Position numbers and translations under genes: made by a program
Assembly (NCBI RefSeq): GCF_964245895.1
Contig: NZ_CAXTOQ010000003.1
Location: forward strand, 3,187 to 67,186
Direction: 5' to 3'
DNA: 64,000 nucleotides
Source: an uncultured Amnibacterium sp.
Lineage (GTDB): Bacteria; Actinomycetota; Actinomycetes; Actinomycetales; Microbacteriaceae
Notes under the pieces: generated by a model
The model's input: the letters and a program-made list of their open reading frames with translations, nothing else
Databases searched by the model: none
What the model was told of the DNA's origin: nothing
Part shown: one piece after another, positions 1 through 64,000 of the stretch
Position numbering within the stretch: position 1 is the first letter of the stretch
Layout: the number at the start of each line of letters is the position of its first letter

Positions 1-224
1 CCGACTGCCGTCGTCGACGCCGTCGCGCCTGCCGCCTCCGACGCGCCCTCCGCCTCCGAAGCGCTCGCGGTCGTCGGCGCCGGCTGGAGGGGCTGCGACC
101 GCACCCCGTCGCCGCCGGCCGCGGGGTCGTGGATCCACTCGGTCCAGCGCTGCCCGTCCCAGTACCGCTTCGCGCCCCGGCCGTCGTCGTACCAGCCGGC
201 GGGCGCCTGCTGCTCGCCGCTCAT
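1..224 (-). CDS. DUF2510-domain protein, N-terminal part (runs off the window edge)
   Basis: Manual translation from ATG at 224: MSGEQQAPAGWYDDGRGAKRYWDGQRWTEW, matching the WY..D...RYWDG..WT DUF2510 motif; lies just downstream of the AIM24 gene. Confidence 0.75.
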   Translation of the reverse strand, partial: MSGEQQAPAGWYDDGRGAKRYWDGQRWTEWIHDPAAGGDGVRSQPLQPAPTTASASEAEGASEAAGATASTTAV

Positions 225-230
225 GGCCGC

Positions 231-1025
231 TCAGTCCTCCGAGCTGCTGTGGTGGTACATCGACTGGATCCCGACCCGGCCGGGGCCGACCATCTCCGCG
301 ACCCACATCTTGCCGAGCAGCCCGACCTTGATGCCGGGCACCGCGAAGGTGTTCATCGCCACCGACGAGTCCTTGTAGAGGAAGCGGCCCGGCTCCACCA
401 GGATCCGCTCGCCGGACCCGAGCGTGCGCTGCAGCACGTCCCCGTTGCCGTGCAGCATCAGCATCCCCGGCTGCCCCTTCGCGAAGAAGCGGTCGAGATA
501 CATGCCGCTGCCGCCATGCAGCAGGTTCGCCAGCCCCTTGATGCGCTGGAACGTGTAGTCGACCGCGTGGGAGGCGAGCAGGAACGCGTGCTCCCGCACG
601 TCCAGCTCGGTGTCCGCGTGGATCGGCATCACCACCAGCTCGCCCGGGGCGTCGCGGGAGAAGGCGATGCGTCCGGCACCCCCCGCGCTCAGCACGGAGT
701 ACGGCATGCCGTGCGCCCGACGCCTGGCCGGCAGGTCGAACTGCGACAGCGGGACATGCGGGTCCTTCCAGAGCATCGTGTGCTGCTCGAAGTACACGTG
801 ATCGTCCTGGTGCAGGTCGATCTCGGCGACCGGGACGTACTTCCCCTCCACCTGCAGGGTGGATCCGGAGAAGCTGAACTTCTCCATGTCCCGCAGCCGC
901 GGGGCCTCGCGCCACCCCGAGTCCGACACCTTGTCGTCGGCGTCGAGCGGGGCGCCGCAGGTGGCGCACTGCAGCGCGTCGGGCGCGTTGTTGAGCCGGC
1001 ACCAGCTGCAGACGATCAGTTCCAT
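231..1025 (-). CDS. AIM24 (DUF124/TIGR00266) family protein with N-terminal double zinc ribbon
   Basis: Start reset to MELIVCSWC; CxxC..CxxC ribbon followed by AIM24-like segments (VYFEQHTMLWKD, DVREHAFL, GQPGMLMLHGNG, GPGRVGIQSM). Confidence 0.8.
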   Translation of the reverse strand: MELIVCSWCRLNNAPDALQCATCGAPLDADDKVSDSGWREAPRLRDMEKFSFSGSTLQVEGKYVPVAEIDLHQDDHVYFEQHTMLWKDPHVPLSQFDLPARRRAHGMPYSVLSAGGAGRIAFSRDAPGELVVMPIHADTELDVREHAFLLASHAVDYTFQRIKGLANLLHGGSGMYLDRFFAKGQPGMLMLHGNGDVLQRTLGSGERILVEPGRFLYKDSSVAMNTFAVPGIKVGLLGKMWVAEMVGPGRVGIQSMYHHSSSED

Positions 1026-1323
1026 CGAACCTCCTCGGCCACGACCGACCTCTCCATCGCTGCGGGGATCGGGGCCGTCATCGGACCCGACATCGACGAC
1101 GGTAGTGATCCGTCCCGGTCCGGGCAGGGCTGCTGCGATCCGGTCAGGTTGCGTGCAGGTGGCCCGGGAGGCGGACTCGCTCGACTTCTGAGCCGCTCGC
1201 GCGTTCGCAGACACGTTCGAATGCTCGAGCGGTGCCGACGCAGTACTCTTCGCCCACCATCAGCACCTGCACCAGCACCTGACGACGCGGGCGTCCCACG
1301 CCCCGAGACGGGAGCAGTCGGCC

Positions 1324-3795
1324 GTGTCCGCCCCGCACGTCGACCGCGCGCGCCTCGTCGATCTGATCGTGGGCGGCGGCGTCACGGTGATCACGGCGCC
1401 GCCCGGCTGGGGCAAGACGACGCTGCTGCGGCAGACCGCGGCGCGGACGGGCGGTCGACTCCAGGAGCCCCCTCGCCCGACGGAGCCCGACCTCGACGCC
1501 GGGCTGCTCCTGGTCGACGACCCCGGCGAGGCGTCGGTGGCGTGGCAGGTGGGCGAGGGCCACCCGGGCGGCCTGGTGCTCGCGACACCCGCGAGCCCCT
1601 CCACGCGACTCCGGGCGGACCGGGTGATCGGCACGGCGGACCTGGCGTTCACGACGGCCGAGATCGCCGAACTGCTCCGTTCGGCGGGTCGCGACGACCG
1701 GTACCGCCTCGCCGCCCGGATCCGTGCGGAGACCTGGGGCTGGCCGGCCCTCGTCGTCGCCGCGATCGATGCGCTCGACGGCCGGATGCCGCTCGACGAC
1801 TCCGACCCCGATGCGCTGGCGCTCGGTCCGACCCGCGACCGGCTCGTCCGGGCCGCGCTCGAGGTGCTCGACGAGCAGGACGAGGTGGACCTGCGGATGC
1901 TCGCCGTGCTCCCCGGGTGGTCGGCCGGCGGCGTGCGGGCCGTCCTCGGAGCCCGCTCCGCGTCCGCCGTCGCCCGCCTCGAGCAGGCCGGGCTGCTGGT
2001 GGTGCACGGGCCGCCGCGTCGGGTCGCGGTGCTGCGCCCGATCAGGGACGCGCTCCACGCCGCCGGAGCCGGGTCGTCGGCCGAGCTCGACGTGGTGCTG
2101 CAGCGGGTCGGTCCTGCGGAGCCGGAGCTCGCCGCGCTGCGGGCGCTCGCCGGCGACTGGACCGGCGTCGCGCACGCGCTGGGGCGCGACCTCCGCGCCG
2201 CGCTCGAGGGGCCGCGGGACTGGGCGCTGTCGCTGCCGGGGCAGAGCGGCGCGTTCCGGCGCGCACGTGCAGCGGCGGTCGCCGATGCGGGGCGCACGGC
2301 GTCGATGCCCGCCGACGACGGGGCCGTGGAGGGTCCGCCGCCCGCCGCTCCCGCCTCGCTGGCAGCGGGCTTCGAGCTCGCCCCCCACCTCCTCCGCGCG
2401 ATCGGGGTCCTGCTGTCCGGTGACGTCCGCAGGGCGCTGCGACTGCTCGGGGCACCGGCCGCCGACCAGCGGACGGCGACCGTCGCCGAGCTGCTCGTCG
2501 CCGCGCTCGGGTCGGCGAGCGGGTCGGACGGCGATCGGCGCCGGCTCGAGGCCGTGGCGGCACGAGCGGAGGCCGGTGGTCTCGATCGGATCGCCCGGAT
2601 CGCGCTGGGTGCCGCCGCCGCGACGGGCCCCGGACCGCACGAGCGTCGGCTCCTCCGCGAGATCGTCGACGACTGCGAGCGATGCGGCGACGACGCCGCG
2701 GTCGCGCTTCTGGAGGCCTTCGACCTCGTCCGACGGTCGTTCGCGGGCACGCCGGCCCGCCGGGAGGCGACCGCGCTGCTCGGCCGGATCGAGCCGTACG
2801 GGTCCCCGACGGCCACGGCGTGGATCGCCGCGCTGCTCGCGCTCGCCGCGATCGGCGACGCGGATGCCCCGGTCCTCCTCGAGCGGGCCGAGCGCTCCGC
2901 CGCGGTCGCGAGGGCGCCGGGACCGCTGGCGCTGGCGCTCGGGGCCCGCGCGATCGTCTTCGACGGGGATCAGCCGCGGCTCCGGGCACGGGCACGTCAG
3001 CGCGCGCTGGAGGCGGGGATGCTGCGGCTCCCGTTCCCCGACCGGTGGCGGCCGGCGCGCCCCCCTCTGCAGCCCCTGGTGGGTATGGGCCAGGGGCCGA
3101 GCATCCGGATCCGCTGCTTCGGCCGCTTCGCCGTGTCCCTCGACGAGGTCGAGCTCGACCTGCGCAGGATGCGTCCTCAGGCCCGTCTCGTCCTGCGGGT
3201 CCTCGCGGCCTCCTCCGAGCGCCCGGTCCATCGCGATCTGCTCCTCGACCTGCTGTCGGCGGAGGACCGCGAGCCCGCGTCGCTGCACGCGCTGCACGTG
3301 CACCTGTCGAGCATCCGCAGCGTGTTCCGCGACGCGACGCCGCAGATCCTGGCCCGGCACGGCACCGCGTACTCGCTCGCGACGGCCGAGCGCTCGACGT
3401 CCGACGTGGCGGAGTTCGACGCGTCCGTCGCCCGTGCCCGACCGGCGATCGTCGCGACGGACCATCCGCTGGCGAAGTGGCACCTCCGCACCGCGCTCGA
3501 CGCGTACCAGGGCGACCTGCTCCCCGAGGACGGCGGCGCGGAGTGGGTGCTCGCCCTGCGGGACCGGTACGTGCTCAGGGCTGCGGAGGCGGCGTCCACG
3601 CTCGCCGAGCTGGAGCTCGCGACCGGAGACCTCGACGCGGCCGTCACCGCCGCGACGCGCAGCTGCGACATCGCGCCGTGGCGCGACTCGTCGTGGCGGC
3701 TCCTCATCGACGCGCACCATCGGCGGGGTGACGCGTCCTCCGCCCGGCGCGCGCGCAGCGAGTACCGGGACGTCCTGCACTCGCTCGGCGTCTGA
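1324..3795 (+). CDS. Large transcriptional regulator: P-loop (APPGWGKTT) N-terminus, C-terminal winged helix plus BTAD (SARP/MalT-like)
   Basis: Walker A motif; IRCFGRFAV and LHVHLSSIR winged helix; ALDAYQGDLLPED and DIAPWRDSSWRLLI BTAD motifs. Confidence 0.8.
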   Translation: MSAPHVDRARLVDLIVGGGVTVITAPPGWGKTTLLRQTAARTGGRLQEPPRPTEPDLDAGLLLVDDPGEASVAWQVGEGHPGGLVLATPASPSTRLRADRVIGTADLAFTTAEIAELLRSAGRDDRYRLAARIRAETWGWPALVVAAIDALDGRMPLDDSDPDALALGPTRDRLVRAALEVLDEQDEVDLRMLAVLPGWSAGGVRAVLGARSASAVARLEQAGLLVVHGPPRRVAVLRPIRDALHAAGAGSSAELDVVLQRVGPAEPELAALRALAGDWTGVAHALGRDLRAALEGPRDWALSLPGQSGAFRRARAAAVADAGRTASMPADDGAVEGPPPAAPASLAAGFELAPHLLRAIGVLLSGDVRRALRLLGAPAADQRTATVAELLVAALGSASGSDGDRRRLEAVAARAEAGGLDRIARIALGAAAATGPGPHERRLLREIVDDCERCGDDAAVALLEAFDLVRRSFAGTPARREATALLGRIEPYGSPTATAWIAALLALAAIGDADAPVLLERAERSAAVARAPGPLALALGARAIVFDGDQPRLRARARQRALEAGMLRLPFPDRWRPARPPLQPLVGMGQGPSIRIRCFGRFAVSLDEVELDLRRMRPQARLVLRVLAASSERPVHRDLLLDLLSAEDREPASLHALHVHLSSIRSVFRDATPQILARHGTAYSLATAERSTSDVAEFDASVARARPAIVATDHPLAKWHLRTALDAYQGDLLPEDGGAEWVLALRDRYVLRAAEAASTLAELELATGDLDAAVTAATRSCDIAPWRDSSWRLLIDAHHRRGDASSARRARSEYRDVLHSLGV

Positions 3796-3798
3796 GGC

Positions 3799-4902
3799 TC
3801 AGCGGCCGCTGAACTCGACCTCGGCGATCGCGACCCGGGCGTTCGGCGGGACCATGGACTGCAGCACCGTCACGCGGACGGTCTGCACCTGGTCGACGCC
3901 GAGGTCGAGCCGCTGCGGCCCGGGCTGGTCGTCGAGGTGCATCGTCCGCACGACCGACGGCGCGCCCGACCGCTCGATCGTGACCCGCAGCTCCGTCGGC
4001 CGCCCGTTCTTCAGGAACGTCTGCTGGTCGGTCGCCGCGCCCGGCAGCACCTGGAGGACGACGAGCCGGAACGGCTTGCGGAACGAGAAGGTGAGGCTCT
4101 CCCCCGTCGCAGGCCCCGGCTGGGCGGCCTCCCACGCGATGTTCGACGCCCCGTCGTGGGCGGCCGTCGCGGGGTGCCCGCTCGCCGACCCGGACGCGGT
4201 GACCTTGCTCGGGTTGACGGCTCCGACCCCGAAGACGCGATCGACCGCCGATGCGGCGAAGGACGCCAGCGGATCGCGCAGGAGGTAGCCGCCGACCAGC
4301 AGCGCGAGCACGATCGCGACGACGACCACCACCGCGACGATGCGGCCGCCGCCGGACCGCCGGCGGAACGTGGCGGCGGCGGGCCGGGGCGCTGCGGCCG
4401 ACGGCTGGGGCGCTGCAGCGACGATCTCGGCACCGCAGGAGGTGCAGAAGTGCCGCCCCGCCGTGTTCCACGCACCGCAGGAGGCGCACCGGACACCCGT
4501 GCCGCCGCCGCTCGACCGCGCTGCCGACGGCGAGACGCCGGAGGGAGGCGCCTTCGGTGCCGCCCTCCCCGGCAGCATCGCGACCGGGTCCCCGTCCACG
4601 GCCGAGGCGGTCGCCGGCTCGTCGTCGAACGGCCACGGCGGGATCGTGATGACGGGCAGCGAGGCGGCGGGCTGCGGCGCATCGGGCTGCTGGGCCACTT
4701 CGGGTCCGGCGTCCGTCTTCGTCGCGCCCGCAGCAGGACGGGGATCCTCGGCCCGCGGCGCCGCCTTGGACGGGGCCGACCGCTGCGGCACCGCACCGGC
4801 CGGCCGTGCGCCGCCCGGCTGGTCCCACGCGAGGTAGGCGTCGCACTGCGGGCAGAAGTCGACGTCCGCGGTGACCATCGCACCGCACTCCGGGCAGGTC
4901 AC
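3799..4902 (-). CDS. CIS-associated bitopic membrane protein: two zinc ribbons, Pro/Ala linker, one TM helix, C-terminal discoidin/glycan-binding-like domain
   Basis: GTG at 4902 overlaps the upstream stop (GTGA); CPECG..CPQC and CASCG..CTSC motifs; TM IVAVVVVVAIVLALLVGGYLL; last gene of the baseplate operon. Confidence 0.7.
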   Translation of the reverse strand: MTCPECGAMVTADVDFCPQCDAYLAWDQPGGARPAGAVPQRSAPSKAAPRAEDPRPAAGATKTDAGPEVAQQPDAPQPAASLPVITIPPWPFDDEPATASAVDGDPVAMLPGRAAPKAPPSGVSPSAARSSGGGTGVRCASCGAWNTAGRHFCTSCGAEIVAAAPQPSAAAPRPAAATFRRRSGGGRIVAVVVVVAIVLALLVGGYLLRDPLASFAASAVDRVFGVGAVNPSKVTASGSASGHPATAAHDGASNIAWEAAQPGPATGESLTFSFRKPFRLVVLQVLPGAATDQQTFLKNGRPTELRVTIERSGAPSVVRTMHLDDQPGPQRLDLGVDQVQTVRVTVLQSMVPPNARVAIAEVEFSGR

Positions 4903-5456
4903 GCTGCACCGTCCGACGGGAAGCGGACGGTGAACGGCACCGACGCCGGCACGGCCGCCGCCACGACGGATCGGAGCCGCTGCTGGTACTCCGGCGCCGC
5001 GGTCTCCGGCCCCGTGACCGTGACCGTCACGCGAGCGGGACCGCCGGCGGGCGGGCGGCCGTCGGGCACGGCCGACACGGCGACCCCGCCGGTGTCCTCG
5101 ACCACGACGACCGCGTCGGCACCGGCGGCGACGCTCACAGCGAACCGCACGCCCTCGATCGTGCCACGTCCGGCGTGCATCGCAGTAGCGCGGGCGATGA
5201 GGGCACGGGTCCGATCGGCGCCCCAGCCCGCGCCGGAGTCGAACCCCACCCAGGTGCCCAGCCAGGGGAGGAAGTCCTGCGGCGTGAGCGCCGGGTCGAC
5301 GTAGGCCTCGAGCGAGTCGAGCGTCAGCAGCACCGGGGCGAGCAGCTCGTCGACGGCACCGCACAGCAGCTCGATGAAGGCGTCGTCCTGCAGCACGCCG
5401 GGCAGCCGCGTGCTGAGCGGTGTCGCGACCCCGAGCCCGTCGACCGTCCCGCGCAT
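4899..5456 (-). CDS. Phage tail protein I-like baseplate wedge protein (P2 gpI type)
   Basis: YVDPALTPQDFLPWLGTWVG and RGTIEG motifs; directly follows baseplate J. Confidence 0.85.
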   Translation of the reverse strand: MRGTVDGLGVATPLSTRLPGVLQDDAFIELLCGAVDELLAPVLLTLDSLEAYVDPALTPQDFLPWLGTWVGFDSGAGWGADRTRALIARATAMHAGRGTIEGVRFAVSVAAGADAVVVVEDTGGVAVSAVPDGRPPAGGPARVTVTVTGPETAAPEYQQRLRSVVAAAVPASVPFTVRFPSDGAA

Positions 5457-5457
5457 G

Positions 5458-7395
5458 TCAGACCGCCGCCACCACGCGCACCCGGTGCTCGAACGGGTAC
5501 ACCAGCGCGTTGGCGGCGAGCTCGATCCGGCCGGTCTGCTCCCCCCGCTTGCCCGTCACGGGATCGGCCGGGAAGAGCAGGACCTCCTCGACCAGCTCGA
5601 CGCCCGGCAGGTTCTGCAGCACCCCGAACAGCTCCCCGGCGACGAGCGGCCGCCCGAACGGCCAGCCCCGCCCCTCCGGGCCGCCGTCGACCGGGTCGAG
5701 GTAGCGGTACAGCGCGTCGGTCGCCCGGTTCGCGAGGTCGTCCGCGTCCACGCCGCCGCGGGCCGCGATCCTCGTGATGACCGTCACGCCCTGGAACCGC
5801 GGCGGCTCGACCAGCACCCGCGTGCCGACCAGCCTGCGCCGGTCGAGTCGTTCCGCGATCGCGTTCAGCAGCTCGATCGGAGGATCCAGCGACTCGAACG
5901 GGATCCTGCCGTGCTCGTCCCTGCCCGGTGCGGGGACCACCAGCAGGCGCACGAGGCCGGCGTCGGCCGGGCTCGCGGCGGGGGCGCAGCGCACCCGCGC
6001 GATGCCGGAGGCCGCGTCGCGGGCGATCGACTCGAAGTCCTCGACGGTGACGGCGCGATCCCGCGTCCGCAGCGCGACCGGGGCACGCCGCTTCGCCTCG
6101 TCGACCGTCTCCCCGGCGGTGCCGCCGTGGGCCGCGAGCCGGTTCCCCGCCCCCGAGACGAACGGGATGGTCCGGCGCAGGACCGTCAGCGTGCCGGCCG
6201 CGACGTTCCCCTCCGCGCCACCGCCGGTCCGGTAGGAGCGCACGCGCAGCGGCGCCCCCTTCGGCGGCACCGCCCCGTAGCGGCGCAGCGATCCGTCCTG
6301 CTGACGGAGGGCCGGGCCGAAGACGACCACGCCCTCGGCGCGGTCGAGCGTCACGACGCGGTCGTCCGGGCCGGCGCCCGCGAAGTCGGGGACCTCCATC
6401 CACTCGGTCCACCCGGCGCCGTCCGCGACCTCGACCACGACCGGGTCCCGGTCGGCGACCACGGGACTGCGCTGCAGCGCGAACCGCTGCCCCGGCACCC
6501 CCTCCGACAGCCCGACGACCTCCCCCGCGATGCGCTCCGCGTGCAGCGCCGCCACCCGGCCGCCGACCGTCGCCGCCGTCACGGCGGTGATGACCGGCGA
6601 CTCGCTGTAGAACGGGTACCCGGCGGGCGGCGCGACGGTCCGGCAGCGGACCCATCCGGCGCGGACGCCGGCGACCAGCGAGACGGCGTGGGAGGCGGGC
6701 AGCAGCAGGACGACGTCACCGTTCCGGTTGAGACCGCCGGTCCCGTCCTCCACCACCTCGCACGCCTCCCAGGTCGCACCGGTCCATCCCTCCCACCGGA
6801 TCGGCGGCTGCCGCGGGTCGACCCCGACGCCGCGGACCTCGCAGCCGAACCGGAACCGGACGGCGCAGTCCGGCGCGGCGCCGTCGAGGCCGAGCAGCAT
6901 CGCGTCGCCGACCTTCGGCGTCTCGGAGAACGCGGAGAAGCGACCGCCGGCCGCGCCGACGACCGGTGCACCGGCCCCGGGCGGAGCGGTGCCCGTGGCG
7001 ACCAGCTCCCGCGGCGGCATCGCCAGGTCCGCGGTGGTCGCGAAGACGATCGGCGGCGCCTCCGGCACGCGCCGCGTGCCGACCTCCGTCCCCTCCGGGA
7101 TCGTGACGACCACCTGCTGCGGCGCGGCGAGCCGGAACACGAGGTCCGCGACCGCGGCCGCCGGCGGATGCAGCTGCACGCCGATCAGGTCGAGGAAGGT
7201 CACGTACAGCCGGTCGGGCACACGGTTGAGCCGGTAGAACAGCTCGTCCACCATGAACGCGACCGTCTCGATCAGGGTGACGCCCGGGTCCGACACGTTG
7301 TGGTCGGTCCAGTCGGGCGACCGCTCCTGGACCAGCCGCTTCGCGTCGTCCACCAGGTCCTGGAACCGCCGGTCGTCGAGGTCGGGGGCCTTCAT
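5458..7395 (-). CDS. Baseplate assembly protein (baseplate J/gp47-like)
   Basis: Start MKAPDLDDRRFQDLVDDAK; WTDHNVSDPGVTLIE and RDRAVTVEDFE motifs; ATGA overlap with gp25. Confidence 0.92.
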   Translation of the reverse strand: MKAPDLDDRRFQDLVDDAKRLVQERSPDWTDHNVSDPGVTLIETVAFMVDELFYRLNRVPDRLYVTFLDLIGVQLHPPAAAVADLVFRLAAPQQVVVTIPEGTEVGTRRVPEAPPIVFATTADLAMPPRELVATGTAPPGAGAPVVGAAGGRFSAFSETPKVGDAMLLGLDGAAPDCAVRFRFGCEVRGVGVDPRQPPIRWEGWTGATWEACEVVEDGTGGLNRNGDVVLLLPASHAVSLVAGVRAGWVRCRTVAPPAGYPFYSESPVITAVTAATVGGRVAALHAERIAGEVVGLSEGVPGQRFALQRSPVVADRDPVVVEVADGAGWTEWMEVPDFAGAGPDDRVVTLDRAEGVVVFGPALRQQDGSLRRYGAVPPKGAPLRVRSYRTGGGAEGNVAAGTLTVLRRTIPFVSGAGNRLAAHGGTAGETVDEAKRRAPVALRTRDRAVTVEDFESIARDAASGIARVRCAPAASPADAGLVRLLVVPAPGRDEHGRIPFESLDPPIELLNAIAERLDRRRLVGTRVLVEPPRFQGVTVITRIAARGGVDADDLANRATDALYRYLDPVDGGPEGRGWPFGRPLVAGELFGVLQNLPGVELVEEVLLFPADPVTGKRGEQTGRIELAANALVYPFEHRVRVVAAV

Positions 7396-7802
7396 GCGGC
7401 GCCTCCTTCGTGCTGCGGGATGACGTAGAACGGGAACACGAGGTTGCGCGGGTCGTTCGTGCCGCGAAGGCGGTACCCGATCTCGATCTGCAGCACGCCC
7501 TCGTCCGCGCGGTCGAAGAGGACCCGCACGTCCTCGAGCTCGATCCGCACCTCCCAGCGCTCCAGCGCGAGCCGCACCGCGTGCGCCATGTCCCCGGCCG
7601 TCGCCTGGTTCGCGGGGGCGAACACGTACCGGTGGATCGCGCAGCCGAACTCGGGCCGCATCGGCCGCTCCCCCGGCGCCGTCGAGAGGATCAGGCGGAT
7701 GCTCTCCATGATCTCCCGGTCGCCGGTCGACAGCTGCACCCCGCCGGTCGGCGACATCCGGACCGGGAACGACCACCCCGCGCCGACGAAGTCCGCGGCC
7801 AT
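7392..7802 (-). CDS. GPW/gp25 baseplate protein
   Basis: Start MAADFVGAGWSFP; ILSTAPGERPMRPEFGC and WEVRI motifs. Confidence 0.92.
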   Translation of the reverse strand: MAADFVGAGWSFPVRMSPTGGVQLSTGDREIMESIRLILSTAPGERPMRPEFGCAIHRYVFAPANQATAGDMAHAVRLALERWEVRIELEDVRVLFDRADEGVLQIEIGYRLRGTNDPRNLVFPFYVIPQHEGGAA

Positions 7803-9625
7803 CAGTTGATCCTCACCGTGGCGCCGCGCACGGTCGTGACCCCCGACGCGGAGAGCTCGGCGGAGGCGGTGCCCGCGACCTTGACCGACGCCGCCGACGC
7901 CTCCAGCTGCGACGTCGCCGTGATCTTCACCGACGCGGCCTTCACCGAGAGGTCGGTTGTCGCCTCGATCGACACCGACGTCCCCTTGAGGGCGACCGCG
8001 CCGCGCGCGGTCACCGACGCGTCGCCTCCCGCGGTCACCTGGACCGGTCCCCCGGCGGTGACCTGGATGCTCTGGTCGCCCTTCTGGGTGATCCGCAGCT
8101 CCTGGCCGTCCGAGGTCGTGACCTTGACGCACTCCGCGCCCTGGTCCTCGTCGAACTCGACCGTCATCCCCGTGCGGGACGTGAACGACCGCCGTACGAC
8201 CTCCCCGCCGCGGACGTGCTGCCCGGGACGCGGATCGCCGCTCGGCACGATGCCGCCCAGCACCACCGGGCGGTCGATGTCCCCGTGCTCGAAGACGACG
8301 AGGACCAGGTCCCCGACCTCGGGCAGCGCCATCGCGCCGCGAGCGCTCGCCGCACCGGCCTGCACGACCGGGCACCACCGGCTGACGTAGTCGTCCGACG
8401 ACTCGGGCAGGGCGACCCGCACCCGTCCGGCGTTCCCGGGGTCGTCGATGTCGCTCACGATCCCGACGACCGGCGCCCAGCCCTCGCCCGGGGACCGCAG
8501 GGTCCCCGGCACCGCCCCGCCGGAGGTCCGCGCGGCGAGGCCGAACAGGGACCGGTCGTCCTCCCCGCTCACCACCACCTCGGTCGTGTACGCGTGACCG
8601 GGCAGGAAGCGGTGGACCACCTCGCTGACGGTGTGCCTGCCGTCGAAGGGGGCACCGAACCCGGACACGGCGACCGCGCAGCCCGCTCGCAGGGAGGCGT
8701 TGCCCCGCACCTCGGCCCGCACCTCCGCGATCGCCGCGCCGACCCGCTCGGCGTACGCGCGGGCCGCGGCGTCCACCGCGGAGGGCTGGTCCCGCACCGG
8801 TGCCGCGATGACGAGCCGCGGCGCCCCGGCCGCGGAGGCGGCGCGGGCCGGGTCCATCCCGTCGACGAGGACGGCGGCGCTGCCCGCGGAGGCCCGGCCG
8901 ACAACGACCCTCGCCTCCTGCGGGTCCCAGCCCCGCACCTCCACGTCGGGCACCTGGTGCGCATCGGTGACCGTCGCCTGGAACCGCAGCACGTTCACCC
9001 CCTGCTCGAGCACCAGCGGGTCGCTCGACGCGGTCGCCCCCGCCGCCGGAGCGGAGGACGCCGCATCGGGCCGGGCGAAGTGGAGGGTGCCGTCGCGCCA
9101 GAACAGCGCCGCCCCCGTCATCGCGGCGAGATCGGTGAGGAACCGCCAGTCCGCGACGCCCGCCTGCGACAGGTGCTCGACGACCGGCCCCTCCACCGAG
9201 ACGACCACGTCCACCCCCGCTCGGCCGGCGACGCGGCGCACGATGTCGCCGACGGTGCAGTCCAGGTAGGCCTCGAAGCGCGCGCCGCGCTGCAGCCGGT
9301 GACCGCGGTGCAGTCCCCGCACGACCGTGCAGAGCGCGCCCACCTCGACCTCCCGCTCGAGCGCGGTCACCTCGGCCTCGAGCAGCGGCTTCGGCGCCGG
9401 CGTCCGGTTCGAGGTGACCGAGAGGCGCACCTTCGCGCCCAGCCGGAACCCGGCCCGCGCGAGCAGCGTGCCGGTCGCGTCGCTGAACCGCAGGAAGAAG
9501 CCGTCCGGCAGCCCGAGCCCCGAGGTGACGGCGCCGCCGAGCACCGTCGCGGCGTCGCGGTCGGACAGCGGGGTGCCGTCGACCTCGATCACCAGCTCGC
9601 TCGCGGTGTCGTCACCGAGCGGCAC
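7802..9625 (-). CDS. vgrG: VgrG-like spike (gp27/gp5 OB-fold, beta-helix C-terminus) without C-terminal effector extension
   Basis: DDPGNAGRVRV and LPEVGDLVLVVFEHGDIDRPVVLG motifs; ends GATVRIN. Confidence 0.9.
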   Translation of the reverse strand: MPLGDDTASELVIEVDGTPLSDRDAATVLGGAVTSGLGLPDGFFLRFSDATGTLLARAGFRLGAKVRLSVTSNRTPAPKPLLEAEVTALEREVEVGALCTVVRGLHRGHRLQRGARFEAYLDCTVGDIVRRVAGRAGVDVVVSVEGPVVEHLSQAGVADWRFLTDLAAMTGAALFWRDGTLHFARPDAASSAPAAGATASSDPLVLEQGVNVLRFQATVTDAHQVPDVEVRGWDPQEARVVVGRASAGSAAVLVDGMDPARAASAAGAPRLVIAAPVRDQPSAVDAAARAYAERVGAAIAEVRAEVRGNASLRAGCAVAVSGFGAPFDGRHTVSEVVHRFLPGHAYTTEVVVSGEDDRSLFGLAARTSGGAVPGTLRSPGEGWAPVVGIVSDIDDPGNAGRVRVALPESSDDYVSRWCPVVQAGAASARGAMALPEVGDLVLVVFEHGDIDRPVVLGGIVPSGDPRPGQHVRGGEVVRRSFTSRTGMTVEFDEDQGAECVKVTTSDGQELRITQKGDQSIQVTAGGPVQVTAGGDASVTARGAVALKGTSVSIEATTDLSVKAASVKITATSQLEASAASVKVAGTASAELSASGVTTVRGATVRIN

Positions 9626-10355
9626 GGCGCACCTCCCGCTCGACCGCGGCGCGGCGGGCGCCGTCGATCAGCTCGACCGCCGCAGGGAGGAAGATCGGCG
9701 TGCCGCTCGGGATGCGCTGCGGGTCGTCGATGCCGTTCACCTCGGCGAGCCGCCGCCACAGCGCGGGGTCGCCGTACTCCGACCAGGCCAGCGCGGCGAG
9801 GCCGTCGCCCGCGTCGAACACGTGGACCCGCTTCGGCAGCAGCCCGCCGGACGTCGGGTTCTGCTTCGCCGTCTCCCCCGCGATCTCCTCGAGGTTCACC
9901 GTGCAGACCGCGCGCAGCGGCATCCCGCTCGGGGAGAAGAGGGTGTACTTCGCCGAGACGGACCGGACGAACGCGTGGAAGCCCGTCAGCTCCCCCCACC
10001 GGAACATCACCCAGGGCGCCGAGCTCGCCGCCTTCCCCCGGGTGTCGCTGGTCGGGACGCAGCACTCGAACAGCGCGTCGACGCTGTCCTTCACCGCCGA
10101 GCCCGGCTTGTCGCTGGTGTCGAAGAACATCTCCAGCGTGAGCTTCCCGGGCTCCGGTCCGGTGTACTGCGGCGGTCCGCTCGACTTCGCCCGCTTCGTC
10201 TTGTGGTGCTCCCAGTGGGCGGACTTCGTGAACGTGATCTCCTTCGGGTTGAACTGGAAGGTGATCTGCTTGCGCTCGGGACCCGGCGCGTCCAGCGAGT
10301 CCTTCCCCGGCTCGAAGACCCGCAGGTAGGCCTTCTCGAGCCCCTCGACGGCCAC
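9612..10355 (-). CDS. CIS tube initiator / LysM-domain baseplate protein
   Basis: ITFQFNPKEI, PWVMFRWG, NPTSGG motifs and C-terminal LysM-like EYGDPALWRRLAEVNGIDDP. Confidence 0.88.
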   Translation of the reverse strand: MAVEGLEKAYLRVFEPGKDSLDAPGPERKQITFQFNPKEITFTKSAHWEHHKTKRAKSSGPPQYTGPEPGKLTLEMFFDTSDKPGSAVKDSVDALFECCVPTSDTRGKAASSAPWVMFRWGELTGFHAFVRSVSAKYTLFSPSGMPLRAVCTVNLEEIAGETAKQNPTSGGLLPKRVHVFDAGDGLAALAWSEYGDPALWRRLAEVNGIDDPQRIPSGTPIFLPAAVELIDGARRAAVEREVRRAAR

Positions 10356-10359
10356 CGGC

Positions 10360-10794
10360 TCAGCCCCTGCTCGCGGTCACGCCGTGGTGCGCGATCTCGA
10401 GGGTCTCGGTCACGACCTTCGGGGAGTCGTTCGTCAACGACGGCCCGGTCCAGCGGACCGGGACCACCCCGTCCAGCGACCACACCACGACGGTCCTGCC
10501 CGCCGCGGTCATGGCGGAGATCGTGCCCGTGCCGCGGCGGTAGCCGGACATCAGCTTCGACATCCAGGTGACCACCGCGGCGCTCTCCGCACCCAGCGGC
10601 CGCGTGAGCTTGACGTTCGGGAACTTCAGCCGGGTCGGCAGCTGCCAGACGAAGCCGTTGTTCCCGCCCTCCTCCCGCGTCTCGAGCACGACCTCGATCC
10701 CCAGCCCCTCGCAGGAGGAGAAGGTGCCCAGGTCCGCCTCGTCGAGCTTGACGAGGTACCGCACGCTGACGGCGGTATCGGTGTCCTCGAGCAT
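10360..10794 (-). CDS. Phage tail tube protein 2 (T4 gp19-like)
   Basis: CEGLGIEV..REEGGNN, LPTRLKFPNVKLTR, VPVRWTGP, ETLEIAHHG motifs. Confidence 0.88.
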   Translation of the reverse strand: MLEDTDTAVSVRYLVKLDEADLGTFSSCEGLGIEVVLETREEGGNNGFVWQLPTRLKFPNVKLTRPLGAESAAVVTWMSKLMSGYRRGTGTISAMTAAGRTVVVWSLDGVVPVRWTGPSLTNDSPKVVTETLEIAHHGVTASRG

Positions 10795-10804
10795 GCTGCG
10801 CTCC

Positions 10805-12646
10805 TCAGAATCGGTTGGAGCGCACGCCGCGGCGCTCGCGTTCGGTGACCAGCTCGGCCTTGATCCGCCAGAGCAGCGCCGGCATCAGGCCGGCGGCGAG
10901 GCGGTCGAGGTCCTCGCGGGACGTCGGCACCTGCGGCGGGGCGGCCGGTCCCCCGGCGGTGCCCGCAGCGGGCGCCCCGCCGGCGGGAGGGGCCTCCATC
11001 GCCACGGGCTCGGGCGGCACCGGAGGCGGACCGGCCCCGTCCGGCCCCTCCCGCTGCACGACGGGATCCTCGGCCGTCGCGGGCGAACCGACGCGTACGG
11101 CCGGTCGCGGCAGCGGACGCGCGGGCGCGGAACCGCCGGCCGGCTCCGGCCACGAGCGCGCGACGGGGAGGCGCTGCAGCGGCAGCGCGCCGACGGGCTC
11201 GGCCTGCCGTGACGGCTCACCGAACCGCAGCGTCGGAGCCGGCCGTCGACCCGATCCCGGCTCCCCCGCGTCGGGCGCGCCGACCGGGACGGGCGTCCGG
11301 TCGACCCACCGCGCCGGGAGGGGAGGCGCGTCGTCCACCTCCCACGTCCGTCGCTGGAGGTCGACGACGGCGGCCGACGCCCGGGGCGCCGACGTCGGCA
11401 GGGTCGACCACGCCGGAGTCTCTGGCTCGTCCGCCGCTGCAGGCGCCGGGCTCCCGGCGACGCCCGGCGCTTCGAAGGTGAGCGGCTGGACGGGCGCGAA
11501 CGGCTCGACGCGTTCGGGCAGCGCGACGCGGGCGGCCCGGATCGGCGCTTCCGGGAGGTCGGAGTGCGCGCGGGACGGCCCCGGCCGACCGAGCCCGACG
11601 GGCTGCGGCGCGTCCGGCGCACCCTGCAGCACGCCGGGCGCGACACCTCCAGGTGTCGGAGGAGCGGACTGCCGGGCGGCCACCTCGGTCGCCTCGACGA
11701 CGTCCGACGGGCTCGCTCCGCCTCCCCGGACCGGCGCGACCGGATCGAGCCGCGTCCGCTGGATCATCGGCCCGGACGGGTCCAGCCGGTCGATGGTCGC
11801 CTCCGGTGACGACGACGGCAGCTCGAGGTGCGGCTCGAGGAACGGGTCGGACGGCGGGGTCGGGGGTGCGGCCTCCGGCGTCGACATGGCGGGCTGGAGT
11901 GACGGCTCCTGCCTCGCAGGTCGCGCGTCGATCGGCCGGACCGCCCGGGCACCCGCCTCCCGCTGCACCGGGGTCGGCGCGGAAGCCGCAGCCGACTCGG
12001 CAACCCGGCCGCGCGCGCTCCGCTGCACCGCCTGCTGGATCCGTTGCGCGATCGGCCGCCCAGGTTTGGCGGCGATCGGCCCGGGCCCGGCGGACGGTCC
12101 CGACGTCCATGCCGCGGCGGGCATGGATGCGGCCGCCGGGCGCGCGGACGCGACCGGGATCGCCGGGGGCCCGGCGACGTGCTCGCCCTCCGGCTCCCGG
12201 GTCGGGATCGCGGTCGCGATCGGCGGCGCGGCCGCCTCCGCCGTTTCCGCGTCCAGCTCCGTCCGGGGCTCGACGACCGGCTCCTCATCGCCCTCGGCGG
12301 CGAGGTCGCGCGCGGCGGCGCCGGTCGGGGCAGGCGCGGCGCGGACCATCGGCGCGGTCGACGGGGCGAGCGCTCGCGAGACCGTCGGCCCCCGCCGCTC
12401 GGGGGCGTCGAGCTCGATGACCCCGCTCGGTCCGTCGAGCCTCCGGCCGGAGCCGATCGACGGCGCGACGAGGCTCGGATCCGACCAGGCCGCGAGGCGA
12501 CCGGGGAAGGAGGCGGGTGCTGACACCAGCTCGATCGAGCCCACCGTCCGCTGCAGGGGCGGCAGGAAGCGCCAGCCGGCCGGCGCCGGAGGCCGGGTCA
12601 CGGGTGCCGGGGGCTCTGCGTCCCGGCGCTGCCACGGCCAGCGCAT
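10805..12646 (-). CDS. Pro/Ala-rich low-complexity CIS protein (613 aa) in the tape-measure position
   Basis: Co-oriented inside the CIS operon; N-terminus MRWPWQRR..GWRFLPPLQRTVG, C-terminal helix DLDRLAAGLMPALLWRIKAELVTERERRG; middle largely disordered. Confidence 0.7.
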   Translation of the reverse strand: MRWPWQRRDAEPPAPVTRPPAPAGWRFLPPLQRTVGSIELVSAPASFPGRLAAWSDPSLVAPSIGSGRRLDGPSGVIELDAPERRGPTVSRALAPSTAPMVRAAPAPTGAAARDLAAEGDEEPVVEPRTELDAETAEAAAPPIATAIPTREPEGEHVAGPPAIPVASARPAAASMPAAAWTSGPSAGPGPIAAKPGRPIAQRIQQAVQRSARGRVAESAAASAPTPVQREAGARAVRPIDARPARQEPSLQPAMSTPEAAPPTPPSDPFLEPHLELPSSSPEATIDRLDPSGPMIQRTRLDPVAPVRGGGASPSDVVEATEVAARQSAPPTPGGVAPGVLQGAPDAPQPVGLGRPGPSRAHSDLPEAPIRAARVALPERVEPFAPVQPLTFEAPGVAGSPAPAAADEPETPAWSTLPTSAPRASAAVVDLQRRTWEVDDAPPLPARWVDRTPVPVGAPDAGEPGSGRRPAPTLRFGEPSRQAEPVGALPLQRLPVARSWPEPAGGSAPARPLPRPAVRVGSPATAEDPVVQREGPDGAGPPPVPPEPVAMEAPPAGGAPAAGTAGGPAAPPQVPTSREDLDRLAAGLMPALLWRIKAELVTERERRGVRSNRF

Positions 12647-12649
12647 GCG

Positions 12650-12808
12650 TCAGCCGCCTTCCGCGGAGCGACGGTTCAGCTCCGAGATCGCCTCGACGTA
12701 GCGCAGCCGCTCGCGGTGCTCCAGGTCCAGGATGTCGTCGAGCGGCCAGTGGAAGTGGTAGGCGATGTACGCGACCTCCTCGCGGATGCGGTCGGTCGCG
12801 TACGTCAC
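12650..12808 (-). CDS. DUF6760-like small protein (resembles gpT/gpE' chaperone extension)
   Basis: VTYATDRIREEVAYIAYHFHWPLDDILDLEHRERLRYVEAISELN; lies in the -1 frame, overlapping the upstream stop by GTGA. Confidence 0.85.
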   Translation of the reverse strand: MTYATDRIREEVAYIAYHFHWPLDDILDLEHRERLRYVEAISELNRRSAEGG

Positions 12809-12817
12809 GATTCCCCC
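12767..12817 (-). promoter_or_regulatory. Candidate programmed -1 ribosomal frameshift signal: GGGGGAA slippery heptamer plus downstream stem-loop
   Basis: mRNA reads CTG GGG GAA TCG TGA; heptamer at 12817-12811, 7-nt spacer, perfect stem GTACGCGACC (12803-12794) / GGTCGCGTAC (12776-12767). Confidence 0.6.
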
Positions 12818-13218
12818 AGGCGACCACCTGCCAGGTCGGCCGTGAACCGGTGCTCGCACGCCGGGCAGGTGATCGCGATCCGCGTGTGGCCCTCGGCGTT
12901 GATCCGCCGGTAGAAGTCCTGCAGGAAAGCGACGTCGGACGCGTACATGCGCTCGACGACGCCGGCGTCGACCTTCGGCAGGGAGCCGAGCCGGGTGATC
13001 ACCCGGCCGAGCAGCACCACCGTCGTCCAGGCCGCGTGCTCCTGGACCTTGGCGTCGAACAGCGGCAGCAGCTCGTCCCTGGCCGTGGCGAGCCGCATCG
13101 TGCCGGACCGGTGCACCGCGCCGTCGTCGCCCAGGTAGCCGCGCGGCAGCTCGAAGTCGAACTCGGTCCGCAGCGCGGCCTGCTCCTCCTCCGCGGCGAC
13201 GGACACCGTGCGCTGCAT
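12805..13218 (-). CDS. Probable tail assembly chaperone of the CIS (C-terminal CxxC)
   Basis: TEFDFELPRGY, GTMRLATARDE, FLQDFYRRIN, ITCPACEHRF..GGRLGES; immediately after the tube gene, the chaperone position in contractile tails. Confidence 0.7.
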   Translation of the reverse strand: MQRTVSVAAEEEQAALRTEFDFELPRGYLGDDGAVHRSGTMRLATARDELLPLFDAKVQEHAAWTTVVLLGRVITRLGSLPKVDAGVVERMYASDVAFLQDFYRRINAEGHTRIAITCPACEHRFTADLAGGRLGES

Positions 13219-13661
13219 CAGCCCACGCTCGACTCGTCGTAGCAGACCGTGAACTTCTCGGTCGCCTGCTCGGCCGCACCCGCCTTCAGCGAGTTCAGCT
13301 CGACGCTGCGCACCCAGCAGTTGGTGAAGCTGTACGTCTTGATGGTGTCGCCCTTGTAGTCGAGCAGCGCCACCGACGCGGTCTTCCTCGCCCCGGCGAC
13401 GTCGCCGTCCATGACGACCTTCAGCCAGTCCGTGACCGTCTTGCTCTCGGTGAGCCCGCGGGTCACGGTGAACTCGCCCGCCTTCACCCGGCCGATCAGC
13501 TGCCGCACGATGTACTTGCCGTCCGAGGTCTGCTGCTTCAGCTCGATCTTGTCGACCTCGCTCTTCAGCCCGCTGACCTCGGTGACCTTCGGCACCTCGA
13601 TGCCGTCGATCTTGACGATGAAGCCGTTGGCCGGCGACGAGTCGAACTTGTCCAGCGCCAT
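13218..13661 (-). CDS. Major tail tube protein (T4 gp19-like, Hcp-fold)
   Basis: FIVKIDG, EVSGLKSE, FTVTRG, RKTASVALLD, YSFTNCW motifs; follows sheath. Confidence 0.92.
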   Translation of the reverse strand: MALDKFDSSPANGFIVKIDGIEVPKVTEVSGLKSEVDKIELKQQTSDGKYIVRQLIGRVKAGEFTVTRGLTESKTVTDWLKVVMDGDVAGARKTASVALLDYKGDTIKTYSFTNCWVRSVELNSLKAGAAEQATEKFTVCYDESSVG

Positions 13662-13690
13662 GTCGGGTCACTCCTCTCGATCAGGGTCGG

Positions 13691-15232
13691 TCACTCGCCG
13701 ACCAGGCCGGTGCCGCTCGAGAACTGCGCCAGCTGGAACACCACGAACTCCGCCGGCTTCACCGGGGCGACGCCGATCTGGCAGATCACCTGGCCCGCGT
13801 CGATGACCTCGGGCGGGTTGGTCTCCGCGTCGCACTTCACGAAGAACGCCTCCTGCTCGAGCGAGCCGAACAGCGAGCCCGCGCGCCACTCGTTCAGCAG
13901 GAAGGCGCGGATCGTGCGGGTCAGCCGGCCCCACAGCGCCTGGTCGTTCGGCTCGAACACCGCGAACTGGGTCTGGGTGAGGATCGACTTCTCGAGGTAG
14001 TTGAACAGCCGCCGGAGGTTGACGTAGCGCCAGGCGGGATCGCTCGAGAGGGTGCGGGCGCCCCAGACGCGGATGCCGCCGCCGGGGAAGCTGCGGATGA
14101 CGTTGACCCCGATCGGGTTCAGCAGCTCCTGCTCCGTGCGCGTGATCCTGGTGTGCAGGTCGACGGCGCCGCGGACGATCTCGTTCGCCGGCGCCTTGTG
14201 CACGCCGCGCTCGGCGTCGTTCCTGGCCCAGATCCCGGCCACGTGCCCGGAGGGGGGCACGAACCGGATCGTGCTGGTCACCGGGTCCTGCACCTTCACC
14301 CACGGGTAGTACAGGGCGGCGAACTTCGAGTCGTAGCCGGCGGTGCTCACCCGCCACTCGCGCACCTGCTGCGCGTTCATGCCGGGCGGGGAATCCAGGA
14401 TCGCCAGCCGGTCGCCCATCAGCTCGCAGTGGCTGATGACCCCCAGCTGCACGGCCTTCACGGTCTCGAGGTCGATCGCGCCCTGCTCGTAGGCGGCCAT
14501 CAGGTCCGGGACCGTCACCATCGTGACCTCCTCGATGGCCTCGAGGCCGCCGAACCCGGTCCGCTCGGCGGCGTCGCCGATGTAGCTGGCCGCGTCCACG
14601 GCACCGGGGACGGAGAGGTCGGTCGTGGCCGCCGTGGTCAGCTCGTAGGTGCCCTGGAGGGGGCCTGCGGCCGGCACCGGCTGCGACGCGACCTCGATGG
14701 CGACGAGCTTCGACTCGGCCGTGACCCTGGTCGCCACGAAGTCGGGGCTGGTCGGCGTGACGGACAGCCGCTCCCAGCTCTCGCTGCTCTTCCCCTCCGC
14801 CGACACGGTGACGTTCACGAGGTCGCCGCCCGGGTCGTCGCCGGTCGCCGGCTCGAACGCGACCTTCACGCCCTTCGTCGACGCGGCCTTCGCGGTCAGC
14901 AGGTAGCCGCCGGTCGACGCGGCGGCGAGCGCCGCGGTCGGCTTGGCTCCGCGTGCCGGTCGGCTCTTCGCCGCGGTGATGCGGACGATGTAGCAGTTGC
15001 CGCCGCCGTTGTTGAAGTACCCGTAGACGGCGTACCCGAGGTAGGAGCCGGCGGCGAGCCCGCCGAAGGTGTCGACGAACTGCGTCCAGTTCGACACGAG
15101 CGTCGGCGTGTTCTCGGGCCCGATCGGCGCGACGCCGACGAACGCGGCGACGGCGGTGCCGACGCCCTCGATCGGGCGCGTGCCGGCCTCGACCTCCTGC
15201 ACGTACACGCCGGGCGACAGATAGGTGGGCAT
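13691..15232 (-). CDS. Contractile tail sheath protein
   Basis: MPTYLSPGVYVQEV, YYPWVKVQDP, PPSGHVAGIWARND..RGVHKAPAN, WGARTLS, KPAEFVVF motifs. Confidence 0.96.
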   Translation of the reverse strand: MPTYLSPGVYVQEVEAGTRPIEGVGTAVAAFVGVAPIGPENTPTLVSNWTQFVDTFGGLAAGSYLGYAVYGYFNNGGGNCYIVRITAAKSRPARGAKPTAALAAASTGGYLLTAKAASTKGVKVAFEPATGDDPGGDLVNVTVSAEGKSSESWERLSVTPTSPDFVATRVTAESKLVAIEVASQPVPAAGPLQGTYELTTAATTDLSVPGAVDAASYIGDAAERTGFGGLEAIEEVTMVTVPDLMAAYEQGAIDLETVKAVQLGVISHCELMGDRLAILDSPPGMNAQQVREWRVSTAGYDSKFAALYYPWVKVQDPVTSTIRFVPPSGHVAGIWARNDAERGVHKAPANEIVRGAVDLHTRITRTEQELLNPIGVNVIRSFPGGGIRVWGARTLSSDPAWRYVNLRRLFNYLEKSILTQTQFAVFEPNDQALWGRLTRTIRAFLLNEWRAGSLFGSLEQEAFFVKCDAETNPPEVIDAGQVICQIGVAPVKPAEFVVFQLAQFSSGTGLVGE

Positions 15233-15320
15233 CAGGCTCCTCCGGGCGTTCTCACCGAGTCGGTGGGGCCAGCCTCCCCGGCGCAGGATCGCCGCACCCG
15301 TGCCCGCTGGTCCCGTGCGC

Positions 15321-15337
15321 GGGCACGCCGATCGCCC
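15321..15337. promoter_or_regulatory. GGGCA-N7-(T/C)GCCC palindrome, one mismatch, upstream of the sheath operon
   Basis: GGGCA CGCCGAT CGCCC; same spacing as the perfect copies at 22509 and 23235. Confidence 0.4.
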
Positions 15338-15405
15338 ATTCGGGCGGTGCGCGGGGGCAGCCGGTCACGAAACCGGTCGTTCGGGTCCGCATTCCGCGGC
15401 GCGGG

Positions 15406-15421
15406 GAGAACACACGTTCGA
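15406..15421. promoter_or_regulatory. LexA (SOS) box-like site
   Basis: GAGAAC ACAC GTTCGA, perfect GAAC-N4-GTTC core, about 35 bp upstream of the DUF222/HNH gene. Confidence 0.6.
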
Positions 15422-15454
15422 AGGTCTGTCGGTGGGTGGTGGTGTGATGGCCGT

Positions 15455-16779
15455 ATGGAAGAGGAGCGAGCCGCCGAGCCGGCCCCGTCGTCGACGGCCG
15501 AGCGTGATACGTGCTTCCTGCACACGCTGGAGCACACCGACCGGCTCGCGAACACGGCGGACGCGATGCGGTTGCAGGTGATGGCGGCCGGGTTCGAGGC
15601 GATGCTGCTGGACGAGGAGGAGCAGACCGGGATCATGCCTGCGCCGGATGATCCGGCGGTGCGGGCCTTCTTCCTCGACCAGTCGATCCGGCTGCGCACC
15701 ACGCGGCAGGCCGTGGAGGCGCGGATCGCGACGGCCCGGGTGCTGCAGGCGACGCTGCCGGCCACCTGGGCGGTGTTCCTGAGCGGCCGGGCGACGGAGC
15801 GCGGGGTGACGGTGGCGGCCGAGCAGGCCGAGGGCCTCGACGCGCAGCTTCGGCCGGCCTACGACACCAGGGCGGCCGAGCTCGTGCAGACGGAGCGGCC
15901 GAGCGTGCTGGAGCGGGAGCTCGGCGCGATCCGTGACCGGCTCGATCCGGACGGGGCGACGGCGCGCCACCGTCGGGAGACCGAACGGCGGCATCTGCGC
16001 GTCCGCGCGGATCGGGACGGGCAGGCGACGTTGACGATCCGGTCGACCGCGACGGACATCGCCGCGATGGTCGACAAGGTCCGCCGCGACGCCGTCGTCG
16101 CCCACGGGCGGCAGGGCGAATGCCGCACCCTCAGCCAGTTGGAGGTCGACCGCATCGCCGACGCCGTCCTCGGCGCCCCGACGATCGACGCGAGCGAGGC
16201 GCAGAGTCCCTCCTACCCGCTCGAGCGACTCGGTTCGAGCGAGCATCCGAGCGGAAGACGATCCAGGCGACGATCCTGGTCACGATGACGGCGCAGACCG
16301 CCACGGGCGCATCGGACGAGCCGGCCACGGTCGCTGGGATGGGCGCGATCGACGCCGACACCGCCCGGCACCTCCTCGCCCACACGCTGACCTGGACCCG
16401 GGCTCTGATCGACCCCGTCGACGAATCCGTCCTCGGAATCGACACCCACGAGCGCTACATCCCGGCCGGGTTGCGGAAGCTGATCCACCTGCGGATGCCG
16501 ACCTGCGTGGGTGACGACTGCGGGCTGCCATCCCACCGCACCGACCTCGACCACCTCGTCCGCCATGAGCACGACGGCCGCACCCGCCACGACAACCTGC
16601 AACCGCTGTGCCGCAAGGCCCATCAGATGAAGGACGAGGGCTTCATCGACGTCGTGATGGGCTCGGACGGCATCCCGGTCCTGCGAACGAAGTGGGGCGC
16701 CACGCGGCGCGCCAGGGTCGCCTTCACGGCGAGACCCCGCGCACCAGGGATCGAGCTCCCCGACGATCCGCCCTTCTGA
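15455..16779 (+). pseudogene. DUF222 + HNH endonuclease (13E12-like) gene split by a frameshift near 16221-16242
   Basis: Frame 1 from MEEERAAE gives DUF222-like helices (ARHRRETERRHLRV, RTLSQLEVD); frame 2 gives PATVAGMGAIDADTAR, TCVGDDC, DLDH..RHEHDGRT..DNLQPLCRKAH. Confidence 0.75.
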
Positions 16780-16844
16780 CGACCGGTGCGGGAATCGGCT
16801 CCCTTGGCGCGCACGGGCCTTGCGTTGAGACGATGACCGCGTCG

Positions 16845-18113
16845 CTACTTCGAGAGGGCGATGCTCTCCCGGTAGCCCCTGGCCCAACCGAGCAGGGCCT
16901 GCTGCCAGCCCGACGAGTTCGGCGAGTACCAATGCCCGGTCAAGGTGACTTTGGCTAACCCGGAGATACCGATCGCATTCAGTCGATCTTCGATGTCCGT
17001 GCCGACGTCGTACTTGTAGTCATCGGCTGCCTGGGGCGCGGTCGGCGACTTACCACCCTGGGCGGCGCCGACATCGCGCCTCATCTTGGCGATTCCGGCG
17101 GCGGCCGCCGACTCCCTCAGGATCCACGCTGCCCACATGTACCGCTCGTAGATCTTCGCGATCTCCCCCGCGGACAGCAGCTCCTCCGCCCCCGAGCAGA
17201 TCGAGGAGATCTCCGTGAACAGCTGCTGATACTCCGCCTCGGTCCCCGCAGCGTCGAACTTCGCAACATCGTCATCCGACATGGCCGCCAGACTCGTTGC
17301 CCGGTCACTGAAGCTCGCCTCGACCTCCCGCTCGTATCCGGCGAGCGACTCCAGATTGGAGGTGAGGAAGCCGACCGCGGTCTGATCGACGGCGGCGCCG
17401 GGAGTCTTCACCCCGAGATCGTTGTTCGAGGGAGCCTCGGGCACCTGGCCGGCCTTCGAACTCGCGTTCGCGACCTGGTTCCCCCGGATGTTCGTGACGT
17501 AGCCGCCAACGGCCGCAACAGCCGGATTCTCCGCCGTCTCGACGATCTTCTTGATCCGTCGAGCCCGCAGCCCGAGCGTGGTGAACTTCTTACCGAGCGC
17601 GCCCAATCCGGCCATCGCGAGCGGCTCGAAGGCACCGGCGGTGCCGACCGCGATCACCAGACCGATCACCTGAGCCTTCATCGCGTCGGTCTGCGCTTGC
17701 GCGGACTGCGCAGTCTGGAATCCGGCCGTCGCCTGATCGATGCCGTTCGTGATGCGATAGATCGCCTGCTGATAGCTCGCGCGGCGCTCCCCGAACTTCG
17801 CTCGCCACTTCACGTCGATGGCCAGGGCGTTCGACCTCGCCCGATCGGCGGCTCGCGCCTTCTCGAGATCAGCGACCCTGGAGTCGAGCGACGGCTTCGG
17901 GGGCTCGCGTTGGATCGCGGAGACCGGTCCGCGAGCCGTTGTCGTGCTGCGAGCGAGCATCGCGATCGTCGCCTGGTTCCCGGCCTGCTTCTGCAGGCGC
18001 AGCATCTCCGAGGCCGGCGGCGCGCTCGTCGACGATCTGGACTCGACGGCCGCGGCCCGGGCAGTCCGCTGCCGCTCGTGGTTCGGCTCCTCGCGACCCA
18101 GGCGTTCAGCCAT
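16845..18113 (-). CDS. Hypothetical protein (422 aa), candidate CIS cargo/effector
   Basis: Start MAERLGREEP after GGAGGGG SD; LRLQKQAGNQAT leader like DUF4157; hydrophobic hairpin VIGLVIAVGTAGAFEPLAMAGLGALG; lower GC and an in-frame TTA codon. Confidence 0.7.
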   Translation of the reverse strand: MAERLGREEPNHERQRTARAAAVESRSSTSAPPASEMLRLQKQAGNQATIAMLARSTTTARGPVSAIQREPPKPSLDSRVADLEKARAADRARSNALAIDVKWRAKFGERRASYQQAIYRITNGIDQATAGFQTAQSAQAQTDAMKAQVIGLVIAVGTAGAFEPLAMAGLGALGKKFTTLGLRARRIKKIVETAENPAVAAVGGYVTNIRGNQVANASSKAGQVPEAPSNNDLGVKTPGAAVDQTAVGFLTSNLESLAGYEREVEASFSDRATSLAAMSDDDVAKFDAAGTEAEYQQLFTEISSICSGAEELLSAGEIAKIYERYMWAAWILRESAAAAGIAKMRRDVGAAQGGKSPTAPQAADDYKYDVGTDIEDRLNAIGISGLAKVTLTGHWYSPNSSGWQQALLGWARGYRESIALSK

Positions 18114-18194
18114 GGCAGTGATCCCCTCCGCTCGACGCCAGCGGCTTACAGATGCGAGAGCGCTCCGCCGATCCACGCCTCAACGCAGAGCGGC

Positions 18195-18875
18195 TCACCC
18201 CTTCGCCCCCGGGTCCTCCTGCATCGCGCGGTCGGCCGACGCCACCGCGGCGCGCTCGAACCGGTCGCCCGGATCGCTGACGCTGACGCCGTCGCCCGTC
18301 GGGGTCCCGTCGACGGGACCGGAGCGCTGCTGGACCACGTGGGTCAGCTCGTGCGCGAGCGTGTGGCGGCCCTGATCGGAGGAGGGGTCGTACCGGCCGT
18401 TCTGGAAGACGACGTCGGATCCGACCGTGTAGGCGCTCGCCCCGACGGACGTCGCCGACTCGTGAGCGTCCGCGCCCGTGTGCACGCGCACGTCCCCGAA
18501 GTCGGAACCGAGCCGCCGCTCCATGTCGCCACGCACCGGCGAAGGCAGCGGCGATCCGCTGCCGCTCCGCAGCAGGCTGAGGACGGGCGACTCCTCCTCC
18601 CGCTGCACCGCCTCGGGCGAGCCGCTGTCGCTCCGGAGGCGGCTCATCTGCAGCTCCTCCTCCTCTTCCGGCTGCTCCTCCCGCTGCACGACCTCGGCGG
18701 TCGCCGCGTTGCCGACGGCGCGCTGCAGGGCGAGCACACCGTGCGGGCTCACATGTCCGGCGGCCGCGAGCTGCAGCGCCTCCGCCGCCTGGGCGGTGGA
18801 CGCGCCGGTCCTGGAGGGCCGGCCGAGCTCCTCCGCCGACTCCCGCTCGTCGCGGTGCTGCCGCTCCATCGCCAT
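18195..18875 (-). CDS. DUF4157 (eCIS core domain) protein, HExxH motif, no C-terminal toxin domain
   Basis: GSPLPSPVRGDMERRLGSDFGDVRVHTG..AYTVGSDVVF..LAHELTHVVQQ; start MAMERQ. Confidence 0.9.
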   Translation of the reverse strand: MAMERQHRDERESAEELGRPSRTGASTAQAAEALQLAAAGHVSPHGVLALQRAVGNAATAEVVQREEQPEEEEELQMSRLRSDSGSPEAVQREEESPVLSLLRSGSGSPLPSPVRGDMERRLGSDFGDVRVHTGADAHESATSVGASAYTVGSDVVFQNGRYDPSSDQGRHTLAHELTHVVQQRSGPVDGTPTGDGVSVSDPGDRFERAAVASADRAMQEDPGAKG

Positions 18876-18892
18876 GTCCCCGGTCCACCTCC

Positions 18893-20989
18893 TCAGCCCT
18901 GCGCCGCGAGTCCGCTCGAGGGCCGCTCCGGCGCGATCAGATCCCAGTATCGACCGAACTCGCCCTCCAGCGTCAGGCGGCCGAGCTTGCGGTACTCGCG
19001 CTGCACCCCGCCGATCAGGTGCCGCATCGCGACGGGCTCGTCGCCGGCCGCTGCGAGGTACGCGCTCGTGACCGCGGCGGAGCGGATGGCCCCTCCCGAC
19101 AGCTCGAAGGACGCGCCGAGGAACGTCAGATCCAAGTCGTCGCCGCGGGGCACGCCGCGGGCGAGCGAGATGTCCCACAGGCGCGAGCGGTGCGCCGCGT
19201 CGGGCATCGGGAAGTCGATGAGCACGTCCAGTCTGCGGAGGAACGCGTCGTCGATGTTCGCCCGCAGGTTCGTCGCCAGGATCGCGAGTCCGTCGAACGA
19301 CTCGATCCGCTGCAGCAGGTAGGCGCTCTCGATGTTCGCGTACCGGTCGTGGGCGTCCTTCACGTCGCTGCGCTTGCCGAACACCGAGTCCGCCTCGTCG
19401 AACAGCAGCACCGCGTTCGTCCGATCCGCCGCGGTGAAGATTCGGTCGAGGTTCTTCTCCGTCTCGCCGATGTACTTGTCGACGACCGACGCCAGATCGA
19501 TGACGTACAGGTCCAGCTCGAGCTGCCGCGCGACCACCTCCGCCGCCATCGTCTTGCCGGTGCCCGAGTCGCCGGCGAACAGGGCGACGACCCCGTGCCC
19601 GCGCCCACCGCCCGGCCGCATCCGCCAGTCGCCGAGCACCCGTTCCCGGTACCGGGCCCGGATCTCGAGCTCGTGCAGCGCGGACAGCGCCGTCGCCGGC
19701 AGCACCAGGTCGTCCCAGCCGACCGCGGGCTGGACCCGCCGGGCGAGCCGGTCCATCGCCGCGCCGTTCTGCGCCCGCGCGCCGGCGGCGAGGTGCGCCT
19801 CCGTCACGACCCCCTGCTCGGACGCGGCCGCCTGCCGCACCGCGGACCGCGCCGCCATCCGGATCTGGCCCGGATCGAGCCGGAACTGGGCGGTCGCGGC
19901 GCCCACCGGCAGGTCCCCGGCGGATCCGCCGAGCTCCTGCTGCCACAGCGTCGTCCGGTCCGCCGCGCCGGCGTCGACGCCGTCGACGACCAGCACCGGA
20001 TCACGGACCCAGTCCGGGTCCCACGGGCCGTGCCCGACGAAGACGGTCGGCAGGTCGCCGGCGCAGAGCGCCTGCAGGCAGAGCTCCTGCAACACGGCCG
20101 GGTCGGGAGCGGGCACGGGATGCGCGACGAGCCCGCGACCGGAGAGCAGGGCCTCGCGGGCGACGATCCGCGCGGTCCGCCTGGCCTCCTCCCGGGTGCC
20201 CGTCGACATCGCCGCCAGGTCGACCGTGAGCGCGCCGAAGCCCGCCTGCCCCAGCGCGGTGGCCGCGAGCCCGACGGAGGAGGAGAGCGACGACTCGCGC
20301 AGGTAGAGCAGCCGCGCGCCCGCCCGCACCGCCCGCACCACCGCCGTCGTGCTGCCCCAGGCGATCGCCGGCTCCTCGGTCAGCGCCGGCGTCGCCGCCG
20401 GGTCCGGGGCGTTGTCGCCCAGGAGGTGCGCGACCACCCGATCCGGCACGGTCAGCGCCCGGCTCGGCAGCGGCCGATCCGCGTCGTCCACGGTCAGCAG
20501 CAGGCCTGTCACGAGCGGCCCGTGGAGCAGGCGCCCGCGCGCGGAGGCGGAGGCGAGCGACGCGCCGGCGAGCTCGAGCGCCAGCCCGATCGAGGGCCGC
20601 CGGCGGGTGACGTCGTCGTTCAGGTAGCCGAACAGGGGCTCGAAGCGCGGATCGAGGTCGGCCGCGAGCGCGATGAGCAGCAGCTCGACGTCCAGCGCGC
20701 CGAGGTGGAACCGCCGGGTCAGATCGCGCAGCCGCAGGCGCTCCCCCGCCGCCTCCGCCTCGTCCGCGCGCCGCTCGCAGTCCTGCAGCATCGGCTGCAC
20801 CGCGGAGGCCGGACTCGTGCCGCGCTCGCCCGCCAGCAGCCGGTCGGCCATCGCGTCCGTGATGTACAGGCCCCGGAACGGGTCGTCCGGCTGAGGATCC
20901 GACGCCCGACGCGACGCGATCAGCCGCCGCACCCGGTCCTCCACGACGCCGACCCGGGCGAGGAGGTGCGTGGTGCTCGCGTCGCTCAT
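18893..20989 (-). CDS. CIS AAA+ ATPase (Afp15/Pvc15-like)
   Basis: Start MSDASTTHLLAR; Walker A GDSGTGKT, VVDKYIGETEKNL, Walker B LLFDEAD, ATNLRANIDDAFLRR. Confidence 0.93.
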   Translation of the reverse strand: MSDASTTHLLARVGVVEDRVRRLIASRRASDPQPDDPFRGLYITDAMADRLLAGERGTSPASAVQPMLQDCERRADEAEAAGERLRLRDLTRRFHLGALDVELLLIALAADLDPRFEPLFGYLNDDVTRRRPSIGLALELAGASLASASARGRLLHGPLVTGLLLTVDDADRPLPSRALTVPDRVVAHLLGDNAPDPAATPALTEEPAIAWGSTTAVVRAVRAGARLLYLRESSLSSSVGLAATALGQAGFGALTVDLAAMSTGTREEARRTARIVAREALLSGRGLVAHPVPAPDPAVLQELCLQALCAGDLPTVFVGHGPWDPDWVRDPVLVVDGVDAGAADRTTLWQQELGGSAGDLPVGAATAQFRLDPGQIRMAARSAVRQAAASEQGVVTEAHLAAGARAQNGAAMDRLARRVQPAVGWDDLVLPATALSALHELEIRARYRERVLGDWRMRPGGGRGHGVVALFAGDSGTGKTMAAEVVARQLELDLYVIDLASVVDKYIGETEKNLDRIFTAADRTNAVLLFDEADSVFGKRSDVKDAHDRYANIESAYLLQRIESFDGLAILATNLRANIDDAFLRRLDVLIDFPMPDAAHRSRLWDISLARGVPRGDDLDLTFLGASFELSGGAIRSAAVTSAYLAAAGDEPVAMRHLIGGVQREYRKLGRLTLEGEFGRYWDLIAPERPSSGLAAQG

Positions 20990-21603
20990 CTCGCCCGCCG
21001 TACGGGTCGTTCGAGTCGTTCGACGACGGACCCGTCGAAGGTCCGGATCTCGGGAACGGGCCGGCTCAGGACCGGCGGTCCGAGCGCGAGGGCGACGTCG
21101 GCGAGCGCCGGCGCGATGACGACGAGGTCCAGCGACGGCTTCAGCTCGCCGCCGAGCGACGACCAGACGTCGGCGAAGGCGCGGTCCTCGGGAGGCGGCA
21201 GCGCGATGCTCACCGGCACCGGGCTGGCGATGTCCGCGAGCGACCCGGTCAGGGTCTCGGGCGGCAGCGCGTCCAGCCGGTCGAACGAGGTCAGCATCCG
21301 GTCGAGCAGGCGGTGCTCGTCCTCCGGCCGCTGCACCCACGCGGTGAGCAGGTAGGACAGCTTGAAGTAGCGGGCCGGTCGGCTCCTCGTGCGGACCGTG
21401 CCGTCGTCGCTGCGCCGCTCGACGACGCCGTTCTCCCGCCGGCGGACGTCCTCGCGGATGTCGTAGAGGAACGCGTCGATGGTCGGGCCGCTCCGTCGCG
21501 CCGCCCAGTCCGTCGTCGGCGCATCGAAGGCCAGCTCGACCTCGCCGTGACCGAGGACGGCCCCCAGCACCTGCTTGATGGACTCGTCGACCTCCGTGAT
21601 CAC
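20986..21603 (-). CDS. DUF4255 (Pvc16/Afp16-like tail terminator) protein
   Basis: AFDAPTTDWAARRSGPTIDAFLYDIRED, YLLTAW..PEDEHRLL, GELKPSLDLV motifs. Confidence 0.9.
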   Translation of the reverse strand: MITEVDESIKQVLGAVLGHGEVELAFDAPTTDWAARRSGPTIDAFLYDIREDVRRRENGVVERRSDDGTVRTRSRPARYFKLSYLLTAWVQRPEDEHRLLDRMLTSFDRLDALPPETLTGSLADIASPVPVSIALPPPEDRAFADVWSSLGGELKPSLDLVVIAPALADVALALGPPVLSRPVPEIRTFDGSVVERLERPVRRAR

Positions 21604-21610
21604 CGCGGCC

Positions 21611-22435
21611 TCACCCTCCCCCGGACGAGCCCGGCACGACGAGCAGGGGGGCCCGCGCCGTCGTCGGCGTCGGTGCGGCCGCGCCGTCGGTCCCGCCCGC
21701 GACGAGCAGCGTCCTCGGCCCGAGGGGGTCGAACTGCAGGATCGGGAAGGAGGCGTCGATCACCCCGCCGACCGCGCGGAACGGGCCGACGGGCGCGACG
21801 CCCTGACTCCACGACAGCCGGTAGTCGCCGTCCGTCGGCAGGCCGCTCACCACGACGCGGACGACCCCGCCCGGTGCCACCACCTCGGGCGAGTAGGTCA
21901 CGGCGAACCCGGGGCCGACCGACAGCACCGCGGTCTCGGTGGGCCCGACGTCGACCGCGGGCGAGAACTCGGCCTCGTCCGCGTCCCGGTGCTCGGTGAT
22001 CGCGGCCTGGACCTCGGCGTCCGCGGAGCCGGCCGCGACGTCGACGGAGAAGGTGACGGTCGAGACCAGGCCCGGCTCGCCGCGCAGCAGGCACACCCCC
22101 TCCGCCACGTCGGTGCACCCCGTGAGCGCCCCCGGGACGACGGTCGCGCCACCGGTGCCGGTGAGGTCGACGCCCACCCCCTCCTCCGCGACCGAGAGGG
22201 GCAGGGCCGGATCGACCGGCACCGCCGCGGTCCCGTCCGCCTGCGGCCGGTCGACGGTGAGGGTGACCGTCACCGTGCCGCCCGCGGCCGGGGTCGGCGC
22301 GTCGCGCGACAGGGTGAGCCGGTAGGGGGTGCCCCCGCCGACCGCAGCCGGGACCGCGGGGGCGCGTGGGGCCGGGGCGGCTGCGATCACCGGGACCAGC
22401 AGCAGCGCAGCCGCGGCGACCGCCCGGATGTGCAC
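21611..22435 (-). CDS. Putative secreted protein with Ig-like beta domains
   Basis: Signal-peptide-like start MHIRAVAAAALLLVPVIAA; Val/Thr/Gly-rich beta strands; ends PLLVVPGS; leads the DUF4255-ATPase run. Confidence 0.55.
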   Translation of the reverse strand: MHIRAVAAAALLLVPVIAAAPAPRAPAVPAAVGGGTPYRLTLSRDAPTPAAGGTVTVTLTVDRPQADGTAAVPVDPALPLSVAEEGVGVDLTGTGGATVVPGALTGCTDVAEGVCLLRGEPGLVSTVTFSVDVAAGSADAEVQAAITEHRDADEAEFSPAVDVGPTETAVLSVGPGFAVTYSPEVVAPGGVVRVVVSGLPTDGDYRLSWSQGVAPVGPFRAVGGVIDASFPILQFDPLGPRTLLVAGGTDGAAAPTPTTARAPLLVVPGSSGGG

Positions 22436-22508
22436 ACGCCACCACCCTCCTGCGATCGACCGTGGCCGCCGCCGGTCCGCCGGTCACGACCGACGGAGGC
22501 AGACCGAA

Positions 22509-22525
22509 GGGCAGCGGCCGTGCCC
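22509..22525. promoter_or_regulatory. GGGCA-N7-TGCCC palindrome (perfect)
   Basis: GGGCA GCGGCCG TGCCC between the LuxR stop and the next gene start. Confidence 0.5.
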
Positions 22526-22532
22526 GATGGCG

Positions 22533-23162
22533 TCAGATCAGGCCCTCGCGCAGCGCGAACGCGACGGCGTGCGACCGGTTGCGCAGCTGCAGCCTCGTCG
22601 TCACGTCGTGCAGCACGTTCTTCACGGTCCGTTCGGAGTACGCGAGCTTCGCCGCGATCTCGCCCGTGTCGTAGCCGTCGGCCACCAGGCGCAGGACGTC
22701 GATCTCGCGCGGCGCGAGCTTCCGCATGCCGAGCCCGGTCGGGTCGAGCAGGGTGCGCTGCAGCCGACCGACCTGCCCGAGCAGCCGCCCCAGCAGGTCG
22801 GGCGGCAGGCTCCCCTCCCCGGCGGCCGCCGCCCGGATGCAGGCGACGAGGCGATCCGAGCTCGCCTCGCTGCGGCGCAGCACCCCCACGACGCCGCACT
22901 CGATCGCGATGATCAGGTCCTCGTCGTGGAGGGTGGTGCAGACGAGCACGACCCGGCTCTCCGCGGTCCGCTGCAGGGAGCGGAGGCGGGTCACCGTCGC
23001 CTCGTCCAGGGTGTCGGTCACGACCAGCACGACGACCGCGGCGTCGTCGGCCTGGTCCAGCCGGATCTCGGAGCGGTGCCGCAGCTGGGATCGGACCCCC
23101 GCTTCGGAGATCGGGTCGGTCGCCTGCACGGCGACGCTCGGGCGGTACGCGGTGGTCAGCAT
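22533..23162 (-). CDS. LuxR/NarL-type regulator with atypical receiver-like N-terminus
   Basis: Start MLTTAYRPS; LAPREIDVLRLVADGYDTGEIAAKLAYSERTVKNVLH..NRSHAVAFALREGLI. Confidence 0.9.
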   Translation of the reverse strand: MLTTAYRPSVAVQATDPISEAGVRSQLRHRSEIRLDQADDAAVVVLVVTDTLDEATVTRLRSLQRTAESRVVLVCTTLHDEDLIIAIECGVVGVLRRSEASSDRLVACIRAAAAGEGSLPPDLLGRLLGQVGRLQRTLLDPTGLGMRKLAPREIDVLRLVADGYDTGEIAAKLAYSERTVKNVLHDVTTRLQLRNRSHAVAFALREGLI

Positions 23163-23234
23163 CGGCGGTCCTCTCGGGGCGGGTCGCCCCAGGCTGGAGC
23201 ACGGTGCTCTTCGTGCAATCAACATCCGCTCAAC

Positions 23235-23251
23235 GGGCAACCCGGCTGCCC
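23235..23251. promoter_or_regulatory. GGGCA-N7-TGCCC palindrome (perfect)
   Basis: GGGCA ACCCGGC TGCCC in the divergent LuxR / Ig-protein intergenic region. Confidence 0.5.
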
Positions 23252-23306
23252 CGCGGGGAGACCGGGCAGGCGACCCCGGAGGCGGGGCCCGCCGTACGGT
23301 CGGCCC

Positions 23307-24563
23307 GTGACAGCCGCGACGATCACGCCCGCGTCGATCGACGTCACGCCCGGGCTCGTCGCCGTCGCGACCATCGCGATCGTGAACGACGGCTCCGTCG
23401 TCGAGGCCTACACGCTGACGGTGCTCGGCCAGTGCGCGGCCTGGACGACCCTCGCGCCGCAGACGGTCTCGGTCTACCCGGGCGAGACCGGCTCGGTGAC
23501 GGTCACCATCACGCCGCCCCGCAAGCCCGCGCCGCAGGCAGGCAGGATCCCCTTCGCCGTGCGGGTGCTGCCGGCCGAGCACCCCGAGTCGGCGACCGTC
23601 CCCGAGGCCGCGGTGGTCGTCGCGCCGGTCGCCGAGACGATCCTGGAGCTCCTGCCGCGGATGTCCACCGGCACGATGCGGCCGGACGTGCGGCTCGGCA
23701 TCGAGAACCGCGGCAACGCTGTGCAGCGGGTCGTGATCACGGGAAAGCCGCAGACGGACGGCATCACCGCGGCGCCCTTGCAGCCCGAGGTCCAGCTGGC
23801 ACCTGGCGGTATGACGTTCGTCGACCTCGACATCCGCGCGGTCAAGCGGGTGTGGCGCGGCGCGCCGATGATCCACCCGTTCTCGGTGACGGTCGAGCCG
23901 GACGGCGGCCAGATCGCCGCGGTGGATGGGACCTTCCGGCAGAACCCGGTGCTCCCGTCGTGGTTCGGGAAGGCGGTCGTCGCGACGATCGTCGCGATCG
24001 GCGCGCTCGTCGCGCTCTGGTTCGCGCTGCTCAAACCGCAGGTCGAGTCCGCGGCCGTCGCGGCGGTCGACCAGCCGCTCGCCTCCGCCAACACCGCCGC
24101 GCAGCAGGCGCAGCAGAACTCGAACCAGGCGCTGCAGGCCGTCGGGCAGACTCCCTCCCCCCTCCCCGGCCAGCTCGCCGGCAAGCCGACCGTGAGCACC
24201 CCGACCTCGCTTCGCCTGCAGATCGACGTGCCGACCGGTCAGACCAGGACGAGCGATCCCTACACGGTCGCACCCGACGCGACGCTGTCGATCACGGACG
24301 TGATCCTGCAGAACCGCCAGGGGGACGCGGGCGTGCTTGACATCCGCGTGAACGAGCAGATCGTGCTCACGTTCGGGACGGAGAACTACCGCGATCTCGA
24401 CCTGCACTTCTCGACCCCGATCCAGGTCGCCTCGGGCGAGAAGCTCACGATCGACCAGACCTGCCGCGCACCCGGGCAGCCGCCGGCGCTCGATCCCCCT
24501 CCCGACTCCTGCGACGTGAGCGCGCTGTTCTCCGGCACGACGGTCGCGCCGGTGCAGGGCTGA
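23307..24563 (+). CDS. CIS-associated membrane protein: N-terminal Ig-like (COG1470-like) domains, one TM helix, C-terminal beta domain
   Basis: GTG start VTAATITP; NDGSVVEAY..W..LAPQTVSVYPG, IPFAVRVLP, ENRGN motifs; TM WFGKAVVATIVAIGALVALWFALL. Confidence 0.75.
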   Translation: MTAATITPASIDVTPGLVAVATIAIVNDGSVVEAYTLTVLGQCAAWTTLAPQTVSVYPGETGSVTVTITPPRKPAPQAGRIPFAVRVLPAEHPESATVPEAAVVVAPVAETILELLPRMSTGTMRPDVRLGIENRGNAVQRVVITGKPQTDGITAAPLQPEVQLAPGGMTFVDLDIRAVKRVWRGAPMIHPFSVTVEPDGGQIAAVDGTFRQNPVLPSWFGKAVVATIVAIGALVALWFALLKPQVESAAVAAVDQPLASANTAAQQAQQNSNQALQAVGQTPSPLPGQLAGKPTVSTPTSLRLQIDVPTGQTRTSDPYTVAPDATLSITDVILQNRQGDAGVLDIRVNEQIVLTFGTENYRDLDLHFSTPIQVASGEKLTIDQTCRAPGQPPALDPPPDSCDVSALFSGTTVAPVQG

Positions 24564-24564
24564 G

Positions 24565-24879
24565 ATGCCGGCGGGCCCCGCGCTGCGCGCCGGCGACATG
24601 GCGATGTGCCCGATGGTCGACGGGGTCACACCGCACGTCGGCGGCGCGGTGACGCCGGCGACGACCGTGCCGACGGTCCTGATCGGCGGGACCCCCGCCG
24701 CCGTGTCGGGCATCCCGGCGGGGATCGTGTGCGCCTCCCCCGCGCCGAACGGGATCGCGATGGGCAGCGTGACCGTGCTGATCGGCGGCATGCCCGCGGC
24801 GCGCGTCGGCGACCTGTCGATGCACGGCGTCCCGATCACGCCCGGGCCCGGGTGCCCGACCGTGATCATCGGAGGATGA
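24565..24879 (+). CDS. PAAR-domain spike tip protein
   Basis: ALRAGD..CP..PH, VLIGGTPAA, VLIGGMPAARVGD, GCPTVIIGG. Confidence 0.9.
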   Translation: MPAGPALRAGDMAMCPMVDGVTPHVGGAVTPATTVPTVLIGGTPAAVSGIPAGIVCASPAPNGIAMGSVTVLIGGMPAARVGDLSMHGVPITPGPGCPTVIIGG

Positions 24880-25044
24880 GCGCCGGCCGCTCGGGCCGCC
24901 GCTCGGCGCGCCTGCCCGAAGGGGCAGGCGGGGTCGCGCGCCCCCGATGCGGAGGCTATGTTCCGACCGTGTCCGCTGCGCGATCCGCGCCCGGGGGTGC
25001 CGCCCCGCTCCTCGGCGTGAGCGATCGTACGGAAGGGCCGGCCG

Positions 25045-26586
25045 ATGGCCGCCGCTGAGACGGGGGACCGCGCCGACACGGCCCTGCGCGCGCTCGAGCG
25101 GGGCAGGTCGAGCGCCGGGGACGCGATCGGCCGGGACCCGGCGCTCGCTCGCCGCGTGCTGGAGGAGCAGCTGCCGCAGGACCTCGCCGCGGTGTCCGTG
25201 CTCGTCGCCGCGGTCCGCGACGGCGTGCCGGACCGGTTGGCCGAGGACCTGCCCGGTCAGCCCGCCGACCCCGTGCTGGCGCGGCTCGCCGACTCGCTCA
25301 CCACGCGCGAGTCGCTCGCTCCCGAACGGGCCAGATGGGCGGTCGCGGTCTGGGCGGTCGCGCTCGGGCTCGCGACGGCCGCGCCTCGCACCGCCACGGC
25401 CACGACGGCGGTGCAGGCGGCCGCGCCCGTCCGGCGCGATCCCTCGCCGCCGACCGCGCCGGTGCCGCCGCCGCGCGACGACCGGGGCGCCGTGCCTCCG
25501 GGACGCCGGCGCAGGCGCTCCTTCGTGCCGCTGATCATCGCGGGCGGCGTCGTCCTGGCCGTGATCGTCGTGGGAGGCGGGCTGCTGGTGCTGCGGCCGA
25601 CCGTCGCGCCGGCCTCGGTCGCGAAGCCGGTCAGGCCGTCGGCCGGCGGCTCGGCCACGCCGACCCCGACCCCGACTCCCCTGCCGGCGATCGTCGTCGC
25701 CGCCCACCGAGGGGGCGGCGAGCTCTACCCGCTCGAGACCGCGGAGGCGATGCTCGACGCGGCGAGACGGCCCGGTGTCGCCGTCGAGACCGACATGCGG
25801 TTCACCTCCGACGGCGTCCCGGTGCTCGTCCACGACCAGACCACCCCCGCGTACATGCCCTGCACCGGAGGGGTCTCCCGGCCGGTGATCGCGACCAAGA
25901 CCTACACGTGGCTGAGCGCCAACTGCCGCACGCTCGCATCGGCATCGCCGTCAGGTGGGCAGTACACGATTCCGAGGGTCGAGGACGTGGCGCGCCAGCT
26001 CTCCGCCATCGCCGGCGCGCAGTGGCTCCTCGAGATCAAGACGACCCTGACCCCGACGCAGGAGACCCGTCTCTTCGACATCCTCGCGAAGTACAAGATG
26101 GTCGACCGCACCGTGCTCACCTCCTTCTTCGCGCCCGAGATCGCGAAGGCGAGGGCCGAGTCGACGCGTCGCGGGCACGACATCCGGCTGATGCAGTTCG
26201 TGCAGAACACGGCGATGAGCGGGCAGAAGGCGGCGAACGACGGGTTGTGGGCGGTCGGCGTGCAGAGCCCCGCGGTCACCAAGGACTACGTCTCGGCGCT
26301 GCACGGTGAGGGCGTGAAGGCGGTCGTGTGGACGCCGAACACCCCGGCCGAGTGGCAGCGCGCCGAGACCGCGGGCGCCGATCTGGTGATCACCGACAAG
26401 CCCACCGCCTGGCTGACCTGGGAGGCCTCGGATCGCAAGTCGGCTCCCGCGGTCGCCAAGCCGCGCGCCGTGGTCCCCCGACCGGTCACGAGCAGGCCGG
26501 CCGTGGCGTCGCCGTCGGCATCGCCGTCGCCGTCCGCGGTGCTCACGCCGGTTCCGACTCCCACCCCGAGCCCGGCCGAGGGCTGA
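25045..26586 (+). CDS. Membrane-anchored glycerophosphodiester phosphodiesterase with unnamed N-terminal helical domain
   Basis: AHRGG..YPLET, ETDMRFTSDGVPVLVHD, LLEIK, VVWTPN, VITDKP; TM LIIAGGVVLAVIVVGGGLLVL; N-terminal domain ends ARWAVAVWAVALG. Confidence 0.85.
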   Translation: MAAAETGDRADTALRALERGRSSAGDAIGRDPALARRVLEEQLPQDLAAVSVLVAAVRDGVPDRLAEDLPGQPADPVLARLADSLTTRESLAPERARWAVAVWAVALGLATAAPRTATATTAVQAAAPVRRDPSPPTAPVPPPRDDRGAVPPGRRRRRSFVPLIIAGGVVLAVIVVGGGLLVLRPTVAPASVAKPVRPSAGGSATPTPTPTPLPAIVVAAHRGGGELYPLETAEAMLDAARRPGVAVETDMRFTSDGVPVLVHDQTTPAYMPCTGGVSRPVIATKTYTWLSANCRTLASASPSGGQYTIPRVEDVARQLSAIAGAQWLLEIKTTLTPTQETRLFDILAKYKMVDRTVLTSFFAPEIAKARAESTRRGHDIRLMQFVQNTAMSGQKAANDGLWAVGVQSPAVTKDYVSALHGEGVKAVVWTPNTPAEWQRAETAGADLVITDKPTAWLTWEASDRKSAPAVAKPRAVVPRPVTSRPAVASPSASPSPSAVLTPVPTPTPSPAEG

Positions 26587-26622
26587 CGCCCTCGCGACCC
26601 CTGCAGGCCGGTCGTCTCGCGC

Positions 26623-27261
26623 TCAGTCGGCGGTCGGCGCCGCGGTCGCCGACCGGTGGACCAGGGCGAACGGGTCCCGCGCCGGATCGCGCTGCACCTC
26701 GAGCTCGACGTGGGTGGTGATGCGGTCGGCGACCTCGTCGCCGTGCAGGTGCCGGATGAGCGCGGCGGTCATGTCCATCCCCGCCGCGACGCCGGACGAC
26801 GTCCACCGGTCGCCGTCCTCGACCCAGCGCGCCTGCCGCTGCCAGTCGACCCGGTCGCTGCGCGAGGCGGACCAGTCGAAGGCCAGCTTGTTGGAGGTGG
26901 CCCGGCGGCCGTCGAGCAGACCGGCGGCGGCGAGCAGACCGGACCCGGTGCAGACCGAGGTCACCAGGGAGGCGGACAGCCCGAAGGTGCGGAGCCAGTC
27001 GAGGAAGCCGGGGTCCTCCGCGAGTCGCCGCGTGCCGATCCCGCCCGGCACGAGCACGATGTCGGCCGGCGCCGCGTCGGAGTAGGCGTCGGTCACGGTG
27101 ACGGCGATCCCCTGCGAGCTGCGCACCAGGTCCCGCGTCGGGCCGAGGAACCGCAGCTCGAACAGCTCGGGCGCGGCGGCGAGCAGCTCGACCGGCCCGA
27201 ACACGTCGAGCAGCTCGAACCCGTCGAACAGCACCACGGCGACGCTTCGTCGATCCGTCAT
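26623..27261 (-). CDS. DJ-1/PfpI family protein
   Basis: LFDGFELLDVFGP, LVPGGIG, SVCTGS, TSSGVAAGMD; start MTDRRSV. Confidence 0.9.
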   Translation of the reverse strand: MTDRRSVAVVLFDGFELLDVFGPVELLAAAPELFELRFLGPTRDLVRSSQGIAVTVTDAYSDAAPADIVLVPGGIGTRRLAEDPGFLDWLRTFGLSASLVTSVCTGSGLLAAAGLLDGRRATSNKLAFDWSASRSDRVDWQRQARWVEDGDRWTSSGVAAGMDMTAALIRHLHGDEVADRITTHVELEVQRDPARDPFALVHRSATAAPTAD

Positions 27262-27392
27262 CCCCAGGTCCTTTCCCGCGCGGAGCCGCATCGGGCCCCT
27301 CGTCGGCTCGCCGCCATCGTCGATCCGTCACCGTCGGACCGAGCCGATTCCGACGTTCCACACCTATTGTCGCGAGTCGAGGAGGAACGGCG

Positions 27393-28322
27393 ATGCCTGT
27401 GCTGCACCGGACGATCGACACGTCGGACCTCGACGAGGCGGTCGAGGTGTTCAGCGCCGCGTTCAGCGGAGGCGGCCTCCGCCTCTCCGACACCGACGAC
27501 CGGTTCCGCTACCAGCAGGACTTCATGGGCACCTCGGTCATCGGAGCGGTCCGGCAGACCCTCCCCGGCAGGCTCGAATCACGGGCCGACGAGGGCGACG
27601 ATCTGTGGATCGGCTGGTCGGAGCAGGGCAGCGCGTCCTACCGGGTCGGCCACCGAGACCTGTCGGCGGACCGTGGTCTGCTCTGGTCGGGCGAAGGACC
27701 GGTGGAAGCGTCGGTCCAGCAGGCGCAGATCGGCACGATCCTGTTCGACCGCGCCGAGTTCGAGGCACGCGCGCGCCTCCTCCTCGGCCGACCCGAGTTC
27801 CGACTGCCCCGGTTCGCGTCGGTACCGTCATCGCAGCACGTGGCGCTGCTGCGGAGGCATCTCGCCGCACTCCGCCACGGCCTGCTGAGCGACACCGTGG
27901 TCGACAACCCGCTGGTCGCCCGCGCAGCGACCGACCACACCGTCGCGGTCGTCCTCGCCGCGGTCGGGCTCGACGAGGTGATCGAGGATCGAACGCGGAT
28001 CCCCGCGTCGATCCGTCGGGCGATCGCGTACATGGACGACAACCTCGGCCGCGCACTCACCCTGGCCGACCTCGCATCCGCAGCCGGTATGTCCGCTCGC
28101 GGGCTGCAGGCCGCATTCCAGCGAGAGCTCGGACACACCCCGATGCAGCACCTGCGACGAGCGCGACTCGACGAGGCGCGTCGGGACCTCATGGCCGTCG
28201 ACGCGGGCCGCACCTCCGTCGCGGCGATCGCAGCACGATGGGGCTTCCTCCACGCCGGGCGCTTCGCGCGGGAGTACGCCATCGCGTTCGGCGAGCCGCC
28301 CAGCAGCACGCTTCGCGAGTAG
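27393..28322 (+). CDS. AraC family transcriptional regulator
   Basis: RRAIAYM, LADLA..GMSARGLQAAF, SVAAIAARWGF.HAGRFAREYAIAFGEPPS. Confidence 0.9.
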   Translation: MPVLHRTIDTSDLDEAVEVFSAAFSGGGLRLSDTDDRFRYQQDFMGTSVIGAVRQTLPGRLESRADEGDDLWIGWSEQGSASYRVGHRDLSADRGLLWSGEGPVEASVQQAQIGTILFDRAEFEARARLLLGRPEFRLPRFASVPSSQHVALLRRHLAALRHGLLSDTVVDNPLVARAATDHTVAVVLAAVGLDEVIEDRTRIPASIRRAIAYMDDNLGRALTLADLASAAGMSARGLQAAFQRELGHTPMQHLRRARLDEARRDLMAVDAGRTSVAAIAARWGFLHAGRFAREYAIAFGEPPSSTLRE

Positions 28323-28410
28323 CAGCAACGGAGCGAGCGGTCGACGGCCGCTCCCGCCGAGCCAGGACCGGGCGCCGGCACCTGCCGCCGAACGGCCCGC
28401 CCCGCCGCGG

Positions 28411-31077
28411 TCAGCGGTCGGCCGCGCGGTCGTCGGGGTCGTCGGGCCAGTCCTCGGGAAGCAGGGAGAAGAGGTGCGTCCTCGAGCGGGCGTCGAACTT
28501 CCGATAGATCTGCGTGAGCCGCAGCTCCACTGACCGAAGCGACATGAACAGCGCGGCCGCGATCTCGCGGTTCTGCGCGCCACGTCGAGCCAGCCGCAGC
28601 ACCGCGCTCTCGGTGTCGGTCAGCATCGGCAGCACGGACCGTTCAGCGGTGCTCGCGCCGGCGGACCGGTGCACGAGATCGACCCAGGCGGTCGCACCGA
28701 GACGCCGGAAGGCCTCCATCGAGGCCCGCTGCTCCTCGCGGGCCATCTCGGGCAGGCCGGCACGCGCGGCCGCGAGCGCCGCGACGGTGTGCGTCCGGGC
28801 GCGCTCGAACGGCAGCTCGGCTCCGTCGAACACGAGGAAGGCCGCGGTGAAGGCCGCCTCGACATCGGCGGCGAGCATCGCGCGGCATCGCCGCAGCGTC
28901 AGCTCACCCCATCGGGAGGGCGACCGCGCCACGCCGTCGGCCATCCGGTTCGTCACCGCGGCGGCGGCGGCGAGATCGCCGCTGCGCCACAGCGCCTCCG
29001 CGAGATCGGGGTGGCACCAGAGGACCGCGGGGTTGACGTCAGCGGTCGACTCGAGCGCCTCACGGAAGCGCTCGGCTGCGGCGGAGGCGTCGCCCTGCAG
29101 CAGCGCGAGGGTGCCGCGCAGTCGCGCCAGCCCTTGACCGGACCCGCGGCGGCGCTGCCGATCGAGGTCGCCCTCGCACGAGCGGATCAGGGCTTCCGCG
29201 CTGCCGAACCGTCGCTGATGCATCTCGATGCCCGCGAGCATCACCCGCTCGCCGAAGCTTCGAGGACCGCTCATCCGCCCGACCTGCCGCGCCAGCTCCA
29301 CGGCATGGCCGAACTCCCCGGCGCGCAGGTCGTTCTCGACCGCGAGCACGACCGCCCGGGAGGCCCAGGGCGACCGCGCACCCCGCCACCCGCTCGCCAC
29401 GATGGCGAGGTGCTCGCGTGCGGCGGGATACCGCTCCTCCCACATCAGGGCCAGCGCGGCGGCGACCCGCGTCTCGACGTCCGCATCGGCCGGCACCCGG
29501 TCGTGCAGGTCGGCCCCCTGCCTGCTGCCGTCGAGGAGGGCGTTGCGGAGCCGGTCGGCCCAGTGGTGCAGGGTGCGCCCGGTGCGCTCCGGCGGCGACA
29601 GCAGCCCGGCCGCGTGGATCCGCCATGCGCCTTCCAGCAGGGCTCCGTCCATGATCAGCAGGAGGCCGGCGAGCGAGAGCAGGTCGGCGCATTCCTCGGG
29701 CAGCTCCACCCGGAACCGACCGACGAGGGCGTCGACCGGTTCCATGGCGAGGTCGTCGTCGACGAACGCCCGGACCTCCAGCTCGAGACGCGTCCGCTGG
29801 AACAGCTGGCGTCGTGTCATCGACGCGCGATCCGGTGGGAGGTGCCTGGCAGTCAGATCCGCGCAGCCGTGCAGCAGCAGCTCGCGCGCGAACTCCAGCT
29901 GCTGCTGCACCGGGGTGCTGAAGCTCGCGAACCCGAGCGCGCGTTCAGCGACCTCGAGCGCGCCGGCCGTCAGCCCCTTGCGCAGCATGGACGCGGCGGC
30001 CGCGTACAGCGTGGACGACGTGGTGTGGTCGAGCTCGACATGACTGCGGTGCCAGTCGCGCAGATCGGGGTCGCCGGCCTCCTCCGCAGCGGCTCCCTCC
30101 ACGTGCGCGGAGGCCCGGACCGAGGCAGCCGTCTGCCAGTACAGCTGCGACCGCAGCTCCGGCAGCGGTACGGAGACGAAACCGCTCTCACGGGACAGGA
30201 GCCCTCGCGCGATCAGCGACTCGAGCCGTTCGGCGGCGACCCCGCCGAACGCGGGCAGCGCGTTCATCGAGACGGCCGGTGCGGTCGCCACGCGCTGCAG
30301 CAGCTGCCACTCCTCCGGATCGAGCCCGAAGCGGCGCTGCGCGTTCATGGTCTCGCTGGGGAACGCGGCCGGCAGCGGGACGGTCAGCGGCGCCCGACCG
30401 GCGCGCTGCGCAGGGGTGAGGCGCTCGAGCTGAGAGACCAGCACGCCGGGCACGCCGCCGCAGAGCCGCGCGACGAGATCGGCCGTGGTCGGATCGAAGC
30501 GAGGGTCGGGCCGGTCGACGGCGATTCGCCGCAGCTCCTCGTCGGTGAGCGGATCGAGCCGCATCATCGGCAGTCGCGCGAAGCGGTCGTCGACCGGTGG
30601 CCACGCGATACCGGCGAGGAACCGCACCGGCACGCCCCTCATCCGGCTCGCGAGCACGACGAGGGCGTCCTGGCTCTGCTCGTCCTGCAGGTCGGCATCA
30701 TCGACCAGCACCACGATCGGCTCGATGGAGGCACGGCTCACGGAGCCCAGGAGCGTGAGGATGCGGCGAAGGCGCTCGACCGAGCCGACCTCGGCATCCG
30801 GGTGCTCCTCCGGAAGGGCCTCGGATGCCGCGCCTCCGACCGCCTCCAGCACCGCGGTCGTGCCGGCCCACGGCGCGTTCGAAGCCGCGGCTCGGCCCCG
30901 CACGAGGACCGTCCGCTCCGCCCGGACGCGGTGGAGCTGCTGCAGGAGTCGGGTGCGACCGCTTCCCCGCGCACCGGCGAGCAGGAGCGCGGGCTCCGTC
31001 TGGCCGTCGACGAACCGCTGCAAGGAGGCGAGCTCGAGGCCGCGCCCGACCAGCCCGTTCGATTCGGCCTCGCGCAT
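28411..31077 (-). CDS. Large AAA-type LuxR (LAL/MalT-like) transcriptional regulator
   Basis: LVGRGLEL, GARGSGRT degenerate Walker A, VLVDDAD, C-terminal LTDTESAVLRLARRGAQNREIAAALFMSLRSVELRLTQIYRK; start could be further upstream. Confidence 0.82.
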   Translation of the reverse strand: MREAESNGLVGRGLELASLQRFVDGQTEPALLLAGARGSGRTRLLQQLHRVRAERTVLVRGRAAASNAPWAGTTAVLEAVGGAASEALPEEHPDAEVGSVERLRRILTLLGSVSRASIEPIVVLVDDADLQDEQSQDALVVLASRMRGVPVRFLAGIAWPPVDDRFARLPMMRLDPLTDEELRRIAVDRPDPRFDPTTADLVARLCGGVPGVLVSQLERLTPAQRAGRAPLTVPLPAAFPSETMNAQRRFGLDPEEWQLLQRVATAPAVSMNALPAFGGVAAERLESLIARGLLSRESGFVSVPLPELRSQLYWQTAASVRASAHVEGAAAEEAGDPDLRDWHRSHVELDHTTSSTLYAAAASMLRKGLTAGALEVAERALGFASFSTPVQQQLEFARELLLHGCADLTARHLPPDRASMTRRQLFQRTRLELEVRAFVDDDLAMEPVDALVGRFRVELPEECADLLSLAGLLLIMDGALLEGAWRIHAAGLLSPPERTGRTLHHWADRLRNALLDGSRQGADLHDRVPADADVETRVAAALALMWEERYPAAREHLAIVASGWRGARSPWASRAVVLAVENDLRAGEFGHAVELARQVGRMSGPRSFGERVMLAGIEMHQRRFGSAEALIRSCEGDLDRQRRRGSGQGLARLRGTLALLQGDASAAAERFREALESTADVNPAVLWCHPDLAEALWRSGDLAAAAAVTNRMADGVARSPSRWGELTLRRCRAMLAADVEAAFTAAFLVFDGAELPFERARTHTVAALAAARAGLPEMAREEQRASMEAFRRLGATAWVDLVHRSAGASTAERSVLPMLTDTESAVLRLARRGAQNREIAAALFMSLRSVELRLTQIYRKFDARSRTHLFSLLPEDWPDDPDDRAADR

Positions 31078-31704
31078 GGACGTCCGGCCGGACTCGCTGC
31101 CATCGGCCCATGCCTGCGCGGGAACGAAGTCCCTGCGAACGGGGCGGGGTTCGATCATCGTCGTCCGCGCGGCGAGCGCGTCGCGTCGAGCTGCATGAGC
31201 ACCTCCCGCGCCCGTGTGCGGTCTCGGACCTTCTGGTGAAGGGTGCACACGGCAGCGTGTGCACGGAGGCTAGCCTCGCGCCCAGCGGAGCGAAAGCATT
31301 CGGGGTCGCGCATGAGCGCCGAACGCATCGGCTATCCGATGGGCGCACTTCACGCAGACGCGGGTGCGAACCCTTGCGTACTCCTACCGACGATCTCGCC
31401 GGTCGCGCAGGAGCGCCCGGACCGGCGCACCTCCGCGGTCACCCCTCTTGCATGGCCTCGGCCTGCACAGCAGGCGAGTGCTCGCCCGCGTGCGATCACG
31501 GCACAGCGCAGCCTGCGGCCGGCGCGCGCCTGGGACCGCCGACCCGGCGCGATCCACGCACACGAGGGCGACAGCGCGCTGACCGATCGCGGTCGAGACC
31601 TCGACCACGATCGACTCTCGGGCGCGCCCTCCCCTTCAGCCCGCTTCGGGACGTCTCCGGATGGGCGGCCGGGTGATGCCGGACCCCGTTGCTACGCTCC
31701 CGAC

Positions 31705-32382
31705 ATGTCGTCGGCGGTGGTGGATGAGGCGCCGACGCTGTCGCGCGAGTACCTGTCACCGATCTACTCGCAGCAGGACATCGCCCGGATCGTCGGCGCA
31801 CCCCAGTCGACGATCAACCGTTGGACCGAGACCGGCGGAGCGGCCGCGACGCCCCTGATCACGACGGCCCGTCCGGGCCAGGGACTGACCGTGCCGTTCG
31901 TCGGGCTGACCCAAGCGTTCGTGCTGTGGTCGTTCCGCCGAGCCGGCGTCCCCATGCAACGGATCCGTCCCGCGGTGGAGGCGCTCGAGCGCGAGCTCGG
32001 TCTTGAGTACGTGCTCGCCAGCAACCGGCTCGTCACGGACGGAGCCGAGGTCCTGCTGCGGGCAGAGCCGGGCGCGGAGGACGACCGGTTGATCGTCGCG
32101 AGGAGCGGTCAGGCCGTCTTCAACCCGGTCGTCGATCAGTACCTGCGCCAGATCAAGTTCGATGACGGATATGCGGCGTCTCTCGATCTGCCGCGCTTCG
32201 AGCGCACCGCGGTGAGCGTGGATCCGCACGTCAACGGCGGAAGGCCTACGGTGCGTGACCACGGGGTGGCCCTCGCCGACGTCATCAGCCGTATGCGCGC
32301 GGGCGAGCCGGCAGCAAGCGTCGCGGACGACTACGGCATGGCCGAGGAACAGGTGCGCTCGCTGCTCTTCCAAGCGGCCTGA
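31705..32382 (+). CDS. HTH + DUF433 antitoxin-like protein (VapB45/Rv2018-like)
   Basis: YSQQDIARIVGAPQSTINRW helix-turn-helix; SFRRAGVPMQRIR; VDPHVNGGRP DUF433 motif. Confidence 0.8.
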   Translation: MSSAVVDEAPTLSREYLSPIYSQQDIARIVGAPQSTINRWTETGGAAATPLITTARPGQGLTVPFVGLTQAFVLWSFRRAGVPMQRIRPAVEALERELGLEYVLASNRLVTDGAEVLLRAEPGAEDDRLIVARSGQAVFNPVVDQYLRQIKFDDGYAASLDLPRFERTAVSVDPHVNGGRPTVRDHGVALADVISRMRAGEPAASVADDYGMAEEQVRSLLFQAA

Positions 32383-32392
32383 GGCTTCCCGC

Positions 32393-32806
32393 GTGACGGA
32401 GGAGCAGCCGCGCTTCTTCCTCGACCGAGGTGTTGGTTCACAGCAGCTGCCGGCCTTCCTGCGCGGTCTCGGCTGGCGCCTGACGACGATGAACGAGCGC
32501 TACGGCAGCGCAACAGGTCAGCGGCTGGCCGACGCGGACTGGATACGAGACGCTGCCGAGCGCGGCGAAGCGATCCTCTGCAAGGACAAGGCGATTGCGA
32601 AGAACCCTCTCGAGGCCGAAGCCGTCTGGTTCAGCAGCGCGAAGGTATTCGCGATCGCGTCAGCACGGATCACGGGCGAACAGATGATCCAGCGAGTCGG
32701 AGCCCATCAGCTCACGATCATCCGCTGGGCCAGGAAGACGCCAGGCCCATTCGTCGCTGGGATCTACGAGAGCGGGCTGCGGCGACTGGACCTGCGCACG
32801 CCCTGA
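32393..32806 (+). CDS. PIN-domain toxin-like protein (VapC45/Rv2019-like)
   Basis: FFLDRGVG, DADWI, ILCKDKAI motifs; 10 bp after the DUF433 gene. Confidence 0.8.
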   Translation: MTEEQPRFFLDRGVGSQQLPAFLRGLGWRLTTMNERYGSATGQRLADADWIRDAAERGEAILCKDKAIAKNPLEAEAVWFSSAKVFAIASARITGEQMIQRVGAHQLTIIRWARKTPGPFVAGIYESGLRRLDLRTP

Positions 32807-32966
32807 CGTGCCGAAGCCCCGGCGTCATCGGTCCTCCTGAGACCGCCTCGACGAGGTCCGGACCCATCGCGTCAGCAGGCGCTTCCTCAGAAGTAGGGCT
32901 TCAGACGGGGCGGGGTCCCGCAAGACGGAGGGGCCGCGTGCTTCCGCGGATCGGGGGGTATGAGGG

Positions 32967-33054
32967 TGGCGGAGGATGGGGGATTCGAACCCCCGAGGCT
33001 GTTACACCAACACGCTTTCCAAGCGTGCGCCATAGGCCACTAGGCGAATCCTCC
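32967..33054 (-). tRNA. tRNA-Ser (anticodon GGA), CCA encoded
   Basis: GGAGGAT acceptor stem, anticodon arm CACGC-TTGGAAA-GCGTG, long variable arm, GGTTCGAATCC T-arm, GCCA end. Confidence 0.97.
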
Positions 33055-33133
33055 TGGTCGCGGCGGACCGCGAGGCCGGGGAGCAGCCTACCGGCCGCGA
33101 CGCCTCCGTGCGCCGTCCGGTACGCTCGTCTTC

Positions 33134-33222
33134 GGCTCCCCGCGTGGCGCCATCCAGGCCAACTCCCCCAGGGCGGAGACGCAGCAAGGGCAACCGGGCT
33201 CTGGCGGGTGCGCGGGGGGTCC
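33134..33222 (+). ncRNA. ffs: Signal recognition particle (4.5S) RNA
   Basis: CAGG-GCG-GAGA-CGC-AGCA domain IV hairpin, CCAGGCCAACTCCCCC..GGGC..GGGCTCTGG and outer CCCCGCG/CGCGGGG pairing; divergent from tRNA-Ser. Confidence 0.88.
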
Positions 33223-33315
33223 TTCATCTCCTCGCCCTGTTCGCGTGCCCCTCGCACGTGGAGCCCGCCGTCTGGGGGATGCGCCGGCCTCGGGTCGACG
33301 CATAACGTCCACGGC

Positions 33316-33930
33316 ATGAGCACGGCCATCGCCACGGGGCGCACGCTCCGCCCCCTCCGCCACCTCCCCTGGCGCAGCACCGCGGCCGGCAACATCGCGC
33401 TCTTCGCGCCCGGCGGCGCGATCGCGATCGGGCTCTCGATCATCGACGGCCGGCCGATGGCCGCCGCCGCCGTCGCCGCCGTGGTGCTGGCGGCGACCGC
33501 CTTCATCGTGATCCCCGCGCTGCGGATCCGCACCCGGCTCGACGCCGACGGCATCACCACGTTCTGGACGCGCCGCCGATTCCTCCACGTCGACCGCGAC
33601 CAGGTGAGCCGCGCCGTCGTCCGCACGATCTACAACGGCGACGGGATCAGCACGAACCGGCACCTGTTCCTGCTGGACGACGAGGACCGCGCGATCTTCC
33701 GCATGTCGAGCCGCTGGTGGACCGACGAGCAGCTGCTGACGGTCGCGCACCACTTCTCGGTGCCGCTGGACTCCCAGCCGCACCCCGTCCACCTGGCCGA
33801 GGTGCGCCGCACCGCTCCCGACCAGCTGCGGTGGAGCGAGCGGCACCGCGTGCTCGCGGTCGGCGGGACGATCGCCGGAGGCTTCCTGATCTGCCTGGCG
33901 TTCGCCTGGCTCGTCACCGCCGCGATCTGA
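33316..33930 (+). CDS. Membrane protein with PH-like domain
   Basis: Start MSTAIATG; two N-terminal TM helices, beta-rich middle, C-terminal TM. Confidence 0.65.
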   Translation: MSTAIATGRTLRPLRHLPWRSTAAGNIALFAPGGAIAIGLSIIDGRPMAAAAVAAVVLAATAFIVIPALRIRTRLDADGITTFWTRRRFLHVDRDQVSRAVVRTIYNGDGISTNRHLFLLDDEDRAIFRMSSRWWTDEQLLTVAHHFSVPLDSQPHPVHLAEVRRTAPDQLRWSERHRVLAVGGTIAGGFLICLAFAWLVTAAI

Positions 33931-33942
33931 CGCGGACCGCGG

Positions 33943-35211
33943 TCAGCGCTCCGACAGCCCCCAGGGCTGCCCGTAGCCGCCCTCGGCGACCGGCTTGGCC
34001 ATCAGCTCGAGGTACGGCCGCGCGTCGAACGCCTCCGGCCCGAGCACCCCGGCACCGGCCCAGACGCCCTCGGCGAGCAGCTCCAGCGCGATCACCGGGT
34101 TGAGCGCGGTCTGCCAGACCACGCACTGGCTCTCGAAGTCCCGCATCGTGTCCTCGTTGTCGGACACGTGGTACAGGTACACGGCCCGCGGCTTCCCGTC
34201 CTTGCCCGTGCCGGTGACGTAGGTGCCCGCGCAGGTCTTCCCCGTCATGCGCGGACCGAGCGTGGCCGGGTCCGGCAGCGCCGCGGCGACCACGTCGCGC
34301 GGCGCGACCTCGACCGGGCCGCTCGCGCTGCGGACGCGGATCGGCGTGGTGGACGCGAGCCCGAGGTCGCGGATCGTCCGCAGGATCCCGATGAACTCGG
34401 CGCCGAGGCCGTACTTGAACGTCACCCGCTTCGCGTCGAGCCACTTCGGCATGAGGAGCACCTCCTCGTGCTCGACGTTGACGCACTCGACCGGGCCGAT
34501 CCCGTCCGGGAACTCGAACACCTCCGGCTCGCTGAACGGCGCGGTCGTCGTCCAGCCGGTCTCCCGCTCGAAGATCACCGGCGGGTTCAGGCACTCCTCG
34601 AGCGTCGTCCAGATGCTGAACGACGGCGCGAAGATCTCGTTGCCGTCGTCGTCGCGGACGACGAGGTTCGCGCCGTCGCGCACGTCCAGCTCGTCGACGG
34701 TGTCGAACAGGTGGTCGACGGCGTAGCGGGCGAACACGTCGCTGAGCCCCGGCTCGACCCCCATGCCCACGAGCGCGAGCCGGCCGGCCGCCTCCCAGTC
34801 CCCCGCCTGCGCGAACTGGTCGTCGCCCAGCTTCACCCCGACCGTCGTGTACGGATCCGTCGGATGCGGCTCGGACAGGCTCATCGCCATGTCGAGGTAG
34901 TCGGCGCCGGCGGCGAGCGCTCCGGCGAAGATCGACGGCACGAACTTCGGCTCGACCGCGTTCATCACGTGCGTGACACGGTTCGTGCGGGCGACCGCCG
35001 CGACCGCGTCGGGGTCCGAGGCGTCGACGCGGCTCGTACCGAACCTCGCCGCGACCTCCGCGCCGTGCCGCTCCGCGATCCAGGCCACCGTCCGCTCGGC
35101 CTTCGAGACGTCGTAGTCGCTGACGACCACGGCCTCGTAGAACGACCGGGTGGCCGCGATCTTCGCGATCGCGTCCCCGACTCCCCCGGCTCCGACGATG
35201 AGGATGCGCAC
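33943..35211 (-). CDS. Saccharopine dehydrogenase-like NADP-binding oxidoreductase
   Basis: MRILIVGAGGVG Rossmann fold, YLDMA, GMGVEPGLSDVF, NVEHEEV. Confidence 0.85.
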   Translation of the reverse strand: MRILIVGAGGVGDAIAKIAATRSFYEAVVVSDYDVSKAERTVAWIAERHGAEVAARFGTSRVDASDPDAVAAVARTNRVTHVMNAVEPKFVPSIFAGALAAGADYLDMAMSLSEPHPTDPYTTVGVKLGDDQFAQAGDWEAAGRLALVGMGVEPGLSDVFARYAVDHLFDTVDELDVRDGANLVVRDDDGNEIFAPSFSIWTTLEECLNPPVIFERETGWTTTAPFSEPEVFEFPDGIGPVECVNVEHEEVLLMPKWLDAKRVTFKYGLGAEFIGILRTIRDLGLASTTPIRVRSASGPVEVAPRDVVAAALPDPATLGPRMTGKTCAGTYVTGTGKDGKPRAVYLYHVSDNEDTMRDFESQCVVWQTALNPVIALELLAEGVWAGAGVLGPEAFDARPYLELMAKPVAEGGYGQPWGLSER

Positions 35212-35239
35212 GCGCCGAACGTATCGGGTCTTCCCCTCT

Positions 35240-35293
35240 GCGTTTCGAAGGCGATCTGGGCGGCTGCGCCGCGCCAGATCGCCTTCAGAACGC
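35240..35293. repeat. REP-like palindrome, family A copy 1
   Basis: GCGTTTCGAAGGCGATCTGG ... CCAGATCGCCTTCAGAACGC; reverse complement closely matches 58987-59042. Confidence 0.8.
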
Positions 35294-35302
35294 GACTCGT
35301 CG

Positions 35303-37414
35303 TCAGGCGCCGGCGGTCGCCGAGCCGGACGACAGGTCGTAGACCGTCACGCCGCCGACGGTGCTCGAGGAGAAGTTCGCCTCCACCCACGCCGCGATGG
35401 AGGAGGACGCATCCGAGCCGCCGTTCGACCGCCCCACCCCGCCGCTCGAGATGAACCAGTGGATCTCGCCGCTCGAGACGTACTGCTGGAACTCGGCGAG
35501 CGTCGGGGACGGGTCGCTGCCGTTGAAGCCGCCGATCGGCATCACGGCCTCGCCCGAGGCGAGCTGGTACGACGCCGCGTTCTGCGAGCCCACCGCGGCC
35601 GCGGCCCAGGTGTAGGCGGAGGCGTTCGACTGCAGCGCCGTGACGAGCGCCGACGACACGGCGGTGCTCCCGCCGAGCAGGCCGCCTCCGCCGCCCATGC
35701 CCCCGAAGCCGCCCCGCGTGCCGCCCGCAGCGGTCCCGCCCTGCGTCGTGCCCTGGCCGCCGCCGAAGCCGCCCTGCGTGCCGCCGAACCCGCCCTGCTG
35801 CTGGCCGAAGCCGCCGCCCTGCTGGCCGCCGAAGGCCTGCCGCGCGCCGCCGAAGCCGCCGCCGCGACCGCCGAAGCCGGCTCCCGCGACCGCGGGGCCC
35901 GCCGTCGGCAGCGACCCGGTGTGCGCGGTGACGGTCGTGTTCACGGACCACGCGAACGGCGCGGCGAGCGCGGCGACGAGCGCGGCGGCCGCACCGATCA
36001 CGGCGAACCGCCGCACGAACGGGGCGAGCAGCAGCGCGACCGCGCCGAGCACACCGGCCATGACCACGACGACCCGCAGCCAGGGCAGGAAGTCCGTGGC
36101 CTGCGACATCAGGGACACCGACCACGCCGTGGTACCGAGCAGCACGACCGCCGCGACCACGCGCGCCCACCAGGCGCCGCGCCGCTGCCAGAGCAGCCAC
36201 GCCCCGGCGCCGACGAGACCGCCGATCGCCGGCGCGAGCGCGACCGCGTAGTACGGGTGGATGATCCCGGCGCCGAAGCTGAAGGCCACCCCGGTGACGA
36301 CGAGCGTGCCGCCGAGCAGCACCACCGTCGCCCGGGCCGGGTCGACCCGCGGGCGCCGCCACAGCACCACCAGACCGACGACGAGCAGCGCCAGCGCCGC
36401 GGGCAGCAGCCACGCGACCTGCGTGCCGAACTCGCTGGAGAACAGTCGGGTGATGCCCGTCTGCCCCCACATCCCGCCACCGGCGTTCCCGCCGCCTCCG
36501 CCGCCCGTGACGGAGCCGGTCTCGTCGCCGGTCAACCGGCCGAGGCCGTTGTAGCCGAACGTCAGCTCGAGGAACGAGTTGCTCTGCGAGCCGCCGATGT
36601 ACGGCCGCATGCTCGCGGGCACCAGCGTGACGATCGCGACCCACCACCCGGCCGACGCGATCAGGGTGCCGAGCGCGGCGAGCAGGTGCAGGAAGCGGCT
36701 GCCGATGCGGCGCGGGGAGGCGTACAGCACGACGCCGATCAGCACCGGGAGGATCAGGAACGCCTGCAGCTGCTTCGTCAGGAACCCGAGGCCGACGGCC
36801 GCGCCCGCCCAGAGCAGCCACCGCACCCGCCCGTCCTCGACGTACCGCAGCGTCAGGTACGTCGCCAGGGTCACGAGCAGCACGAGCAGCGCGTCCGGGT
36901 TGTTGAACCGGAACATCAGCACCGCGACCGGGGTGAGCGCCGTGGCCGCGCCGGCGATCAGGGCCGCCTGCGGGGAGAAGTGGCGCCGCACGAGGGCGTA
37001 CACGAGCGCGACGGTGACCACGCCCATGATCGCCTCGGGCAGCAGGATGCTGAACGACGAGAGGCCGAGGAGGCGCACCGACAGGGCCATCACCCACAGG
37101 GAGGCGGGCGGCTTGTCGACCGTGATCGAGTTGCCCGCGTCCGACGAGCCGTAGAGGAACGCCTCCCAGTTCGACGCGCCGGCCTGCACCGCCGCGGAGT
37201 AGAACGCGTTCGCCCAGCCGTTGGCGGAGAGGTTCCAGATGTAGAGGACCGCCGCCAGCAGCAGCAGCCCGAGGAAGGCGGGCCGGACCCAGGCGGCGTC
37301 CGCGGCGCGACCGCGCCAGAGCGCCCGTGGCAGGGCCCGGGCGCGCGCGCCCAGACCGCCGCGGCGGCTGCCCGCCGCGATGGGGGTCGGGGTGTCGGTG
37401 ATGGTCGAGGTCAC
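35303..37414 (-). CDS. ArnT/PMT (GT39, YkcB-like) polyprenyl-phosphate-sugar transferase
   Basis: WANAFYSAAVQAG, ITVDKPP, FRFNNPDALL, GFLTKQLQA, YNGLGRL; Gly/Phe-rich loop; GTG start overlaps upstream stop. Confidence 0.9.
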   Translation of the reverse strand: MTSTITDTPTPIAAGSRRGGLGARARALPRALWRGRAADAAWVRPAFLGLLLLAAVLYIWNLSANGWANAFYSAAVQAGASNWEAFLYGSSDAGNSITVDKPPASLWVMALSVRLLGLSSFSILLPEAIMGVVTVALVYALVRRHFSPQAALIAGAATALTPVAVLMFRFNNPDALLVLLVTLATYLTLRYVEDGRVRWLLWAGAAVGLGFLTKQLQAFLILPVLIGVVLYASPRRIGSRFLHLLAALGTLIASAGWWVAIVTLVPASMRPYIGGSQSNSFLELTFGYNGLGRLTGDETGSVTGGGGGGNAGGGMWGQTGITRLFSSEFGTQVAWLLPAALALLVVGLVVLWRRPRVDPARATVVLLGGTLVVTGVAFSFGAGIIHPYYAVALAPAIGGLVGAGAWLLWQRRGAWWARVVAAVVLLGTTAWSVSLMSQATDFLPWLRVVVVMAGVLGAVALLLAPFVRRFAVIGAAAALVAALAAPFAWSVNTTVTAHTGSLPTAGPAVAGAGFGGRGGGFGGARQAFGGQQGGGFGQQQGGFGGTQGGFGGGQGTTQGGTAAGGTRGGFGGMGGGGGLLGGSTAVSSALVTALQSNASAYTWAAAAVGSQNAASYQLASGEAVMPIGGFNGSDPSPTLAEFQQYVSSGEIHWFISSGGVGRSNGGSDASSSIAAWVEANFSSSTVGGVTVYDLSSGSATAGA

Positions 37415-38679
37415 TTGATGAGCTCCAGGTGGGGTTCGGTCTCGGAGGACGAGGAGGAGGACGAGGGCGCCGCGCCGGCGACCCGGCGCTCGGGGCCGAT
37501 TCGGCGGGTGCGGAACACCCAGCCGCGCAGCAGGACGAAGCGGACGACGGTCGCGACCAGGTTCGCGGCGGTGAGCACGAGGATCTCCGCGAGCGGGGAG
37601 GCGTCGGGCCGCGCGGAGTGCAGGGCGAGCAGCGAGCCCGCGGTGATGGCCCAGGCGATGCCGAACACCACGAGGCCCTGAGCCTGGTGGCGCACGGCGC
37701 CGAGCCGGCCGGTGACGCCGAAGGTGAACCACCGGTTGGCCCAGGTGTTGCCGATCGCGGTCAGCAGCAGCGCGAGGAAGTTCGCCGCCTGACCGCCGAC
37801 CAGCAGCCGCAGCACGAAGTAGAGCAGCGCGTAGGCGAGCGTGGAGGCGCCGCCCACGACGCAGAACCGGATCACCTGGCTGCCGAAGCCCGGTCGCTCC
37901 GCCGCAGCGAGCGGCGACCGGCCGAGCTCCTCCGCGATCGCCTCGACGGGCAGCCGGTGACGGGAGAGGTCGGTGAACAGCCGCCAGATGCCGCGCAGGT
38001 CGTCCTTGGCGGTCTGCACGATGTCGACGCGGCTGTCGGGGTCGTCCTGCCAGTCGACCGGCACCTCGTGGATGCGCAGCCCGGAGCGCTCCGCCAGCAC
38101 GAGCAGCTCCGTGTCGAAGAACCAGGCGTCGTCCCGCACCAGGGGCAGCAGCCGGTCAGCCGCCTGCTTCGTGACCGCCTTGAAACCGCACTGCGCGTCA
38201 CTGAACGACGTGGCCAGGACGGTGCGGACGATGCCGTTGTAGGAGCGGGAGATGAGCTCGCGCTTCGTGCCGCGCACGACCCGGCTGGTCCGGCTGAGCC
38301 GGGTGCCGATCGCGACGTCCGAGTGCCCGGACAGCAGCGGGGCGATCAGCGGGGACAGGCCCGCGAGGTCCGTGGAGAGGTCCACGTCGAGGTACGCGAC
38401 CACCCGGGCCGAGGACGCGCTCCACGCCGAGCGGAGCGCGAGTCCCCGCCCCTTCCGCTCGAGCCGCAGCACGGCGACGTCGGGGAGCGTCTCCGCCAGG
38501 CCGCGCGCGACGTCGACGGTGCCGTCGGTGCTCGCGTTGTCGACGATCATCACGCGCCAGGTGACCGGCAGGTGCTCGGTCAGGTAGCGGTGCAGGCGCC
38601 AGATGCTCTCCTGCAGCACGTGCGCCTCGTTATGGACGGGGACGACGATCTCGACATCGAGCGACGGCTCAGGTGGCAT
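37411..38679 (-). CDS. GT2 glycosyltransferase fused to GtrA flippase-like domain (polyprenyl-phosphate glycosyltransferase)
   Basis: IVVPVHNE, VDNASTDGT, YLDVDLSTD, DAQCGFKA, WFFDTELL, then IRFCVVG GtrA helices. Confidence 0.9.
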   Translation of the reverse strand: MPPEPSLDVEIVVPVHNEAHVLQESIWRLHRYLTEHLPVTWRVMIVDNASTDGTVDVARGLAETLPDVAVLRLERKGRGLALRSAWSASSARVVAYLDVDLSTDLAGLSPLIAPLLSGHSDVAIGTRLSRTSRVVRGTKRELISRSYNGIVRTVLATSFSDAQCGFKAVTKQAADRLLPLVRDDAWFFDTELLVLAERSGLRIHEVPVDWQDDPDSRVDIVQTAKDDLRGIWRLFTDLSRHRLPVEAIAEELGRSPLAAAERPGFGSQVIRFCVVGGASTLAYALLYFVLRLLVGGQAANFLALLLTAIGNTWANRWFTFGVTGRLGAVRHQAQGLVVFGIAWAITAGSLLALHSARPDASPLAEILVLTAANLVATVVRFVLLRGWVFRTRRIGPERRVAGAAPSSSSSSSETEPHLELIK

Positions 38680-38846
38680 GGGAGGAGGCTGGATGCCGTT
38701 CCTATGCCGTTCCGATGTCTCGGCGATGAGGCGGGTACCGCTTGTTGGCAGGGTCCGATGAGGACGCCCCGCCCGTGTGCACCGCCAACGGCCACGTGCG
38801 CGCGCTGCAGCCGGTGCATACGTCCGCAGGCGGTGCACCCGGTGCG

Positions 38847-40742
38847 TCAGGCGGGCAGGGCCTCCTCGGCCTCGGCGGACTGCTCCGCCGCGAGCCGCGC
38901 GTACAGCCCGCCGAGCCGCACCAGCTCGGTGTGGGTGCCCCGCTCGACGATCCGTCCGGCGTCCACGACGAGGATCTCGTCCGCGTCGACGACCGTCGAC
39001 AGCCGGTGGGCGATCGCGATCGTCGTCCGGCCGGCCGAGGCGGCGTCGAGCGCCTCCTGCACCACGCGCTCCGACACCGAGTCGAGCGCGCTGGTCGCCT
39101 CGTCGAGCAGCACCACCGGCGGGTTCTTCAGCAGGACCCGGGCGATCGCGATGCGCTGCTTCTCCCCGCCGGAGAGCCGGTAGCCGCGCTCGCCGACGAC
39201 CGTGTCGTACCCCTCGGGGAACCGCTCGATCGTCGCGTGCAGGTTCGCGGCGGTCGCGGCCGCGCGGACCTCCTCCTCCGTCGCGTCCGGCTTCGCGTAG
39301 CGCAGGTTGTCGCGGATCGTCGCGTGGAAGAGGTACGTCTCCTGGCTCACGATGCCGATCGAGCCGAGCAGCGACTCCTGGGTCAGCCGCTTCACGTCGA
39401 CCCCGGCGAAGCGCACCGCGCCGCTCGTCGCGTCGTACAGCCGCGGCACGAGGTAGCCGATCGTCGTCTTCCCGGCGCCGGACGGGCCGACCAGGGCGAC
39501 GGAGGCGCCGGGCTCGACCGTGAAGCTGACGTCGGTGAGGATCTCGACCGGCTCCTGGCCGGGCCCGCCCGGGTACGCGAAGCCGACGTGGTCGAACTCG
39601 ACCCTGCCGAGCCCGCTCACCGGCGCGGTCACCGCGTCGGGGGCGTCCGCGATCGCCGGCCGCAGGTCCAGGTACTCGAAGATCCGGGCGAAGAGCGCGG
39701 AGGAGGTCTGCAGGTCGAGCGCGACGCGCAGCAGGCCCATCAGCGGCCAGGTCAGGCGCGCCTGCACGGTGGTGAAGGCGACGATCGTGCCGGCCGTGAT
39801 GTCCGCGCCGTTCGACAGCAGCAGCCCGGCGCACAGGTAGACGAGCGCCGGCACGATGAGCAGGAAGATCTGGATCGTCGCGAAGAAGCCCTGACCGGTC
39901 ATCTCCTGCCGCACCTGCAGCCGCAGCTGCCGGGTGCTCTCGGCGGTGTACCGCTCGGTCTCCTGCCGCTGCCGCGTGAACGCCTTCGCGAGCAGGATCC
40001 CGGAGACGGAGAGCGCCTCCTGCGTGATCGCGGACAGCTCGGACAGGGACTCCTGCGTCTTCGTCGCGATGCGGGCGCGCCGCTGGCCGACGCTGCGCTG
40101 CACCACCGCCAGCACCGGCAGCAGCACGATCGCGATCAGCGCCAGCTGCCAGCTGAGCAGGAACATCGCCACGAACGCGGCGATGACGGTGACGGTGTTG
40201 CCCACCACGGACGACACCGTGTTCGACAGCACGTTCGCGACGCCGCCCACGTCGTTCGCGAGCCGGGACTGGATGACGCCCGTCCGCGTTCGGGTGAAGA
40301 AGCCGAGCTCCATCTCCTGCAGCCGGGAGAACAGCCGCTGGCGCAGGGAGGCGGTCACCCCGTTGCCGATGGTCGCCGTCAGGTACGTCTGCCAGACGCC
40401 CAGCAGCTGCGACACCACCCAGATCGCGACCATGCCGCCGACGATCTCCGCGAGCCGCGGCAGGTTCGGGCCGCCGCCCGGGAACAGTCCCTGGTCGAAC
40501 GCCTCCTGCGTCAGCAGCGGCGGCACGACGGTGAGCGCCGCGGTGATCAGCACGAGCCCGATCGTCAGGGCGAGCCGACCGCGGTAGGGCTCGAAGAGCC
40601 CGCGGATCCGACGGCCGAAGTCCGGGATCCGCGGCGCAGCCGCGTTCTCGGCGCGCGCGAGCGAGGCGTCCTGACGCGACCCCCGGATCGCCCGCATGCT
40701 CACTGCAGAAGGGTAGGGTCCGCCGCCGACGGCGCTGCGCAT
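38847..40742 (-). CDS. ABC transporter fused permease/ATPase (exporter type)
   Basis: GPSGAGKTT, LSGGEKQRIAIAR, LLDEATSALD; six TM helices; start uncertain (40697-40790). Confidence 0.92.
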   Translation of the reverse strand: MRSAVGGGPYPSAVSMRAIRGSRQDASLARAENAAAPRIPDFGRRIRGLFEPYRGRLALTIGLVLITAALTVVPPLLTQEAFDQGLFPGGGPNLPRLAEIVGGMVAIWVVSQLLGVWQTYLTATIGNGVTASLRQRLFSRLQEMELGFFTRTRTGVIQSRLANDVGGVANVLSNTVSSVVGNTVTVIAAFVAMFLLSWQLALIAIVLLPVLAVVQRSVGQRRARIATKTQESLSELSAITQEALSVSGILLAKAFTRQRQETERYTAESTRQLRLQVRQEMTGQGFFATIQIFLLIVPALVYLCAGLLLSNGADITAGTIVAFTTVQARLTWPLMGLLRVALDLQTSSALFARIFEYLDLRPAIADAPDAVTAPVSGLGRVEFDHVGFAYPGGPGQEPVEILTDVSFTVEPGASVALVGPSGAGKTTIGYLVPRLYDATSGAVRFAGVDVKRLTQESLLGSIGIVSQETYLFHATIRDNLRYAKPDATEEEVRAAATAANLHATIERFPEGYDTVVGERGYRLSGGEKQRIAIARVLLKNPPVVLLDEATSALDSVSERVVQEALDAASAGRTTIAIAHRLSTVVDADEILVVDAGRIVERGTHTELVRLGGLYARLAAEQSAEAEEALPA

Positions 40743-40818
40743 GCCCGGGCGAGCATCTCTCGGGGAGCGGTCAGCCGGAGGTGGGCCCACTCGCAGACGA
40801 CGCTCCTACGGTCCGAGG

Positions 40819-41406
40819 ATGAGTGACATCCATCCTGGAACGCCGCGCGACGACGCCGACGACTCCCCCTTCACCGTCGAGGACACCGGTTCCACGACGG
40901 ACGCGGCCGACCTGGTGGGCGGCGAGCGAGCACGACAGCACGACGCCGCCTTCGGCGGCGATGACGACGCCTCCCGCGTCACGAGCACCGAGCCGATGCC
41001 CACGACCGACGGCGGCGGAGCCCATGCGGTCGGCAGCGGCGACGCCGTCGGCAGCCGCGACACCGTCGGCAGCGGCGACGCCGTCGGCAGCCGCGACACC
41101 GTCGGCAGCGGCGACACCGTCGGCAGCCGCGACACCGTCGACACGTCCGCGTCCGTCGAGGCGACCGACGCGGCGACCGACGGAGGCGGCGGGCTCACCG
41201 CGCTCGACGACGACGGTTCCATCGCGCACGTGTTCGACCAGACGAACGGCGTCATCGACGGCCTGGAGGGCGAGTCCGACGGCGAAGCGTCCGGGGACGA
41301 GGAGAGCCTGGGCGACCGGTCGAGGGGCGCCGTCCCGATCGGTCAGCAGGACGCCTTCGAGGAGGACCACTACGGCCGGGAGGGCGAGCGGGGCTCCGGG
41401 GCGTAG
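40819..41406 (+). CDS. Highly acidic hypothetical protein with internal hexapeptide repeats
   Basis: Start MSDIHPG after GAGG; D/E-rich; VGS[GR]D[AT] x6. Confidence 0.6.
   Translation: MSDIHPGTPRDDADDSPFTVEDTGSTTDAADLVGGERARQHDAAFGGDDDASRVTSTEPMPTTDGGGAHAVGSGDAVGSRDTVGSGDAVGSRDTVGSGDTVGSRDTVDTSASVEATDAATDGGGGLTALDDDGSIAHVFDQTNGVIDGLEGESDGEASGDEESLGDRSRGAVPIGQQDAFEEDHYGREGERGSGA
41029..41136 (+). repeat. Coding tandem repeat, six 18-bp units
   Basis: GTCGGCAGC(G/C)GCGAC(G/A)CC repeated six times, alternating G/C variants. Confidence 0.95.
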
Positions 41407-41480
41407 CGCCCGAGCGCCCCGCCGCGGCCCGCGTACCGACGTCCGCGGGTGCTCGGCGGGGCCTCGCCTAGGGTTGGCGG

Positions 41481-42419
41481 GTGTTCGCGCTGCCGGAGTC
41501 GTGGGTGTGGGACTTCTGGATCGTGGACGACGGCGACCGGTACCACCTGTTCTTCCTCTTCGCGTCCAAGGCGCTGCGGGATCCGGAGGCGCGCCACCAT
41601 CGCGCTTCGGTCGGGCACGCCGTCTCCACGGATCTGCGGACCTGGAACCGGGTGGAGGACGCGCTCGTCCGTAGCGACCCGCCCGCGTTCGACGACCTCG
41701 CGATCTGGACCGGCTGCACGGTCCGGCATCCGAACGGCACGTGGTTCCTGATCTACACCGGCGCGCACCTCGTCGACGGCAGGAACGTGCAGTCAATCGG
41801 CGTCGCGACGAGCGCCGACCTGGTCAGCTGGGACCGGAGGGGGCAGGTGCTGGCCGCCGACCCGCGGTGGTACGAGACGCTCGACGACGGCCCGTGGCCG
41901 GACGAGGCGTTCCGCGACCCCTGGGTGTACCGCGACGGCGAGCGCTGGCGGATGCTGATCACGGCACGCGCAAGGACCGGACCGCTGGACGACCGCGGCA
42001 TCATCGGGACGGCCGTGTCCGACGACCTGCTGTCCTGGACCCTCGAAGCCCCGCTCACGGAACCGGGCAGCGGGTTCACCCAGCTGGAGGTCACCCAGAC
42101 CGTCCGGATCGGCGGCGAACCCTTCCTCGTGTTCAACTGCCTCGCCGGCGAGCTGTCGGACACGCACCGGGCGACCGGCACGACCGGAGGGGTGTGGACC
42201 GTCCCGACGCGACCCGGACCCCGTCCGTGGGCCCCGAAGGACGCGACCCTGCTCGCCGGGCACGACCTCTACGTCGGGCGGGTGGTCGAGACACGGGAGG
42301 GCGCGACCGTCTTCCTCGCGTTCCGCAACTTCGACGAGCAGGGCGGATTCGTCGGTACGATCACCGATCCGATGCCGATCGGGCTGCAGGACGGCCGCCC
42401 CCACCTGCTTGCTCGTTAA
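41481..42419 (+). CDS. Five-bladed beta-propeller glycosidase (GH32/GH68-like beta-fructosidase), cytoplasmic
   Basis: WVWDFW, WTG, FRDPWV, QLEV catalytic-type motifs; no signal peptide. Confidence 0.82.
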   Translation: MFALPESWVWDFWIVDDGDRYHLFFLFASKALRDPEARHHRASVGHAVSTDLRTWNRVEDALVRSDPPAFDDLAIWTGCTVRHPNGTWFLIYTGAHLVDGRNVQSIGVATSADLVSWDRRGQVLAADPRWYETLDDGPWPDEAFRDPWVYRDGERWRMLITARARTGPLDDRGIIGTAVSDDLLSWTLEAPLTEPGSGFTQLEVTQTVRIGGEPFLVFNCLAGELSDTHRATGTTGGVWTVPTRPGPRPWAPKDATLLAGHDLYVGRVVETREGATVFLAFRNFDEQGGFVGTITDPMPIGLQDGRPHLLAR

Positions 42420-42493
42420 GGCTGGATTCGCGGACTCGCCGGGCGCGAAGGCCCGCGAGCGGCGTGTCGACGAATCCGGCCTTAACGAGCAAG
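42408..42493. repeat. Long inverted repeat overlapping both stop codons of convergent genes (REP/MITE-like, likely bidirectional terminator)
   Basis: CTTGCTCGTTAAGGCTGGATTCG (42408-42430) / CGAATCCGGCCTTAACGAGCAAG (42471-42493), 22 of 23 complementary. Confidence 0.85.
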
Positions 42494-44152
42494 AGCGGGG
42501 TCGCGGATCCAGGCGGTCGCGTCGGCCGGGAGGATCCCCTCGGCGATCGGTGCGCTGGTGATCAGCACCTCGCCGGGAGGCAGGGGCGCCGGCGAGCCGA
42601 ACGTCGTGATCGACCGCCATCCGCCCTCCCGGATCACCTCGATGACGTGCCCGGTCGCCTCGCCGAACGTCACGCCCTCGCCGATCGTCACCTCCGCCCG
42701 GGTCGCGAGCGCCGCCCGGTAGAAGGCGAGCGTCGATCCGGGGTCGCGCTCCTGCGCCTCGACCGCGAAGTCCGCGAACCACGAGGGCTGCGGCAGGTGC
42801 GCGCCGCCGGCTCCGAACCCGAACGACGGCCCGCCCGTCGTCCACGGCAGCGGCACCCGGCACCCGTCCCGGCCCTTGGCCGTATGCCCGTGCCGCTCCC
42901 AGACCGGGTCGGCGAGGGCGGCGATCGGCAGGTCCGCGACCTCGGGCAGCCCGAGCTCCTCCCCCTGGTACAGGTAGGCGGAGCCCGGCAGGGCGAGCAG
43001 CAGCAGCGTCCCCGCCGTCGCGCGTGCCAGCCCGAGCGCGCGGTCCTCCACCGGCTCCGCTCCGTCGCGCAGCAGCCACGCCGACAGATCGGTCCCCCGC
43101 GGCAGACCGAAGCGGCTCGCGTGCCGCACGAGGTCGTGGTTCGACAGCACCCACGTCGACGACGCACCGACGACGCGAGCGCGCTCGAGCGCCCCCTCGA
43201 TCGTCGACCGGAACCGCTCGGCGTCCCACGGCTCGAGCACCAGGTCGAACTCGAACGCCTGACCGAGCTCGTCGGCCCTGGCGTACAGCGGCAGGCGGGA
43301 CGGCGGCGCCCACGCCTCCGCCACCGCCGCGCGCGGCGGGTCGTACTCGTTCAGCACGCGACGCCAGCCGCGGAAGATCTCGTGCACCTCGTCCCGATCG
43401 AACAGGGGATCCGACCCGTCATCCGGGACGACGTCGCGGCTGATCCTCGGATAGCTGCGCAGCGGCTCGTCGAGATCCTTGGCCAGCCCGTGCGCGACGT
43501 CGACCCGGAAGCCGTCGACCCCACGGTCCGCCCAGAACCGGAGGATGTCGTGGAACTCCTCGCGTACCTCCGGGTTGGACCAGTCGAAGTCCGGCTGCTC
43601 CGGCGCGAAGAGGTGCAGGTACCACTGGCCGCGCCGTCCTGAGGCACTCGAAGGGTCGGGCACCCGGGTCCACGCGGATCCGCCGAAGTGGCTGACCCAG
43701 TCCGACGGCGGCTGCGAGCCGTCGGCGCCGAGGCCGTCGCGGAAGACGTACCTGGCCCGCTCGCGCGATCCGGGCGCGGCCGCCAGGGCGGCCCGGAACC
43801 AGGCGTGTCCGGAGCCGGAGTGGTTCGGCACGATGTCGACGACGATGCGGATGCCCTCGGCGTGCAGGGCAGCCACCAGGTCGTCGAACTGCGCGAGCGT
43901 GCCGATCCGCGGATCGACGTCGCGGGGGTCGTCGACGTCGTAGCCGCCGTCCGCGAGCGCGGAGGGGTAGAACGGGCTGAGCCAGACGGCGTCGATGCCG
44001 AGCCGGCGCAGGTACGGCACCCGCTCGATCAGCCCCGCGAGGTCGCCGATGCCGTCCCCGTTCCCGTCGGCGAAGCTGCGCGGGTACACCTGGTACACGA
44101 CGGCGGAGCGCCACCAGTCCGGATCGGTCAGGTCACGGGTCCGGGGCGGCAT
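42482..44152 (-). CDS. GH13 alpha-glucosidase
   Basis: WWRSAVVYQVYPRSFAD, DIVPNH, GFRVDVAHG, VAEAW, LSNHD, YQGEELG, GRDGCRVPLPW. Confidence 0.93.
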   Translation of the reverse strand: MPPRTRDLTDPDWWRSAVVYQVYPRSFADGNGDGIGDLAGLIERVPYLRRLGIDAVWLSPFYPSALADGGYDVDDPRDVDPRIGTLAQFDDLVAALHAEGIRIVVDIVPNHSGSGHAWFRAALAAAPGSRERARYVFRDGLGADGSQPPSDWVSHFGGSAWTRVPDPSSASGRRGQWYLHLFAPEQPDFDWSNPEVREEFHDILRFWADRGVDGFRVDVAHGLAKDLDEPLRSYPRISRDVVPDDGSDPLFDRDEVHEIFRGWRRVLNEYDPPRAAVAEAWAPPSRLPLYARADELGQAFEFDLVLEPWDAERFRSTIEGALERARVVGASSTWVLSNHDLVRHASRFGLPRGTDLSAWLLRDGAEPVEDRALGLARATAGTLLLLALPGSAYLYQGEELGLPEVADLPIAALADPVWERHGHTAKGRDGCRVPLPWTTGGPSFGFGAGGAHLPQPSWFADFAVEAQERDPGSTLAFYRAALATRAEVTIGEGVTFGEATGHVIEVIREGGWRSITTFGSPAPLPPGEVLITSAPIAEGILPADATAWIRDPALAR

Positions 44153-44228
44153 CCGAGAACCCTACGGTGCGACCGTCGACCGGTCCGCGGCCCCGCTGCC
44201 GACGTGCGGGCATCGCGACGACCGCGGC

Positions 44229-44873
44229 TCAGTCGGTCGTGACGCGGGCGCTCCAGACGACGTTGCCGCGCGTCGTCCCGACCGCGACGAACGGCCGGCC
44301 GCTCGCCTCCAGGGTCTGACGCAGCACCGCTCGCCGCTCGGTGCAGCGGAACGTGAAGACCGCGCCGACGGCGATGACGACCCGACCGGCCCCCTGGCAG
44401 CGGATCGCGACGTGCAGGGTGCGCGCCGTCGGCTGGAACACCTGGTACCCCTGCGGCTGGTACGTGACGACCCCGGGCGCGATGCGCGGATCGGAGGCGC
44501 GGAACAGGATCGTCAGCGTCCGGCCGGACGCGGCCGGAGCGTCGAGCTGCTGCGGGAAGGGCGGGTCCCGCTGCTGGAGCACCACGGCCACGACCAGGCC
44601 GGCGATCACCGCGGCGACGCCGAGGACGAGCGCGATGCGCTGGGTTCGCGACGGCCTCGAGCGACTCGTCGGCGCCGGGTCGGTCACCGCCGTCCGGGCG
44701 GCGGGCGCCTCGGCCGCGAGCGGCGGGGCGACGAGGCGACCGGCGCCGACCAGCCGCTCGTACTCCGCCAGGTCGTCCGCGGAGGCGTCCGGCCGGTACA
44801 CGCGAAGCCGGGCCGCCTCGAGGGCGGACGCGGAAGGGCCGGGCCCCGCAGGACCCGGCCCCTCTGCCGTCAT
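44229..44873 (-). CDS. Hypothetical single-TM membrane protein
   Basis: LRVYRPDA N-terminal motif, TM IALVLGVAAVIAGLVVAVVL, C-terminal beta domain. Confidence 0.6.
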   Translation of the reverse strand: MTAEGPGPAGPGPSASALEAARLRVYRPDASADDLAEYERLVGAGRLVAPPLAAEAPAARTAVTDPAPTSRSRPSRTQRIALVLGVAAVIAGLVVAVVLQQRDPPFPQQLDAPAASGRTLTILFRASDPRIAPGVVTYQPQGYQVFQPTARTLHVAIRCQGAGRVVIAVGAVFTFRCTERRAVLRQTLEASGRPFVAVGTTRGNVVWSARVTTD

Positions 44874-44880
44874 GGTCGGA

Positions 44881-45816
44881 CTACTTCACCGAGCCGGCGG
44901 TGAGGCCCCGGACGAAGAAGCGCTGCAGCGAGAAGAACACGATGAGCGGGATGATCATCACGACGAAGGAACCCGCCGCGACGAGGTTCCAGCCCTGGTT
45001 GTACTGCCCCTTCAGCGCCAGCAGCCCGACCTGGAGCACCGGGTTCGTGGTGCCGGCGAAGATGAACGACACCAGGTAGTCGTTCCACACCCAGATGAAC
45101 TGGAAGATGGCGAACGAGGCCAGCGCCGGGATCGACATCGGCATGATCAGCCGCCAGAAGATCTGGAAGTGGCTCGCCCCGTCCACCCGGGCGGCCTCGA
45201 CCAGCGCGTTCGGCAGCGTCGACATGTAGTTGCGCAGGATGAAGATGCAGAGCGGCAGCGCGAAGGACGAGTGGACGATCCAGGCCGCGGGATACGTGCC
45301 CACGATCTGGATGCCGGTCGCCTTCGTGATCGCGCTGTAGGTCTGCAGCACCGGCACCAGCGAGATCTGCACCGGCACCACGAGCAGGCCGACGACGACC
45401 GCGAAGAAGAACTCCTTGCCCTTGAACTCGAGGAAGGTGAACCCGTATGCCGCGAACGCCGCGAACATCAGGGGCAGCACCGTCGCCGGCAGCACGATCG
45501 CGACCGTGTTGAAGAACTCGGACGCGAGGCTCTGCCCGGTGCCGCTCGTCGCGCCCGACAGCGCGTTCGCGTAGTTCTCGAACGTCAACGACTTGCCGAG
45601 CACCGTCCACCAGCCGGTGGACAGGGCATCCGTCGTCGTCCGCAGGCTCGTGATCAGCAGCCCGAGCACGGGCAGCAGCCACAGCACGGCGAAGACGCCG
45701 AGGATGACCGTCAGCAGCACGCGCCGCTTCGGCCTGGCGGTCTTGGTCGCCGCGGAGACGGCGGACGCGTTCCGCGTCTGCACGACGGTCGGGGTGACCT
45801 GGGTGCTGCTGGTCAT
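44881..45816 (-). CDS. Carbohydrate ABC transporter permease (AglG-like)
   Basis: EAARVDGA EAA motif, FIWVWNDYL, FVRGLTAGSVK. Confidence 0.93.
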   Translation of the reverse strand: MTSSTQVTPTVVQTRNASAVSAATKTARPKRRVLLTVILGVFAVLWLLPVLGLLITSLRTTTDALSTGWWTVLGKSLTFENYANALSGATSGTGQSLASEFFNTVAIVLPATVLPLMFAAFAAYGFTFLEFKGKEFFFAVVVGLLVVPVQISLVPVLQTYSAITKATGIQIVGTYPAAWIVHSSFALPLCIFILRNYMSTLPNALVEAARVDGASHFQIFWRLIMPMSIPALASFAIFQFIWVWNDYLVSFIFAGTTNPVLQVGLLALKGQYNQGWNLVAAGSFVVMIIPLIVFFSLQRFFVRGLTAGSVK

Positions 45817-46805
45817 CGAAGCGCCTCCTGCTCACGGTAGCTGCGGATCTGATAGATGATCACCGGGATCACGGCGACCAGCAGGATGACGACGACCGCG
45901 GACGCCTTGCCCTGGTTCTGGAAGCTGAACAGCTGGTTGTAGAACTCGAGGCCGAGCACGTTGGTGTTGTACTGGCCCGTCGTCATGGCGAGCACGATGT
46001 CGAAGACCTTCATCACGCTGATCAGCACCGTGATGAACACCGCGACGATCGTCGCCCGGATCTGCGGCATGATCACGCGGAAGAACGCCTGCTGCTCGGT
46101 CGCGCCGTCGATGCGCGCGGCCTCGATGGTCTCCTCCGGCACGCCCTTGATCGCCGCCGAGAGCAGCACCATGGCGTAGCCCGCGTTCAGCCAGATCATC
46201 ACCGCCATGATCAGGAAGCTGTTCAGGCGGAAGTCGGGCGTCGCCAGCCACGACACCGGGTCCGCTCCGGAGATGCCGGTGAAGATCGCGTTGAGCAGAC
46301 CGATCTGCGGCTGTCCGGGCGAGTTGTAGAAGTAGACGAAGCTCCACATCGTGCCGGCGGCGATGCCGCTGATCGCGAACGGGATGAAGATCAGCGTCTT
46401 GAACAGCTTCTCGCGGTTGGGCCCGAGCCGGTCGGCGAGCGTCGCGACGAAGAGCCCGACGATCACCGTGAGGGCCGGCACGAAGATGATCCACAGCAGG
46501 TTGTTCAGCAGCGTCTGCAGGAACGGCCCCGACGAGAGCAGCTGCACGTAGTTCGTGACGCCCCCGAAGGTCTGCAGTCCGAACGAGTCGTAGTGGATGA
46601 GGCTCTGGAACACGGTCAGCGCCGTCGGCGCCAGGATGAAGACCGCGAGGAGCAGCAGGACCGGTCCGAGGAAGACGTACGGCAGCAGCCGGGCCTTCCA
46701 CTTCGTGTTCGTCTTCTCGACGACGAAGTTGAGACCGAGGTAGATCAGGTACGAGATGACCAGTCCGCCGATGACGGAGGCCAGCACGCTCACGATTTGA
46801 TTCAA
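45813..46805 (-). CDS. Carbohydrate ABC transporter permease (AglF-like)
   Basis: EAARIDGA motif, SAAIKGVP, MKVFDIV; TTG start. Confidence 0.92.
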   Translation of the reverse strand: MNQIVSVLASVIGGLVISYLIYLGLNFVVEKTNTKWKARLLPYVFLGPVLLLLAVFILAPTALTVFQSLIHYDSFGLQTFGGVTNYVQLLSSGPFLQTLLNNLLWIIFVPALTVIVGLFVATLADRLGPNREKLFKTLIFIPFAISGIAAGTMWSFVYFYNSPGQPQIGLLNAIFTGISGADPVSWLATPDFRLNSFLIMAVMIWLNAGYAMVLLSAAIKGVPEETIEAARIDGATEQQAFFRVIMPQIRATIVAVFITVLISVMKVFDIVLAMTTGQYNTNVLGLEFYNQLFSFQNQGKASAVVVILLVAVIPVIIYQIRSYREQEALR

Positions 46806-46880
46806 GGAAACACCACCTGACGACGCTGTAGGGGGGCTGACTGGACTGTAGCGGAAGGCGGCTCACGCCGGCTGGTGGCA

Positions 46881-46922
46881 GGAGTGGGCGGCCCGGTCGG
46901 ACTCGGCCGGGCCGCCCACTCC
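46881..46922. terminator. Intercistronic stem-loop after the solute-binding protein gene
   Basis: GGAGTGGGCGGCCCGGTCG / CGGCCGGGCCGCCCACTCC near-perfect hairpin. Confidence 0.75.
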
Positions 46923-46929
46923 TACTCGA

Positions 46930-48267
46930 TCACTGGGGCCAGGAGGCGTCGATCGCCTTCAGGGCGTCGTCCAGGGACTGCTGTCCGGCGGTCCACTGGG
47001 TGAGGTTCGACCACTCCGTGCCGGCGCCGACCGCACCCGGCATCTGGTCGGAGGCGTCGAAGCCGAACACCTTCGCCGACTTCACCGCGTCCTGCGCGAC
47101 CTTCTGGAACGGCGTCGCGTACAGCGACGCGTCGAAGTCGTTGTGGGCCGACAGCGCCGAGCCCCAGTCCTTCGCGTAGCCGTTCGTGCCGAAGTCCTTG
47201 CTGACCAGGTAGCTGATGACCTTCTTGGTCGCCGCTGTGTTCTTGAACGCGGAGACGAGGTCACCACCGCCGAGGGTGCCGCTGGTGACCGCGTCGGACG
47301 GGGTCGGCAGCACGAACGCGTTGATGTTCGTCGTGTCGTTCTTCGCGATCTCGGCCTGGATGTCCTTCGGGAAGAACCCGGTGATGAACGTGCCCTGCCG
47401 CATCATGAAGCACTGGCCGCCGGACTTGCCGGTGGTCTTGAACAGGTTGTTGCCCGCCGCACCGAAGTCCGTCGACGCCATCGCCTTGCCGCCGCCGTTG
47501 ACCTGGCCCGGCTGGAAGATCGTGTCCTCGACCTTCTGCGCCGCCTTCTTCACGAGCGGCGAGTCGAACTTGATCTTGTGCGTGATCCAGTCGTTGTACT
47601 GGTCGAGGCCGCCGTACCGCAGCACGTACTCCTCGAGCCAGTCGGTCATCGGCCAGCCGTTCGAGCCCTGCGAGCCGATCCCGACGCACCAGGGGTAGCC
47701 CTTGTTCTCGTCGATGATCTTCTTCGAGAGCGCCTGCATCTCCTCGTCCGTCGTCGGCACGGTGAGGCCGGCCTTCTTGAAGGCCGCCGGGTTGTACCAG
47801 ACGAGGGACTTGACGTTGATGTTGTAGGGCAGGCCGTACGTCTTCCCGTTGACCTTCGCGATGTCCGGCAGGCCGGAGGCCTCGTCCGCGGTCGCCGCCT
47901 TGACGTCGGTCAGGTCGTCGAGCGGGACCATGCCGCCGCTGATCAGCGACTTGAGCACGCCGGGCTGCGGGAAGATCGCGATGTCCGGGGCTGTGCCGCC
48001 CTTGACCTGCGCGACGATCGAGGTCTGGAAGGCGTCGCTTCCGGTGTACTTGACAGTGAGCCCCTTGGCGTTCTTCTTCGCCCAGGCGGTCAGGTCGTTC
48101 TGGAACGCGGTGCCCTGATCGCCCGTGAAGGCGCCCGCGATGGTCACGGTCCCTGTGGCGTCTCCGCCACCGTTGCCGCCGCCGCCGCTGCTCGAGCAGC
48201 CGGAGAGGGCGAGCGCGGTACCGACGGCCATCGCCGTCAGCACGACTGCACGCTTCCGAAGCCTCAT
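46930..48267 (-). CDS. Sugar ABC transporter solute-binding lipoprotein (AglE-like alpha-glucoside binding)
   Basis: Lipobox LALSGC; PDIAIFPQPG, KSLVWYNP, WCVGIGS..GWPMTDWLE, FDASDQMP. Confidence 0.92.
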   Translation of the reverse strand: MRLRKRAVVLTAMAVGTALALSGCSSSGGGGNGGGDATGTVTIAGAFTGDQGTAFQNDLTAWAKKNAKGLTVKYTGSDAFQTSIVAQVKGGTAPDIAIFPQPGVLKSLISGGMVPLDDLTDVKAATADEASGLPDIAKVNGKTYGLPYNINVKSLVWYNPAAFKKAGLTVPTTDEEMQALSKKIIDENKGYPWCVGIGSQGSNGWPMTDWLEEYVLRYGGLDQYNDWITHKIKFDSPLVKKAAQKVEDTIFQPGQVNGGGKAMASTDFGAAGNNLFKTTGKSGGQCFMMRQGTFITGFFPKDIQAEIAKNDTTNINAFVLPTPSDAVTSGTLGGGDLVSAFKNTAATKKVISYLVSKDFGTNGYAKDWGSALSAHNDFDASLYATPFQKVAQDAVKSAKVFGFDASDQMPGAVGAGTEWSNLTQWTAGQQSLDDALKAIDASWPQ

Positions 48268-48300
48268 TACTTCGACCTTTCGTCATTGAACTGGTAAGCC

Positions 48301-48392
48301 AAAACGTTTTACCGCGAGGACCCTAACCCCGTCCGGGGGGTGTGCAACCCGACGGCGAGGACACGAATCCGTAACGATTGCAAACGATTGCA
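48301..48392. promoter_or_regulatory. LacI-family operator-like sites upstream of the sugar operon
   Basis: AAAACGTTTT (48301-48310) and TGCAAACGATTGCA (48379-48392), AT-rich palindromes in GC-rich DNA next to a LacI gene. Confidence 0.65.
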
Positions 48393-48409
48393 GTGGCGTC
48401 GCCGCGAGC

Positions 48410-49408
48410 CTAGACCCGAACGTCGACCGACTCACGCACGACCTCTGCGCAGACGATCGAGACGACCTCGGGCTGCGTGTCCAGGCCGTCGAGCGCACGG
48501 ACGGCCCGCGTCACGGCCCAGCGGCCCATCTCGTAGTGGGGCAGCTGGAAGGTCGTCAGCGCGGGCAGCAGCTGCGCCGCGATCAGCTCGAGGTCGTCGA
48601 CGCCGACGACCGACAGGTCCTGCGGGATGCGCAGCCCCAGTCGTGCCGCGGTCTGGTAGGCGCCCATCGCCATCGGATCGTTGAAGACGAACGCCGCGGT
48701 CGCGTCGGGGTCCGCTGCGACCGCGAGCTCGAGCGCCTCCCGCCCCGCGCGGGCGTCCGCCGGACCGCCCACGGCGACGACGTGCGGAGGGAGGCCTGCG
48801 CCGAGCATGGTGTCCCGGTAGCCCGCGACCCGGCCCTCCACCCCCAGCCCCGGCTCGTCGATGGTGAGGTGCACCACGCGCCGGTGGCCCGCGTCGAGCA
48901 GCAGCCGGGTGGCGTCGACGCCGAGGCGGTACTCGTCCGGCGCGATCGAGCTCACCGCCGGGCCGGCCTCGGCGTTCACGAGCACGAGGGGGCCACTGAA
49001 GGCCGGCACGGTCACCCTGCGGTGGAACATCGTCGCGTAGAGCAGCGCGTCGACCTGCTGCGCACGCAGCACCTCCACCTGCTGCGCCTCGACCCCCGGA
49101 TCCCGGTTCGAGTTCACGACCATCAGCGTCATGCCGGCCGCGGACGCGGCGTCCTGCGCGCCGAGCACGATGCGGCCGGCGAAGGGGGTCGTGGCGATCT
49201 CGTCCGAGACGAACCCGAGCACGTCCGTCCGTCGCCTGCGGAGCGCGGTCGCGACCCGGTTCGGGGCGTACCCGAGATCGCGGGCGACGCGCGCCACCCG
49301 CGAGCGGGTCTCCGCGCTGACCTTGCCCTGGCCGCTCAACGCGTGGGACACGGTCGTCGCCGACACGCCCGCTGCACGCGCCACGTCACGGATGCCAACC
49401 CGGCCCAT
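48410..49408 (-). CDS. LacI family transcriptional regulator
   Basis: MGRVGIRDVARAAGVSATTVSHAL, GYAPN..A..L, IPQDLSVVGVDD. Confidence 0.93.
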   Translation of the reverse strand: MGRVGIRDVARAAGVSATTVSHALSGQGKVSAETRSRVARVARDLGYAPNRVATALRRRRTDVLGFVSDEIATTPFAGRIVLGAQDAASAAGMTLMVVNSNRDPGVEAQQVEVLRAQQVDALLYATMFHRRVTVPAFSGPLVLVNAEAGPAVSSIAPDEYRLGVDATRLLLDAGHRRVVHLTIDEPGLGVEGRVAGYRDTMLGAGLPPHVVAVGGPADARAGREALELAVAADPDATAAFVFNDPMAMGAYQTAARLGLRIPQDLSVVGVDDLELIAAQLLPALTTFQLPHYEMGRWAVTRAVRALDGLDTQPEVVSIVCAEVVRESVDVRV

Positions 49409-49538
49409 CGTCGGACTCCTCGATCGCGGACACCGTAACGCGGAATCGGCCGCCGGCGAGGGCCGACCGGCTCGTCCTCGGCACAGGTACCCATCCGCGG
49501 GGGTGGACATACTCCATCCGCGGGAGTAGACCTTCGAC

Positions 49539-49892
49539 ATGCCGCACCGTCTGCAGGAGCCCACCTACTGGATCCTCACCGCGCTCACGGGTGGGCGCCT
49601 GCACGGCTACGCCATCCTCACCGAGGCGGCCACCCTCTCCGGTGGGCGCGTCCGGCTCAAGGTCACCACCCTGTACGCGGCCCTCGCCAGGCTCGAGCGC
49701 GAGGGCCTCATCGCGGCCGACGGCGAGGAGACCGTCGGTGGGCGACGCCGTCGCCACGTCGTGCTGACCGATGCCGGAGCCGCTGCCCTCGCGGCGGAGG
49801 CGGCCCGGCTCGACGCTGATGCGCGGGAGGCCACGGTGCGGTTGCGGTCCCACGGCTGGGGACAGCGGCCCTCCTCCTCGGTGAGCGCCTGA
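49539..49892 (+). CDS. PadR family transcriptional regulator
   Basis: ILTAL..GRLHGYAI, TLYAALARLEREGLI, RRRHVVLTDAG. Confidence 0.9.
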   Translation: MPHRLQEPTYWILTALTGGRLHGYAILTEAATLSGGRVRLKVTTLYAALARLEREGLIAADGEETVGGRRRRHVVLTDAGAAALAAEAARLDADAREATVRLRSHGWGQRPSSSVSA

Positions 49893-50290
49893 TGCATACC
49901 GACGAGGAGCGGCGACCGACGATCCCGGCCGCATACCGTTCGCTGCTGCTGCTCCATCCCCCCCGCTTCCGCGAGCAGGACGGCGAGGTGGTGCTGAGCA
50001 CGCTGCTCGAGGTGCACGCCGCCCAGCGCCGCACGGCGCCCAGCCTCGCCGAACGGCTCCGCTTCGCCGTCGACGGGCTGTCGATGCGGCTGCGTCGGCC
50101 GTCCCGCACGCGCCTCCCGGCCACCCGGTGGTCCGTTCCGCTGAGCGCGATGGATCACTTCGACCAGGCGAACGGTGCGGTCGCCGAGCGGTTCGTCGAT
50201 GCGACGGAGCAGTTCCACGCGAACGTCGGCCGGTTCTCCGCCGATGGTGAGCGGCGGATCGCTGAGCGCGGCTGGATCGGGATGAGCTGA
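49892..50290 (+). CDS. Small hypothetical protein coupled to PadR
   Basis: TGATG overlap; LLLLHPPRFREQDGEVVLSTLLE start typical of PadR-partner proteins. Confidence 0.55.
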   Translation: MHTDEERRPTIPAAYRSLLLLHPPRFREQDGEVVLSTLLEVHAAQRRTAPSLAERLRFAVDGLSMRLRRPSRTRLPATRWSVPLSAMDHFDQANGAVAERFVDATEQFHANVGRFSADGERRIAERGWIGMS

Positions 50291-50318
50291 CCGCCGCACC
50301 GTTGGCGCGGCCGGAGGC

Positions 50319-50735
50319 TCAAGCGGCGCGCTTGCCCTGCAGCGTGCGGGTCCAGGCGGTCACCGGCCGCCGGTACAGGACGATGGACGCCGCGATGAGC
50401 AGCACGATCACCACCGCGTTGTACACGTTCAGCGCGAGGACGGTGAGCAGGCTCAGTGAGGCGAGCGCCACGAACGCGGCCCTCGCCCAGGGGCGCCCCG
50501 CGCGGAAGAGCAGCGCCAGGACCGCGATGCCGGCGGCGTAGAGCACCGACAGCGCGACGACCACCGCGACGAGGGCCGGCGCGACCGGGAGGCCGCTCGC
50601 GGGAGCCGCGATCGCCACCATCACGCCGATGGACACGTTGACCGCGGCCGCGGCCAGCACGAGCAGCGTCGCCACGTCGACGAGCCGGGGTCGACCGTCC
50701 GTCCGGATCGACACGGGGGCAGGTGCGGCGTCCAT
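50319..50735 (-). CDS. Small four-helix membrane protein
   Basis: Start MDAAPAP; hydrophobic helices, GRPWAR motif. Confidence 0.6.
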   Translation of the reverse strand: MDAAPAPVSIRTDGRPRLVDVATLLVLAAAAVNVSIGVMVAIAAPASGLPVAPALVAVVVALSVLYAAGIAVLALLFRAGRPWARAAFVALASLSLLTVLALNVYNAVVIVLLIAASIVLYRRPVTAWTRTLQGKRAA

Positions 50736-50889
50736 CGCCGGAACCCTACACAGGGCCCCGGCGCGGGCGCGGCCCGATCGCGGTGTTCCACGCCGCGGAC
50801 CGCGCGATCGGCCTAGTCTTCCGGTAGCGCACCTCCGCCCGTCGGCGCGGACGGGCGAGCAGTGCGCGACGATCGCGAGCGAGGCATCG

Positions 50890-51927
50890 ATGGCCAGCAT
50901 CCATGACGTCGCGCAGCGGTCCGGTGTCTCGACCGCGACCGTGTCGCGCGCGCTGCGCGGGCTGCCGAACGTGTCGCCGGTGACCAGGCAGCGGGTGCAG
51001 GAGGCCGCCGACGCGCTCGGCTACATCCCCTCCCCCTCCGCGTCCGGCCTGTCGAGCGGCCGGACCGGCGCGGTCGCGGTGGTCGTCCCCTCCCTGACCC
51101 GCTGGTTCTTCACGGAGGTGGTGGAGGGGGTCGACGCGGCGCTGCGCGTCGAGGGGTACGACACGTTCCTGGTCGACCTGGCGGTGCGGCCGGGCGAGCG
51201 GGAGCGGCTGTTCTCGCACACGCTGCTGCGCAAGCGCGCGGACGCCGTCATCGCGCTCGGCATCCGGTTCACCGGGGCGGAGCGCTCGGAGCTGCGGTCC
51301 CTGCCGGTTCCGGTCGCGATCGTCGGGGCTCCGCTGGCGGGACTGCGCGGCATCGGCGTCGACGACGCGGCCGTCAGCCGGTCCGCGATCCAGCACCTCG
51401 TCGACCTCGGGCACCACCGCATCGCGCACGTCGGCGGGCACGACCGGTTCGGGCTCGACCGCTCGGTGGCGGACCTGCGCGAGCGCGCCTGGCGCGCCGA
51501 GCTGCGGGACCGCGGCCTGCCGCTGCTCGACCACTGGTTCGCCTCCGGCGGGTTCCTGCTGCCGCAGTCGAAGGCCGCCGCGCTGACGATGCTGCAGCGG
51601 CCGGACCGGCCGACCGGCGTGTTCGCGGGGTCGGACGAGATGGCCTTCGGCGTCCTGCTCGCCGCCGCCGAGCTGGGCATCCGTGTGCCGGAGGACCTGT
51701 CGGTCGTCGGCATCGACGACCACTCCTGGAGCGCCGCGTTCCATCTCACGACCGTCCGCCAGGATCCCCACGAGCAGGGCGCCGCCGCAGCGGCGATGGT
51801 GCTGGCGCAGCTGGCGGGGACACCGCCGCCGATCGCGCCGATCGCGGCGCCGCACGAGCTGATCGTGCGCGGCACCACCGCGGCTGCGGCGCGGAGCCGC
51901 CGGCTCCCCGCGGACCGGGACGCCTGA
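50890..51927 (+). CDS. LacI family transcriptional regulator
   Basis: MASIHDVAQRSGVSTATVSRAL, VPEDLSVVGIDD, LIVRGTT. Confidence 0.93.
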   Translation: MASIHDVAQRSGVSTATVSRALRGLPNVSPVTRQRVQEAADALGYIPSPSASGLSSGRTGAVAVVVPSLTRWFFTEVVEGVDAALRVEGYDTFLVDLAVRPGERERLFSHTLLRKRADAVIALGIRFTGAERSELRSLPVPVAIVGAPLAGLRGIGVDDAAVSRSAIQHLVDLGHHRIAHVGGHDRFGLDRSVADLRERAWRAELRDRGLPLLDHWFASGGFLLPQSKAAALTMLQRPDRPTGVFAGSDEMAFGVLLAAAELGIRVPEDLSVVGIDDHSWSAAFHLTTVRQDPHEQGAAAAAMVLAQLAGTPPPIAPIAAPHELIVRGTTAAAARSRRLPADRDA

Positions 51928-52173
51928 GCGCCGGGGCGCGAGTCTCGGCCGGTCCGCCCGGGGAGCGCCGCGTGGGCGTCGGCACGGTCGGCCCGAGCCG
52001 GCCGACTTCGGCTCAGTCCGACCGATCGCGATCCGCCCTCCGGGCGCTTGCGGCCCGGAACGGGCGGCCGCGGACGCCCCGATCGGGCCGAACACGCCCG
52101 CTCGGTCGGCGTGATCATCGCCGGCTGGTCATGACATCCTCCGGCGTCGCTCGTTCAGGCGCCCGTTCCGGGA

Positions 52174-52232
52174 TCAGGACGGAGGAGCCGCTTCCGTCCT
52201 GAACGCGGAACCGGTTCCTGCGCACGGCACGG
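52174..52232 (+). repeat. Intergenic repeat, family B copy 1
   Basis: TCAGGACGGA..TCCGTCCTGA hairpin; 46 of 59 nt identical without gaps to 57757-57815. Confidence 0.75.
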
Positions 52233-52261
52233 CGCCCGCTCGTCCCTCGACTCGTCCGATC

Positions 52262-52301
52262 TGAAGGTCTTCTGCGCGGCGAAGCCGCCAGAAGACCTTC
52301 A
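52262..52301. repeat. REP-like palindrome (family A-like)
   Basis: TGAAGGTCTTCTG-CGCGGCGAAGCCGC-CAGAAGACCTTCA. Confidence 0.75.
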
Positions 52302-52305
52302 CAAC

Positions 52306-52341
52306 GAAGGGCGCCGCACCCCGGTGGAGGCGACGCCCTTC
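52306..52341 (-). terminator. Probable rplL terminator hairpin
   Basis: GAAGGGCG(T/C)CGC inverted repeat 17 bp past the rplL stop. Confidence 0.6.
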
Positions 52342-52358
52342 GCAGGGTGCAGGACCGA

Positions 52359-52742
52359 CTACTTGAGGGTCACCGTGGCGCCGGCGGCCTCGAGCTGGGC
52401 CTTGGCCTTCTCGGCGGTCTCCTTGTTCGCGCCCTCGAGCACGGGCTTCGGGGCGCCGTCGACCAGCGCCTTCGCCTCGCCGAGGCCGAGGGAGGTCAGC
52501 GCGCGGACCTCCTTGATGACCTGGATCTTCTTGTCGCCGGCGGCCTCGAGGACGACGTCGAAGGAGTCCTTCTCCTCGACCTCCTCGACCGGGGCGGCGG
52601 GGCCCGCGGCACCGGCGACCGCGACGGGCGCGGCGGCGGTGACCTCGAAGACCTCTTCGAACTTCTTGACGAACTCGGAGAGCTCGATGAGCGAGAGCTC
52701 CTTGAAGCCCTCGATGAGCTCGTCGGTGCTGAGCTTGGCCAT
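52359..52742 (-). CDS. rplL: 50S ribosomal protein L7/L12
   Basis: [50 protein letters not shown]. Confidence 0.99.
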
Positions 52743-52789
52743 GGTGGCCTCCTTTGGTTTGGGGTGTTCGGTGCTGGGCAGGACGGCCG

Positions 52790-53308
52790 TCAGGCCGCGA
52801 CCTGCTCGTTCTTGTCGCGCAGCGCGTCGACCGTGCGAACGGCCTTCGACAGCGGCGCGTTGACCACGTACGCGGCCCTCGTGAGCGTCGCCTTCATGGC
52901 ACCTGCGGCCTTGGCCAGCAGGACCTCGCGGCTCTCGAGGTCGGCGAGGCGGTCCACCTCGGCTGCGGAGAGCGGCGCTCCGTCGAAGTAGCCGCTCTTC
53001 ACGACGAGGAGGGGGTTCGCCTTGCTGAAGTCACGCAGCGCCTTCGCGACGGCGACGGTGTCACCGTGCACGAACGCGATCGCGGACGGACCGGCCAGCT
53101 CGTCGTCGAACGACGAGATGCCGGCGTTGTTCGCCGCGATCTTGGTCAGCGTGTTCTTCACCACGGAGAACGAGGCGTGCTCACGGATCTGCGAGCGCAG
53201 CTGCTTCAGCTGCGCGACCGTGAGGCCGCGGTACTCGGTCAGCAGTGCGGCGTTCGAGCTGCGGAAACCCTCCGTCAGCTCGGCGACCGTCGCTTCCTTC
53301 GTCGCCAT
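52790..53308 (-). CDS. rplJ: 50S ribosomal protein L10
   Basis: [49 protein letters not shown]. Confidence 0.98.
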
Positions 53309-53359
53309 GCGTCTCCTTCCGTCTTCTTCTCGACCGAAGGACCCGACGCGTGGGGCCAA

Positions 53360-53500
53360 GAGAAAGGCCCCGGGCGCAGGAGGCCACGGGGCGGGACGCA
53401 GGCGGAGCCTGCATGTCGTTCCGGTGATCCTGCGCTGGTCGCCGGGCTGGGCCCGGGCCTTCGGTTCCTGCGCGCAGGAACGACCGGCGGTCTTCGGTTC
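53360..53500 (-). promoter_or_regulatory. L10 leader (rplJ autoregulatory RNA)
   Basis: CCGAAGACCGCCGGT..GAAGG..ACCAGCGCAGGA motifs followed by a GC hairpin and CCTTTCTCTT, upstream of rplJ. Confidence 0.75.
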
Positions 53501-53588
53501 ACGGACGACTGTACCGGATGGATCCACGCGCCCGCGCTGCCCAGCGGGGCCCGCGCTAGATTCGCGGGGCCGCGAGGAGGAGGAGTCG

Positions 53589-54944
53589 ATGCCCGCCGCC
53601 GCCTCCACCGTCGCCGCGCGCAAGCGCTTCGGACCCGCCACCACCGTGCTCGTCGGCTACGGCGCCGTGGTCGGATCCGGGTTCGCGCTGCTGTCCCTGC
53701 CGATCGCGAAGGTCGGTCCGGGTGGCGCCGCCGTGCTCGACGCGCTGTTCACCTCCATCTCGGCGGTGAGCGTCACCGGGCTGACCACCGTGGGCACGGC
53801 GGAGCACTGGACGCTCTTCGGCCAGGCCGTGATCCTGCTGCTCGTCCAGACCGGCGGCCTCGGCATCATGACGCTCGCCTCGCTGATCGGTCTCGCCGTC
53901 GCCAGGAGGCTGTCGCTCGGCTCGAAGCTCTCGACGTCGGCCGAGACGCAGGGGGTCGGGCTCGCGGACATCCGCCGCTTCATCACGGGCGCGATCGTGG
54001 TGTCGCTCAGCGTGGAGGCGATCGGCGCGGTCGTCCTGACGGTCTGGTTCGCGACCGCCTCCGGCTACCCGCCGGCGACCGCGGCCTGGTACGGCCTGTT
54101 CCACGCCGTGTCCGCGTTCAACAACGCCGGCTTCACGATCCTGCCGCGCGGGCTCGTGCCGTTCGTCGGCGATCCCGTCGTGTGCCTGGTGCTGTCCGCG
54201 CTGGTGCTGATCGGCAGCCTCGGCTTCCCGGTGCTCGACGAGCTGCGGCGGTACCCGCGGACGCCGCTGCGCTGGAGCATGAACACGCGGCTCGTGCTGT
54301 GGGGCACAGCCGTCCTCACCGTGGTCGGCATGGTCTTCATCACCGCCGTGGAGTGGGCGCGCGCCGGCACGTTCGGGCCGCTGGACTGGCCGACGAAGCT
54401 GCTCGCGGGCTTCTTCGCGGCGGCTCAGACCCGCAGCGGGGGCTTCACGACCGTCGACATCGGCGGGTTCGACGGCGCCTCCCTGATCGTCATCGACGTG
54501 CTGATGTTCATCGGCGGCGGCCCGGCGGGCACCGCCGGGGGCATCAAGATCACGACCTTCGGCGTGCTGTTCTTCATCCTGATCGCGGAGATGCGGGGCC
54601 GCGCCGCCGTGAACGTGTTCGGCAAGCGGCTCTCGCGGGCCGTGCACCGCCAGGCGATCACCGTCTCGCTTGTCGCGGTCGGGGTGATCATCGGGTCGAC
54701 CATCGCGCTGGCGCTGCTGTCCGACGAGCCGGTCGACCGGCTCGCGTTCGAGGCCGTGTCGGCGTTCGCCACCGCGGGCCTCTCGACCGGCATCACCGCT
54801 TACCTGCCTCCGGCGGCGCAGGCGCTGCTGCTGCTGCTCATGTTCGCGGGCCGGCTGGGCCCGATCCTGCTCGCCTCCGCCCTCGCGGTGCGCACGCGAC
54901 CCCTCACGTACGAGTTCCCGAAGGAGAGGCCGATCATTGGCTAG
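53589..54944 (+). CDS. TrkH/KtrB family potassium uptake membrane subunit
   Basis: ALFTSISAVSVTGL, FHAVSAFNNAGF, QTRSGGF, MFIGGGPAGTAGGIK, AFATAGLSTG. Confidence 0.93.
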   Translation: MPAAASTVAARKRFGPATTVLVGYGAVVGSGFALLSLPIAKVGPGGAAVLDALFTSISAVSVTGLTTVGTAEHWTLFGQAVILLLVQTGGLGIMTLASLIGLAVARRLSLGSKLSTSAETQGVGLADIRRFITGAIVVSLSVEAIGAVVLTVWFATASGYPPATAAWYGLFHAVSAFNNAGFTILPRGLVPFVGDPVVCLVLSALVLIGSLGFPVLDELRRYPRTPLRWSMNTRLVLWGTAVLTVVGMVFITAVEWARAGTFGPLDWPTKLLAGFFAAAQTRSGGFTTVDIGGFDGASLIVIDVLMFIGGGPAGTAGGIKITTFGVLFFILIAEMRGRAAVNVFGKRLSRAVHRQAITVSLVAVGVIIGSTIALALLSDEPVDRLAFEAVSAFATAGLSTGITAYLPPAAQALLLLLMFAGRLGPILLASALAVRTRPLTYEFPKERPIIG

Positions 54945-54977
54945 GGACGAGCGACCATCGACGAGCGGAGGCCGGCC

Positions 54978-55673
54978 GTGGTGAGGCTGCGTGGATTCGG
55001 GACGGGCGAGCACCTCGCCGCGGAGGCGGACTCGGTCGCCGTGATCGGTCTCGGCCGGTTCGGCTCCGCGCTGGCCCTGGAGCTGATGGCGTCGGACACC
55101 GACGTGCTCGGCATGGACACGAGCGAGGAGCTCGTGCAGGGCATGAACGGCCGCCTGACCCACGTGGTCCGGGCGGACAGCACCCAGGAGGAGACCCTGC
55201 GCGAGCTGTCGATCCCCGACTTCGAGCGCGTCGTCGTCGCGATCGGCTCCGATCTCGAGGCGAGCATCCTGACGGCGTCGCTGCTGCTCGAGTTCGGGGT
55301 GCCGCAGATCTGGGCGAAGGCGGTCAGCGACCAGCACGGCGCGATCCTCGAGCGGCTCGGCGTGCACAACGTCGTCTACCCCGAGAAGGACATGGGCAAG
55401 CGCATCGCCCACCGGGTGCGTGGCAACCTGCAGGACTTCGTCGAGCTGGGGGACGACTTCGCCGCGGTCCGCACGAAGCCGCCGGCCGACCTGGTCGGGC
55501 GGACGGTCGCGGAGGCGCGCACGCGGGACAGCCGCGGGGTCACGATCACGGCGATCAAGCGGCCGGACGGCGGCTGGCACCACTGCACCACCGACTCGGT
55601 GATCGGTGCGGACGACCTGCTGCTCGTCACCGGGCCGACCCGGAAGGCCGAGCGGTTCGCCTCCGGGCGGTGA
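54978..55673 (+). CDS. TrkA/KtrA family RCK regulatory subunit
   Basis: VIGLGRFG Rossmann motif, VVAIGSDLEASIL, VVYPEKDMG, C-terminal TrkA-C. Confidence 0.93.
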   Translation: MVRLRGFGTGEHLAAEADSVAVIGLGRFGSALALELMASDTDVLGMDTSEELVQGMNGRLTHVVRADSTQEETLRELSIPDFERVVVAIGSDLEASILTASLLLEFGVPQIWAKAVSDQHGAILERLGVHNVVYPEKDMGKRIAHRVRGNLQDFVELGDDFAAVRTKPPADLVGRTVAEARTRDSRGVTITAIKRPDGGWHHCTTDSVIGADDLLLVTGPTRKAERFASGR

Positions 55674-55740
55674 CGCGCCCTTCGTCCTTCGGAACGTCCA
55701 TGCGCCGTGCGCCCTGGAGCCCCTGAGAGGCGGAGGCGCG

Positions 55741-56076
55741 TCAGCGCACCTCCGCGCAGACGCTGATCTGCGGCTGCCCGTCCGCCTCGAACTCCTCGAC
55801 CAGACGGAGCCCGGCCTCGCCCACCTCGATGCGGGAGGCGGCCGTGCCGGACACCCGGCTGCCGCCCTGGGCGAGAGCATGCACGAACGACACCGTCACC
55901 CGATCGCCGTCGCGGGTGCCGACGAAGCGCCCCTCCGCGACCGTGTCGCCCGTGTAGTCGCCCCAGATCACGCCGGCGGACTCCGAGTACCGGAACCGCG
56001 TCGGCGCCTCCGGGTCGACTCGGCTCGCGGTCGACGAGACCAGGTCGAAGACGCGGCCTTCGAGCGACAGGTCCAT
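55741..56076 (-). CDS. Small conserved hypothetical beta protein
   Basis: FRYSES.GVIWGDY.G..V..G..VG pattern; coupled to the aldo-keto reductase gene. Confidence 0.65.
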   Translation of the reverse strand: MDLSLEGRVFDLVSSTASRVDPEAPTRFRYSESAGVIWGDYTGDTVAEGRFVGTRDGDRVTVSFVHALAQGGSRVSGTAASRIEVGEAGLRLVEEFEADGQPQISVCAEVR

Positions 56077-56078
56077 GC

Positions 56079-56924
56079 TCAGGACGGGATGTAGTTGAAC
56101 TCGTCCGGGTTGGGGCCGGTGCGCTCGTCCTTGTTCAGCGTGGAGATGTCGGTCACGTCCTCGTCGGTCAGCTCGAAGTCGAAGAGGGCGAAGTTCTCCT
56201 CCACCCGCGATCGCGTGACCGACTTCGGGAACACGATGTCGCCGCGCTGCGCGTGCCAGCGGAGCACGACCTGCGCGGGGGTGCGCTCGACGCGGCGGGC
56301 GATGCGCTCGATCACCGGATCGCCCAGCACGCCGCCCTGCGCGATCGGCGACCAGGCCTCCGTCGCGATGCCGTGCTCGGCGCCGTACGCGCGGAGGGGC
56401 TCCTGCGTCAGGTACGGGTGGACCTCGATCTGGTTCACGGCCGGCGGCACCGTCGTCTCGGCGCGCAGCCGGTTCAGGTGGTGCTGCTGGAAGTTGGAGA
56501 CGCCGATCGACCGGACCTTGCCGCCCGCGTACATCTGCTCCATCGCCTTCCAGGTGTCGACGTAGTCGCCGACGGCCGGCAGCGGCCAGTGGATGAGGAA
56601 CAGGTCGAGGTAGTCGATGTCGAGCGTCGCCAGGGTGGTGTCGAACGCGGCGAGCGCGTCCTCGGGCGCGTGGAACCCGTTGTTCAGCTTGCTGGTGACG
56701 AAGATCTGGTCACGGGGGATGCCGGACTCGCGGACGGCCTGGCCGACCCCCTCCTCGTTCCCGTACATCTCCGCGGTGTCGATGTGGCGGTAGCCGACCT
56801 CGAGCGCGGTGAGGGTCGCGTCCTTCGTCTCGGCCGGCGGGATCTGGAAGACGCCGAAGCCGAGCTGCGGGATCGTCGCACCGTTGTTCAGGGTGATCGT
56901 GGGGACGGAGGGGGTGCTCGTCAT
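56079..56924 (-). CDS. Aldo/keto reductase (2,5-diketo-gluconate reductase-like)
   Basis: IPQLGFGVFQ, GYRHIDTAEMYGNE, DLFLIHWP, IGVSNF, VNQIEVHP, IVFPKS. Confidence 0.93.
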   Translation of the reverse strand: MTSTPSVPTITLNNGATIPQLGFGVFQIPPAETKDATLTALEVGYRHIDTAEMYGNEEGVGQAVRESGIPRDQIFVTSKLNNGFHAPEDALAAFDTTLATLDIDYLDLFLIHWPLPAVGDYVDTWKAMEQMYAGGKVRSIGVSNFQQHHLNRLRAETTVPPAVNQIEVHPYLTQEPLRAYGAEHGIATEAWSPIAQGGVLGDPVIERIARRVERTPAQVVLRWHAQRGDIVFPKSVTRSRVEENFALFDFELTDEDVTDISTLNKDERTGPNPDEFNYIPS

Positions 56925-56979
56925 GCCTCGAGGCTAGGGCGGGGCGACTGGGCGCCTCCGGGACGCCGGCGGCGCGGGG

Positions 56980-57666
56980 TCACGCCCGGGAGAGGTCGAC
57001 GGTGACGGCCTCGTGGTCGGACAGGTCGTTCCCGGAGACGAGCACCCGGTCGATCACGAACTCGGTGGGGACGAGGAAGTAGTCGTCGTTCTCGTGCGAC
57101 GACGGGTGCGACTGGTAGCTCGCGATCGACGAGGTGAGCACCGCGTCGTGCCAGAGCGCCGCGTGCCGCTCGAGGTGGTCGACGTTGAAGTCGCCGCCGA
57201 GGATGCGCCGCTCCCCCTTGTCGCGCAGGATGCCGAGCACCTCGCCCAGGTGGTGCAGCGCGTAGTCGTCCCGCACCGAGAGGTGCACGTTCGCCAGGGG
57301 CCACACGCCGTCCGGCGCGGCCACGTCCAGCAGCTGCGCGATGCGCTGGTGCGGGTCGCCCTGCTCGTGCTGCAGCGCGAGCGTCTGCGTCGCGGTGACC
57401 GGTGCCTTCGACAGCACCGCGAGCCCCTCCCGGTAGACGGGGTGGGTCCGGCCGTGCTGCAGCCGGGTGATCGCCTCATGCCGCTGCGGGTATGCGAGCG
57501 CGCGGTTCAGCAGCTCGACGGGCGAGAACGGCGAGACCTCGGGCAGGAAGACGACCTCCTGGAACAGGATCACGTCCGGGTCGAGGCCGCGGAGGTACTC
57601 GGCGACGGTGGAGGCGCGGTGCTCCCAGTCGAAGAACCCGCGCAGGTTCAGGGTGGTGATGCGCAC
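56980..57666 (-). CDS. Endonuclease/exonuclease/phosphatase family protein
   Basis: TLN, DVILFQE, ILGGDFN, SDH motifs. Confidence 0.85.
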   Translation of the reverse strand: MRITTLNLRGFFDWEHRASTVAEYLRGLDPDVILFQEVVFLPEVSPFSPVELLNRALAYPQRHEAITRLQHGRTHPVYREGLAVLSKAPVTATQTLALQHEQGDPHQRIAQLLDVAAPDGVWPLANVHLSVRDDYALHHLGEVLGILRDKGERRILGGDFNVDHLERHAALWHDAVLTSSIASYQSHPSSHENDDYFLVPTEFVIDRVLVSGNDLSDHEAVTVDLSRA

Positions 57667-57756
57667 TGCGGAACCCTCGCACCTCCTCCCTGGACCTCCG
57701 ACGGCTGACCGCCCCGGGCCGTGCCCCCGAGCCGCGTGCAGGATGACGTGCCGGGT

Positions 57757-57815
57757 TCAGGACGGAAGGGCCCAGCGGGTCCTGCACGCGGGACCGGGGC
57801 CTGCACACGGCACGG
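57757..57815 (+). repeat. Intergenic repeat, family B copy 2
   Basis: Ungapped 46/59 match to 52174-52232. Confidence 0.75.
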
Positions 57816-57817
57816 AC

Positions 57818-58630
57818 TCAGTGCTCCGGAGGGCGGACCAGGTCGTCCCAGCCCTCCTGCGGCCGGGAGGCGCGCTCGCGGAAGACGTACTGGGACGGCA
57901 GCTTCCGCTCCGAGCTCGTCCAGTCGATCGCCGGGCGCCGGCGCTCCTCCGGCAGGTAGCCGAGCCGGTACACGGCCATCAGCTCGAGCCCGTCCGGCAC
58001 GTCCAGCAGGGCGACGATGCGGTCCCACTGCCCCGGCACCTCCATCGGGAAGGAGACGAACTGGATGCCCATGCCCAGCTCGACCGTCGTCAGCCAGAGG
58101 TTCTCCATCGCGGCGCCCATGCTGAACAGCGAGTAGAAGGAGGAGAGCTCGCCCGGCCGGTACTCGGCCCGGTCGAGCATCACGCCGATCAGCAGCGGCG
58201 AGGAGGCGACCAGCCTGCGGTTCTCGCTGCCGAGCGTCTGCGGCACGTGCAGCGAGTTCATCAGCTTCTGCCCGCGGGACGTGAACGCCTGGGAGGTGAA
58301 GGGCCGCAGGGGCGCGGGCAGCCGGTCGAACAGCATCCCGCTGCGCTGCCGCGCCATCTCCGCCTTCGAGAACCGGAAGTACGGCTTGTACCGCTCGAAG
58401 AAGGTGCCGTTGCTCATCGCCGTCGTCATGCTGGAGCCGGAGATGTCCGCGATCGTCTCGATCGTCTCCCGCGACTCGATCAGGACGAACCGCCACGGCT
58501 GGCTGTTCAACTGGCTCGGTGCGCGGCCCGCCACCTCCATCAGGATCCGCTGATGCTCCGCCGAGACCCGGTCGGGCAGGAACGCGCCGTTCGTCGTGTG
58601 GCGGCGCCGGATCGCGTCGAGCAGCTCCAT
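57818..58630 (-). CDS. Nitroreductase family protein
   Basis: [44 protein letters not shown]. Confidence 0.88.
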
Positions 58631-58632
58631 GG

Positions 58633-58956
58633 TCAGTCCTTCCCGTCGGCGAGCAGCGCGCCGGCGTACCAGGGGGCGGCGGCGAGCCCGGTCACCGCGT
58701 GCGCCTGATGGCCGACCCGCGGCAGCAGCGCGAGCGGCAGCAGGGCCGGCGCGAGGAGGAGGGCGCGCGGCGAGCGCAGCGCGATCCCGCCCGCGACGGC
58801 CGCGACCGTGAGGGTCGACGTCACGATGTACAGCGCGTGATGGGTCCACCGATGGCGGCTCGTGTCGATCAGCCGCGTCTGCACGGCCGTGCCGAGCAGC
58901 ACGTTCGCCACGTACGCGCCCGTCGCCGCGGCGACGAGGGCGCGAGCGGCAGGCAC
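58633..58956 (-). CDS. Small membrane protein
   Basis: GTG start; hydrophobic helices with WTHHALY motif; 2 bp from the nitroreductase start. Confidence 0.6.
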
Positions 58957-58986
58957 GGTCCGATCCTGCTCCCTCGACCTGAGGTG

Positions 58987-59042
58987 TGCGTTCTGAAGGC
59001 GATCCGGTCGGCTCCGCCGTACCGGATCGCCATCGAGACGCA
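58987..59042. repeat. REP-like palindrome, family A copy 2
   Basis: TGCGTTCTGAAGGCGATCCGGT ... ACCGGATCGCCATCGAGACGCA. Confidence 0.8.
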
Positions 59043-59090
59043 GAACGGTCGTGTAACACGAGCGCAACCCGGGATGGGGAGGATGGGCCG

Positions 59091-59912
59091 ATGGACCTGC
59101 CGACGCTGACCGAGGTGCGGCTGCCCCGTTCCCGCGCCGACCTCGAGCTGTCGGCGACCGTGGTGCCCCTCGCGGGCGGGACGTGGCTCTTCTCCGAGCC
59201 GCAGGACCACCTCACCGGCCTCGTCGACCTGACGACCCTCGGGTGGACGCCGTGGGAGGCGCGCCCGGACGGCGGCCTGTCGGTCGCGGCGACGTGCACG
59301 ATCGCCCAGCTCGTGTCGATCCCGGCGCGGGAGGGATGGCGCGCGATCCCCCTCCTGCGGCAGTGCGCCGAGTCGCTGCTGCAGTCCTTCAAGGTCTGGA
59401 ACACCGCGACGGTCGGCGGCAACATCGCGACCGCGCTCGCCGCCGGCGCGCTGATCGGGCTCGGCGGCGCGCTCGACGCCGACCTCGTGATCTGGACGCC
59501 GGACGGCGGCGAGCGCCGCGAGCGCGTCGCCGACGCCGTGCTGGCGCAGCGCGTGACGACGATCCGCCCGGGCGAGGTCGTCCGCTCGATCGAGCTGCCC
59601 GCGGCGGCGATGGCGGCGACGACCGCGTTCCGGCGCATCGCGCTGTCGCCGCTCGGGAGGGCGGGCACCGTGCTCGCCGCCCGCCTCGACGAGGACGGCG
59701 GGTTCGTGCTGTGCATCACGGGCGGCACGACCCGGCCGGAGGTGCTGCGCTTCGCCGCCCTCCCCTCCGCGGCGGTGCTCGACGCCGCGGTGGCCGACGT
59801 GCGCACGTGGTTCTCGGACGCGCACGGCGCAGCCGACTGGCGGCGCGCGGTCTCCCGGCTGCTCGCCGAGGAGATCCGGCAGCAGCTCGCGGGACCGGAG
59901 CCGGCGCGATGA
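59091..59912 (+). CDS. FAD-binding subunit of a xanthine dehydrogenase-like molybdoenzyme
   Basis: [33 protein letters not shown] motifs. Confidence 0.88.
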
Positions 59913-62581
59913 GGTTCGACGTCAACGGGGTGCCGGTCGACGCGGCGCCGTTCCCCGGCCAGTGCCTGCGGACGCTGCTGCGGCAGACCGGCCACGTCGA
60001 GGTCAAGAAGGGGTGCGACGCGGGCGACTGCGGCGCGTGCGGGGTGCTCGTCGACGGCGACCCCGTGCACTCCTGCATCGTCCCGGCGCACCGGGTCGCA
60101 GGCCGCAGCGTCACGACCGTCGCAGGCCTCGGCACGCCGGAGGGCCTGTCCCCCGTCCAGCAGCGGTTCGTCGACGCCGCGGGCTTCCAGTGCGGCTTCT
60201 GCACCGCCGGCATGGTCGTCACCGCTTCGACCGACACCGTCCGCGACGCCGACGAGGCGGACCTGCCGCGCCTCTTCAAGGGGAACCTGTGCCGCTGCAC
60301 GGGCTACCGCAGCATCCGCGACGCCCTCGCCGGCACGGGGTCGACGGAGGAGCGCGGCATCGCTGGCGGCATCGGCCGCGCCGTCCGCGCCCCGGCCGCC
60401 GAGCGCATCGTCTCGGGGAAGGAGCCGTTCACGCTCGACCTCGAGACGCAGGCGCTGACCCACATCGCGATCCTGCAGAGCCCGCACCCCTCCGCGCGCA
60501 TCCGCCGCATCGACGCCTCCGCGGCCCTGGCGATGCAGGGGGTGCTCGCCGTCCTGACGCACGAGGACGCCCCGGACGTGCTGTTCTCGACGGGCCGGCA
60601 CGAGAACCGCCTCGAGGATCCCGACGACACCCTGGTCCTCGACCCGGTCATCCGGTTCGCGGGGCAGCGGGTCGCCGCGGTCGTCGCGGAGACCATCGGC
60701 CTCGCGGAGATCGCGAGCCGCGCGATCCTGGTCGACTACGAGGTGCTGCCGGCGATCTTCGACCCGGAGGCGGCGCGGGCGCCCGGCGCCCCCCTCGTGC
60801 ACGGGGACAAGGACGCGGACGCCTCCCGGATCAGCGAGCCGCTGCGGAACGTCGTCGCGCAGAAGCACGGCGAGCTGGGCGACGTCGATGCGGCGCTCGC
60901 GGCCGCGGACGTCGTGGTGTCCGGGACCTGGAGGACCGCTCGGGTCGCGCACGTCGCGCTCGAGACGCACGCGACGCGCGGGTGGCTCGACGCGCAGGGA
61001 CGGCTCGTGCTGCGCACCAGCTCGCAGGTGCCGTACCTGGTGCAGAAGGAGCTGTGCCGGATCTTCGCGCTCGACCCCGCGCGCGTCCGCGTGGTCGCCG
61101 CCCGCGTCGGCGGCGGGTTCGGCGGCAAGCAGGAGCTGCTGACCGAGGACCTGGTCACCCTGGCGGTGCTGCGCACCGGACGGCCCGCGCAGCTGGAGCT
61201 GACCCGCGAGGACGAGTTCGCCGTCGCGCCGCTGCGGCACCCGAAACGGGTGTCGGTGGCGCTCGGCGCGACGCGAGACGGCGTGCTCACCGCCGTCGAC
61301 GTCGACGTGCTGTCCGACACCGGCGCGTACGGCAACCACGGCCCGGGCGTCCTGTTCCACGGCTCCCACGAGTCCGTCGCGGTGTACCGCACGCCGAACC
61401 GGCGGGTCAACGCGGAGGCCGTCTACACGAACAACCCGCCGTCCGGCGCGTTCCGCGGCTACGGGCTCGGGCAGGTGATGTTCGCGCTGGAGGGCGCGAT
61501 GGACGAGCTCGCGCGGCGGATCGGGATGTCCCCGTTCGACCTGCGGCGCCGGAACGCGATCGGGCCGGGCGAGCGGGTCGTCGTCACCGATCCGGACGAG
61601 GAGTCCGACCTCGAGTGGGGCGGCTCCGGGCTGCCGGAGGCGCTCGACCTCGCGGAGGCGGCGCTCGCCGAGCCCGGCGCGCCGGCGCCGGCGGGTCCGC
61701 GGTGGCGGGTGGGCACCGGCATGGCGCTCGGCATGATCGCGACGATGCCGCCGCGCGGGCACTTCAGCGAGGTGCGCCTGCGGCTCGATGCCGACGGCGG
61801 CGCCTCCCTCGACGTCGGCACCGCCGAGTTCGGCAACGGCACGACCACGGTGCACGGCCAGATCGTCGCGGAGGTGCTCGCGATCCCGCCCGAGGCGGTG
61901 CGCATTCGCTCGTCCGACACCGACGGCGCCCGGTACGACAGCGGCGCGTTCGGCTCCGCCGGCACGGTCGTCGCGGGCAAGGCCGTGCACGCCGCCGCGA
62001 CGCGCCTGCGGGACGCGGTCCTCGACCTCGCCGGGCCGGGCGCCTCGCTCGGTCCGGAGGGGGTGCGCACCGCCTCCGGGCTGCGGCCGCTCGCCGCGTT
62101 CGCCCCGCTGGAGGCCACCGGATCCGCCGACGGCACCCCGCGCGGACTCGCCTTCAACGTCCACGGGTTCCGGGTGGCGGTCGACGTCGCGACCGGGGAG
62201 GTGCGGATCCTCGCGTCGGTGCAGGGGGTCGACGCCGGCACGGTGCTGAACCCGGAGCAGCTGCGCGGGCAGGTCGAGGGCGGCACCGCGCAGGCGATCG
62301 GCTCCGCGCTGTACGAGGAGGTCGTCGTGGTCGACGGGCACGTCATCACCAGGACCCTGCGGAACTACCACATCCCGCAGATGGCGGACGTGCCTCCAAC
62401 GACGGTGCGGTTCGCCACGACGTACGACGACCTCGGCCCGTTCGGCGCCAAGTCGATGAGCGAGGCGCCGTACAACCCGGTCGCGCCGGCGCTCGCGAAC
62501 GCCATCCGCGACGCGATCGGGGTGCGGCCGCACGAGCTGCCGATGACCCGCGACCGCCTCTGGCGCCTGCTGGAGGACTGA
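59909..62581 (+). CDS. Fused [2Fe-2S] + molybdopterin-binding subunit of a xanthine dehydrogenase-like enzyme
   Basis: [51 protein letters not shown]. Confidence 0.92.
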
Positions 62582-62615
62582 GCCCGTCGTTCCCGGTCGA
62601 CAGAACTCCTGAAAG

Positions 62616-63860
62616 ATGGACACCGTCATGTCGGACGTCCCCCGCCGCTTCGCGGCCCTGCGCAACCGGGACTGCCGCACCTACCTCGTCGGCGCGGCGC
62701 TGATGATGATGGCCGACAACATCGAGCACGTCATCACGTACTGGGTGCTGTGGCAGCGGTTCCACTCCCCCGCGCTCGCCGGGTTCGAGGTGATCAGCCA
62801 CTGGCTGCCGTTCCTGCTGCTGTCCGTGCCGTTCGGGCAGCTGGCCGACCGGTACGACTGCCGCCGCATCATCCAGGCGGGCGCGGCGCTGTTCGCGCTC
62901 GTCTCGGTCGCGTGGGGCGTGCTGTTCGCGACCGGCACGCTGACGGTGTGGGCCGCGTGCATCCTGCTCGTGCTGCACGGCACCGCCGGCGCGATGTGGA
63001 CGCCGGCCGAGCAGCTGATGCTGCACGACTTCGTCGGCCCGACGGAGCTGGCCAGCGCGGTCCGGCTGAACTCGACGTTCCGCAGCCTGGGCATCCTGTT
63101 CGGCCCGGTGGTCGGCGCGGTGCTGCTGTACGGGCTCGGCCCGCAGCTGGGCATCCTCGTGAACGTCGTCTTCTACGTGCCGCTGATCGTGTTCCTGTTC
63201 CGCACCCGGGTCACCGGGCACACCCGCGACGCCGGGGTGCAGCGCCCGCCGGCCGGGTTCCGGGAGGCGTTCCGCACGCTGCGCCTGGTCCGCACGGACC
63301 GGACGCTGGTGTCGATGCTCGTGCTGGCGGGCCTCGGCTCCTTCTTCATCGGGGCCTCGCTGCAGACCACGATGCCCGCGTTCGCCGACCGGCTCGGCGG
63401 ATCGGACGGCCTCGCCTACGGGGCGCTGCTGTTCGCGGTCGGCGCCGGAGGGGTGGTGGGCGGCGTCCTGCTGGAGGCGACCCAGCGGGTCCCCTCCGGC
63501 GTCGGCTCCGCGATCGTGAGCACGTTCGCCTACGGCCTCGCGATCCTCGGGTTCGCGCTCACGGACCGGTACTGGCTCGCGCTGCCCCTGCTGTTCATCG
63601 GCGGCGCGGCGAACCTCGCGTCGATGTCGATCTCGCAGACCGTCGTCCAGCTGCTGGCGCCGCCTGCCGAACGCGGCCGGGTCATCGGCCTGTACGGCGT
63701 CTCGGCGAACGGGCTGCGGATGGGCAGCGGGCTCACGGTCGGCCTGCTCGGCCAGGCGATCGGCGTCGCGCCGGCGCTCGCCTGGAGCTCGGGCGCGCTG
63801 CTGGTGGGCACCGCGATCGCGGGCGGCATCGCGGCCCACGGCCGCACGGTCCGCCGCTAG
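62616..63860 (+). CDS. MFS transporter
   Basis: About 12 TM helices; [11 protein letters not shown] motif A. Confidence 0.9.
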
Positions 63861-63871
63861 CACCGCGCTCC

Positions 63872-63924
63872 TCGTCGTTCAGGAGCTCCGGACGGGTGTA
63901 GCCGCCGGAGCTTCTGAACGACGA
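63872..63924. repeat. REP-like palindrome between convergent genes
   Basis: TCGTCGTTCAGGAGCTCCGG ... CCGGAGCTTCTGAACGACGA, 19 of 20 complementary. Confidence 0.8.
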
Positions 63925-63932
63925 AGCAGCCG

Positions 63933-64000
63933 TCAGAGGGCGACGGTGCCGCTGAGCACGGTCGTCGTCGCGCCCGCCACCCAGACGCCGTCCGGCTCGT
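63933..64000 (-). CDS. C-terminus of a PhzF-family (isomerase/epimerase-like) protein, partial
   Basis: Manual translation ..EPDGVWVGGATTTVLSGTVAL*. Confidence 0.6.
   Translation of the reverse strand, partial: EPDGVWVAGATTTVLSGTVAL

Follow-up and report, generated by a model that had tools for sequence, protein, structure and literature searches.

An intact contractile injection system gene cluster of eCIS subtype IId on the chromosome of an uncultured Amnibacterium sp.

Members of the genus Amnibacterium, bacteria of soil or plants, are described as short, non-mycelial rods, raising the question of what a contractile injection system (CIS) resembling those of Streptomyces would do in such a cell. 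We analyzed a 64 kb stretch of DNA (64,000 nt; hereafter, the window) from an uncultured Amnibacterium sp. with a 3.6 Mb genome, in which GC3 frame plots and Pfam/NCBIfam scans placed a CIS gene cluster at 3799-24879. Every component named in the original prediction is encoded there (sheath, two tubes, LysM initiator, VgrG, gp25, baseplate J, P2-I, Pvc16/DUF4255 cap, AAA ATPase, DUF4157, and PAAR), although two genes had escaped that inventory, one for a LuxR regulator (22533-23162) and a DUF222-HNH gene divided over two frames. The cluster is intact, with a full and unbroken structural set: its ~20 genes lack stops or frameshifts, GC3 is 0.84-0.99 among the genes scored, and the codon usage of the structural and accessory genes is host-like. 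The strands and the spacings of 0-30 nt or overlaps fit three transcription units. As had been claimed, family scans (Pfam/NCBIfam) of the whole 64 kb returned no match to capsid, terminase, holin/endolysin, fiber, TssJLM, or ClpV genes; portal and integrase genes were likewise absent from the window, the remainder of which, outside the cluster, is ordinary chromosome. The features of the locus are as follows (window coordinates).

1324-3795, + strand: large AAA + BTAD (SARP-type) regulator (Pfam BTAD E 3e-13, Trans_reg_C)
3799-4902, - strand: CisA (Sco4242) homologue (Pfam Zn_ribbon, NADase_transloc; NCBIfam NADase_discoid E 2e-21)
4899-5456, - strand: Cis12 baseplate wedge, Tail_P2_I (Pfam E 7e-12)
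5458-7395, - strand: Cis11 baseplate J (NCBIfam TIGR02243 E 5e-144)
7392-7802, - strand: Cis9 gp25-like sheath initiator (frame plot and translation)
7802-9625, - strand: Cis8 VgrG-like spike (Pfam Phage_base_V and Phage_GPD)
9612-10355, - strand: Cis7 LysM-type tube initiator, Afp7-like (Pfam CIS_tube E 7e-25)
10360-10794, - strand: Cis1b second tube protein (Pfam Phage_T4_gp19 E 3e-27)
10805-12646, - strand: Pro/Ala-rich protein of 613 aa, occupying the tape-measure slot
12650-12808 or 12859, - strand: DUF6760 small protein (Pfam E 2e-11)
12805-13218, - strand: 137-aa chaperone-like protein (54-80% identity, conserved in all compared loci)
13218-13661, - strand: Cis1a inner tube protein (Pfam Phage_T4_gp19 E 2e-27)
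13691-15232, - strand: Cis2 contractile sheath (Pfam sheath domains)
15455-16288 and 16285-16779, + strand: DUF222 + HNH endonuclease in two frames (Pfam DUF222, HNH)
16845-18113 or 18176, - strand: candidate helical cargo, directly behind the DUF4157 gene
18195-18875, - strand: stand-alone DUF4157/eCIS core protein, Sle2-like adaptor (Pfam eCIS_core E 2e-33)
18893-20989, - strand: Cis15 AAA ATPase with winged-helix domain (Pfam WHD and AAA)
20986-21603, - strand: Cis16 cap/tail terminator, Pvc16_N, formerly DUF4255 (Pfam E 6e-36)
21611-22435, - strand: 274-aa predicted exported protein (GC3 frame plot)
22533-23162, - strand: LuxR/GerE-type regulator, 209 aa (frame plot; Pfam GerE E 2e-12)
23307-24563, + strand: Sco4256-58-type Ig-TM protein (BLASTP match to a cluster protein of Streptomyces sp. 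BP-8)
24565-24879, + strand: PAAR spike tip, Cis10 (Pfam PAAR_motif E 2e-13)
25045-26586, + strand: membrane-anchored GDPD (Pfam GDPD E 2e-22; TM helix at aa 164-182)

For every structural protein, the top PDB match was a chain of the S. coelicolor CIS (entries 9GTP, 9GTR, and 9GTS), by tens of orders of magnitude. The Cis2 sheath matched 8bky/9gtp at E 4e-192, with the next unrelated entry at 8.5e-108, while Cis11 and Cis12 each had a sole match (9gtp_1K, E 3e-219, and 9gtp_E, E 1e-31, respectively). Cis9, whose gp25 gene has its own frame within a longer spurious ORF, was best matched by 9gtp_V (E 2e-52), Cis8 by 9gtr_q (E 3e-67), and Cis16, whose gene is overlapped by that of Cis15 by an ATGA, by 9gts_0A (E 3e-51). 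In Cis7, Pfam detects CIS_tube only; the match to 9gtp_P, a "LysM domain-containing protein" (E 2e-59), includes the C-terminus. Of the genes between the two tube genes, the 613-aa protein had zero Pfam, NCBIfam, or PHROG matches; the twelve related loci with listed coordinates each leave 2.2-3.2 kb, enough for a gene, at the equivalent position. The DUF6760 protein (52 aa from the GTG at 12808, alternatively 69 aa) is conserved in all compared loci, and its gene overlaps the upstream one by 4 nt (GTGA), in agreement with the gene calls of loci L099 and L100. The 137-aa protein showed a weak PHROG match to a tail assembly chaperone (E 0.008).

Two membrane proteins further tie the locus to Streptomyces. 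The cisA homologue lies directly behind the baseplate genes, with a GTGA overlap with the P2-I gene, and encodes two zinc ribbons, a Pro-rich linker, a single TM helix (aa 188-206), and an external sugar-binding discoidin-like domain, in agreement with the published description of Sco4242 (PMC10066040, PMC12237407). It aligned with the protein at the CisA position in Streptomyces sp. BP-8 (the reference here, rather than Sco4242) across the ribbon, TM, and C-terminal domain (BLASTP E 5e-17; only 32% identity over 234 residues). A homologue is likewise the next gene after P2-I in BP-8 itself, in Microbacterium sp. SS28, and in two Agromyces species. In S. coelicolor, both contraction and cell death need CisA (PMC12237407). 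The Ig-TM protein (418 aa, agreeing with the record; AF2 pLDDT 79) has two Ig/PapD-like domains in the cytoplasm, a TM helix, and a beta-sandwich on the outer side; its N-terminal 247 aa and TM match a BP-8 cluster protein with a ricin lectin at its end (BLASTP E 3e-43). The Sco4256-58 proteins reside in the tube lumen and are required for S. coelicolor cell death (PMC10066040). Together with the PDB matches and a gene order shared with ~50 Streptomyces loci (in a synteny comparison covering 80 loci), these two proteins bear out the proposed match to the cytoplasmic CIS of Streptomyces. The cluster is thus a chromosomal eCIS of subtype IId, the type studied as CIS-Sc (S. coelicolor) and SLP (S. 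lividans), and a new example of a known machine rather than a new kind.

The DUF4157 gene, a single copy in the genome, is followed by the candidate cargo gene, at which G+C falls to 0.68. From the record's start (18113), the product is 422 aa and all-helical, with LQKQAGNQA as its leader, a helix of 85 residues, and a hydrophobic segment (AF2 pLDDT 65, a middling confidence); this Sle1-like layout is the basis on which we suggest a kinship to Sle1. PHROG and fold searches gave no match to a tape-measure protein, and only 11 homologues were present among 5.8 billion proteins. Three homologues align over the DUF4157 region, two with Pfam PF13699 and one with part of it. In the near relative L099, a different gene replaces the candidate cargo, so the expectation that this host carries its own cargo was confirmed, the slot differing even from that of a relative with a sheath at least 90% identical; its contents are swapped among close relatives. 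Between the sheath and cargo genes, interrupting neither, lies the DUF222-HNH gene, with an ATGA frame change at 16285. It has three paralogues elsewhere in the genome, is missing from L099, and is a selfish-element-like insert in the cargo slot, not a CIS part.

At the edges of the cluster lie regulatory and accessory genes. The structural operon and the SARP-type regulator gene converge end to end, and the regulator may control the CIS; a homologue occupies the same post-P2-I position in Agromyces bauzanensis and in an uncultured Microbacteriaceae locus (46% identity over the C-terminal ~200-230 residues). The LuxR/GerE gene, also called in L099 and L102-L104, is the first of the cap-ATPase-cargo arm, between the Ig-TM gene and that of the 274-aa protein. 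The latter has a hydrophobic, signal-peptide-like N-terminus, and its homologues (271-273 aa) occupy the equivalent position in near relatives; none was found in the more distant loci compared. The PAAR gene of A. bauzanensis also adjoins an Ig-TM gene on the strand opposite to the cap-ATPase arm, while in Kribbella, Humibacillus, and Nocardia PAAR lies between vgrG and gp25. The order Ig-TM, PAAR, GDPD is kept in four near-relative metagenome contigs, and GDPD, a candidate accessory enzyme or PAAR-linked effector, is absent from the more distant loci compared.

As for function, we lean modestly toward a cytoplasmic, CisA-triggered CIS whose firing would kill or lyse its own producer cell, a reading drawn from gene content. 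The sheath, tube, baseplate, and cap would assemble free in the cytoplasm, aided by the AAA ATPase, and the DUF4157 adaptor would load the neighboring helical, putatively membrane-active cargo into or onto the tube. The pair lies just upstream of the sheath, like Sle2/Sle1. The Ig-TM protein may also be loaded in this way, although even in Streptomyces the Sco4256-58 types may be either cargo or membrane partners. Under envelope or other stress, Cis11 in the baseplate would contact the cytoplasmic part of the bitopic CisA, whereupon the sheath would contract against the producer's own membrane, and the cargo would harm the envelope until the cell dies or lyses. The CisA homologue in the tail-fiber position and the absence of fiber and lysis genes from the window support such cell-autonomous action. 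In a unicellular rod, the outcome would be altruistic death or the release of cell contents, rather than a step of hyphal development.

A PAAR tip and DUF4157 cargo are typical of extracellular systems too, which counts against the cytoplasmic reading. A classical extracellular CIS is a rather unlikely alternative. Its particles, freed by the lysis of some cells, would attach to a different organism, whether bacterial, fungal, protist, or a plant-associated eukaryote, and deliver DUF4157-linked cargo into it. In its favor, a VgrG spike tipped with PAAR, an adaptor of the DUF4157 type, and a cargo slot open to exchange all typify toxin delivery by eCIS, the GDPD beside PAAR could be a lipid-directed effector, and subtype IId was originally catalogued as "extracellular" (PMC6899500). 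However, the locus lacks a tail-fiber/receptor-binding gene, its place being filled by the membrane-anchored CisA homologue, and a holin or endolysin for release, and the nearest studied relatives remain cytoplasmic (PMC10066040, PMC10286715).

The host call was right, with GyrB 93% identical to those of Amnibacterium kyonggiense and A. soli, and synteny with both congeners across the window's right half shows that the contig is not a binning error. The sheath was found in neither of the two congener genomes and in 6/201 Microbacteriaceae genomes, and the locus lies within at least 36 kb of species-specific DNA ending at a tRNA-Ser gene; the cluster was probably gained, or retained in this species only, within this variable segment. 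A silent or decaying horizontal acquisition, unexpressed or no longer assembling, would accord with this rarity, with the adjoining tRNA, and with the selfish HNH element inserted between two of the operons. We nonetheless deem it improbable, as the structural and accessory frames are all open with host-like codon usage, the HNH insert is intergenic and breaks no gene, and near relatives in several soil metagenomes retain the same genes with open frames. Because this holds at 86-93% nucleotide identity, purifying selection is suggested. The novelty of a unicellular carrier had been overstated: a close sheath occurs in 40 of 400 genomes drawn from the order to which the host belongs, unicellular Micrococcales such as C. 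flavigena and Cellulomonas fimi already figure in the published list of class IId genomes (eLife 2025 supplement), and a 2022 survey lists one Microbacterium chromosomal sheath. The suggestion that the role may be unexplored fared better, as our literature search found no experimental study of a unicellular class IId carrier.

That the locus is an R-type tailocin (bacteriocin) or the tail part of a defective prophage is a very remote prospect, for although myophage tails have the sheath, tube, gp25, J, and P2-I families in common with it, the 64 kb hold no head, terminase, portal, integrase, lysis, or fiber genes, the presence of a Pvc16 cap, an AAA ATPase, and DUF4157 is a signature of CIS, and phage sheaths score ~1e-15 against the window sheath, versus 4e-192 for the Streptomyces CIS sheath. 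The sheath tree, a check set beforehand, likewise places it not among phages but in a clade with Agromyces and Microbacterium (100% SH-aLRT), nested in the actinobacterial class IId radiation that includes Streptomyces.

Compared with known systems, the locus shares a core with Afp, PVC, and AlgoCIS (sheath, tube, Afp7, Afp8, Afp9, Afp11, Afp12, Afp15, and Afp16) as well as a leader of LQRxAGNxA type at the N-terminus of the cargo. Unlike these, it has one sheath gene and neither an Afp13-type fiber nor an Afp14-type tape measure, and the Afp/PVC sequence matches are much weaker (Pvc2 5e-55, Afp16 2e-4).

CIS-Sc, encoded by sco4242-sco4260 (subtype IId; PDB 8BKY/9GTP/9GTR/9GTS; PMC10066040, PMC10020575, PMC12237407), has the same structural proteins, and its chains are the best PDB matches. 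The order is also shared (cap-ATPase, then DUF4157, then sheath-tube-chaperone-DUF6760-long gene-tube2-LysM-VgrG-gp25-J-P2I-CisA), as are the lack of a fiber, canonical tape measure, and ClpV, the CisA homologue in the fiber slot, a Sco4256-58-type single-pass protein, and edge regulators of LuxR and SARP type. Protein identities are 35-60%. The window differs in its shorter CisA (367 aa vs 468 aa), in an Ig-TM protein ending in a beta-sandwich rather than ricin, and in a PAAR gene (present here and in S. venezuelae, but not in S. coelicolor) that has moved to join the Ig-TM gene and GDPD in a divergent unit. Its host, unlike that of CIS-Sc, has a small genome (3.6 Mb) and belongs to a genus described as non-mycelial rods.

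SLP carries the cargo pair Sle1/Sle2 (PMC10286715, PMC13277306). As in SLP, a small stand-alone DUF4157 protein and then an alpha-helical protein are encoded just upstream of the sheath gene, the latter having, like Sle1, a long N-terminal helix, a hydrophobic segment, and a C-terminal part that varies among relatives. Unlike SLP, the pair is parted from the sheath by the HNH element, and the cargo, of a tiny family (11 homologues) resembling Sle1 by layout only, matched no tape-measure protein in the PHROG and fold searches.

The nearest sheaths (64-67% identity) belong to class IId loci of Agromyces, Microbacterium, and an uncultured Microbacteriaceae bacterium (L009-L016), which are unstudied genome-record loci with the same gene order. 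GDPD and the 274-aa exported protein, unlike in these loci, are found only in the window's near relatives, and the A. bauzanensis locus gave no CisA match. In some of L009-L016, as here, PAAR and Ig-TM form a unit that diverges from the cap arm and P2-I is followed by a CisA homologue, and the cargo between DUF4157 and the sheath is different in every locus (none, or ~0.6-4.2 kb).

Genes in the window were called from third-position G+C and frame plots and named with Pfam and NCBIfam, as the G+C content of 72–77% means that plain ORF lists are mostly noise. The genes of the contractile injection system (CIS) and the element lying among them are as follows:

15232 to 3799, minus strand: structural operon, in the order sheath, tube 1, 137-a.a chaperone-like gene, DUF6760, 613-a.a Pro/Ala-rich gene, tube 2, LysM-type tube initiator, VgrG, gp25, baseplate J, P2-I, zinc-ribbon membrane protein
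7392-7802, minus strand: gp25, in its own frame and nested in a longer spurious ORF
3799-4902, minus strand: zinc-ribbon membrane protein and last gene of the operon, a putative CisA homologue with two zinc ribbons, a Pro-rich linker, a single TM helix and a glycan-binding domain of discoidin-like type
15455-16779, plus strand: DUF222 and HNH endonuclease element, divided over two frames (ATGA, 16285-16288) and located between the genes for the sheath and the helical protein
23162 to 16845, minus strand: second arm, in the order LuxR/GerE regulator, 274-a.a exported protein, Pvc16 cap, AAA ATPase, stand-alone DUF4157 protein, 422/443-a.a helical protein (16845-18113/18176)
23307-24563, plus strand, divergent from the second arm: Ig-domain membrane protein (Ig-TM protein), followed by PAAR and a membrane-anchored GDPD (25045-26586)

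The structural operon is tight, with gaps or overlaps of 0–30 nt between its genes. Two long ORFs were rejected on the frame plots. An apparent 772-a.a "baseplate J" is in fact gp25 and J in different frames, and a single "Ig" protein of 678–744 a.a (22329/22527-24563) owes its first ~260 residues to the antisense of the LuxR regulator gene, the tblastn matches of these residues to Agromyces and Humibacillus being antisense echoes. The stretch 22533-23162, originally taken as the start of the Ig protein, is thus the regulator gene. The GTG start of DUF6760 (12808) overlaps the stop of the 137-a.a chaperone-like gene by 4 nt (GTGA; region 12805-12859), and independent gene calls in two metagenome contigs give the same 52-a.a DUF6760 product. 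We considered a programmed frameshift here; the start/stop overlap is the simpler explanation, and translational coupling would account for it. The slot expected to hold a tape measure is occupied by the 613-a.a Pro/Ala-rich gene, which we could not assign and which is likewise found in related loci. The genome contains a single sheath gene and a single DUF4157 gene, and the remainder of the window carries ordinary chromosomal genes (sugar ABC transporter, amylase, LacI regulators, Trk and molybdenum dehydrogenase).

The core set is complete and in typical order (cis1a, cis1b, cis2, cis7, cis8, cis9, cis11, cis12, cis15 and cis16, by Pfam/NCBIfam and PDB matches). The sheath matched the solved structures 8bky/9gtp best (4e-192), ahead of the next family (8.5e-108), Pvc2 (5e-55) and T4 gp18 (8e-15). 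The S. coelicolor CIS, whose baseplate and cap are deposited as PDB 9GTP/9GTR/9GTS, was also the best solved-structure match of Cis11 (baseplate J; E 3e-219, the sole match), Cis8 (VgrG; E 3e-67), Cis7 (LysM tube initiator; E 2e-59), Cis9 (gp25; E 2e-52), the Cis16 cap (E 3e-51) and Cis12 (P2-I; E 1e-31, again the sole match). Using tblastn with the window proteins, we found the window to be collinear with Streptomyces loci, and 80 related loci came from a scan that took one genome per species. The genes and their order are shared by Agromyces, Microbacterium, Kribbella, Humibacillus, Nocardia, Actinomadura, approximately 50 Streptomyces and some Chloroflexota. This bears out the original prediction that the components and their order are those of the S. 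coelicolor and S. lividans CIS.

A sheath phylogeny (n=85), proposed earlier as a check, places the window inside the actinobacterial radiation that contains Streptomyces. On this tree and the structure matches together, the sheath belongs with Streptomyces-type CIS sheaths and not with those of phages, type VI secretion systems (T6SS) or Afp/PVC. The window sheath joins the Agromyces, Microbacterium and uncultured Microbacteriaceae sheaths with 100% SH-aLRT, as their sister on a long branch; the next sheaths outward are those of Intrasporangiaceae, followed by Propionibacteriales and Chloroflexota and, beyond these, Streptomyces and allies. Sister loci are carried by Agromyces salentinus JCM 14323 and Microbacterium sp. 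SS28. By sequence, the locus is of dbeCIS subtype IId, to which the Streptomyces CIS have been assigned (PMC10066040, PMC12237407), and the identity of the machine as a Streptomyces-type CIS is close to certain.

The GyrB of the genome is 93% identical to those of Amnibacterium kyonggiense and A. soli, as against ~80% for Leifsonia, Agromyces and Curtobacterium, in keeping with the Microbacteriaceae-like host first proposed. Both of these congeners share synteny with the right half of the window (73–84% nucleotide identity), and the contig can therefore be taken to belong to the host genome. The start of this synteny, at ~32,960, coincides exactly with a tRNA-Ser(GGA) gene (32967-33054, minus strand). 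Everything to the left of it, including the 3.2 kb before the window, lacks a counterpart in the two congeners, so that the CIS is part of a species-specific segment at least 36 kb long. The segment abuts the 3′ end of the tRNA gene; neither a far-end island repeat of that 3′ end nor an integrase was seen in the assembled left part. Its other genes encode an AIM24 protein with a zinc ribbon (231-1214, minus strand), a DJ-1/PfpI protein (26623-27291, minus strand), a large AAA_16-TPR-LuxR regulator (28411-31248, minus strand) and an HTH_66/DUF433 protein (31243-32382, plus strand). Of 201 sampled genomes of the family, 6 had the sheath, and neither of the two congeners was among them; in the wider order it was found in 40 of 400 genomes, mostly in four families. 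No database record matched the window sheath sequence exactly, but soil metagenomes yielded near relatives whose sheaths share at least 90% identity with it.

Upstream of the sheath lie the DUF4157 protein (Pfam eCIS_core) and its helical neighbour, a pair resembling in position and layout the DUF4157 and helical proteins Sle2/Sle1 of S. lividans (PMC13277306). In the all-alpha AF2 model of the helical protein, one helix extends over 85 residues; the protein also has an LQ..AGN leader and a hydrophobic segment. Only 11 homologues were found among 5.8 billion proteins, three of which align over a DUF4157 region (two with Pfam PF13699, one with a partial domain). Kinship with tape-measure proteins has been claimed for Sle1. 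For the window protein, PHROG gave no match and the BFVD fold search none at E <= 0.001, the tape measure of a Gordonia phage reaching only E 0.32, although this is a weak test given the modest confidence of the model.

The cargo slot can be compared with that of L099, a 13-kb soil-metagenome contig of a near relative, which is 86% identical to the window from PAAR to DUF4157 and 93% identical from the sheath promoter to DUF6760. Between these flanks, L099 6650-9870 replaces window ~18,210-15,363, and a different effector of ~900 a.a, with a LLGLQSAAGNRA leader, a hydrophobic segment and an HETRH motif, stands in place of the helical cargo and the HNH element. The comparison reads as a clean cassette swap of the cargo slot, and agrees with the original prediction that the locus carries its own cargo, given that the slot is swapped wholesale even between flanks this similar. 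The repeats bordering the cassette are short and chance-like. The G+C content falls to 0.68 over the helical cargo gene (16001-18000), from 0.72–0.76 in the flanking CIS genes, which fits a recent import of the cassette. The DUF222 and HNH element within the swapped slot has three paralogues elsewhere in the genome (contigs C43, C28 and C8; 67–70% nucleotide identity); it may be a mobile homing-type element, and any connection to cassette exchange is speculation. In other loci, Microbacterium sp. SS28 encodes a 1101-a.a cargo with a C-terminus that is weakly CDI-toxin-nuclease-like (E 3.5e-4; loci L013, 6551-9856, and L091), and Streptomyces sp. BP-8 (locus L041, 8119-9930) encodes DUF4157 fused to a weak match to the non-specific endonuclease Endonuclea_NS_2 (E 5e-5, below the Pfam cut-off).

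The divergent unit carries further putative cargo. The S. coelicolor proteins Sco4256-58, putative effectors without which the tube lumen is empty, share an N-terminus and one TM helix followed by a variable C-terminal domain (PMC10066040), and the Ig-TM protein matches this architecture. It aligns with a protein of the Streptomyces sp. BP-8 cluster over its first 247 residues and the TM helix (E 3e-43), with homology ending past the helix; the C-terminus of the BP-8 counterpart is a ricin lectin, whereas that of the Ig-TM protein is a different beta-sandwich. A PDB fold search with the Ig-TM model returned generic Ig/PapD-like folds only, the C-terminal domain having no informative match. Four further near-relative contigs retain the unit of Ig-TM protein, PAAR and GDPD. 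The GDPD, which always follows PAAR in near relatives, comprises a cytoplasmic N-terminal region of ~160 a.a, one TM helix, an external catalytic domain and a Pro/Ser/Thr-rich tail; its candidate substrates are glycerophosphodiesters, teichoic acid or phospholipid head groups.

CisA of S. coelicolor (Sco4242) is a bitopic membrane protein that has a TM segment and whose C-terminal domain binds sugars; its gene occupies the position of the tail-fibre genes of other systems, and the protein is needed for contraction and cell death (PMC10066040, PMC12237407). Homologues of the 3799-4902 product directly follow P2-I in two Agromyces species, Microbacterium sp. SS28 (where the gene has one in-frame TGA) and Streptomyces sp. 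BP-8. The BP-8 protein shares the architecture and aligns from the second zinc ribbon through to the C-terminal end (E 5e-17). Given this architecture, the position after P2-I and the BP-8 alignment, we read the product as a probable CisA homologue, the comparison running through the BP-8 protein at the CisA position and not through Sco4242. The eLife genome list for CisA includes no Microbacteriaceae.

We lean towards a cytoplasmic, CisA-triggered and producer-killing mode in this host. By homology, the particle would assemble in the cytoplasm, with the DUF4157 protein as the adaptor between the tube or spike and the cargo encoded next to it; under stress, CisA would connect the baseplate to the cell's own membrane, and contraction would release membrane-active cargo and kill the producer. 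The main rival is release from the cell and attack on other cells, a reading weakened by the presence of a CisA homologue where a fibre gene would stand and by the gene content of the window, where no fibre or lysis genes, and likewise no head, terminase or portal genes, were matched across the 64 kb. Neither a conventional Afp13 tail fibre, a typical Afp14 tape measure nor ClpV had a family match there; the T6SS families TssJLM and the two-part TssBC sheath were also unmatched, the sheath here being a single gene. The original prediction had listed capsid, terminase, lysis, fibre and T6SS membrane-complex genes as missing, and all of them are. A silent relic is possible but unlikely, the frames being open in the window as well as in several relatives from the environment. 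A prophage tail or tailocin can in practice be dismissed, head, terminase, portal, lysis and fibre genes all being unmatched in the 64 kb.

Members of Amnibacterium are described as small, single-celled, non-mycelial rods. The idea of an unexplored non-hyphal carrier holds in that, in the literature searched, we found no experimental study of a CIS in Microbacteriaceae or in any unicellular actinobacterium, nor any paper linking CIS to Agromyces; it does not hold for cataloguing, as the published class IId genome list already has the unicellular Cellulomonas (eLife 2025 supplement) and a 2022 survey included a chromosomal Microbacterium sheath. The locus is well preserved, and adds a host genus to a catalogued class, not a new principle. 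It is of use as a candidate unicellular model, in whose thin cells CisA-dependent firing might be imaged by cryo-ET with no milling, and as an example of cargo-cassette exchange; the sharply bounded cassette, differing among near-identical loci, amounts to a natural experiment on such exchange.

Experiments on class IId all come from mycelial Streptomyces, where the death of a hyphal compartment can be seen as development. With the whole system, CisA included, present in a small single-celled rod, one must ask what purpose the machine serves if its firing kills the entire organism. One tentative answer, which we hold to be less likely than not, is that a CisA-triggered cytoplasmic CIS in a unicellular, non-mycelial rod could be a cell-autonomous suicide device, providing abortive-infection-like or stress-triggered altruistic lysis, with membrane-directed cargo, comprising the helical protein linked to DUF4157, the Ig-TM protein and the GDPD linked to PAAR, swapped between close relatives. 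If this were true, the cytoplasmic mode would be the function ancestral to class IId rather than a developmental speciality of Streptomyces.

Follow-up and report, generated by a model that had tools for sequence, protein, structure and literature searches.

The window, i.e., the whole stretch of 64,000 nucleotides analysed, holds a gene cluster of a phage-tail-like contractile injection system (CIS) in which the genes encoding a 613-residue protein (P613), a stand-alone DUF4157 protein, and a candidate effector all lie on the minus strand (Table 1). The P613 gene is flanked by a gene encoding a small DUF6760 protein on one side and the second tube gene on the other, and the synteny of this slot is kept across 69 loci. 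The DUF6760 protein and the 133-residue protein encoded next to it are conserved in 80/80 loci, the latter being a possible analogue of tail assembly chaperones as judged from its sequence. Based on its domains, the AAA+ ATPase is assigned as a loader of the Cis15/Pvc15/Alg15 type. The DUF4157 protein, a clear member of the family also known as eCIS_core or "PVC-metallopeptidase", is the only one detected by a whole-genome search. As read from the sequence at first sight, it keeps HELTH (at residue 175) and lacks a toxin domain; the catalytic signature HExxHxxQ...E is complete, and residues H175, E176, H179, Q182, and E207 are invariant in the homologue alignment. The start of the effector at position 18113 is supported by homologues, and the protein is therefore 422 rather than 443 residues long. 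Its family comprises 18 members, at least three of which have this domain fused C-terminally to DUF4157.

Table 1. Features of the CIS cluster, with positions counted from the first nucleotide of the window.
Feature	Positions	Strand	Details
Second gp19-type tube protein (Afp5/SlpT2-like tube initiator)	10360..10794	-	Pfam PF06841; directly downstream of P613
P613	10805..12646	-	613 aa, Pro/Ala-rich, mostly disordered; tape-measure slot; GC3 frame analysis
C-terminal helix of P613 (LDRLAAGLMPALLWRIKAELVTERERRG...)	10808..10909	-	Conserved, sequence anchor of the family (alignments)
VQR530 of P613	11051..11059	-	
LQR490 of P613	11171..11179	-	
LQR430 of P613	11351..11359	-	QR nearby in 5/8 orthologues
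IQR295 of P613	11756..11764	-	
VQR227 of P613	11960..11968	-	Lineage-specific, 0/8 orthologues
AQR200 and VQR207 of P613 (PIAQRIQQAVQRS)	12020..12049	-	QR kept in 6/8 and 7/8 orthologues
LQR31 of P613	12548..12556	-	Within conserved N-terminal element GWxFLPPLQR; QR nearby in 6/8 Microbacteriaceae orthologues
DUF6760 small protein	12650..12808	-	Pfam PF20546, E = 1.1e-11; 4-nt overlap with upstream gene
133-aa protein with C-terminal CxxC	12805..13206	-	Upstream of slot gene; PHROG 508 "tail assembly chaperone", weak, E = 0.008
Tube gene (13218-13661) and sheath gene (13691-15232)	13218..15232	-	Both without motif
Candidate effector	16845..18113	-	422 aa; leader, IQR junction, then helical domain with hydrophobic hairpin
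IQR at leader/effector-domain junction	17907..17915	-	
Effector leader core LQKQAGNQA	17970..17996	-	Pattern L-Q-[RK]-x-x-G-N-x-A
Stand-alone DUF4157 (eCIS_core) protein	18195..18875	-	226 aa; Pfam PF13699, 114.7 bits vs cut-off 22
eCIS_core domain	18318..18551	-	Residues 109-186; Pfam; pLDDT about 90; HELTHVVQ at 18330-18353; third zinc ligand E207, in DRFE
VQR90 of DUF4157	18600..18608	-	Directly precedes the first conserved element of the domain (ESPVLSLLRSGSGSPLP)
VQR63 of DUF4157	18681..18689	-	Followed by acidic stretch
DUF4157 leader core LQRAVGNAA, including LQR50	18702..18728	-	L50, R52, G55, N56 invariant in 17 homologues
AAA+ ATPase	18893..20995	-	Winged-helix N-domain and one AAA domain; Pfam PF22977, PF00004; NCBIfam CDC48/PAN-like

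P613 stands in the position of the tape measures (Afp14/Pvc14/Alg14, P2 gpT, lambda gpH) and of Tme of the S. davawensis CIS (PMC11126660), i.e., chaperone-like genes precede it, and the tube initiator and spike follow. A conserved C-terminal helix is also present, and its consensus L..LA..LY.PL.RRLKAELLLDRERRG recurs in alignments from Actinomycetota and Chloroflexia. In addition, related lineages fuse DUF4157 to such proteins, as in a Chloroflexia slot protein with a natural eCIS_core fusion (E = 1.8e-15) and in published tme-like genes, where DUF4157 is joined to a tape-measure-related protein (PMC11126660). However, P613 resembles none of the tape-measure families in sequence, had no matches in Pfam, PHROG, NCBIfam, or PDB, and is Pro/Ala-rich and apparently disordered instead of helical. 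In related Streptomyces CIS, the tape-measure gene has been stated to be absent (PMC10066040, PMC12237407). P613 is an occupant of the tape-measure slot and not simply cargo, which narrows the proposal of the sequence-only reading that [VIL]QR marks lumen cargo: the motif does mark CIS proteins expected in the lumen and not structural ones.

The pentapeptides listed by that reading are all present in the translations of P613, DUF4157, and the effector. Seven of the P613 sites fit [VIL]QR, whereas IAQRI holds AQR, outside the strict pattern; a further WQR lies at residue 5 (WQR5). The seven motifs compare with 0.28 expected from the composition of P613 itself (Poisson 2e-8; 0/20,000 shuffles reached seven) and the three of the DUF4157 protein with 0.18 (p = 8.5e-4), while the single motif of the effector (0.30 expected) is not significant alone. 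In a comparison across all coding-like ORFs of the 3.6-Mb genome, along the lines proposed beforehand, P613 was the single extreme outlier (runner-up p = 8e-4), and Pro/Ala-rich stretches elsewhere in this genome (71,180 aa), serving as composition-matched control, held 16 motifs against 12.2 expected. The sheath, tube, and baseplate proteins showed no enrichment, in line with the initial impression that they lack such a series. None was counted in the sheath, both tube proteins, the LysM-slot tube protein, and the P2_I protein, and one each in VgrG, Baseplate_J, and the cap; the AAA ATPase has two, both inside a folded domain.

The enrichment holds family-wide, as seen in 69 related clusters from Actinomycetota and Chloroflexia. 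Their 69 slot proteins contain 838 [VIL]QR against 24.2 expected, almost all relatives having 5-32 copies to the seven of P613, and permuted tripeptides occur 8-108 times compared to 832 for the motif. Of all Gln in these proteins, 42% lie within QR, the preceding residue being Val in 69% of cases, and the fuller consensus is P-[PA]-V-Q-R-[AS]. The QR sites are conserved islands (identity of 44% vs 20% in the flanks) and are spread evenly, with short gaps depleted (median 50 aa, CV 0.79). The codons of the motif, most commonly GTGCAGCG[CG], follow the synonymous usage of the whole gene, and Leu and Ile variants occur; selection therefore acts at the protein level. The motif also recurs among otherwise unalignable proteins of the two phyla. 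In 120 short DUF4157 homologues, all keeping HExxHxxQ (120/120), the disordered tails hold 406 motifs against 8.5 expected (N-terminal, 136 vs 5.8; C-terminal, 270 vs 2.7), while the folded DUF4157 domain has none against 6.6 expected. The acidic VQR block is N-terminal to the domain in the window's protein and in the C-terminal tail of most short homologues. Where clusters lack a local DUF4157, 5/5 genomes encode one elsewhere. On these counts, [VIL]QR is a specific short linear motif, under protein-level selection in the disordered parts of lumen-type CIS proteins; no paper describing it was found. Its bearers, i.e., the slot protein, the stand-alone DUF4157, and the leader-bearing effector, probably occupy the tube lumen.

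Within these proteins, [VIL]QR marks module boundaries, i.e., leader/effector, leader/DUF4157, and DUF4157/toxin. In DUF4157 as in the effector, the first motif belongs to a longer common leader, L-Q-[RK]-x-x-G-N-x-A. In the effector family, the junction column has [VIL]QR in 11/18 members and [VILA]-x-R in all but one of the others, and [VIL]QR stands there both behind a bare leader and behind DUF4157. Orphan Streptomyces DUF4157-toxin fusions carry a VQR at precisely -75 relative to HExxH, abutting the start of the domain (11/11), and a second VQR at +48 to +86, between the DUF4157 domain and the toxin (10/11). The same flanking placement is seen in DUF4157 fusions inside clusters.

The function of DUF4157 has been called "elusive", with no substrate or recognition motif named (PMC3482391; Geller et al. 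2021, PMC8213781; PMC11297309), and the domain was earlier predicted to be an autoproteolytic releasing peptidase (Zhang et al. 2012, PMC3482391). Like other eCIS copies, the DUF4157 of the window lies in a CIS cluster and adjoins a candidate effector, yet it lacks the toxin domain often fused to it. The AlgoCIS proteins Cgo1/Cgo2, by their description, similarly combine a disordered N-terminal leader, DUF4157, and a variable C-terminus with a cluster-encoded AAA+ ATPase, and their N-terminal loading sequence is used for loading by the AAA+ protein Alg15 (Xu et al. 2022, PMC8894135; PROCIS preprint, 10.64898/2026.05.27.728243). While leaders are reported not to be conserved between systems (10.64898/2026.05.27.728243), the leader L-Q-[RK]-x-x-G-N-x-A and the junction [VIL]QR are common to many actinobacterial and Chloroflexia clusters, the motif being present in the slot protein as well. 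A similar arrangement is that of Sle2/Sle1 in the Streptomyces lividans SLP (Nagakubo et al., PMC13277306), where a small stand-alone DUF4157 adjoins a DUF4157-less effector beside the sheath gene, Sle1 being described as helical in its N-terminal part and as having a hydrophobic hairpin. There, however, the gene orientation differs, and neither motif nor proteolysis is reported for Sle2.

In the leading explanation, a serious possibility though short of a probable one, DUF4157 would be a zinc peptidase that recognises and cuts the [VIL]QR motifs. Co-loaded via its own L-Q-R-x-x-G-N-x-A leader, it would act in trans or in cis, once tube assembly is under way or complete or following ejection, removing leaders, freeing toxin domains, and cutting the disordered slot protein into ~50-residue pieces. 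A cut following Arg would be compatible with the variability of the next residue, and one of the thermolysin type, N-terminal to Val, would be just as compatible with the hydrophobic first position. The natural fusions of DUF4157 to slot-type proteins, its presence elsewhere in genomes whose clusters lack a local copy, and the earlier prediction of a releasing peptidase also speak for this explanation. The phage T4 prohead protease gp21 recognises a single tripeptide, (L/I)-x-E, both when it takes the targeting leaders off internal proteins and when it breaks up the scaffold, and viral polyprotein proteases have their own sites on either flank. By analogy, one short motif would here serve in the leaders of packaged proteins and in a many-copy scaffold-like protein, with the protease domain bracketed. 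This analogy is one of logic only, as both the fold (zincin vs herpesvirus-like serine protease) and the compartment (tail tube lumen vs capsid) differ. That the motif sits where modules meet and flanks the DUF4157 domain at either end is circumstantial evidence, which favours DUF4157 cleavage over the AAA ATPase as reader. These positions speak for the original suggestion of DUF4157 cleavage sites, whereas two AlphaFold2 models, one of the DUF4157 protein in the window and one of a homologue carrying three motifs in tail sequence, do not: no strand was docked in the cleft, and the motif segments were helical at moderate confidence or disordered (pLDDT 42-53). Likewise counted against cleavage are the lack of a significant zincin match in a Foldseek search against the PDB, the Pro that often directly precedes Val and would be unusual at P1 for a cut there, and the failure to demonstrate motif avoidance in structural proteins. 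HExxH mutations of Cgo1 left toxicity in E. coli unchanged, and no paper reporting cleavage at [VIL]QR was found.

The main rival is an uncleaved docking site, by which multivalent contacts would hold lumen proteins to a partner such as the lumen-facing side of the tube rings, the tube initiator, the AAA+ loader (the grip points suggested initially), or the DUF4157 cleft as a non-catalytic adaptor; we consider it possible but rather doubtful. The slot protein would carry many copies because it spans the length of the tube, and cargo one to three. The enrichment, conservation, and protein-level selection fit docking equally well, as do the even spread and depleted short spacings. Several published observations that weigh against cleavage point the same way. 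AlgoCIS loading needs the disordered N-terminal domain and Alg15 and not DUF4157, and the PVC signal peptide is uncleaved in particles, albeit in a lineage without DUF4157. Sle2 binds the N-terminal region of Sle1 and stabilises it, and also binds the tube initiator SlpT2, which is adaptor-like, processing not being reported (10.1101/2025.11.06.686954; PMC13277306). DUF4157 has also been proposed as a chaperone in cis or in trans (Danov et al. 2024, PMC11297309). However, docking leaves unexplained the precise junction sites, the motifs on both DUF4157 flanks, and the invariant catalytic Glu and zinc ligands in toxin-less stand-alone DUF4157 proteins, and no periodicity matching the tube rings was found in the motif spacing of the slot proteins.

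Alternatively, the motifs could bind the chaperone-like 133-residue protein and DUF6760, which would coat the disordered slot protein and be displaced on tube polymerisation, like gpG/gpGT on the lambda tape measure. The order of chaperones before tape measure, the overlap of the two small genes, and their ubiquity in the loci fit this explanation, but the PHROG match is weak, and orphan DUF4157-toxin fusions, encoded a long way from any chaperone of this kind, carry the motif too. Neither this nor the junction placement is explained, making the reading improbable. Finally, a functionless by-product of chance, Pro/Ala/Arg-rich composition, low-complexity ancestry, or a DNA-level repeat such as GTGCAGCGG is scarcely credible: the proteins are of low complexity and share a commonest encoding, but neither shuffles nor same-genome controls show enrichment elsewhere, permuted tripeptides are 8- to 100-fold rarer, and together with the codon proportions, the Leu and Ile variants, and the recurrence across two phyla, these controls refute it as far as sequence statistics can.

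With its 25- to 100-fold enrichment in disordered parts of the probable lumen proteins, [VIL]QR offers a concrete candidate target site for DUF4157, a conserved protease-like domain.

The contractile injection system (CIS) cluster lies on the minus strand of the window between 4.9 and 21.6 kb, where Pfam matches place genes for a sheath, a gp19-type tube, a VgrG-like spike, Baseplate_J, a Pvc16-type cap and an AAA+ ATPase together. The host genome is a 3.6-Mb draft with an estimated completeness of 93%, and genes were called by third-position G+C because the window has a G+C content of ~73%. Its synteny is common to 80 loci fetched via the sheath protein, many of them from Streptomyces, and the cluster is a typical representative of the Streptomyces CIS-Sc/SLP-like lineage, with the nearest sheath relatives found in Agromyces and Microbacterium (65–67% identity). 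A DUF222/HNH endonuclease gene in two overlapping frames interrupts the gene order, probably as a mobile HNH element that inserted here and carries a frameshift, i.e., an HNH pseudogene.

Features of the CIS cluster and its surroundings, in window positions
Feature	Position	Strand	Remarks
Pvc16-type cap	20986-21603	-	Pfam; first in transcription order
AAA+ ATPase	18893-20995	-	Pfam
eCIS_core/DUF4157 protein, 226 aa	18195-18875	-	Pfam
Effector candidate, unannotated	16845-18113	-	Adjacent to DUF4157 gene
DUF222/HNH endonuclease gene	15419-16779	+	Between sheath and effector genes; frames 15419-16288 (DUF222, E = 7e-9) and 16120-16779 (HNH, E = 1.5e-4)
Sheath	13691-15232	-	Pfam
gp19-type tube	13218-13661	-	Pfam
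133-aa protein, C-terminal CxxC	12805-13206	-	Between tube and DUF6760 genes
DUF6760	12650-12808	-	Overlaps 133-aa gene by 4 nt; directly upstream of slot gene
P613, Pro/Ala-rich, 613 aa	10805-12646	-	Tape-measure slot
Second tube protein, CIS_tube protein, VgrG, Baseplate_J, P2_I		-	Pfam; after P613 in transcription order
AIM24-domain protein	231-1214	-	E = 4.7e-24; at downstream end of baseplate genes

The sequence-only reading had listed repeated [VIL]QR motifs (Val/Ile/Leu-Gln-Arg) in three proteins of this cluster, and every listed motif was found in the window proteins. P613, the occupant of the tape-measure slot, contains seven [VIL]QR where 0.28 would be expected for its composition (Poisson 2e-8), and none of 20,000 shuffles reached seven. 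It is the sole extreme outlier among all coding-like open reading frames (ORFs) of a genome in which the motif is just 1.3-fold over expectation. The DUF4157 protein carries three (0.18 expected, p = 8.5e-4), and the effector one [VIL]QR and one LQK, which alone is not significant. Sheath, tube and baseplate proteins, in which that reading had noticed no such series, indeed lack one, with zero or one [VIL]QR each in the window. Since Pro/Ala-rich stretches elsewhere in the genome (71,180 aa) hold 16 [VIL]QR against 12.2 expected, composition-matched sequence stays near background and the enrichment exceeds it.

A tblastn search with P613 returned no matches in the 80 loci, and the slot proteins, i.e., the occupants of the same position, were therefore recovered by synteny as the open frame filling the slot. 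The gene order sheath, tube, 133-aa protein, DUF6760, slot gene, second tube gene, CIS_tube and VgrG is kept in Actinomycetota and in five Chloroflexia genomes; from the tube gene onward it was found in the window and 69 loci, placing the slot gene in the position of a tape-measure gene. The pair formed by the 133-aa and DUF6760 genes is kept in 80/80 loci, and its arrangement recalls the chaperone pair preceding phage tape-measure genes. The slot proteins of the 69 loci measure 613–1336 aa and together contain 838 [VIL]QR against 24.2 expected; two faulty extractions (L042, wrong frame; L029, truncated) were left out of the statistics after this count. Permuted tripeptides occur 8–108 times versus 832 for [VIL]QR. 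As many as 42% of all Gln residues precede Arg, Val stands ahead of Gln in 69% of cases, Pro is enriched at -2 and -3 from Gln, and the position after Arg holds Ala, Ser, Arg or Thr. Codon usage inside the motif is that of the remaining gene, which indicates a constraint on the protein rather than on the DNA and rules out a DNA-level repeat; with the shuffles and the composition-matched stretches, chance and composition are ruled out as well.

When P613 was aligned with eight Microbacteriaceae orthologues, the QR sites appeared as conserved islands (44% identity) in otherwise barely alignable sequence (20%). The ends of the slot proteins are also conserved, with MRWPW and GWxFLPPLQR at the N-terminus and a helix, L..LA..LY.PL.RRLKAELLLDRERRG, at the C-terminus. 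The motifs are spaced by a median of 50 residues, and a search for periodicity, which ring-by-ring contacts with the tube might produce, found none. Many slot proteins (those of related loci L001-L008 and others) have another conserved island, R-[RIFM]-G-L-G-A-P-L-P, in their disordered central part; P613 has only the degenerate counterpart VGLGRPGP. P613 itself has no match in Pfam, PHROG, NCBIfam or PDB and no similarity to known tape measure families. Reports on Streptomyces CIS describe the tape-measure gene as absent, yet the particles as uniform in length (PMC10066040, PMC12237407), and the slot protein is thus likewise undescribed. One slot protein, encoded between ~12606 and 14841 of a locus from a Chloroflexia metagenome-assembled genome (L031), includes an eCIS_core/DUF4157 domain (E = 1.8e-15) ~130 residues ahead of the conserved C-terminal helix, matching the published 'tme-like' genes in which DUF4157 is fused to a tape-measure-related effector (PMC11126660); here Pro or Ala, not Val, mostly precedes QR (12/13).

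The structural proteins of the same loci are not enriched in [VIL]QR. With one [VIL]QR in the sheath (19.6 expected) and four in VgrG (16.4 expected), avoidance of the motif was considered as a possible trace of a protease; permuted control tripeptides are equally uneven because homologous positions are not independent. The AAA ATPase lies 6-fold above expectation, an excess that comes from two positions conserved within its folded part.

Among cargo markers of extracellular and cytoplasmic CIS, DUF4157 has the widest distribution, spanning 13 phyla and about half of the predicted toxins, and its function is called 'elusive' in reviews and surveys; a literature search found no biochemical peptidase data for any PF13699 member. 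The copy in the window is a typical short PF13699 protein, matching over residues 109–186 with 114.7 bits (curated cut-off 22). It has HELTHVVQ at residue 175 and, downstream, E207; none of the fixed residues of this HExxHxxQ...E signature, zinc ligands and catalytic Glu included, varies in alignments of 17 and of 116 homologues. A database search gave 4,985 short DUF4157 homologues, and among the best 120 of these, all of which keep HExxHxxQ, the motif is confined to the tails, with 136 [VIL]QR in the N-terminal tails (5.8 expected), 270 in the C-terminal tails (2.7 expected) and 0 in the domain (6.6 expected). Most of these homologues (P0010-P0120) carry one to four VQR in an acidic C-terminal tail, arranged in units like VQGxFVQREE. 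The subgroup of the window protein (P0002-P0009, 73–80% identity) mostly lacks this tail and carries an acidic VQR block between leader and domain; in P0002 the pre-domain element is duplicated.

The same placement recurs where the domain is joined to a toxin. Eleven orphan Streptomyces fusions of DUF4157 to a toxin were examined, taken from genomes without a local DUF4157 in the CIS cluster. A VQR stands exactly 75 residues ahead of HExxH in 11/11, flush with the first conserved element of the domain (VQR|SxVxDVLRSxGxPLD), and a further VQR follows 48–86 residues past HExxH, between domain and toxin, in 10/11. DUF4157 fusions within clusters place the motif likewise. A natural case of the motif without DUF4157 was sought among five genomes with DUF4157-less clusters and not found, as all five have copies elsewhere. 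The motif is a protein-level short linear motif confined to disordered parts of predicted lumen-associated CIS proteins, at module boundaries; it flanks a protease-like domain on both sides, and the catalytic residues of that domain never vary.

Cargo genes show a related arrangement. Between the AAA and sheath genes the loci vary in content, and DUF4157 or neighbouring cargo-like proteins encoded there start with a common leader, [LIVM]-Q-[RKQ]-x-x-G-N-x-A, followed after 10–35 residues by [VIL]QR immediately ahead of the folded part. DUF4157 and the effector in the window have L-Q-[RK]-x-x-G-N-x-A in common, then [VI]QRE, and as far as their sequences go, both appear to possess a disordered N-terminal leader of the kind common to the cargo of one system. 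Among the coding-like ORFs of the genome, only the effector matched the leader pattern; the DUF4157 ORF lies outside this set, and its leader copy was seen directly. The effector adjoins DUF4157 and has no such domain of its own, and the sheath gene lies 1.6 kb from the pair, with the inserted HNH pseudogene between. By this gene arrangement near the sheath gene, the pair is alike to the small DUF4157 and effector of S. lividans, Sle2/Sle1. A tblastn search with the effector gave 0 matches in the 80 loci. Its family comprises 18 members, in which the same domain stands behind a bare leader or is fused behind DUF4157, and [VIL]QR occupies the alignment column just ahead of the domain in 11/18 members, across both arrangements. 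In P0123, P0126 and P0137, three of the homologous proteins, this helical, hydrophobic-hairpin domain is fused behind DUF4157, a shuffling of modules in the style of polymorphic toxins that supports the window gene as cargo.

The literature search found no paper mentioning a QR motif in CIS proteins. The sequence-only reading had taken [VIL]QR for a mark of lumen cargo, cut by DUF4157 or gripped by the AAA ATPase. As a mark of particular CIS proteins it held and could be generalised, and its reader is putative, leaving the interpretation partly supported. The most economical inference, put forward tentatively, is that [VIL]QR would be recognised and cut by the DUF4157 zincin, with candidate substrates extending in trans to the neighbouring cargo and the slot protein. 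A similar logic, by analogy only, is seen in the T4 prohead protease and in polyprotein proteases that carry their own sites on either side. An autoproteolytic releasing peptidase role was predicted for the domain by Zhang et al. in 2012 (PMC3482391), and the motif may possibly name the site of that peptidase. It could further be speculated, with some doubt, that DUF4157 acts as a maturation protease of the tail-tube lumen, which would be loaded by its own leader, cut at [VIL]QR, remove cargo leaders, release toxin domains and dismantle the slot protein, which would then be a disordered, non-helical length ruler taken apart after tube completion.

Several results speak against cleavage. The AlphaFold2 core of DUF4157 is well defined (pLDDT ~90, with the expected helices and small sheet), and the motif-bearing tails stayed undocked, either helical at moderate confidence or disordered, in both the window protein (17 aligned sequences) and a homologue with three tail motifs (116 sequences). 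Foldseek gave no PDB match with E <= 0.001 and no significant zincin match, the best relevant one, proabylysin 4jiu, having a TM of 0.52 normalised to target at an E above 0.001. In AlgoCIS, where loading of a disordered leader with AAA+ help is established, loading does not need DUF4157 (10.64898/2026.05.27.728243), and mutation of HExxH left toxicity in E. coli unchanged; the same preprint describes loading sequences as not conserved between systems. Sle2 binds and stabilises its neighbouring effector and the tube initiator (10.1101/2025.11.06.686954 / PMC13277306), and PVC leaders remain uncleaved, though the PVC lineage has no DUF4157. The main alternative to the cleavage site, and only somewhat less probable, is an uncleaved docking motif whose partner would be the tube, its initiator, the AAA+ loader or an adaptor-like DUF4157. 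That the motif is bound by the small chaperone-like pair whose genes precede the slot gene is quite improbable, the 133-aa protein matching the 'tail assembly chaperone' family PHROG 508 just weakly (E = 0.008).

A candidate site of five to six residues, common to cargo junctions, the flanks of DUF4157 itself and the unexplained protein of the tape-measure slot, makes the DUF4157 question a simple peptide-cleavage or binding assay. For the engineering of particles as protein-delivery tools, the site bears on the cargo fusion point and on leader removal, and it bears on length setting in Streptomyces-type systems without a recognisable tape measure. If DUF4157 were indeed a lumen protease, it would represent a tail-side counterpart of phage prohead maturation and would account for the apparent absence of a tape measure in a CIS branch with particles of uniform length.

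What the first reader, a model, noticed from the sequence alone, without database searches (positions are those of the whole stretch)
12650..13218. Phage-style programmed -1 frameshift signal linking the CIS chaperone-like gene to DUF6760
Seen: the 137-aa gene ends CTG GGG GAA TCG TGA; DUF6760 is in the -1 frame and open through the junction (GGG GGA ATC GTG); the GGGGGAA run (12817-12811) is followed after exactly 7 nt by a perfect 10-bp stem (12803-12794 / 12776-12767), and there is no well-spaced SD before the DUF6760 GTG. Known: long-tailed phages make gpG and gpGT chaperones by -1 frameshifting just upstream of the tape measure gene; I recall GGGGGAA as the L5-type mycobacteriophage slippery site (should be verified). 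DUF6760 resembles the P2 gpE' extension (..FHWP..). Inference: the CIS makes a 137-aa chaperone and an ~189-aa fusion (..GGRLG-GIVTYATDR..), so DUF6760 would be the gpT half rather than a separate protein. I am not aware of this being described for CIS loci.
Basis: partly seen in the sequence, partly recalled or inferred. Interest (0 to 1): 0.88.

Follow-up and report, generated by a model that had tools for sequence, protein, structure and literature searches.

The report
Frameshifted tail chaperone in injection-system operon
A phage-tail-like injection system in this actinobacterium very probably makes a short and a long form of its tail-assembly chaperone by a programmed -1 ribosomal slip, as tailed phages do, so the small "DUF6760" gene that databases list separately is mainly the tail end of the long form.

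Summary
The 137-aa gene after the tail tube gene ends CTG GGG GAA TCG TGA. DUF6760 lies in the -1 frame, and a 10-bp stem starts 7 nt after G_GGG_GAA.

Comparison with relatives supports the frameshift reading.
- In all 80 related actinobacterial loci, 23 nt of the junction are invariant apart from one wobble base (one locus changes a second base). Equally conserved residues elsewhere in the gene vary freely in codon choice.
- The hairpin is conserved, with compensatory changes.
- In 32 of 32 distant loci that carry the domain, it sits in the -1 frame. It usually has no start codon, and in some loci its frame opens only at the heptamer.
- Other lineages use other heptamers: G_GGG_GAG, G_GGG_GGG, T_TTT_TTA/G, G_GGA_AAT/C.
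- Bacillus myophage BCD7 has the same pair directly upstream of its tape measure gene.
- DUF6760 aligns to the frameshift extension E' of phage P2.
- GGGGGAA is a documented slippery motif in actinophage chaperone genes.

No protein-level evidence exists, and in this clade a GTG/ATG start could also yield some free DUF6760. I found no paper in the held library that describes this for injection systems. This scan has already noted the same signal on other DNA (21 earlier notes).

Verdict: a real feature and a new member of a known kind.

The parts
13691..15232 (-). Tail sheath gene (513 aa)
   Evidence: Pfam Phage_sheath_1 (1.4e-28) and Phage_sheath_1C
13218..13661 (-). Tail tube gene (147 aa). 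Its stop overlaps the chaperone start as ATGA.
   Evidence: Pfam Phage_T4_gp19 2.4e-27; sequence
12805..13218 (-). Tail-assembly-chaperone-like gene in the 0 frame, 137 aa (short product). It has a zinc-ribbon-like CxxC motif and a disordered C-terminal tail GRLGES.
   Evidence: PHROG_508 'tail assembly chaperone' E 0.008. AlphaFold pLDDT 83, with residues 132-137 below 50. Fold matches to T4-like baseplate hub assembly proteins and BCD7 gp090 (E 5e-7 to 1e-5), and weakly to Mu FS-gp41. 6764 homologues found.
12811..12817 (-). Slippery heptamer G_GGG_GAA in 0-frame phase, two codons before the stop
   Evidence: Invariant in 81 of 81 loci. Documented as an actinophage slippery motif.
12804..12810 (-). 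7-nt spacer TCGTGAC. It contains the 0-frame stop TGA (12807-12805) and most of the -1-frame GTG (12808-12806).
   Evidence: Invariant except for the third base of TCN, plus TGG in one locus.
12762..12808 (-). Stimulatory hairpin. The core is 10 bp (12803-12794 with 12776-12767). The lower stem pairs 12808-12805 with 12765-12762.
   Evidence: -30.9 kcal/mol, z -5.25. 88% of cells are paired, against 14-50% for slid controls; 5 pairs show compensatory change; 0 of 500 shuffles reach the score. Synonymous variation is suppressed at ACG, GCG and TAC in the arms.
12650..12817 (-). -1-frame coding part of the long product (GG-I-V-TYATDR...AEGG, the DUF6760 domain). With residues 1-135 of the chaperone it gives a 189-aa fusion.
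   Evidence: Pfam PF20546. The homologous block starts right at the heptamer in start-less relatives. Aligns to P2 E'.
10805..12646 (-). 613-aa Pro/Ala-rich protein in the position where phages carry the tape measure gene. This is a candidate client of the chaperone, inferred from position only.
   Evidence: No family hit. The position follows the chaperone pair. In phage BCD7 the homologous pair is followed by the annotated tape measure gene.

Best explanation
The 137-aa gene and 'DUF6760' form one recoded gene pair of the phage G/GT (P2 E/E+E') type. Most ribosomes translate the chaperone to its TGA and release the 137-aa protein.

A fraction pause over G_GGG_GAA, held up by the hairpin that starts 7 nt downstream. 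The GAA codon, rare in this GC-rich genome, may add to the pause. The P-site tRNA-Gly re-pairs from GGG to GGG. The A-site tRNA-Glu re-pairs from GAA to GGA with a central G:U pair. Alternatively only the P-site tRNA slips while the A site is empty.

Translation then continues in the -1 frame and gives a 189-aa protein: chaperone residues 1-135 followed by GI-VTYATDR... (the DUF6760 domain).

By analogy with lambda gpG/gpGT and P2 E/E+E', the shared N-terminal part would hold the tape-measure-like protein, probably the 613-aa product of the next gene. The DUF6760 extension would recruit tube subunits during tail assembly. Neither form is expected to be a stoichiometric part of the finished particle.

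Shown here: the anatomy of the signal, its conservation, and the homology. Inferred: that slipping actually occurs, how efficient it is, and who binds what.
For: 1. The signal is present and in phase.
2. The 23-nt junction CGCCTGGGGGAATCNTGACGTAC is invariant in all 80 related loci plus the window, apart from the wobble base N (TGG replaces TCN in one locus). These come from at least 25 actinobacterial genera or families and one Solirubrobacteraceae MAG.
3. Synonymous variation stops exactly there. CGC, CTG, GGG and GAA are each 81 of 81, while other invariant Arg, Leu, Gly and Glu codons vary. The C-terminal tail is predicted to be disordered, so protein fold does not explain the invariance.
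4. The hairpin is stable (z -5.25) and conserved with compensatory changes.
5. Among 37 distant loci from metagenomes and IMG/VR, 32 carry the DUF6760 motif, always in the -1 frame. At least 17 have no ATG, GTG or TTG before the conserved block. In L117, L118 and L120 the -1 frame opens only 10-13 nt before the 0-frame stop, exactly at the heptamer. All 32 have an in-phase heptamer, and most of them a GCTACC..GGTAGC hairpin 5-7 nt behind it. The heptamers differ among lineages: G_GGG_GAA, GAG, GGG and GGA, T_TTT_TTA, T_TTT_TTG, G_GGA_AAT.
6. The window's 'start' GTG is homologous to an internal Val codon (GTA or GTC) in start-less relatives.
7. Named isolates from Cyanobacteriota, Bacillota, Betaproteobacteria and Halobacteria show the same arrangement. 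In Nostoc, PGAP had to start the DUF6760 CDS at ATA.
8. Myophage BCD7 has sheath, tube, tube and gp090, which ends CTG GGG GAG TAA. A start-less DUF6760-like -1 ORF follows in an unannotated gap, and the tape measure gene comes directly after it.
9. The DUF6760 profile aligns to the P2 E' extension (probability 84.7%, E 6.7e-6). The fusion also gives a weak Pfam hit to Phage_P2_GpE (E 0.07).
10. GGGGGAA is the slippery motif of about a thousand annotated actinophage chaperone frameshifts (PMC10885494) and of corynephage phi16.
Against: There is no direct evidence of the 189-aa product: no mass spectrometry, ribosome profiling or reporter data.

G_GGG_GAA is not a canonical X_XXY_YYZ site, because the A-site re-pairing needs a central G:U pair.

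In this clade 79 of 81 loci have GTG or ATG overlapping the stop. The G-run can also act as an SD (-8.4 kcal/mol, spacing 3-4 nt). The hairpin buries the start codon, as in classical translational coupling. Independent translation of DUF6760 is therefore possible and could account for part of the conservation.

The chaperone's sequence links to established chaperone families are weak: PHROG E 0.008, Mu FS-gp41 fold E 0.096, and no Pfam, NCBIfam or PDB hit.

The downstream 613-aa protein has no tape-measure signature.
Confidence: 0.85

Rival explanations
1. Coupling only. DUF6760 is a separate 52-aa protein, made solely by termination-reinitiation at the overlapping GTGA. The G-run serves as its Shine-Dalgarno sequence, and the hairpin keeps the start closed until an upstream ribosome opens it. 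No fusion protein is made.
For: GTGA or ATGA overlap occurs in 79 of 81 close loci. GGGGG pairs with the anti-SD at -8.4 kcal/mol, similar to other SDs of the operon. The lower stem includes the GTG. PGAP annotates two genes.
Against: In distant homologues the same G-run, and often the very same CGCCTGGGGGAATCG, is kept where the homologous codon is GTA, GTC or CTT and the -1 ORF holds no start codon.

An SD would tolerate GGAG-type synonymous variants. The real SD in front of the next gene does vary (EGG, EER, EGR and QGR endings), whereas this site never does.

The -1 phase is constant in 113 loci.

The G/A/C pattern at the first base of the 'start' is what a conserved Val codon plus transitions would give. 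L034 has CTG.
Confidence: 0.07
2. Dual route. The -1 frameshift operates as in the best explanation. In addition, Actinobacteria make free DUF6760 from the GTG/ATG, so three products exist (137, 189 and 52 aa).
For: All the evidence for the frameshift applies. In addition there is the start codon overlapping the stop and the SD-like G-run in this clade. ATG variants have arisen in several families: Microbacteriaceae, Micrococcaceae, Knoellia and Glycomyces.
Against: Start-less relatives show that free DUF6760 is not needed for function. The SD spacing is short. The GTG follows automatically from a conserved Val codon plus a TGA stop in a GC-rich genome. Only about 4 independent changes to A and 1 to C can be counted, which is too few to show selection for a start.
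Confidence: 0.3
3. Transcriptional slippage. RNA polymerase adds one extra G in the G5 run, and ordinary translation of that mRNA subpopulation gives the fusion.
For: A homopolymer run sits at the junction in every lineage (G5-G7 or T6). One added base would give the same protein frame.
Against: Runs of 5-6 bases are short for bacterial transcriptional slippage, by established knowledge of IS elements and Thermus dnaX. The run is always in X_XXY_YYZ phase, and slippage by the polymerase would not require that. G_GGA_AAT/C sites have no long homopolymer. A conserved hairpin 5-7 nt downstream is the hallmark of ribosomal -1 frameshifting.
Confidence: 0.04

Closest known systems
Phage P2 gpE / gpE+E' (-1 frameshift at T_TTT_TTG, between tube gene FII and tape measure gene T)
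   Same: Both belong to contractile-tail systems and follow the order sheath, tube, chaperone, -1 extension. In both, the extension is about 50 aa and is reached a few codons before the 0-frame stop. The DUF6760 profile aligns to E' residues 90-132, including the ..VA.I.FHWP.. core. Some relatives use the very same T_TTT_TTG heptamer (L110).
   Different: The upstream part is not detectably a Phage_TAC_7 (gpE) homologue by sequence. The heptamer here is G_GGG_GAA. The system is a bacterial contractile injection system, not a virus. The next gene is a Pro/Ala-rich protein without a tape-measure signature.
Lambda gpG/gpGT and the conserved tail-assembly-chaperone frameshift of long-tailed phages (Levin et al. 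1993; Xu, Hendrix and Duda 2004; cited from my own knowledge)
   Same: The logic is the same: two overlapping ORFs upstream of the tape measure position, a -1 slip near the end of the first ORF, and a second ORF without its own start in most relatives. The position is conserved while the heptamers vary.
   Different: There is no sequence homology to G or T. The extension is short (54 aa added, against about 140 in lambda T). The ratio of products and the binding partners are untested here.
Actinobacteriophage tail assembly chaperone frameshifts with the GGGGGAA 'fivetwo' motif (SEA-PHAGES annotations; PRFect paper PMC10885494; corynephage phi16 PMC5506516)
   Same: The heptamer is identical and in the same phase (A-site GAA re-pairing to GGA). 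The hosts belong to the same phylum, and the gene class is the same.
   Different: Those are siphophage or myophage genomes. This is a chromosomal CIS operon, and its extension domain is DUF6760.
Bacillus phage BCD7 gp090 plus the unannotated downstream -1 ORF
   Same: Both halves are homologous: tblastn E 3e-4 over residues 17-180 of the fusion, and DUF6760 Pfam E 1e-4. The heptamer is G_GGG_GAG two codons before the stop. The pair lies directly upstream of the annotated tape measure gene.
   Different: gp090 carries two tandem copies of the chaperone domain (257 aa). The frameshift is not annotated or tested there either.

Membership tests
Tail assembly chaperone -1 PRF pair (lambda G/GT, P2 E/E+E' type) | Two overlapping ORFs placed after the tail tube / major tail gene and before the tape measure gene | tested here: inconclusive
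   The tube gene lies directly upstream. The downstream 613-aa gene is in the right place but has no tape-measure signature. In the homologous pair of phage BCD7 the next gene is the annotated tape measure gene.
Tail assembly chaperone -1 PRF pair (lambda G/GT, P2 E/E+E' type) | Second ORF in the -1 frame relative to the first, conserved among homologues, and lacking its own start | tested here: met
   The frame is -1 in 81 of 81 close loci and 32 of 32 distant loci. At least 17 distant loci have no start codon. The window itself has a GTG, homologous to an internal Val codon.
Tail assembly chaperone -1 PRF pair (lambda G/GT, P2 E/E+E' type) | Slippery heptamer in 0-frame phase shortly before the stop of the first ORF | tested here: met
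   G_GGG_GAA lies two codons before the TGA and is invariant. It is a documented phage motif. Relatives carry T_TTT_TTA/G and G_GGA_AAT/C. It is not strictly X_XXY_YYZ, because it needs a G:U pair.
Tail assembly chaperone -1 PRF pair (lambda G/GT, P2 E/E+E' type) | Downstream stimulatory RNA structure at 5-9 nt (common, not universal) | tested here: met
Tail assembly chaperone -1 PRF pair (lambda G/GT, P2 E/E+E' type) | Both a short and a long protein are made in a fixed ratio, and both are needed for tail assembly | not testable with these tools
   Needs a Western blot, mass spectrometry or reporter assays, plus genetics. Indirect support: clean in-frame fusions are practically absent among 5.8 billion proteins.
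Tail assembly chaperone -1 PRF pair (lambda G/GT, P2 E/E+E' type) | Homology of the two halves to known chaperone halves | tested here: inconclusive
   Extension: hhalign to P2 E' gives 84.7% probability, and Pfam Phage_P2_GpE gives E 0.07. N-terminal part: PHROG_508 E 0.008, Mu FS-gp41 fold E 0.096 with probability 0.97, and no Pfam TAC family.
Pfam DUF6760 (PF20546) | Score above the curated cut-off (27 bits) | tested here: met
   45 bits, E 1.2e-11, matching profile positions 7-53 of 89.
Translationally coupled gene pair with stop-start overlap (GTGA) | Start codon of the downstream gene conserved among homologues | tested here: not met
   GTG or ATG is kept in the actinobacterial clade (79 of 81). 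The homologous codon is GTA, GTC, CTT and others, and no start exists, in most distant relatives.

The most novel reading that the evidence does not exclude
The chaperone-to-DUF6760 frameshift is an ancient, near-universal feature of this large class of contractile injection systems in Bacteria and Archaea. If so, DUF6760 is not a free-standing protein family but the gpT/E'-like module of a G/GT-type chaperone. By implication, the unannotated long protein encoded next to it (here the 613-aa Pro/Ala-rich protein) would be the missing tape-measure or lumen protein of systems that papers describe as lacking a typical tape measure (Casu et al. 2023, PMC10066040).
Probability: 0.55. Interest if true: 0.72.

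Novelty: new member of a known kind. Interest (0 to 1): 0.62.

Why it matters
Programmed -1 frameshifting in tail assembly chaperones is a textbook feature of tailed phages. I found no paper in the held library that reports it for contractile injection systems. The Streptomyces CIS papers treat the homologous gene, sco4251, as a protein of unknown function and do not mention a frameshift.

If the reading is right, several things follow.
- It re-annotates a Pfam family of unknown function and thousands of loci now listed as 'phage tail assembly protein' plus 'DUF6760 family protein'.
- It explains why gene finders mis-start or miss the second ORF.
- It points to the client protein of the chaperone.
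- It matters in practice for anyone who re-codes, codon-optimises or heterologously expresses such systems as delivery devices. Codon optimisation would silently destroy the heptamer and hairpin, and with them the long product.

Tried and rejected
1. Natural in-frame fusions as 'Rosetta stone' evidence. A search of 5.8 billion proteins with the DUF6760 part of the fusion, restricted to proteins of 104-330 aa, gave only 14 hits. Most are gene calls that run in the -1 frame or contain several frame breaks. Two or three join the frames just upstream of the G-run and cannot be told apart from sequencing errors. The single-piece match in Kovacikia plasmid pA is a further frame break in the chaperone gene, not a fusion.

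2. Long representatives (160-206 aa) of the chaperone family are not fusions with DUF6760. They carry unrelated tails or are chimeras.

3. Start-codon conservation (G 61, A 18, C 1 at the first base) first looked like evidence for an independent start. I rejected it as weak. The position is a conserved Val codon in start-less relatives, the TGA stop forces NTG, and only about five independent changes can be counted.

4. No sequence match for the chaperone in Pfam, NCBIfam or PDB. The PDB fold search had no significant hit; the best lead was YqbN (3klu), TM 0.36-0.40, E 2.6.

5. Rfam has no family at the junction.

6. T4 gp26 and gp51 belong to the family named in the fold hits, but neither has a DUF6760-like -1 extension. 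PF12322 does not hit the window's genome.

7. Alignment A3 was too diverse for a locus scan. A scan of viral contigs with alignment A6 found nothing.

8. The heptamer count in the window is not above chance on its own.

Full report
**What is there**

All genes of interest lie on the minus strand. In order they are:
- a tail sheath gene (13691-15232);
- a gp19-type tube gene (13218-13661);
- a 137-aa gene with no Pfam family (12805-13218);
- a 52-codon DUF6760 ORF (12650-12808; PF20546, E 1.2e-11);
- a 613-aa Pro/Ala-rich ORF (10805-12646);
- a second tube gene, a CIS_tube/Afp7-like gene and a VgrG-like spike gene.

This is a contractile injection system (CIS) operon.

The 137-aa gene ends GGT CGC CTG GGG GAA TCG TGA. 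The heptamer G_GGG_GAA (12817-12811) is in X_XXY_YYZ phase. The DUF6760 frame is the -1 frame, reads GGG GGA ATC GTG ACG..., and is open through the junction. Seven nucleotides after the heptamer a perfect 10-bp stem begins (12803-12794 with 12776-12767). With its lower extension it folds at -30.9 kcal/mol, z = -5.25 against shuffles.

The heptamer by itself is not rarer than chance in the window (3 found, 5.2 expected). The case rests on comparison with relatives.

**Close relatives**

The 137-aa protein has 6764 homologues in the protein collection. All 24 that I aligned end in ..RLGES.

I fetched 80 loci from at least 25 actinobacterial genera or families, plus one Solirubrobacteraceae MAG. 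All 80, and the window, share the 23-nt string CGC CTG GGG GAA TCN TGA CGTAC. N is G in 61, A in 18 and C in 1. One locus has TGG in place of TCN.

A codon-by-codon tally shows that this is not amino-acid conservation. At other invariant positions of the same gene:
- Glu is GAA in only 5-11% of loci;
- Gly is GGG in 6-22%;
- Arg and Leu codons vary freely.

At the last four sense codons before the Ser codon, CGC, CTG, GGG and GAA are each used in 81 of 81 loci. The two Gly codons just upstream vary (GGT, GGC, GGG).

The AlphaFold model of the protein (pLDDT 83) leaves residues 132-137 disordered. A structural reason for an invariant tail is therefore unlikely.

A useful internal control is the real Shine-Dalgarno region in front of the next gene. 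It lies in the last codons of DUF6760 and varies (..EGG..EER..EGR..QGR). That is how an SD constraint looks, and the junction does not look like that.

**The hairpin**

Single-sequence folds predict the stem-loop in 71 of 72 distinct sequences. On the alignment, 88% of cells pair, against 14-50% when the partner is slid by 1-3 columns. Five pairs show changes on both sides, for example C-G to U-A in 13 sequences, G-C to C-G and C-G to G-U. None of 500 shuffles reaches the covariation score. Synonymous variation is also suppressed in the arms: ACG 81/81, GCG 76/76 and TAC 81/81.

**Distant relatives, the decisive test**

An exhaustive profile search found 1354 representatives of the chaperone family. 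Using three small groups of distant representatives, I fetched 41 loci from metagenomes and IMG/VR, with GC content from 0.41 to 0.72. Of these, 37 could be assessed.

- 32 carry the DUF6760 motif (..EEVAYIAYHFHW..), always in the -1 frame and never in the 0 or +1 frame.
- Two of the remaining five are cut by contig ends but begin the same way.
- Three lack the domain (L112, L114, L115).
- In at least 17 loci the -1 ORF has no ATG, GTG or TTG before the conserved block.
- In L117, L118 and L120 the -1 frame opens only 10-13 nt before the 0-frame stop, exactly at the heptamer, so nothing but a shift at that spot can reach it.
- Several loci keep the very same CGC CTG GGG GAA TCG, but it is followed by TAA. 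The codon homologous to the window's 'start' is then GTA (Val), which cannot initiate.
- Heptamers differ between lineages but stay in phase: G_GGG_GAA, G_GGG_GAG, G_GGG_GGG, G_GGG_GGA, T_TTT_TTA (L109), T_TTT_TTG (L110, the P2 heptamer) and G_GGA_AAT (L103).
- Nearly all have a hairpin, GCTACC..GGTAGC, 5-7 nt downstream. It is built from different codons than in Actinobacteria, so the structure is kept rather than the sequence.

Complete replicons of named isolates show the same arrangement: Nostoc, Kovacikia, Paraburkholderia, Paenibacillus and Haloferax (G_GGA_AAC). PGAP names the pair 'phage tail assembly protein | DUF6760 family protein'. In Nostoc it starts the DUF6760 CDS at an ATA codon.

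**Link to phages**

A tblastn search of 50,697 phage records with the predicted fusion hit one phage, Bacillus myophage BCD7, under two accessions. Its gene order is sheath, tube, tube, gp090, an unannotated gap, then the tape measure gene. gp090 ends TTA CTG GGG GAG TAA. The gap holds a start-less -1 ORF, GGVTKLDTLTVETHIIAFNYHW.., which matches DUF6760 (E 1e-4). So the same domain pair sits in the classical chaperone slot of a real contractile-tailed phage.

A profile of 40 DUF6760 sequences aligns to residues 90-132 of P2 E+E', that is, to the frameshift extension E'. The probability is 84.7% and E is 6.7e-6. Pfam places E' in Phage_P2_GpE, and the window's fusion hits that family weakly (E 0.07).

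The chaperone half gives several matches:
- PHROG_508 'tail assembly chaperone' at E 0.008;
- structurally, T4-like 'baseplate hub assembly' proteins and BCD7 gp090 (E 5e-7 to 1e-5);
- more weakly, the frameshifted Mu chaperone FS-gp41 (probability 0.97, E 0.096).

Finally, GGGGGAA in this phase is the 'fivetwo' motif seen in about a thousand SEA-PHAGES chaperone frameshifts (PMC10885494). It is also proposed for corynephage phi16 (PMC5506516). I did not check phage L5 itself.

**Mechanism**

Shown: signal, phase, conservation and homology. Inferred: ribosomes pause at the hairpin over G_GGG_GAA. tRNA-Gly re-pairs GGG to GGG, and tRNA-Glu re-pairs GAA to GGA with a central G:U pair. Alternatively the P-site tRNA slips alone while the rare GAA codon waits.

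The result would be a 137-aa protein and a 189-aa protein (..GGRLG-GIVTYATDR..).

By analogy with G/GT and E/E+E', the common part would hold the tape-measure-like protein (candidate: the 613-aa product, by position only). The DUF6760 part would recruit tube subunits.

**What remains open**

No protein-level evidence exists. In this clade a GTG or ATG overlaps the stop. The G-run pairs with the anti-SD about as well as other SDs of the operon, though only 3-4 nt from the start. Some free DUF6760 may therefore also be made.

I rate this dual route at about 0.3 and coupling alone at 0.07. Transcriptional slippage is unlikely (0.04) because of the constant phase, the non-homopolymer G_GGA_AAT/C sites and the hairpin.

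Clean natural in-frame fusions are practically absent. This fits a need for both forms but proves nothing.

**Novelty**

The held library has no paper with 'DUF6760'. It has none that links contractile injection systems with a chaperone frameshift. The two S. coelicolor CIS papers call sco4251 a protein of unknown function. One of them states that a typical tape measure is absent. Neither mentions frameshifting.

This scan has noted the same signal before on other DNA: 21 earlier AI notes. I re-derived their main claims independently here, namely start-less -1 ORFs, varied heptamers, the hairpin, and presence in many phyla and in archaea.

The mechanism is a known kind, so I class this as a new member of it, in a new setting.

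Noticed in passing
L123 (Bacillus phage BCD7, NC_019515) 6351-6524: An unannotated, start-less -1 ORF with a DUF6760-like sequence lies in the gap between gp090 (ends CTG GGG GAG TAA) and the tape measure gene. This is a probable unannotated chaperone frameshift in a published phage genome.
   Followed up: partly
L126 (Nostoc sp. UHCC 0926 plasmid pn3) 2860-3030: PGAP's 'DUF6760 family protein' CDS begins at an ATA codon that overlaps the stop of the 'phage tail assembly protein'. The annotation pipeline had to invent a non-standard start for a start-less ORF.
   Followed up: partly
window 12805-13218 (-); L123 5587-6360; L130 (phage T4) 2803-4229: The chaperone fold resembles T4-like 'baseplate hub assembly' proteins. 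BCD7 gp090 (two tandem copies of the domain) hits Pfam PF12322 T4_baseplate at 7e-11. T4 gp26 and gp51 themselves have no DUF6760-like -1 extension.
   Followed up: partly
window 12844-12867 (-), residues 118-125 of the 137-aa protein: The CPxCxH motif has invariant C118 and C121, even in distant relatives, and looks like a zinc ribbon. H111 and H123 are invariant only among the close (actinobacterial) homologues of alignment A1. Its role is unknown.
   Followed up: no
window 10805-12646 (-): The 613-aa Pro/Ala-rich protein has a conserved N-terminus (MRWPWQR, seen in many related loci) and a conserved C-terminal stretch of about 35 aa, but no family hit. It occupies the tape-measure position, whereas a published account of Streptomyces CIS says a typical tape measure is absent.
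   Followed up: no
L125 (Kovacikia minuta plasmid pA) 3001-3543: This copy has an extra frame break inside the chaperone gene, just before the CxxC motif. The N-terminal part and DUF6760 therefore share a frame. It is either a pseudogene or an assembly error.
   Followed up: partly
L112, L114, L115: These chaperone homologues have no recognisable DUF6760 ORF downstream and end ..PLGG* or ..PLGAE* without a G-run heptamer. Some lineages may have lost the extension.
   Followed up: no
window 12650-12665 (-) and the same place in L001-L080: The last codons of DUF6760 (..EGG, ..EER, ..EGR) are purine-rich and act as the variable Shine-Dalgarno region of the next gene. They are a useful contrast to the invariant junction upstream.
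   Followed up: partly
window 10033-10039 (-) and 17479-17485 (-): These are the two other GGGGGAA copies in the window. Both are out of X_XXY_YYZ phase with the ORFs that contain them.
   Followed up: yes
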